A DNA stretch of 28,320 nt from Nephila pilipes (lineage: Eukaryota): contig BMAW01101096.1 in NCBI GenBank assembly GCA_019974015.1, positions 406,909 through 435,228 of the forward strand, in the 5' to 3' direction. Under the pieces are notes generated by a model that was given only the letters and a program-made list of their open reading frames with translations, did no database searches and was not told the DNA's origin. Shown one piece after another: positions 1 through 28,320 of the stretch. Numbering within the stretch: position 1 is the first letter of the stretch; every line of letters starts with the position of its first letter. A program made the position numbers and the translations under genes.

Positions 1-430
1 TAAAATGCGTCAAATAGCTTAAATCCTTTGCTTTTTCATTCTAAAAAAAATTGCAAACATGTAAATAAAATTTATTTTTGTGTTTACTAATTATCCTAAT
101 TTGTACAGGAAAATCCCGCTGTATGCCCTCTTTCGTAAAAAACTGTTTCTTACTTTTCACATTTATCGTTATTTCTTAAAAAATACACCTCCTGTTTAAT
201 TCTTAGCGTCTTTATTTCATTAAGGATTATTAATTTAAGATATTACTTCAATATTTGTGTATAACTTTCAGTATCGATTATCAACAGTGCTTTTAAAATT
301 CGAAAGTGGAGCAAAAACACCCGAAATAACAGACTACAAGTATAATAAGCCTTTTAAGGACTTGCTTGAATTTTTCTCTTTTTTTTTTTTTAAATGTGGT
401 TTCCTACGGGGTTAATATTATTGTTCAGGT

Positions 431-458
431 CCCCCCCCCCCCAAAAAAAAAGGGGGGG
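431..458. repeat. Homopolymer triplet C12-A9-G7 (potential G:C-stemmed hairpin with an A loop)
   Basis: ggtccccccccccccaaaaaaaaagggggggtatg, read directly from the sequence. Confidence 0.9.
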
Positions 459-534
459 TATGTGTAAAACGTTATTAATTATTTTCAATTTTTTTTGTTT
501 TAAACTCACTTTGGTAAGCATTTTTTTTTTTTTT

Positions 535-817
535 GTGGCCTCGGTAGCTTATGGATCATGATCGCGGCCGCGCGTTTTCGTTGAGTCGTAGATTCGAGCA
601 TTGATGGCACAAAAGACCCGCCATGTAGCCAGGGCTGATGCACGTTAAATCTGTAGTGTCTCAAAGTCCTCACGTTGGCGTGGTGTGGAAGTTAGGAGTG
701 GGAGGTGCCAGCTCAGGTGTCATCCTCGTCACTTGACCAAGGTTCAAAATTACGAGGTACGTTGCTATTCGCCATCGTGTTGCTTCGAGTACAACGTTAA
801 TAAAACCAACCAACCAC
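535..817 (+). mobile_element. tRNA-derived SINE, copy 1 (full length, ~283 bp)
   Basis: The head is tRNA-like: gtggcctcggtagcttatggatcatg...gtagattcgagc, with A-box and B-box-like motifs. The conserved core is ggctgatgcacgttaaatctgtag...tcaaagtcctc. The 3' domain is gtcatcctcgtcacttgaccaaggttcaaaattacgagg...gccatcgtgttgcttcgag. The tail is cgttaataaaaccaaccaacc. It is flanked by T-runs. It contains a NotI site, gcggccgc, at 564-571. Confidence 0.8.
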
Positions 818-3570
818 TTTTTTTTTATTAACAATATCAAAAAAGTAAAACATATAATGTGCTATGTATAAAGAACAAATCACTTTATGAAACTTCAAAA
901 TTAATTGGATGAATACTATTAAATCTTAACGGTAAATTCAGCATTTTACACCTATTAACAGCATTGGTTTTTAACCGATAAGATTAAAACCTAGACGTAA
1001 CTATACTCGTATCAGCCTCTTAAACATAACAACTCTGATAAAAATCGCTGTGCTCGCAAGAAGCTTTTAAAAGATTAATATAAATGAAATTGTTTCAGAC
1101 TCACACACACAATGTCACAAAAATTGGCTATCTGATTATTAGATTCGAACCTAATGTTACATTCCATAGAAAATAAGTTTCGACAAGTTTTCAGAATTTT
1201 TTTATAAATCAATTAATTTTAGTTTTATTTCATATTAATATCAATATGTTTCTGGATTATATTCCTATTTAGATTTCAATATATGTATTTCTTCCTATTT
1301 GGTCATAAAAACTTTCTAAGGATCGTACATATTAATTTTTTATTTACTAAGATTTCTCTCCTTATTTGCGCTCGATGTCTAGTAGTTCTATGGACTGTAA
1401 AAGACCTTGAAAAATTTAATGCTTTTTCATTTTCAAATAAGCACGGGAAAGAGGATTCTTCAAGAAATTTGCGATAGCAATTTTCAAAGTTAAAGTTGCC
1501 TCTAATCTTAATTAATAGTCACTTTCAAATATATTTCCTTAGCGGACGACATATTATAGGGATTTTGCGGTAAAGAAGGCAGAGAATGAAACTGAGCTTT
1601 GTTGCTGAAGCGGAAGAAGAAGTGGTCTTCTCCAATCGTAAGAAACGAATTCTTTGCCTACAGAAAAATCACAAATAATTCATGATTAAGTGAGATATAA
1701 ATTTCAGTAGAATTCTCTGAATATAAGGCTATATTAACATTTTTTTTTTTTTTTTTTTTGAAATTATCAAATGAAATATTAGATCATCCAATCATTAGGA
1801 TCATACTCATAAAGAAAAATTCCATAAAATACGAAAAGCAAAATAGCTCAAAATTTTTCCACTACGTAATAGTATATTTGAAAAATCTCATAATACAATC
1901 ATTTTTTGTCAAATGTCATATTATCAGTTCAAATTATCTAATTATCATTGTAGCGGGGACTCTATGGCATTTTCCCTCCAACTAACACTTTGGAAATTTT
2001 TGTGATGATATTGTTTGAATTGAAAACTTCTCCCAATAAATGAGACGTGACTAATGTTGATTGAACAAGAGTTATATTTGATAAATTGCATTTACAAAGA
2101 GCGAAGAATTTCATTCTGAAGTTGTTCGTATAATAAGTGATAGTGAGTTTAAGTTATTATGTAAAACATCTGTATCAGACCTACTTTGAATAAGAAGCTT
2201 TAGGAATGAACCCATATATGATCTACAAAAGGTTAAGGGATCGAATCCTCGTCAACAAATCTTCAAAGGATTCGACCCGGTTGGTTATATAAGACAAAAA
2301 TTAATCTATTATTTTAAACATTAGATCAGACGCGTATAGAAATTGTTGCCATCGATGAAGTAGATTAGGGATTAAATACTGATCATTCGTAAATCTGAAT
2401 AAAATAATTTCGTTATCATCTTTGTTGGAGTCTCTATTCATTTGACTGTGACTAGTGACTCTTACATACTGAGAAGGAAAGAAGAAAGAAGTAATAACGA
2501 GGCATTACATAATGATAAAATTGTAAAATAATAAAAATAATAAAATTTAATGATAACAAAATTCTCTTGTTTAAAAATTAATTTAACATGCTTTAAATAA
2601 ATGTTTTAGTTAACTCGTAAGTGTAAAGTAAATAAAAATATTTTTCTTGTTCTATGAAAGTGGAATATTTAATGTTAGGCACTCCATCAAAAGCCATCTT
2701 GAAAGATGGTATTGGTATTGCTGTAGAAAAACTGAAGGCGTGGATGGTATTTTACTGTCGGCTACTAAAATATTCGCTGCTGTTGGGGGTACGTATATTT
2801 AACAAGACTAGTAATAGTGTTGTGGTTCTTTATCAATAATTATGCATAATTAGAAACTTCAACTACAATATTTTTCGTAAAATGTTTGTTATATTGGCTG
2901 GACGATTAATTTAGCATGCTTCATGTAGAGGAAAATGTTTTGTAAGCACATGCGCCAATTTTTGCACAACATTCTTTAACATACTTCGGCAACTTTCATA
3001 GTGTTTTTTGAAACATTCGGTGGAGTTCATTAGGAAATGATTAAAATGAGTAGTGCAGTACCTGCGATCGTATGCGAGCATTGAATACTTTTTTTCTTAT
3101 TTCTATCTCTGATCTATCATCTTATTTTCTTATACACTAACTAACTACTGGAGAGTTTAGAAGTGTTCATATGGGCATAAGGACAACTCCGTCTATTTAA
3201 CAATAACAAAAAAAAAAAAGATATTTATTCTTCTCTGAGATCGTTTCGCCCCCACTTCTTATAATGAAGTTCGGATCGTGTCTCTTTCAAGACACTCACA
3301 ATCCCTCACCTATACAAAAGAGGGGTTACCATATTTTTTTTCTCCTTGCCAACAGACGTCATATATATTACATGTGTAACCACCAACGTTTGGATGAAGG
3401 AAGGAGAGAGGGAATTGAGCCGAGAAATTTGCGGAAGGGCAATCTCAAGACCAAATTGCTAGAGGTATTAATTTAAAGTCCAGAGTTGTGTACACAACTT
3501 ATAGAGACAGTAAAATAAGAATGAATCCGTAGTGAGAAGTTCTGAGCAAGGTTGTCCAAGAGCCACGGCA

Positions 3571-3620
3571 ACAATAAATAATATTTAAATATTATACAAT
3601 AAATAATATTTAAATATTAT
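3571..3620. repeat. 25-bp tandem duplication (acaataaataatatttaaatattat x2)
   Basis: Two exact adjacent copies. Confidence 0.85.
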
Positions 3621-3811
3621 TTCTTGTATAGTATAAATATGAATAATAATATTAAATATGAATAGCTTGGCGGAACTGCCAGGACATCCTACACTTAATA
3701 CTTTAAAGTATATTTCAAAAAAGTTGACTTAACATTTAATATTATTTTAGACCATATTAAAAGTCCAAAGTGGATTGGAATATCATGGATCCCATAATAC
3801 TGTCAATTTTT

Positions 3812-4097
3812 TGTTGTTGTTGGTTTTATTAACGTCACACTAGAAGCAACACGAGAGCTATTGGTGACAGACCTCGTAATTTTGAGAATCGGTCAAGTGA
3901 CGAGGATGACACCTGAGCTGGCACCTCCCTCTCCTAACTTCAACACCATACCAATGCGAGGACTTTGGACCCCGACAGATTTAACGTGAATCAGCCCCGG
4001 TTATACGAAGGGTCTTTAGTAGCATCAAGACTCGAATCTGCGACTCGACGAAAACCGCCAGACTCGAGTTCGCAGCCATAGGCAACCATAAGGCTGT
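3812..4097 (-). mobile_element. tRNA-derived SINE, copy 2 (full length, inverted relative to copy 1)
   Basis: The reverse complement aligns along the whole length with copy 1. The tail is ttgttgttgttggttttattaacgtcac (rc), then ...cctcgtaattttgagaatcggtcaagtgacgaggatgacacctgagctgg...ttaacgtgaatcagccc...gactcgaatctgcgactcgac... Confidence 0.8.
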
Positions 4098-5204
4098 CAA
4101 ATGTGAGATAGTAAGTCACTTTTCTACTTAACTGAAATTCCTTCAGCTTTATTGGATATTCATGAACACAAATAAAATTTGAGCGTATGAAACAAACTTT
4201 ATTTTCTCGATGCAAAGATTCAGTTAAGTTCCTTTCAATGAGAAAAGAGTACGTAGTTCAATAAAAAGAAAAAAGCATTATTGTGAATTAATTTAAAATT
4301 ACTAGCTTTATTTTCAGGACAATTATTAATTATATTTAAAAAATGCTGTTGTACGAATGTATGATCGTACAGAATTATATACATGACTCGTGTTTCTCAT
4401 TTTGTAAGTTTGGGTCTGTACAAAGTAGACCCAATTTAAATTAACGTGTTTTTATTATTCTCTTCGACAATCTTTAGAAAGATCAGAACTCAAACAGCTT
4501 ATTTGAGCTCCACCTCCAATAAAATATAAGATTCTACTATTCATTTTCATAGGCTTCAATCTATCAAAGCTATTTTTTATAATCCAATTTGGATCGAATT
4601 GTATTTATTGTTGTTCATATGTAATAAGTGATCGTTAAATATTATATTACCATAAAATATTTCGTCTAAGACTTCTTTGAGAAATATTGATCGCAGATTG
4701 CCCTTTAAAGATGAAAATTAATATGCATTTTCTGTAGAATATAATTTTAAATATTATAATCAATTTGATATATTTACCTTTTTAAATAGCTCCATAATGA
4801 AATCTTTTAAGAAAATAATGAAAAAATATTTGTTAATTTTTTTTTTAAATTTTTAACTAGTCTTTTGATTTTAGTATTTGATAAATGACCAATTTGATAT
4901 TAATCTGCTTAGTAAGAATCTAAAAGTAAAAAATTTCATTAATATTATCTATTTTTAAGACATTTATTGTTTAGATAAAAGTAAGTTGATTTTGAAAGTT
5001 AGTAGTTTTGAAAGTAACAATAATTAAACTTTCGTTTTTAATCTAATGTATCATTCTTTTAAAATAATATTTCCTTGTGCTTCATCTATTCTTAGCTATC
5101 CATATATTTTCTTTGAAAGGATTTTCTCAATTTTTAATTCTCTTGTACGTAAACTAGCATTCTCTGATCACAAAAATCCGAAAATGTGACCAGTTACACC
5201 TTTT

Positions 5205-5508
5205 CCTTTCACCAATCAGTCTACTTAATTTCAGATATTCCTTTTTTGCCTACCAAATCAACTAATTCGCGGCAGGTGCTAAACAAATGAACTGCAAATC
5301 TTCGTAACCATAAACGGAGAACCCTGAGGCTACTGACGAGTTTACCTGAATCATCGTAGGTGGGGAACCAGTGCTGTGATGTTTTCGACCCACTTTTTTT
5401 CACTCTGAACTTGATTCCAATCAGTCGCCGAGTAGAAAACGTCCCCTTAAAACGCCCTTTCGATGCTGCGTAAATGATAATGTAAACACAGCGATATATT
5501 GTTCCAAG
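5205..5508 (+). promoter_or_regulatory. Candidate proximal promoter / 5'UTR region of the agrin-like gene with two NF-Y-type CCAAT boxes (direct 10-mer repeat ccaatcagtc)
   Basis: accaatcagtc occurs at 5211-5221 and tccaatcagtcg at 5415-5426. These fit the NF-Y consensus CCAATCAG and lie about 300 and 92 bp upstream of the ATG at 5509. The region is locally less AT-rich than its surroundings. I saw no clear TATA box, and the TSS is unknown. Confidence 0.2.
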
Positions 5509-5923
5509 ATGCTTTCGAATAAATTATACATCTTGTTGTTGGGTGCTATAGTTTTCCAAATCACCGCCATTGATGCGAGACGAAGACGTTTTAGAGAATG
5601 TCCAGAGGAGAGATTAAAAGTTCGGGAAGGTATGGCAGATGTTGTACTTACTGGTACTGTCAAGCGACTGTATAGTGGCCAAGATAATCTATATAGTGGA
5701 GAAGTTTTGGTAAAGAGGGTTGTGAAGGGGGATCATCTAAGTTCTGGCGAATCACTTCTAGTTGAAGGTTTTGGCAATGCTGAGATTTGCTCTAGTAAAG
5801 CAGTTGTGAGAGACACAAAAATATTCCTTTTGAGTCAACTAGAAACTGGAAGATTTAGACTTAATTCAAGTATGGTCAGAATCAACGCACCAAATTTGGA
5901 TAAAATAACAGCTACGGTGAAAG
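5509..5923 (+). CDS. AGRN: Agrin-like first coding exon: signal peptide plus NtA (N-terminal agrin, laminin-binding) domain; ends at a GT donor (AAAG|GTAAAATAAG), phase 1
   Basis: ORF 5509-5961 translates to MLSNKLYILLLGAIVFQITAIDA, a hydrophobic signal peptide. It continues ...ECPEERLKVREGMADVVLTGTVKRL...LLVEGFGNAEIC...DTKIFLL...RLNSSMVRINAPNLDKI. This aligns motif-for-motif with the vertebrate agrin NtA domain ([24 protein letters not shown] ... ISGFGDPLIC ... DTRIFFV ... LMLNSSLMRITLRNLEEV). A canonical donor gtaaaataagt follows codon position 1 at 5923. Confidence 0.75.
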
Positions 5924-7651
5924 GTAAAATAAGTCTTTATTATTTAGGATACATAGCGTAATTTTTAAATCAAAGCTCATTATTGTTCAGATTAAATTTA
6001 AATGATGATTGTTTTTAAAAGAAATATGAAAAATCCCAAAAATTGTGCAAAATTCAAAAACAAATAACTTTTTAAATCTAAGGTGCATATTAGTTTTTAC
6101 TTCGAAAATTCTTGTATTTTTTTTTATTTAATGTGTTAAAATAAACCATTTAAAAGCCTAAAATTTTCAAACATATATTATACGAGAATGAAACTCTTTC
6201 CAAAATTTCAAATATTGAAAATAATCAATAAAATTAAACATTTCAGCATTGTTATATTTGAAATAATTTCATAATAATTTTTTTATATTGGAGCAAACAT
6301 TTCTATCAGTTTATTAAATCAGGTGCATGAATTTCAAATTCATGCCTTATGATTTCAATTTTTCATTTTATCAACAATGAAGTCATATTATTGTGCCGGA
6401 TTTGTTAACTAATTCATAGTATAGATTGATAAAATTATATTCAGACTTAACTTTAAAAACTTGCTATGTAACATTTAATGCAAAATTTAATTATTCGTTA
6501 CATCGCGCATTACGCATTGCAGCTTTTAAATTAATTTAATTATCAATTTTAAATTAACATATCTTTTTTTAGTACTTTAAATAGTTAATTTCCTTACATG
6601 ATTTTTTAATAACTGCAAAAAACGAAAAAAACTCTTAAAATTTATAATTTAAAATTTACATATTTCCAGATTGCTATAATTTTATAATACTTTTAATATA
6701 TATTTTAGGAGCAAATATTAATATTTTCTAAAATATATTAATTCTCTATAAGTTTTCATAAAATCTTATGTAAGTCGATATTCTTTTCATATAATTTAAT
6801 TTAATTTGTTTTTCATAATTGTACAAAAAAGTCTAATATATATTAGTATTATAATTAACTGTACCAGTAATACAATTAATTTAATCAAATTAAAATTACT
6901 TAAAAGTAAAAACTGATAATAGAGAAAATAAAGATAAAATTTTTCCATTATTCAATTCTCATAAAGAAAAAAAGGAATTATTGAAAAAATGAATCAAATT
7001 AGACAATTTATAACTTCAAAACACTCCACTGAATTGAGTATTTCGAGTGATGGTTCAAAGTGTTTATTAATTATTACGTGATGGCAGAATTAGAATAGAA
7101 AGTTAAAATGGGAATTAAAATGACTGAAATTACTTAAAATAATGTTTAAGATAAATTTATTTGAGTTTTCTAGTTTCTTTTTTCGAAATGCATTCTAAAT
7201 ACATTATATTCAATAAACCTTTAGCAGCAAACAAGTTTGTAAAATAAATTATCCTGGACATATTCCGAACATATTTGAAAGTAATACGACATCATTCGTT
7301 CAATACATTTGGTTTCTATGGTGTATTGTTTGCTTTTGAAATATATTTAATTTGGTAGATTTTAATAAATCTGAGATTCTTGTAGTTAAAATATGAAGCA
7401 TCACCATCAAATGTTAGAGAAATTTAACATTGCGAAACAAGAACTACAAATATGGATAATTTTATTCAGCACCATGTTGTTAAATAAAGGAAGTTTCAGG
7501 TTGTCGCAATAGGTACGAACGGAAATAAGAAGAAACGCCTTATCAAAAACATAAGCTGAACGAGAGTTAAATGTTTAATTACATGCTTACCTATTTTTAT
7601 ATGATAGTTTGATCATGATTTTCGCTAATCTTTTACATACATATACATACA

Positions 7652-7654
<3 letters not shown>

Positions 7655-7688
<34 letters not shown>
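7655..7688. repeat. (AT)n microsatellite
   Basis: atatatatat... about 17 units. Confidence 0.95.
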
Positions 7689-7690
<2 letters not shown>

Positions 7691-8100
7691 TAGAAAAAAA
7701 CCAGCCTTACAGTCTAAGGCCTGTTACAATATTAAACATATCATACTCCATTCACTTGCTTTTCTTCAATAGTTGATTTAATTCAGTTTTTCAATTTATC
7801 CATGTCTTTGTGATAATGTTGATTGTTAACAATTTATTTTTTTGTTTAATTTACCTTCTTTTGAAAGTTTCTATAGTATATATTTTTCTTCTTTTATGGT
7901 TAAATTTGCATATTTATTTTAATTTTTATTCGATTCTTTGTTTATAATTTTGTTTACTATTCTGCTTCCAAGCAAATGCGCTTAAACTTATCAGGGTTAA
8001 TGTAAATATTTCGTGTTTTTGTCACAAGTCTAATATTACGCAATATTTAGTTATAAATTATATCCCTAAAATTCTCAGATTTAATGAACTTCTAAATAAA

Positions 8101-8395
8101 GGGATCGCGATAGTCCAGAGGCATGGTTAAGCACTGACGATTTGTGGTTTTTGTCGAGTTATGGGTTCGAGCCTGTGAAGCCAAGAAAGATCCACTGTGT
8201 AGCCGGGGCTGTTGCACGCTAAATCTGTCGAGGCTCAAAGACTTCCCATTGGTGTTGTGTGGAAGTTAGGAGAAGGATGTATCAGCTCAGGTGTCATCCT
8301 CGTCACTATACCGAGATTCAATATTACAATGGTCCGTCGCCAATAGCCCTCGTGTTTCTTCCCGTCCGACGCTTATAAAACCAAATAAACCAACC
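8101..8395 (+). mobile_element. tRNA-derived SINE, copy 3 (full length)
   Basis: The head is gggatcgcgatagtccagaggcatggttaagcactgacg...tatgggttcgagcc (A box and B box). The core is ggctgttgcacgctaaatctgtcgagg. The 3' domain is gtcatcctcgtcactataccgagattcaatattacaatgg...caatagccctcgtgtttcttc. The tail is ttataaaaccaaataaaccaacc. Confidence 0.8.
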
Positions 8396-8655
8396 TAAAT
8401 AAAGGTACTTTATGAATCCCAAAGGAAAAATTATCCCTTTTATCACATATACATATACAAAGTTTTCCGCTCTTCTATTTACAAAAAATATCTAAATATT
8501 CCGCTTCATTTATATTAATATTAGTTTGAAAGAAATTTACATACTCTGGATAAAAAGATAAGACTGGTTTAACATCTTTATTCATTTGAAAAAAAAAATA
8601 ACATCATCCATGTATCAAAACATTCTAAAACTATCATAATTAAAAAATTATCGTC

Positions 8656-8672
8656 ATAAAAATGTAAAAAAA
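8656..8672. repeat. Left target-site duplication of the LINE insertion (ataaaaatgtaaaaaaa)
   Basis: This is an exact 17-mer that is also present at 10114-10130, immediately after the element tail. Confidence 0.6.
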
Positions 8673-10113
8673 CCCCATTTAACCTACATATCAGAGAAGT
8701 GTGAAAAGCTGCAACAGGGATTGGGCAGAGTTGCACGAAACACTTATGGCATCAATTTTAACGTGCATTCACTTATCTATAAACAAGGAATTCAACCGTT
8801 CATTATGTACGGCTCAAGGGTTTGGGGTGTTTCGTTAAAGAAGAAAATAAATTCTAAACTTTTGAGACGGATCCAAAGACGAATACTCCTACGAGCTATT
8901 TCTGGATATCGAACTTTAAGTTATGAAGCTGTGTTTATAATTTCTGGTTTTCCGCCAATTGACATTGTTATTTTAAATGACATTGGTCTCAGAGAAAAGC
9001 TCGCAGCCTCTTCCTCTTCAGGTTATGATTGTGTTTTGCTTCCCTCTGATCTTCCCCACCCTTCAGAGAGAAATGCCATACAATTGATTGAATATAGTTC
9101 AAACTCTGAGGAAGAATTCCCTATCACGGTTTTTACTGATGGCAGGGTGGGTTTTGGTTTTGTTGTCTTTCGGAAAGGTATTGAAGTTCAGTACTTACAA
9201 TACAGAATCAGAGACGAGTGTACTGTTTATGTGGCTGAACTTTTATGCTTAAATTTCGCCATCAAGTGGATTGTTCAACAAAACTGTGTTGCTTCGAACT
9301 ATTTGATCTGTTCTGATTCACTCTCATCCTTGGAAACATTAAAAAACATTTCTTCCTCGAATGATATTGTTGTTGAAATTCAACAGCATCTCAAACACCT
9401 CAAAGATCAGAACATTACTGTTTGTTTTTCTTTTGTACGTGGACATTCTGGTATTTATGGCAACGAAAGGGCTGACTTTCTGGCAAAGACTGCCACGAAG
9501 CGGGAAATTGATCTTAATGTTAATATTCCTCAATCCTATTTTAAAAAGATTATGAGGGAAAGTGTCCTGAAATCATGGAACGAAATATATATTGAATCAA
9601 ATACAGCAAGCATCACGAAAAGATTTTTTCCAGACGTCAATATAAGAATGTCTTACCATCACTTCTTCACTAGCTTTAAAATTACGCAATTTCTAACAGG
9701 TCACGGTAACTTTAAAAAATACCTGAATAGATTCAATTTAAGTTCGAGTACAATTTGCAACTGCAGCGCCGGAGGTGATGAGGACATTGAGCACATTCTG
9801 TTTCTATGTTCAAAATTTGTCTCACAGAGAAATATTCTTAAATTAGCTTTGAAAAAATTAAACATTAACTGGCCTCCAAATTTTAGTAATTTAATTTCTA
9901 GTAAAAGTTCTTTTGTTCTTTTTATCAAATATATTGAAGATATTTATAATCCTTCTTAATTTTTGTTTGTACATTGTTTAATCACATGTTTTTGTTGTTC
10001 TTGCCTACTGTAATATAGTGTTTTATACTTACTTCTGTAAGCCCTGTGTGATACTTAGTGGTACACAGGGACGTTGTTTGTTATTCAATAAAAAAAAAAA
10101 AATAAATAAATAA
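8673..10113 (+). mobile_element. 5'-truncated non-LTR retrotransposon (RNase-H-containing I/LOA/R1-group LINE), 1.44 kb, with a poly-A/(TAAA)n 3' tail
   Basis: It contains the ORF2 C-terminal coding fragment described below. It ends ...ttattcaataaaaaaaaaaaaataaataaataaat. It is flanked by a 17 bp direct repeat ataaaaatgtaaaaaaa at 8656-8672 and 10114-10130, consistent with a target-site duplication. It lacks the 5' UTR, ORF1, endonuclease and most of the RT, which is typical of 5' truncation. Confidence 0.8.
8694..9959 (+). CDS. LINE ORF2 C-terminal fragment: RT thumb region, RNase H domain and C-terminal Cys/His motif (no internal stops)
   Basis: In the translation, IMYGSRVWG...LLRRIQRRILLRAISGYRT is the conserved post-RT motif of non-LTR elements. 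The RNase H motifs are FTDGRV (D), VYVAELLCL (E), ICSDSLSSL (D) and VRGHSGIYGNERADFLAK (H..D). It ends with FLTGHGNFKKYL...ICNCS...DIEHILFLC, the TGHG/CxC...H....C motif seen at the C-terminus of I-type elements. Confidence 0.8.
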   Translation, partial: EKCEKLQQGLGRVARNTYGINFNVHSLIYKQGIQPFIMYGSRVWGVSLKKKINSKLLRRIQRRILLRAISGYRTLSYEAVFIISGFPPIDIVILNDIGLREKLAASSSSGYDCVLLPSDLPHPSERNAIQLIEYSSNSEEEFPITVFTDGRVGFGFVVFRKGIEVQYLQYRIRDECTVYVAELLCLNFAIKWIVQQNCVASNYLICSDSLSSLETLKNISSSNDIVVEIQQHLKHLKDQNITVCFSFVRGHSGIYGNERADFLAKTATKREIDLNVNIPQSYFKKIMRESVLKSWNEIYIESNTASITKRFFPDVNIRMSYHHFFTSFKITQFLTGHGNFKKYLNRFNLSSSTICNCSAGGDEDIEHILFLCSKFVSQRNILKLALKKLNINWPPNFSNLISSKSSFVLFIKYIEDIYNPS

Positions 10114-10130
10114 ATAAAAATGTAAAAAAA
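10114..10130. repeat. Right target-site duplication of the LINE insertion
   Basis: This is an exact copy of 8656-8672. The exact boundary with the A-rich tail is ambiguous by a few bases. Confidence 0.6.
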
Positions 10131-10340
10131 TACTATCCAAGCAATTACTAGCACGTCCACCTTGTCGTATACCGTTAAACTGGGTATAAATCTTATTATT
10201 AAAAATACAAAATTTTCTTTCCAGCCAAACACATATACAACAAAGTAATTAAATTTTAAATATGCAATAACCTTATTAATATTAAATTTCTAATAAATCT
10301 CTTTTGGAACTTTAATAAGATCCTTTATGTCAAAAGCATC

Positions 10341-10376
10341 AAAAAAAAAAAAAAAAAGAAAGAAAGAAAGAAAGAA
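10341..10376. repeat. A17 followed by (GAAA)n microsatellite
   Basis: aaaaaaaaaaaaaaaaagaaagaaagaaagaaagaat. Confidence 0.95.
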
Positions 10377-10412
10377 TAAGTTTCATTTATTGTTACACAC
10401 TTACACACACAT

Positions 10413-10415
<3 letters not shown>

Positions 10416-10448
<33 letters not shown>
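10416..10448. repeat. (TA)n microsatellite preceded by a (CA)n-rich stretch
   Basis: ttacacacacatgtttatatatatatat... Confidence 0.95.
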
Positions 10449-10450
<2 letters not shown>

Positions 10451-11907
10451 TTAAATATAAAAATAGTAATTAGTGAAGGTGCTTGATTTGGCTTATGTTG
10501 GGTCTCTGGGTCTCTATGAAAGTATAATATGGGGGGGGGAATTAATATATCTTCTTTTGTGGAAGACTGTCTAAGTGTATAAACTAATTTCAAGTCTCAG
10601 CGTTTATTAAAAACAACTTGCTTTGAGTTAAACCACATTTGAGAAAGTTTTTCTTCCTTTGAAACACTCGTTTACTATAAATTACATATTATTCACAATA
10701 ACTACTTGCATGTCATGATACTATTTCATTCTTATTAAAAAGTTAGTTTTTTAAAATAATTCATCTGTACCACTGCCTTTAATTTTTATTGCTCTCAAAA
10801 TCAAAAATATAAGGATGTTTAAGGCAGAAAAATACCTGTTGATTTATTGCAATGATAACAAACTTAAGTTCATAAAACTAACTGAAATATGAAATCCGTA
10901 TTTGTTTATACCAGACCATTTAATTTCCTATTTTCGTTTAATATTACTATAATTTACCTGCAGCTGAAGTAGAAAAAGGGATAACAAAGGAATTCGTTAT
11001 GTATTCTTCTGAGATATAAAAAAAAAACCACAAAAGAATTTTTAAAATCATATTACTTTGAAAGTCAAATCCACTTATTAAAAATAAAAATTAAATGTAT
11101 CAGATTTGCTACAATGGAAGCCTCTCCATTTCATGAAAACCAATTGAAAAAGAAAATCAGATTCCCTTGAATGAGTTTTGACGAACGAAGATTTACACAT
11201 GGGGAATATATATCGCTTTCAATTTGTAGTTATAAAACACACACACATTTGACTTTAAATTTTTAAAGTACTATTTCCAAACGCTATCATAAAATGGTTA
11301 TTTAAAGAAAGGAGTGAAACAACATTTTATGCAGGTATATAAATAAAAAGCTTTGTGAATTTTTTTAAAAGCTCAGAAAGGAAAGCAGTTCTCAAAAAAT
11401 CTTGCTCACAACACCGATATTTTTTTGTAGACAGATTGATGGGCGTGAGAGAAATGAAGAGTGTAGAACAAAAAAAAAAACCTGTACTGATTCTGTGTAA
11501 TAAAAAGACGTGCTTAGTTATAACATTCAAGAATTGCCATTACTCATTCGCAATGCTATTTTTTTTTATTTTTTTTTTTATTATTTTCTTCGGTTTGTAA
11601 AATTCTTTCATAGAAAAACGAACAATAAACTGGAATATCAAAGAGATATTTCCTTTTTGTATGTTATGGTACAAGGTGAGATGTTTTGTTTAATTAAGTG
11701 GGTTATTGCAAAAAAGATTATATTCCGAAAATATGATGAATTACATTTATATAGCCATTTAGCCAACATTTGAGTTATTTATCCACAGAACGAAAAAAAA
11801 TATATATTATCTCATTTCATATAATAATGCAATAGTCTTACCGTCGTTGGGGTGAAAAGGAACAAAACAGATACATTTTTTCAGAATCTTACAATTTTTC
11901 CAATCCC

Positions 11908-12008
11908 CCATCGTCACTTGACCGAGGTTCAAAATTACGAGGTCCGTCGTCAATAGCCCTCGTGTTGCTTCTAGTGCGACGTTAATACAATCAAATCAAT
12001 CCAATCAC
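11908..12008 (+). mobile_element. tRNA-derived SINE, copy 4 (5'-truncated, 3' ~100 bp only)
   Basis: The sequence is tcgtcacttgaccgaggttcaaaattacgaggtccgtcgtcaatagccctcgtgttgcttctagtgcgacgttaatacaatcaaatcaatccaatcacc. It matches the 3' domain and CAAT-repeat tail of the family. Confidence 0.75.
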
Positions 12009-12999
12009 CCTTCAACTGAATTTAGGTTTACCTGATTTGGGATTTGACAGCAAAAAAAAAGCCCTTAGTATCAATTGCCATTTTTCGCATACATTATTTA
12101 AGCTGAAAGTAAGCATAGGCAAAACTTACTTCGTAACGATGTTACTAATTATAACAATATAGTTTTTGTCTGTATAGTACTCAAGTATATTCTTCATCTT
12201 TCATATCGTTTTACCAAAAACACAAATATTGATAATTATATATTAACATTTATAAAATGACATTTTAATAATCAATCATTTTTTCTCTTTTTCTACTTAG
12301 GTGTCCCTTACAGAAGAAGACCACCAATAAACGATGGTAAATTTATTTCTGTTATTAAAAGAAGCAGATTGTGACATTATTTAACCTAATTTGATAAAGT
12401 GAAAAACGATGAGCTAATCCAGACCTAAACGGAGAATGTGACTATAAAAGATTACATAAAAACAATTTGTTTTTGTGTGATCTCTGAAATTCTAAAGTTA
12501 AATCGAAATAGTAACTTTTTACAAATGTTGCATTATGACTAATGCGTTTAGCTAAACGACTTTTTGAAAAAATTTATTTTCAAAAAAACTTACTTAGTTT
12601 TATGAAAAATAGTAGAACAATCCAAGTATTTGCATTTATTTTTGTGGCTTATTTCTCTATGTTATTGAAATGAAAAGAAAACACAATTCACTTAGATTAT
12701 TCAAGAAATATAATAACATTTTGAAACTATTTGTTATGGAAGATTAAAGAATAATATTATAAAAGTTATAACATTGTAAAAAGTTTAACCTTATTTTTAC
12801 TTAATATAACAAAATCTACTTTAATTAGAAGCTTAAGTAATGTTATCAAAGACTGTAACATTAGTTATAATTGACCATAAAAATAATATGTAACAAAAAA
12901 TTGCAATATCAATTTTCAATATTTTTGTTATCAAAGAATTTATTTTCTGTTTACACAACAATTTTTTTTTTATTTTTATGCAATTTTTATTATTTTCAG

Positions 13000-13223
13000 A
13001 ACCTTGTGAAAAGAAACACTGCAAATTCAATGGGGACTGTTTCGAAGAAAATCGCCGACCAACATGTCGCTGCCCAACTAACTGCAAGGAACATTATAAT
13101 CCTGTGTGTGCAAATGATGGTTTCACTTACAATACCGAATGTCAAATGAGGGTCGACTCCTGCCGAAAGAAGAAGAAAATTTATGTACGGCACGAAGGCC
13201 TATGCTCTCAATCAGAATTTTCA
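13000..13223 (+). CDS. AGRN: Follistatin-like / Kazal-type domain exon (first FS domain of agrin-like protein); 3' boundary uncertain
   Basis: The translation is EPCEKKHCKFNGDCFEENRRPTCRCPTNCKEHYNPVCANDGFTYNTECQMRVDSCRKKKKIYVRHEGLCS. It has 10 Cys in the follistatin-domain pattern: C..C...C..., then C.C...C, then the Kazal core PVC..DG.TY..EC......C, then H.G.C. It is preceded by a strong acceptor. The reading frame runs into TAA at 13224-13226 without an obvious in-phase GT donor. Confidence 0.6.
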
Positions 13224-15902
13224 TAAATCAGCTTAATTTTCTGCTCGATTTAAAACGGTAACGTAACAGATGCTAAATACTTATCCCTTTACAGAGAAAT
13301 GTTTACTATTTACCAGCAGTTTTGGAATTTTTAAAATAAATATATAGAAAAAGAAAATCATAAAATTCAACACTTTATTAAAATCTCAGGAAATTTTAAT
13401 AAAGATAAAATAATCATGATATACTAGACTAATTAATTTCTAAAACTATTTTAATTTTTTTAGGTAATATAAATACATTAAATAACCTTTCTCATAAGTA
13501 TGATTGATTTAGTATCATTCAATATTATTTCTTTCTAATTTCGATTCGTATAAATGAGTGAATGTGTTATTAATTAGATTGAATCGATAGATTTATAAAA
13601 GCATTCTATTTAGTACTTAGGCTCAACAAACTGTAGATTTTCCGTTGAAGTTCATAACTTTTATTTAGCACTGAACGGAACATCAGATATTTTACCTAAT
13701 TATTGACACTAATTTTTTTTTTTTTGTAAATATTCTTAGATAGTTTATTTTCTCATCAATTTATCAATCAATGAGTCAAAACCGCATCTATTTTTACCAT
13801 TTAATCCTAACAGCCAGATTTTGAATTAAACTAATTTAATAACTTTTTATTCAAATCAATGAGAAATAAGAGTTTCTTTTAAAAAAAAGCCTATTTTTTC
13901 AATATTCATTGATTTTTCAGATCTTCAATATTAGCATTTGGTAGCAATTAATGTTTCTAATGCTTTTAATTTTCTTTAACTGAACCACGTATACGAAATG
14001 CTATATCATTTTAAAAGATTCAAATTTCTCAATTTTGTAATTCAGCTTTTTCAGAAAATTTGTTGTTCAATTATTTTTATGAATAATGTCCTTTTAAAAT
14101 GGTGCCATTGTCACGTTTTTCACCTAATTCAATCCAATGAATTAATTGGAATATATAATTGATGAATAAAATTTAACTACATTTGAGATAGTTATGTAGT
14201 CTCCAGAAGTAGCAAGGTTTTTTCTTAAAATTCAATCACAAAGTTAATAGTCAAATAATTAGGCAGATTAGTCTTCAACTGAATACTCGTGTTTATCATT
14301 CTCTAGATAGAATAATCAACACATAAAATATTTATTACGTCTATTGGATCAAATCTCACGCTTCTTCTTTTAAAGAGTATCTAATAGAATTACTTATCTG
14401 AAATATTTCTAGGGTGAGTTCGAGTCAGTATCGAATCCGCATCAATGTTATCTATCGCATAATCTCTTGTCCACTATCTCCTTTTGCCTTCTAACATCTA
14501 CTATTATCTTCCTTCTATTAGTCTCCCTCTATACACTAACCTACAATCTACTATTGCTGTGCCAATATTTCTTTCCCATTATCAACTATTCAATTTATAG
14601 TAACTCTGATTTGTATAATGCATAATTTGAGTTGTTAAAATTAATCAATGTTTTAGAAATGTCCATAAGGACAGTTAAAGGGAAGTAGGCATCCTAACAC
14701 TACAGTTACACTAGTTATACGACTGTGATAAAATTATTTCTTTTCTTAAAAAATATTACTGGATTTGCCTCATTTTAACCTATTATTTCTTTTTCCAAAA
14801 CATAAACACGTAGTGTTCTCTTAAAAAATTACTCAATGAATGCAATCATATTTTTTGAAGACAGTATCCTTGCATTTATATAATAACGACCTTTCGTTTT
14901 CAATAAAATGGTTCAGGTGTGTAAAATAATGTCTAGCAAGACAAAATAATTTGTTATTTTATATTTTTGTACATATAGTAACTTTATAAGAGGTATAAAA
15001 ATGTATTTTTTTATTTCGTGTAACGGATTTTATGTAAAATTGTGTAATGCATGTATAAAAATTAGTTTTTGAAATAATAAGTTCAAAAAAAACTGTTTTA
15101 TTTAGTTGCTTGTCATTTTTTAAATCAAGCTAGAGTAGCGATTTTTATTTTCCTTATTCAAAAATTTTCATGGCAAATATAAATTCAGATAAGTATTTTA
15201 AAGGAAAATCTTTATTTCTGTAAGAGAGTAATCCGTAGCTTTCAAACAAAATATACATTTTTTTTTTTCCTAGTTAGAAAGGGAAGTCTATATCAGGGAA
15301 GACATATTTTCCCTGATAAGAATTTCCTCTTCTTTAGTTCTTCTCTTTTCTATATTTCTCCCTTAGCCGCCTAATTATTAAAGTTTGAAATTTGAGTCTC
15401 ACCTCACCATTATCAATGACTATCTATTAAGAGTGTTAACCACCTTAGATATGGGCTTAAAACTTGGCCAAATAAGTAATTCCTTGATCACTAGAGATGT
15501 TTAATGGTTAGTTTTTGATCACTCAAAATAATTCTTTTAATACCAAATATTTAATTTTCCTGTCTGAAAGATTTTTGTACAACACTCCCTCTAACGCATA
15601 AGTTGCTCATGCGTCATAAACCATAAATTTCACGCGCTCACTCATACACAAATAACTCCATTCACGTAAAAAATCGTATTTGTTTAAGTGAAATTTTTTA
15701 AAATTCATTTTCATTTTGTTTTTCAATATTTTTGAATATTGTCATTCAATGAAATTTGAATCATTGTGTTTGGTTTAATAAGGAAAATACTGGTGAAAAC
15801 ATGAAATAACTTTCATTCACATTCCTATCTATACATTTAAAACAGTTTTTGAACATATAGTTTCCCATTTTAGTTCTTGTTGCATTAAATTTTAGATATA
15901 TT

Positions 15903-15934
<32 letters not shown>

Positions 15935-15938
15935 TATA
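15903..15938. repeat. (TTA)n followed by (TA)n microsatellite
   Basis: ttattattattattattattattatatatatatata. Confidence 0.95.
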
Positions 15939-16699
15939 GGCAAAGTATGTAGATGTAAAAATGGATAAATGTAAATGAATTTATTCTACTTTAATGCAAG
16001 TATTATCTAATTTTTTTCTCCTTTATTTTTTGTGATATAATGAGATTAAATTTTTTTTTTTGCTTGAGGATAAACATATTTTTGATTAAATTTAAATAAA
16101 TCTTGTACAACATAAACTCTCCAACGTGTGAATACTTAACTTCATAATAACAGTTTTAAGATAACAACTCTAAAAAACGTTATTTTATTTATGACGATTC
16201 CCTTTATATAACACTTACTTGAACTGAATTATATTTTCTATTTAGAATAGAATCAGTTTTTTAATCCCTTTCTACTTTAAATGTAAAATATTCGATCTAT
16301 TATAAAATTTTCTTGTATGTCTAGACAACTTTTATCCCTGACAGATAAGTACAATGAAAGATACATGAAACAACAAAAACTCTAGATAACACATTATACA
16401 ATTTTTTAAGTAACAAGTATGTATTATGAAAATTTGAAAAACTGTAAAGTTAAAAGCAATTACATCTTTAGTAAAATCACAATAGTAAAGTATTTAAAAT
16501 AATTTAAATACATAATTGAGCTCTACAAATAATTAAAATTGATTAACGGTCTTTAAAAAACTTGAAAGAGAGCTGCATTACGGAAGTAAAAACCACATGA
16601 AAATAAAATAATATAAACATTCAAATAAATTTATCAAACAAATATATAAATTAACATGAAGCAATATATCAATCAACATCAAATAAATTTATCAAGTAA

Positions 16700-17990
16700 A
16701 ATAAAGTAAGTTTCGTCAGTTTCTTGAAAGAGTAGATGATACACCGGATGAAATAAACAACCGCTATAAAAATCCACACGAAACGATGGAAATAGCGTCA
16801 GCAGGCTCAGAGTGATGAAGACAAGAGAATAGCAGCTTAACGGCGTGCCCGAGGTTTTTCGAGTACATATCATGGTGGCAGACAGACGTGTACTGACATT
16901 GGGGTGAGCAGTAGAAGAATGCGCTGTTATCGGGTATGAATGTACACGTGGGACTAATGTGCCCGTCATCCATGAACGTCTATAGACCATGTATGGTGAA
17001 CAAGTCATGTCTCGTCGAAAGGCTGGACATTTGTGTTGTATATTCCATGAAGGAAGGCAGAGTGTGGAGGGTAAAGGTCGAATTGGGCTTCCCTCCGCAT
17101 CCACGAATGAAAACAGCATTGCTAGAGTACAGGATATGGTGTTAGCCGACAGGCACATAACGGTGTCAGACGTAGTGTCCATACTGCGTATTGGTTGTGC
17201 TCAAGCCCATCACCTTCTCCATGATGTATCAGCAAGATGGGTGATAAGAAACCTAACCTCGGATCACAACAGTGAGAGAATGGGAATCAACCTCGATCAT
17301 TTGATACGGTACGCGCGAAAAGAAAATGAGTTCCTGTTCAGAATCATCGCTAGAGTTGAAACGAGTGCTCCACTTCACCCCAGAAACCAATACCTCCTCA
17401 ATGACAGGGAAGCATCCCAGTTCACCAAAGAGGATAGCATTCAAAGTTCTGGGACCCACCACAGGAAATGTTGACACTATTCAGGGACGCGAAAGGTGTG
17501 ATTATCTTTGATTTCCTTCGTCAAGATACCATTAAAGCGGAACGCTACTGCGACACCCTCTCCAAACTCGGGTCCATCATTCGATGAAAGAGAGCACGGC
17601 TCTTGAGTCTAGGTGTTGTGCTGTTTGATGACAAGGCAAAACTACTCACAGTAAGGCTCATGCAAGATCAGATTCGTTGTTTCGGATGGGAGAGATTTGA
17701 TCACCTGGCCTACAGCCCCGATCTAGCCCCCACGGACTGTCACCATTTCCCTGCATTGAAAGCCGCACACTCGGGACGTCACTTCCAAATCAATGCTGAA
17801 GTAGAGCAGGCTGTGCCGCAGTTCCTTGCATATCAGAACATCGAATTTTTCCAGAGTGGTTTCTTCAAACAACTGATTGCACGCGACGATAAATGTCTCA
17901 TTGTAGGTGGAGGGTTTATCGAAAAGTAGTGCAATGTGTATAACTTATGATGACATAGTTTATTATTATTAACAATTTTGGCAATAAAAT
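16700..17990 (+). mobile_element. Degenerate mariner-like element (MLE; Tc1/mariner superfamily); terminal inverted repeats (TIRs) not confidently delimited, boundaries approximate
   Basis: It contains a mariner transposase-homologous reading frame, described in the next feature. It is followed immediately by a compound (CT)n(CA)n(AT)n(GT)n microsatellite at 18033-18124. Confidence 0.7.
16872..17929 (+). pseudogene. Mariner transposase pseudogene (at least 2 in-frame stops and 2 frameshifts)
   Basis: The N-terminal part is in one frame: M..VIHERL*TMYGEQVMSRRKAGHLCCIFHEGRQSVEGKGRIGLPS..NENSIARVQDMVLADRHITV...SARWVIRNLTSDHNSERMGINLDHLIRYARKENEFLFRIIARVETSAPL. Compare Mos1 HRMLVEAFGEQV...WFQRFKSGDF...RWVPHELNE...FLHRIVTGDE. 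It then shifts to LHFTPETNTSSMTGKHPSSP (WKHPGSP motif). It then shifts again to VLFDDKAKLLT...WERFDHLAYSPDLAPTDCHHFPALKAAHSGRHFQ...EQAVPQFLAYQNIEFFQSGFFKQLIARDDKCLIVGGGFIEK. Compare Hsmar1 LLHDNARPH...YEVLPHPPYSPDLSPTDYHFFKHLDNFLQGKRF...FQEFVESRSTDFYATGINKLISRWQKCVDCNGSYFD. Confidence 0.8.
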
Positions 17991-18032
17991 TTCCGTGTGA
18001 AAAAAAATGACAACACTTAATTTTAGAATATC

Positions 18033-18047
18033 CCTCTCTCACACACA

Positions 18048-18124
<77 letters not shown>
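18033..18124. repeat. Compound microsatellite (CT)n(CA)n(AT)18(GT)19 directly 3' of the mariner remnant
   Basis: cctctctcacacacactc, then (at)n at 18051-18086, then (gt)n at 18087-18124. Confidence 0.95.
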
Positions 18125-18126
<2 letters not shown>

Positions 18127-18624
18127 GATTTTCCAGCTAATTATTAAGCAATTAATTTTATTTTTTCAATCTATTGTAAAACCAGTTCCTCCGATACTCA
18201 ATAGATGTCGCCACGAATCAGAGTCATGTGATAAGCTCATGTAGCGCCACCTATCCCAGAACAAAACTAAGTGACACTTCGTTTTCGCTCTGTCTCTCTC
18301 TTCTCTTCTCCTTCGTTACCCGCGTCGGAAGTTAACTTCAAACGCCCGAGGGCGTTCCAGCGCCCATCGCCAATATGGGTTAAATGAGGCAGCCATCTAT
18401 CTTTATCTGACGAACTGGTCAACTTACTTTTCATATCATAGTGTAAATACTTTTCATTCTTCATCATCTCTCCTAATAAACAAATAAAGCTACTGCAAGC
18501 TTCATCCTTGAATATCATCAACAACATTACATGGAATCCGAAACTACCCCCTAGACAACCAGCCCATTGCGTAAGAGCAAACCATCGTAGATTCGGGATG
18601 AACAATCTCCTTCACCCCAATATC

Positions 18625-18627
<3 letters not shown>

Positions 18628-18710
<83 letters not shown>
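18628..18710. repeat. Compound microsatellite (TA)n(GATA)n(GA)n
   Basis: atatatat...atagatatagatagatagatagatagagagagagagaga. Confidence 0.95.
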
Positions 18711-19355
18711 TTTCTGAACTTTAATATTTTACTATTCTGAGATATAACATTTCAGATGTTAAAAAAGTCGAATGGGTACTTCATGTGTATCAGTTTCCAT
18801 TTGTTACTAATTAAATCTTTATATACATAAAATTTCTGAGATTTTATAATCTATTTCCTATTTTTTTTTACGTTTCATCCATGTTAGATGACACCCTCCT
18901 ACACACATACGTTTGTGTGTATGTGTATGGTCTCATATTTATCTTTAAGCTGCTTTATTGATTACTTACTTTGTATTTTTAAACATAGGTCTATGAAAAA
19001 TCTCACAGTTTATTCTCTCTAAAAATGTTCTCGTGTTGCCTATAAATTTGACGTGATATTGGCTAAATATATTTTTGAAATAATTATTTTTTATTTTTCA
19101 AATAAAACATATCATTTTGATAGTTATAAATTTTAAATAAAGTAAGCGGACTGAAGGTTTTAGGAACCTTGAAATAATTTTTAAGAACTCGTGCTTCTAT
19201 AAAGGAGGATTTGTAGGTGGCATTTTCTTATCTTATATTTTTCCCAATAAGAATATTTTTTAAGAAAATTACAAAATGAATTTCTCTTATATATTTACCT
19301 ATTCGTCTTAAATGAAAGAGAAAAAAACCAGTTAAATTTAGTTAATTATTGTATA

Positions 19356-19628
19356 CGAGATTTGTTTCAATTCGAACACTTGTTCTAAGACATTCAAAAA
19401 TAAATTGAGTATTTTAATTTTCAAAAATTTATGCTCTGAAACCTGAATTTTATGAATAAATGGACACATTTAAGAATGTTGATTATTATAAACGAGATCT
19501 GTTTTGATCCCATCACTTGTTTTAAAACATCCAAAAATAAACTAAATACTCTAGTTTTTAAAAACTTATACTCTGAAACCTGAAATTAATGAATAATTGG
19601 ACATATTTAAGGATGTTGAACCATAACA
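19356..19628. repeat. Tandem duplication of a ~137-bp unit (2 copies, ~80% identical)
   Basis: Unit 1 (19356-19492) is cgagatttgtttcaattcgaacacttgttctaagacattcaaaaataaattgagtatttt...ctctgaaacctgaattttatgaataaatggacacatttaagaatgttga. Unit 2 (19493-19628) is cgagatctgttttgatcccatcacttgttttaaaacatccaaaaataaactaaatactct...ctctgaaacctgaaattaatgaataattggacatatttaaggatgttga. Confidence 0.8.
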
Positions 19629-20510
19629 AAAGATGGAAGTCAATGACCTTTCCTATCGAAGAAAACATTATTCCTCTCAGCTTTTACTTCGAATTTCAGC
19701 CGTTGAAAACTTTAAGTGTAAACTTGATGATTAATTGTCTCAAAGGAAAGGTTAAGCAGACTTTGAAAATATTACATCTTTATTCTCTCGCTTGAGTAGC
19801 TACCTTCATTTGCAACTTATCCGGGCTAAATACCAAAGGATCATGTCATGTTAAATTTCATATTCAATTTTTAAAGTGCATAATATCATTGAATTTTGAA
19901 TCCTGAAGGAGAACGGGGAGGCTTTGCTAGGCATGGACGTTATTATTAAGAAATGAAGTATTTAATAATCGAGGTATCGGTAAAAGAAAAGAGATATCTA
20001 GACCTAATCATTTGCTCTTTAAAATAAAATATTAATCAATCGTAATTATTCAAAAAGGGAAACAACTCATTTAAAATGTTCAGTAAATAATAATTTTTTT
20101 AAATATATTCTAAAGTAGAAAAATTGATAATTATAACGAACGAAAAGCTAAAAATAAGGATGTGTATCAATTTTAAGCTTACTTTCGATTTATTCAGAAT
20201 GAAATAAAAGCATTTTCATACAGAACTATTGCGTTAAATCCATTTTCCTTCACAACTCTTATAAGAATGTAACGCGTTTCTTAACAAAATCATTTAACTT
20301 ATTTTCTAAGATCTTATTTAATTCCTGGTATGCTTATCAATTTCGTTGTTCAGAAAACATGCTTAAAATCCTAGAATTCTAAGCTTTCTAACATATTTTC
20401 TAAGATATACACGAACGAATAAAATTTCGAATGCTATATGATTAATTTATTTGTTCACCAACATTTTTACTGCCGGTGTAAACTAATACGCACACACGCA
20501 TGTTTATATT

Positions 20511-20740
20511 GTTGTTGTATATATTATACCTATATATGTATATGTATATAAGTATGTATATGTATAATATTATATATAATATATAATAATAACTTCAACA
20601 TGTATAATATATATAATAACATATATTCATATATAATAACTATATATACTTTCTCACTTATGATATATATGAATATATTATATATGTATTATTCATAATA
20701 TACATATATATATGATATATGTATATAAAATCTTTATAAA
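20511..20740. repeat. Low-complexity TA-rich imperfect tandem/inverted repeat block (tatatgtata / tataataa motifs)
   Basis: About 230 bp composed almost entirely of A/T, with recurring tatatgtata, ataatatatat and tatataataac motifs. Confidence 0.8.
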
Positions 20741-21308
20741 GAAACTTTTTTCAATTAAAAGATTCCAAAAGAGGATATTTTGCCGGCTGGTTGAGAAGTA
20801 AGTATTTGAATTTCGTTTCTTTCAAATAACGTTATTCCATAGTTTTCTTTTAACAAGAAATTACTTTGCTCTGATATGTTTTAATAGAGAATTATTTAAC
20901 CATTAGAGGTGTTTTAACACCTCTTAGTATTCAGAAAAAAGTTCAGCTGCAATCGTTTTTTTTTTTCCTTCTAATCATAAGCAGTCTATATAATATGATA
21001 TATTTTATTCATATTGTATGAATCCTGTTCTAGTTTCGTGTAATAATACATTATTAATATTTATGTTTGTCAAGAAAACTTTTTCACTGCAGAGCATTTA
21101 ACGTTGTTTCTTAGGTTATTGAATCAAATCTTAAACATGATATTATTCATATTTAGTTAATAGATTTCGGAAAAACAGTTGAGTTTAGTTTTTAGTTGTT
21201 CATTTCTATATGACTTTACCGCCAGATACAATTTTTAATTTGACTCTTTCAATATGGCAAGAGGAATTTGTAAATTGAAGAAGAGCTTATAAGTTTTTTT
21301 AAGAATGT

Positions 21309-22640
21309 ACACTGGCCTTCAAAAGTTAAGGTACAACCGGTTTTTTGCATTTATTTTACAAATTAATGAATGCAGAAACAACAAATTTGAAGGAAATGTG
21401 CATTAAACAGTTATCTATTAAATGCGTCAAAGAAACTTACTTCAGTTTAAAGCAAAAATGATTTACAACAAAAAAAAACATTCTTGACGGAAAAGTTCAT
21501 TCTGGAGAATACATAATATTACAGTTTTATGCGGTAAAATGTCACAGAAACATTATAAAACAAGGTTTTAATAAGGAATGTGTCCACCCCTAATGTCGTC
21601 AATTAAGTTGTTGGACACCGAAATGAGAAGCGATGGCCTGACACGAAGTAAACCCTGTTCCAGCTCATGTAACGATCTTGAATAAGGACTTAAAACAGCA
21701 ACCTGTCTGCCAAGATAGTCCCAAAGATATTCTACCAGATTCGGGTCCGGAGATTGAGCTGGCCATTCCGTTCGCTTCAAACCGTTTTCTCAAGATAGTC
21801 CTCAACAACCTCACCTCAGTGAGGTCATGCATTATCATCCCTCAGAATGAAATCCATACCAATAGCACCAGCACATGGATGGACATATGGATCAAGTATC
21901 TCATTCCAGTGTCTCACACCAGTCAGAGTTCCTCCATGGAACACATGCAGATCAGTGGGATCCCTGTCCAAACTATGATTCCACTACCTCTATAACCGTG
22001 CCTTTCAAAAGTGTTGGGTTGATGGTATCTGATGCGTTGTTCACTACAGATCAGCAGACTCCCTGATTTGTTCTCCAGAGGGAATCTGTGCTCCTCTGTG
22101 GAGAGTACAGGACCCCATTGCTGTTTGGTCCAGGAAAGGCGTTCTCTTGCCCAACATAAGCAGGGCCCTTTACTGTTGTCCGATGAGAGGAACACATACA
22201 ACTAATCGTATTGTATACAAACCTGCATTGTGAAGGCGTCTTCGCGCTGTAGTAGCGCAGATTCTTCTTCCTGATGCTACAAAGTGTTCTGCAACGAGCT
22301 GCGGCACAGTATTAGTTCTTCTCCTTTTGGGACGAAAAAGCCAGAAAATGTTTTTTTGCAGGTGTTGTAGATCGTGGTCGGCCAGGAACATGTCTTCTGG
22401 ACACAGAATCTTCGGATTTATATTGATTCCAAAGTCGTTGGACTACACTGCAAGACACATTGAGACGTCTAGCAGCATCAGTCGGTGATAACCCTATTTC
22501 CATCTATCCTATCGCCCGCCTCCTTAACGAATCAGCTAAACGATTTCTCCTAGACATTACTAGACTCTACTGACTATTGTCAATGAAACTGCCTACAACA
22601 ACTGAAAATAAACAATTGGAGTGTAACTTGTAATTTCATA
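21309..22640 (-). mobile_element. Degenerate Tc1-like element (minus strand); 3' terminus precise, 5' terminus approximate
   Basis: On the plus strand at 21307-21320 the sequence is ta|cactggccttc. This is the reverse complement of the Tc1-family terminus …GGCCAGTG|TA with a TA target dinucleotide. Transposase-homologous ORF fragments lie between 21568 and 22503. The 5' TIR is not clearly recognisable. There is a weak candidate near 22800-22818. Confidence 0.65.
21568..22503 (-). pseudogene. Tc1-like transposase pseudogene (fragments in three frames)
   Basis: These are minus-strand ORFs. 22503-22312 gives ...LSPTDAARRLNVSCSVVQRLW...PGRPRSTTPAKKHFL (HTH plus the SGRPR-TT motif). 22391-22170 gives ...ATTARRRLHNAGL. 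22201-21923 gives ...WTKQQWGPVLSTEEHRF.L.......RYHQ.......GSGIIVWTG (compare Tc1 W..W..VLFSDESKF.L...GGGSVMVWG). 21780-21568 gives EWPAQSPDPNLVEYLWDYLGRQV...LEQGLLRVRPSLLISVSNNLIDDIRGGHIPY (compare [20 protein letters not shown]...AW..IP...I.KLIDSMPRRC..VI...G..TKY). Confidence 0.8.
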
Positions 22641-22812
22641 AGAAGCTTTATTTTTAATTGTTCAATTTGAAAATATTTATAAGGCGATATAATGTTGAAA
22701 TTTTTAAGTGAAGAATATAAAATTGGATGAATGTATCATTTTCTATCAAATGCAATAGGTTAATATAATTTTAAAAAGAAATGTATGTCTATTTCACTTA
22801 AGAATCCTTCGT

Positions 22813-23092
22813 GGCAGTGGTAATCATGGCATGGCATCGAGCTCACGACCAGCGTTTATTCAGTCGAGTCGAGAGTTCAAGCCCTGATACCACTGAAGAT
22901 TCGCCGTACAGCAAGGCTGATGCACGTTAAATCTGTCGAGTCTTCGAGTCCTCACTTTATGGACTTAGATTATATGAAGCCAGGTGTTGACAACTCAGAT
23001 GTTATCTTCATCACTTGACCATGGCTCAAAATTACGATGTTCATCGCCAATGGCTCTCATGTTGCTTCAAAGTATGAAGCAAATAATCAATC
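22813..23092 (+). mobile_element. tRNA-derived SINE, copy 5 (full length)
   Basis: The head is ggcagtggtaatcatggcatggcatcgagctcacg...gagagttcaagccc. The core is ggctgatgcacgttaaatctgtcgag. The 3' domain is tcatcacttgaccatggctcaaaattacgatg...gccaatggctctcatgttgcttc. The tail is aaataatcaatca. Confidence 0.8.
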
Positions 23093-23220
23093 ATTTAAAA
23101 CTGTCTCATTTTGATGCTTCACTATGAAAACCTTTTATAGTTCAAAAAATAGAATTCAGTTGTCATAATCTTTTTCAAAATTCAGCTAAATTCTATTGAT
23201 TGTGGAAATTAACATCTCTT

Positions 23221-23485
23221 TTAAAAGTAACACAAGAACTACAGGAGATGGATTTCTCAGTTTTGAACCTAGGTCAAATGACGAGGACGACACCTGAGCT
23301 GGTATCCTGCACTCCTAATTACCATACATTTCTTACGTGGGAATACGCAGCCCATCTTAACGTGCCTCCGCCCCGTAATGCGAGGAGTCTTTAGCGGCAC
23401 TAAGCTCTGGAGCCTACGACTCTACAGAAACAACTTTAGTCTCCAGCTCGCGATCATGGCCACTAAGCTATCTTGGCCACTCAGT
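23221..23485 (-). mobile_element. tRNA-derived SINE, copy 6 (near full length, inverted; forms an inverted pair with copy 5 across a ~128 bp spacer)
   Basis: The reverse complement matches the family: ...ttttgaacctaggtcaaatgacgaggacgacacctgagctgg...cttaacgtgcc...gtaatgcgaggagtctttagc...ctccagctcgcgatcatggccactaagc. The tail end is more diverged. Confidence 0.7.
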
Positions 23486-24250
23486 TAACTTTTCATAAAA
23501 ATAAGCAAGTAAAATCTTTAGAACAAACTATTTCATCATTATTAATAATTCTGAAGAACTAATTTTAATGGATTGTGTAATATGTATTACTTTTAAATAC
23601 TTCCTTTTTCCATGTTATAGATTGATGCTGTTTTCTATAGCAATTTGTACTGTTTCTATATCCACTGATTTAGAGGAAAGAATTTAAGTTCTTAGGCTCA
23701 AAAGATTTCAAGATCTGATAAATATTATACCAAAAAAAAATGATATCCAGTATGCATAAAAATACATTCCAACTATTTTCCACGCTGTAAATTTTTTATA
23801 TAAAAGAGAGAAAACAACACAATCAAACGAACCAGAAGCAGAACAAGAGAAGGGAGGTTAGAAGATAGCCACTCACTCGATCTTCTTGACGAAAGGGACG
23901 GACGAAGGAGGAAAAGACACACATTCCCCCGGACGTTATTCAACCCGATTGTGCTAGATGAGAAAGGGTTAATATCCCCCCCCGTCGTAAATAATACAGT
24001 TGTTATGTAAAAGCTTTAATGACCATGTGTAGGGGGGATACTTAAACTAATTTATGTAGTTTCTCACACTGATATTGATAACCCAAGTCTGAATTTAGAT
24101 TTAGATATCGATATTATAATTGAAACTTCTAGACATTATATTTTAGAAACTTGTATCTTCCCAGGTTCTTAGTTACATTTGGTTGTTTTCCATTCCCCTA
24201 AAATAGAGGCTTATTCTTGTTTTTTCTCTCAATCGCTCTCAGAGAATATA

Positions 24251-24540
24251 TTGGCCGCATTGGCCGAATGGTCTTGGTCTTGAGCTCATGAGTGGCGTTG
24301 TTACGACGAATTATGAGTTAAAGCCCTTTAGCCATAAAACAGCCTTCATGTATTGGGATTTGTGTACTTCAAATCTGTCGAGGTTCAAAGTCCTCGTTGG
24401 CGCGGTGTGAAAGTTTGGAGAGGGAGGTTCCAGTTCATAAGTGTCATCCTTGTCAATTAACCGAAATTCATAATTACGAGTGCGGTCACAAATAGTTCAC
24501 ATGTTATTTTAAAAGTACTACGTTAATAAACAATCAATCA
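24251..24540 (+). mobile_element. tRNA-derived SINE, copy 7 (full length)
   Basis: The head is ttggccgcattggccgaatggtcttggtcttgagctcatgag...tatgagttaaagccc. The core is aaatctgtcgaggttcaaagtcctcgttggcgcggtgtgaaagtttggagagggaggt. The 3' domain is gtcatccttgtcaattaaccgaaattcataattacgag. The tail is cgttaataaacaatcaatca. Confidence 0.8.
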
Positions 24541-27500
24541 GAGATCATACTATAATTTATTTAAATAAAATAATTAGTGATTCTTAGTCTATTTTTTGGT
24601 GATTCTAATTTCATATTTGGATACTTATTCATTTTCTAAAAAGTAAAACTTCTCCAGCTTCTACTAGCTGACAAGAAGAAAGTCTGAGCTAGCATTCTAT
24701 TCCCAACACTTTTATATTATGCATGTTGTAGGTATGGAAATATTACTTTAAAGTATTACCACCAGTATTTTTAAACCACCTTAACAAGAATGATAATATA
24801 AAAACACGAAGAAACGGAATTGAATCCAGATCCCGTACAAAAGGAAAATATAGAATATTAAGAGGCTATAGTATGCTAAATTCATTTCAGCTTCGAAGCT
24901 CTCATCTGATGTGGTAGGGAATTTTTGGAAATGAGATATCAATTCAAATGTGATCCACCTCACTTGGTCGTTATTTCTACCTTTATTTGTCATTGGTAGA
25001 CACTGATATGGATGTGCGATTTCCAGATTAAAGGGTGGTGCAAAAAAACCAAACAATGGAACATTGCATCCTATAGTCTTCTTCTATTATTAGTTTATGT
25101 GCAGAGAGGTAGTCTAAAACTTATGATTTGGTGTGTTCGTTATTAGAGAAAGAGAGAGAAAAAATGTTTTTTTTATTTCTGAACATTTTAATTATATTTG
25201 TTCTACCTCTATATTTTATCATACCAGTAATATTCTGAATTTAAGGATTACAATCACTATCCTCATTAAAATCATTAAACTATAATTTGATTTAAGTATA
25301 TAATATATAAAGATATGAAAATTAAGCAAATTAAAATTGTTGAATTTTGAAAGCATAATATGACATATTATTTCATTGAATTGTGTAATTTTAGTTTACT
25401 CTCTCTCTCTTTTGTATTTTTACTATGTGCACAGATTTCAATCAGTGACATTAAAAATATAAAGTTAATAAAACGATTTTTACTAAAATTATTTTATTAG
25501 AGTTATTTATTACTGGTGTAGAGCAGTTATTTATTACTTCAAACTGTGTTCCGCGAAGCCCAAGATTCCGTGAATTAAACTCCAGGGTTTCACGAATCAA
25601 AATAAAAATTCGAAACAAAATTATAAAATACTTACACTAATAGAATAATGTTTATTAACTATAAAATATAAACATAAATTTAGTTATCTAGGAAAATTAA
25701 TCATAATCTACGTATGAGGGCTGCTGATGTCCGTAACGTGACGTCAGCAGTAACTCACTTGCAAATGTAGCTCCAGATTATCAATTGTTCAGTCGTTGTA
25801 TATGCAAAATCAATTCGCACCCGCTGCGAAATTTGTATGATCGCTGTTATCTAAAGGCGAGCTATAGTTATGTACTCCATGAAAAATCTTTTATAACATA
25901 TATGGCAACAAAAGCAAAATATGGAAACAAATTAAATGCAGAATGTGAAGTACGACTTTAGATAACATCAGTAGAGCTAGACCTCGACGATCTGTAAAAA
26001 AATGTAAACACACCCCAGTCACTATATATATAATTCAATGGTAGGTGACACCTGGAGCACAAGTTAATGCTATTAATGAGTAAATTAAATTATTTATTTG
26101 TAATTTGTACAGTTTTTAAATAAAAATTACAATATTTTTTTTTATTGCTTTTACATAAAGTACCAATATGTTTCCATTGCGGTACTTAAAAAAATATTTT
26201 ATTTCGTTTTAGCCACCTAAAACCAAGAATAAGCATAATATTTGTATAAACCTTTTTGTCTTATCACCTAATTATCTTTCCTTCTCTCTTCGTTTCTTTA
26301 ATTATTAAAAAATTTACTTCGCGGAAATGTGAACAAAGTACAGTGCTATGTACAGCGGCACGATTGTTACACTCGTATCGCGACTAATCGTTTCGTAAGG
26401 CTCCACAGAAAAAAGTGGCTGCTTTTGTTGCAGGTGTAACGTGTTTTGAGGAAGGGTAGCCCAAACAGATGACTATCTGGATGCCTATATTACAGGTGAT
26501 AACAAAATCTTTTAACGCGCTTTTAAAACAGAGAGACTAAACATATGACTCTGAAAAGCTTATTTTATATTGTACATCTTACTTCTTATTTTATAATCAA
26601 CACTGCATTGGTTTGAATACCTATTAAATTGTTATTTAGCTCAAGCAATCTATTAGAGTATCCCCCCCTTGAATATTTTGTACTGTGAGTATACAACTAG
26701 ACCTTAAGAAAACGTATTGGTTTGATTTTGGGCAGTTATTATTCTTTGGTATTTATTTTAAACTAACCATATTTTTCAATGCAATTGTCCCTAATAATTT
26801 TTTTATTTCTCAAAATACGTCTAATTAATTGCTGTACAGGTGTAGTTTTCTTTGATGAAAGTTATATTGTATAGTACAAATCAAATTAAAAAAAACCCAA
26901 TTATTTGAGTATTAAGACTAAACCACAGTAAAGCTGGTATAAATTGACAACTTTTACTTCTCTGTCGAAATTCACTAAAAAAACGTCAAAAACTTATCAT
27001 TCTGTAGTTAAATTTTAAAATTTTGTGTGTGTCTAACCACCCCTTCTCCTTGAAGCCCCGTCATTTTCTTCTGTCTATTAATTATTTCCCCACCTCCCTA
27101 ATAATTACCAATCGCTGCTACTGTATTTTTTAAAGGATGGAATGGGGATCTCCGAAAAAATCTTATAGCTCTAAGGGTTCCGTGACTTGATAAAGTTTGT
27201 CCACTGGTGTAAAGTTATCGTCATTTACAAGTAATTGCAGTCAATTTTCTTTTTAATAACATAGCTGCATTCTTCAGCATTGTAATTTGTTTATTAACAT
27301 GAATTGAATATCGTAAAAAATCAATTCATTGAAAATTGCTAATGACTAGAAAAATGTGATCAAATTCTAACAAATTCTCTCATATTTCCCCCTTCTGCTA
27401 ATCTTTCGGGCTATTTGATTTAAGAACTTCACTTTGTGAATAAACTGTGATTTTTGTAAATTATCATTGCTTTCTATAGAAGTGTCGTGAATGGGAAATA

Positions 27501-28320
27501 TGTGATAGAAAGACTGTAGTATCATCTAGAGAGACTGAAGGCATTAGCTCTATTACAGATAGGTAGAAGGTAAACTAGATTGGTAATATAGGTTAAGCGA
27601 TCCTCTAAGAAATGATATATAACTCAGACCCAGAATGCAAGTCTTATTTCCTGAGTAACATCCACATTTTCTGTTATTGAGTAGATATTTAAATTATAAT
27701 CTTTGGTTGAGAACGCGAGTTAGTAACCTCTCCCCATTCATAATAATTGTTACTTTACGGTCATCGCGTAGTATAAAATAAAAGTAGTTTTATTTTTCAT
27801 AACTGACTCTTTCTTGAATGAACATTTAATGAGTTTCGATGGCTCAGAATCTTAGAAAAGAAAGCGGATGTCACAAAATTTTATTTCATTACTGAGACCC
27901 GAAATACAATTTTTACATAATATCACGTTTTTAATGTTAAATAATATTTACATCTAATTCGACAAATGGCTTTCTAAACATATATAGGAATTATGTCATC
28001 AACATGAATACAACAACAATATGACGTCTGGAAACAGTCTTGTGAGCATGAGGAGATGACATCAAGCTATGAGCTTCATCAGCAAACCGCATTGGAATAA
28101 TATCGAAGCCTTTTGGGGGAGTTAGATACAAGATGACTACAGAGAAACAAAAGATAAGAAGATAACTGTTCCTGGCTTCACTAAAACGTCTTGCCCGTTC
28201 GGAAGACAAAAACCATCGTACACGATCTGAAATATAGGAAAAATAATGTAAATACTTTAAATTAGGAGGCTTATGTTAGGATTTTAAAAAAAATTTATAA
28301 ATATTTTATTATATAAATGT

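What the first reader, a model, noticed from the sequence alone, without database searches (positions are those of the whole stretch)
535..24540. A tRNA-derived SINE family with a conserved core and a (CAAC/CAAT)n tail, present in 7 copies in 28 kb
Five full-length (~265-295 bp) and two partial copies share three parts. The head is tRNA-like, with TGGNNNNGTGG-type A-box and GGTTCGAGCC/GAGTTCAAGCC B-box motifs. The central block is ggctgatgcacgttaaatctgtcgag...tcaaagtcctc. The 3' domain is gtcatcctcgtcacttgacc.aggttcaaaattacgagg...gccaatagccctcgtgttgcttc. The family ends in cgttaataaaacc(aacc/aat)n rather than poly-A. Copies are about 75-85% similar by eye, so the family looks old. Its 3' end does not match the tail of the LINE in this window, so its autonomous LINE partner is not evident here. 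The density is high: one copy per ~4 kb, including two inverted pairs. I could not match the central domain from memory to CORE, Deu, V, Ceph or MetaSINE, so it may be a lineage-specific or undescribed family.
Basis: seen in the sequence. Interest (0 to 1): 0.6.

Follow-up and report, generated by a model that had tools for sequence, protein, structure and literature searches.

The report
Spider SINE family, seven copies
The window is spider DNA around the agrin gene, and it holds seven decayed copies of a ~285-bp non-coding retrotransposon (a SINE with a tRNA-like RNA polymerase III promoter head) that is common in orb-weaver relatives; this is an ordinary kind of genomic parasite, though no paper I could search describes this family.

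Summary
Six full-length copies, one 5'-truncated copy and one weak fragment align end to end. All end in short (CAAC/CAAT)n-type repeats. Three copies have significant target-site duplications (TSDs), and there are no terminal inverted repeats.

The window is araneoid spider DNA, from the agrin locus. The same family is dense in Trichonephila clavipes, about 11 copies in 25 kb. One T. clavipes copy sits inside another with a perfect 13-bp TSD. The family also occurs in Larinioides and Oedothorax. Its central domain occurs in Parasteatoda and Oedothorax joined to a different 3' body.

The consensus head carries perfect A and B boxes. No tRNA model recognises the head, so the tRNA of origin is unassigned. 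The 3' domain shows hairpins with compensatory changes, which is moderate evidence of structure. The R1/I-like LINE in the window ends in poly(A) and shares nothing with the SINE tail, so the partner LINE remains unknown.

Verdict: a genuine LINE-dependent SINE family and a new member of a known kind. Interest is low to moderate.

The parts
535..817 (+). SINE copy c1, full length. Head 535-~606, central domain ~607-673, 3' domain 675-807, tail (CCAA)n to 817.
   Evidence: nhmmer E=1e-78. Sequence read. T-rich TCD-like flanking repeat CATTTTTTTTTT / CACTTTTTTTTT, p=0.01. 88% identical to the consensus.
3807..4093 (-). SINE copy c2, full length, inverted relative to c1. Lies ~1.4 kb upstream of the agrin NtA exon. 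Tail is (CAA)n followed by an A run.
   Evidence: nhmmer E=1.9e-79. Sequence read. Exact 7-bp TSD TTGACAG at 4094-4100 and 3800-3806, abutting both ends. Inverted repeat I1 with c1.
8103..8394 (+). SINE copy c3, full length, in agrin intron 1, just upstream of the LINE fragment.
   Evidence: nhmmer E=1.1e-74. TSD CTAAATAAAGG at 8092-8102 and 8395-8405, p=0.0035. B box GGTTCGAGCCT has 1 mismatch and the A box has 2.
11910..11999 (+). SINE copy c4, 5'-truncated. Only the last ~90 nt of the 3' domain plus a (CAAT)n-like tail remain.
   Evidence: nhmmer E=2e-25, model positions 219-303 only. TSD TCCAATCCCCC / TCCAATCACCC at 11899-11909 and 12000-12010, p=0.023. A 5' truncation flanked by a TSD is the signature of target-primed reverse transcription (established knowledge).
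22811..23093 (+). SINE copy c5, full length and strongly decayed (74% to the consensus).
   Evidence: nhmmer E=8e-66. Sequence read. No convincing TSD.
23195..23480 (-). SINE copy c6, full length, the most divergent copy, with an altered central block. Lies tail to tail with c5.
   Evidence: nhmmer E=3.7e-59. 54-63% pairwise identity to the others. A box TAGCTTAGTGG has 0 mismatches. Its 3' stem CATCTC/GAGATG keeps pairing through two double changes.
24251..24539 (+). SINE copy c7, full length and decayed (76% to the consensus), with a (CAAT)n tail.
   Evidence: nhmmer E=4.9e-64. Sequence read. The 7-bp repeat TCAGAGA lies 5 nt from the 5' end, so the TSD is uncertain.
24890..24966 (+). Possible eighth, very decayed internal fragment of the family.
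   Evidence: nhmmer E=3.1e-5 with the broadened profile, model positions 150-228. Not examined further.
8640..10125 (+). 5'-truncated R1/I-like LINE (C-terminal part of RT plus RNase H, 3' UTR, A-rich/(AAAT)n tail). Context only; it is not the SINE's partner.
   Evidence: Pfam RNase_H E=1.2e-9. Best relatives are T. clavipes 'R1DM-like' RT+RNase H proteins at 64-67% identity. Its 3' UTR is 84% identical over 82 nt to the T. clavipes relative and ends in poly(A). It has no similarity to the SINE tail.

Best explanation
These are decayed insertions of a ~285-bp non-autonomous retrotransposon, a SINE of araneoid spiders. Each element has four parts:
- a ~90-nt tRNA-like head carrying RNA polymerase III A and B boxes;
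- a ~65-nt conserved central domain (…CCACTAAAGACC…GGCTGATGCACGTTAAATCTGTCGAGGCTCAAAGTCCTC);
- a ~135-nt 3' domain;
- a short degenerate (CAAC/CAAT)n tail.

Inferred mechanism. A few source copies are transcribed by Pol III from the internal promoter. The reverse transcriptase and endonuclease of an as-yet unidentified LINE recognise the structured 3' domain and the repeat tail ('stringent' recognition, as with L2/CR1/RTE-type partners, rather than poly(A) recognition). That LINE copies the RNA into nicked chromosomal DNA by target-primed reverse transcription. This creates TSDs of variable length and occasional 5' truncations.

What is shown: repeat family, boundaries, TSDs, a truncated copy, a nested insertion, A/B boxes, presence across several spider genera, and modular sharing of head and centre.

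What is inferred: Pol III transcription, LINE dependence, the role of the 3' hairpins, and tRNA ancestry.
For: - Global alignment of 7 copies and nhmmer E-values down to 1e-79.
- Full-length copies start at the same position.
- TSDs of 7-13 bp at c1-c4.
- T. clavipes relatives carry a 14-bp TSD (CCGGAAGAAAAAAA, read) and a perfect 13-bp TSD around a copy inserted inside another copy.
- A 5'-truncated copy has its own TSD (c4).
- No terminal inverted repeats.
- All reading frames of the window copies contain stop codons.
- A and B boxes are perfect in the consensus. T. clavipes copies have 0-1 mismatches with the canonical 44-nt spacing, against <1% of random windows.
- The consensus is 56% G+C in a ~30% G+C region.
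- Tails are short degenerate repeats, never long poly(A).
- The family is found in T. clavipes (~11 copies at E<=1e-3 in 25 kb), Larinioides and Oedothorax. The central domain is found in Parasteatoda.
- 3' helices: 79.6% of cells are paired against 18-56% when partners are slid. 4 of 6 pairs of helix S2 change on both sides. Covariation is 0.211 against 0.144 in shuffles, with 3 of 500 shuffles as high. S2 appears in the minimum-free-energy fold of 4 of 5 diverged single copies.
Against: - No tRNA model recognises the head. The best result is 15.6 bits, E=7, on one T. clavipes copy.
- No partner LINE with a matching 3' end was found in about 290 kb of spider DNA.
- RNAalifold gives no consensus structure for the 3' domain, and single-copy folding z-scores are only -0.2 to -2.3. 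The helices were proposed from these same sequences, which inflates the pairing counts.
- Three of the seven window copies lack convincing TSDs.
- There are no expression data.
Confidence: 0.85

Rival explanations
1. The copies are 5'-truncated 3' ends of a LINE (or pieces of another long element), not an independent short element.
For: Many relatives in Larinioides and T. clavipes consist of the 3' domain only, starting near the same module boundary. The 3' domains of SINEs are often LINE-derived (SINEBase definitions, PMC3531059).
Against: Six window copies and several T. clavipes copies share one discrete 5' end with A and B boxes, and the TSD lies directly upstream. No RT-like ORF lies upstream of any tail hit. 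The only LINE family seen here has an unrelated poly(A)-ended 3' UTR.
Confidence: 0.05
2. It is a non-autonomous DNA transposon (MITE) that happens to contain tRNA-like boxes.
For: Its size (~285 bp), high local density and frequent location in introns are also typical of MITEs.
Against: There are no terminal inverted repeats (score 7 against a null of 5.4±1.1). TSD length varies from 7 to 14 bp. It has a 3' simple-repeat tail and a 5'-truncated copy with its own TSD (c4).
Confidence: 0.03
3. It is a family of short protein-coding exons or genes, because its translation matches hundreds of annotated spider proteins.
For: Frame 0 of the consensus reads …LMHVKSVEAQSPHVGVVWKLGEGGASSGVILVT*. It matches T. 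clavipes 'hypothetical proteins'. A profile of it finds 1275 protein clusters at E<=1e-3.
Against: Every window copy has stops in all three frames. The matching proteins are short, unnamed and have no Pfam domain on record, and all 16 whose source names were seen come from T. clavipes. Some contain the element in different frames or twice (P0019, P0020, P0024). The match often ends at the element's in-frame TGA. Copies are dispersed with TSDs.
Confidence: 0.02

Closest known systems
tRNA-derived SINEs with a conserved central domain and a LINE-related 3' end (CORE-SINE/MIR-type architecture; SINEBase class 'tRNA head - body with central domain - simple-repeat tail', PMC3531059)
   Same: It has the same modular layout: a Pol III A/B-box head, a central block shared between families with different 3' bodies, a structured 3' domain, a short-repeat tail, TSDs and 5' truncations.
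   Different: The central block could not be compared with the CORE, V, Deu/Nin, Ceph or Meta consensus sequences, because none is available in the tools. The head is not recognisable as any particular tRNA. The A-to-B spacing in this species' consensus is 55 nt, against 44 nt in a tRNA and in the T. clavipes copies.
Stringent-type SINE/LINE pairs such as eel UnaSINE1/UnaL2, where a 3' stem-loop plus a short repeat tail is recognised by the LINE reverse transcriptase (Kajikawa & Okada 2002, from my own knowledge)
   Same: The 3' end carries hairpins that keep pairing through compensatory changes, and it ends in 2-4 units of a 3-5-nt repeat instead of poly(A).
   Different: No partner LINE with the same 3' end has been found, so shared-tail recognition is inferred and not shown. 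The structural evidence is moderate only (one search gives no consensus fold).
Ruka, the SINE family of ixodid ticks (Sunter et al. 2008, cited in PMC3531059 ref. 73), the chelicerate SINE in the SINEBase reference list
   Same: It is a chelicerate host, and the element is short, abundant, and found in both genomic and transcribed or annotated sequences.
   Different: Homology is neither indicated nor excluded.

Membership tests
SINE (as defined in SINEBase, PMC3531059) | Short (about 80-600 bp), dispersed, multi-copy element with discrete ends | tested here: met
   Units are 283-292 bp. There are seven dispersed copies on both strands and dozens more in four other spider genera.
SINE (as defined in SINEBase, PMC3531059) | 5' head with an internal Pol III promoter (A and B boxes) | tested here: met
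   The consensus matches TRGCNNAGTGG and GGTTCGANNCC with 0 mismatches. T. clavipes copies have 0-1 mismatches. Random 100-nt windows reach <=1 mismatch in under 1% of trials. Actual transcription was not tested.
SINE (as defined in SINEBase, PMC3531059) | Insertion by retrotransposition: variable-length TSDs, 5' truncation, no TIRs | tested here: met
   TSDs of 7-13 bp at c1-c4. Nested T. clavipes insertion with a 13-bp TSD. Truncated c4 has its own TSD. No TIRs.
SINE (as defined in SINEBase, PMC3531059) | 3' tail of simple, often degenerate repeats | tested here: met
   (CCAA)n, (CAA)n and (CAAT)n tails, 2-4 units, in all copies.
SINE (as defined in SINEBase, PMC3531059) | Non-autonomous: no coding capacity, mobilised by a partner LINE | tested here: inconclusive
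   Stops occur in every frame of every window copy. The partner LINE was not identified.
tRNA-derived SINE (SINE2) | Head alignable to, or foldable as, a specific tRNA | tested here: inconclusive
   Rfam tRNA model: no hit at E<=10 in the heads searched (window c5, c6, c7 and an Oedothorax head) or at E<=1 window-wide, and one 15.6-bit hit (E=7) on a T. clavipes head. ARAGORN gives hits only at relaxed thresholds, with inconsistent anticodons. In favour: the T. clavipes heads show the tRNA-like 44-nt box spacing, and GTGGC…GCCAC ends that could form an acceptor stem are visible in the sequence.
Known central-domain superfamilies (CORE, V, Deu/Nin-DC, Ceph, MetaSINE, alpha, beta) | Central domain alignable to the superfamily consensus | not testable with these tools
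The supplements of PMC3531059, PMC11481361 and PMC4824008 are not held. Full-text searches for 10-18-mers of the element found only unrelated primers.
Partner of the R1/I-like LINE present in the window | Shared 3'-terminal sequence between SINE and LINE | tested here: not met
   Local alignment of the SINE 3' domain against the LINE 3' UTR scores 14, against a shuffle mean of 14.9. The LINE 3' UTR is conserved in T. clavipes and ends in poly(A), unlike the SINE.

The most novel reading that the evidence does not exclude
The head plus the ~65-nt central domain (…GATGCACGTTAAATCTGTCGAG..CAAAGTCCTC) may form a conserved module shared by SINE families across Araneoidea. It is seen in Theridiidae, Linyphiidae, Araneidae, Trichonephila and the window species. 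It has repeatedly recombined with different LINE-derived 3' bodies and tails: (CAAC)n/(CAAT)n here, a different body with (CAAC)n in Oedothorax, and a different body with (GAAT)n in Parasteatoda. That would make it a previously undescribed spider SINE superfamily with its own highly conserved domain, comparable to CORE or MetaSINEs.
Probability: 0.4. Interest if true: 0.45.

Novelty: new member of a known kind. Interest (0 to 1): 0.3.

Why it matters
Practical value comes first. This element makes up about 6.5% of the window and is denser still in T. clavipes. Its open frame is being annotated as protein: a profile of it finds 1275 clusters of short proteins, and every one whose source name was checked is an unnamed T. 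clavipes prediction. A curated consensus would clean up spider gene sets and repeat masking.

There is also some biological value. A head and centre module shared by families with different 3' bodies across distant spider families would add a chelicerate case to the open question of why some SINE central domains are conserved over long periods. Finally, dated SINE insertions would be usable as phylogenetic markers in Araneoidea.

Tried and rejected
- Exact-pattern scans of JGI metagenome contigs and GTDB genome contigs with two conserved 24-28-nt patterns found 0 matches each.
- Full-text searches for 10-18-mers of the element found only unrelated primers. Topic searches for spider SINE descriptions found only genome papers that report SINE percentages.
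- Supplements that might hold SINEBase, HCD or MetaSINE consensus sequences are not held.
- Empty-site comparison of c4 with the orthologous agrin intron of Trichonephila, Larinioides and Caerostris failed. The introns are too diverged to align.
- tRNA assignment with ARAGORN and Rfam failed or was inconsistent.
- I first read the 3' end as an H-type pseudoknot (ACGAGG pairing with the downstream CCTCGT). The data fit this no better than two consecutive hairpins. The T. clavipes CCACGT/ACGTGG double change favours the upstream pairing. I therefore do not claim a pseudoknot.
- The search for a partner LINE found no RT ORF next to any tail-only copy. The window's LINE family was excluded.
- Pfam did not support my by-eye mariner/Tc1 reading of ORFs at 16989-17929 and 21923-22201.


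Full report
WHAT THE WINDOW IS. The window is AT-rich (about 30% G+C) and full of (TA)n and (CA)n microsatellites. The ORF at 5509-5961 is the NtA domain of agrin (Pfam E=1.3e-21). It is 82-84% identical to agrin of Trichonephila clavipes, Larinioides sclopetarius and Caerostris darwini. Identity falls to 78% for Oedothorax and about 70% for Parasteatoda, Stegodyphus and Uloborus. A second conserved block at about 12990-13220 corresponds to the Kazal exon of the same gene in all seven spider loci I fetched. The window is therefore nuclear DNA of an araneoid spider whose own proteins are not in the databases, covering the 5' flank and first introns of agrin.

CHECK OF THE OBSERVATION. A profile built from them recovers each with E-values from 1e-78 to 2e-25, plus one weak extra fragment at 24890-24966. 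Six are full length (283-292 bp) and one (c4) holds only the last ~90 nt. CpG positions of the consensus have decayed slightly faster than other positions, 26% against 19%. All copies end in 2-4 units of CCAA, CAA or CAAT after …CGTTAATAAAAC, and never in long poly(A). The two inverted pairs exist.

IS IT A RETROTRANSPOSED ELEMENT? I compared 30 nt upstream with 48 nt downstream of each copy, and did the same for 2000 random placements. This gives TSDs for c1 (p=0.01), c3 (CTAAATAAAGG, p=0.0035) and c4 (TCCAATC[C/A]CCC, p=0.023). c2 has an exact TTGACAG abutting both ends. c5, c6 and c7 are unconvincing. The truncated c4 has its own TSD. The consensus has no terminal inverted repeats. In T. 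clavipes DNA fetched later, one copy is flanked by a 14-bp duplication (CCGGAAGAAAAAAA). Another full-length copy sits inverted inside a third copy, flanked by a perfect 13-bp duplication of the host copy's own sequence (GGTCCGTCGCCAA, L010 174-186 and 461-473). Variable-length TSDs, 5' truncation and nesting are the marks of LINE-mediated target-primed reverse transcription (established knowledge).

THE HEAD. The profile consensus contains TAGCCTAGTGG and GGTTCGAGCCC. These are exact matches to the A-box (TRGCNNAGTGG) and B-box (GGTTCGANNCC) consensus. Individual window copies have 0-3 mismatches. T. clavipes copies have 0-1 mismatches with the canonical tRNA spacing of 44 nt, whereas the window consensus has 55 nt because of an insertion. 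Random 100-nt windows reach <=1 mismatch in under 1% of trials. The ends GTGGC…GCCAC could form an acceptor stem.

No tRNA detector recognises the head. ARAGORN finds no tRNA in the window and nothing in eleven single heads at its default, 90% or 80% thresholds. At 70% the anticodons disagree. On the consensus it gives only an 87-nt 'Ala(CGC)' cloverleaf at relaxed settings. The Rfam tRNA model finds nothing at E<=10 in the window and Oedothorax heads searched, or at E<=1 window-wide, and gives 15.6 bits (E=7) on one T. clavipes head. I therefore call the head tRNA-like with a Pol III promoter. tRNA ancestry is likely but unproven, and the tRNA species is unassigned.

RELATIVES AND MODULES. 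I fetched the agrin loci of seven spiders and three further T. clavipes loci, about 265 kb in total. Profiles of the whole element and of its three modules gave the following:
- T. clavipes: 11 copies at E<=1e-3 in one 25-kb locus, and others in every locus.
- Larinioides: one decayed full-length copy and four 3'-domain copies in 51 kb.
- Oedothorax: one element with centre plus 3' domain, a short 3'-domain fragment, and one 350-bp SINE with a head of the same kind and the same centre but a different body, ending in (CAAC)n, with TSD CTGAAGGAGG.
- Parasteatoda: two elements with the same central domain, another head, the same alternative body as in Oedothorax, and a (GAAT)n tail.
- Caerostris, Stegodyphus and Uloborus: no hits in single samples of 20-28 kb each, which says little.

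The central domain is thus kept at about 80% identity between families that differ elsewhere, in spider families that separated long ago. That is the pattern of SINE 'central domains' (PMC3531059, PMC4824008). Whether it is one of the named domains could not be tested.

A SIDE EFFECT: FALSE PROTEINS. One frame of the consensus is open across centre and 3' domain (…LMHVKSVEAQSPHVGVVWKLGEGGASSGVILVT*). It matches T. clavipes 'hypothetical proteins' that are plainly made of one or two element copies, sometimes in other frames. A profile of window translations and these proteins finds 1275 protein clusters at E<=1e-3 and 280 at E<=1e-10 among 1.84 billion representatives. All ten sampled are T. 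clavipes predictions. All window copies carry stops in every frame, so this is annotation noise and not a gene family.

THE 3' DOMAIN. In an alignment of 20 tails from three genera, two helices keep pairing.
- H_A: CCTCGT…ACGAGG. It becomes CCACGT…ACGTGG in a T. clavipes subfamily.
- S2: CGTCGC…GCGACG. Variants are ACGTTG/CAACGT in c1, GTCAC/GTGAC in c2, CATCTC/GAGATG in c6, and CGTCCCT/AGGGACG in a Larinioides copy.

Counting gives 79.6% of cells paired, against 18-56% when partners are slid by 1-3 columns. 4 of 6 S2 pairs change on both sides. The covariation score is 0.211 against 0.144±0.020 in shuffles, with 3 of 500 shuffles as high. An alternative pairing of ACGAGG with the downstream CCTCGT, which would form a pseudoknot, scores the same, so I do not choose it. 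S2 is part of the minimum-free-energy fold of 4 of 5 diverged single copies, but z-scores are weak at -0.2 to -2.3. RNAalifold returns no consensus fold on these decayed copies. The helices were derived from these same sequences. I rate this as moderate evidence for a structured 3' end of the kind that stringent LINE reverse transcriptases recognise.

THE PARTNER LINE. The LINE fragment at 8640-10125 encodes the C-terminal part of an RT followed by RNase H. Its relatives are T. clavipes proteins named after R1 elements, with RVT_1, Exo_endo_phos_2 and RNase_H domains, at 64-67% identity. Its 3' UTR is 84% identical over 82 nt to that of the T. clavipes relative, and both end in AATAAA plus an A run. 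It has no similarity to the SINE 3' domain (score 14 against a shuffle mean of 14.9). No RT-like ORF precedes any tail-only copy in the loci. The partner remains unknown.

VERDICT. This is a genuine, old and abundant SINE family of araneoid spiders with a modular build. It works, as far as sequence can show, like other Pol III-driven, LINE-dependent SINEs with stringent 3' recognition. I found no published description and could not query Dfam, Repbase or SINEBase. I therefore file it as a new member of a known kind. There is a fair chance that its head and centre module defines a spider-wide SINE superfamily.

Noticed in passing
window 5509-5961 (+), 12990-13220 (+), 19718-19871: The first is the agrin NtA-domain exon. 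The second is a block (Kazal exon) conserved at 77-82% DNA identity in the agrin loci of the other spiders. The third is a conserved block shared with Larinioides and Caerostris. The SINE copies lie in the 5' flank and introns of this gene.
   Followed up: partly
window 8640-10125 (+); L010 4001-5825: A 5'-truncated R1/I-like LINE (RT C-terminus plus RNase H). Its 3' UTR (window ~10018-10097) is 84% identical to a T. clavipes relative and contains an inverted repeat, CCCTGTGT…ACACAGGG, before the poly(A). This is unusually strong conservation for non-coding sequence between these species.
   Followed up: partly
T. clavipes proteins P0019-P0168 (e.g. GFU98560.1, GFX33515.1): A profile of the SINE translation matches 1275 protein clusters at 50% identity, and 280 at E<=1e-10. 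All sampled are short T. clavipes 'hypothetical' or 'uncharacterized' proteins. This is annotation contamination by the SINE.
   Followed up: yes
L010 24-536 (T. clavipes): A SINE copy is interrupted by an inverted full-length copy of the same family, with a perfect 13-bp TSD (GGTCCGTCGCCAA). This is evidence of successive waves of activity.
   Followed up: yes
L005 7075-7424 (Oedothorax) and L007 15600-15835 (-) (Parasteatoda): A second SINE family shares the central domain, and in Oedothorax also a head of the same kind. It carries a different body (…GTTCCCATAMCAAATCAATACCTCTGG…) and (CAAC)n or (GAAT)n tails. The Parasteatoda copy also keeps a GGTCAAAATTACGA motif like the window family's GGTTCAAAATTACGAGG.
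   Followed up: partly
window 16989-17929 (+) and 21923-22201 (-): These are G+C-rich ORFs. By eye they resemble mariner/Tc1 transposase remnants (…YSPDLAPTDCHHFPALK…). Pfam gives no significant hit.
   Followed up: partly
window 19341-19619: Two tandem copies of a 137-nt AT-rich unit, 81% identical to each other. Origin unknown.
   Followed up: no
window 18028-18136 and 18612-18688: (CA)n(TA)n(TG)n microsatellites give sub-threshold Rfam hits to miRNA families (mir-3149, mir-1277, mir-297). These are low-complexity artefacts, not miRNA genes.
   Followed up: yes
L002 3397-5259 (Larinioides): A ~375-bp tandem array with five near-identical 108-120-aa ORFs on the minus strand, upstream of agrin. 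It looks like a satellite-like repeat and is unrelated to the SINE.
   Followed up: no
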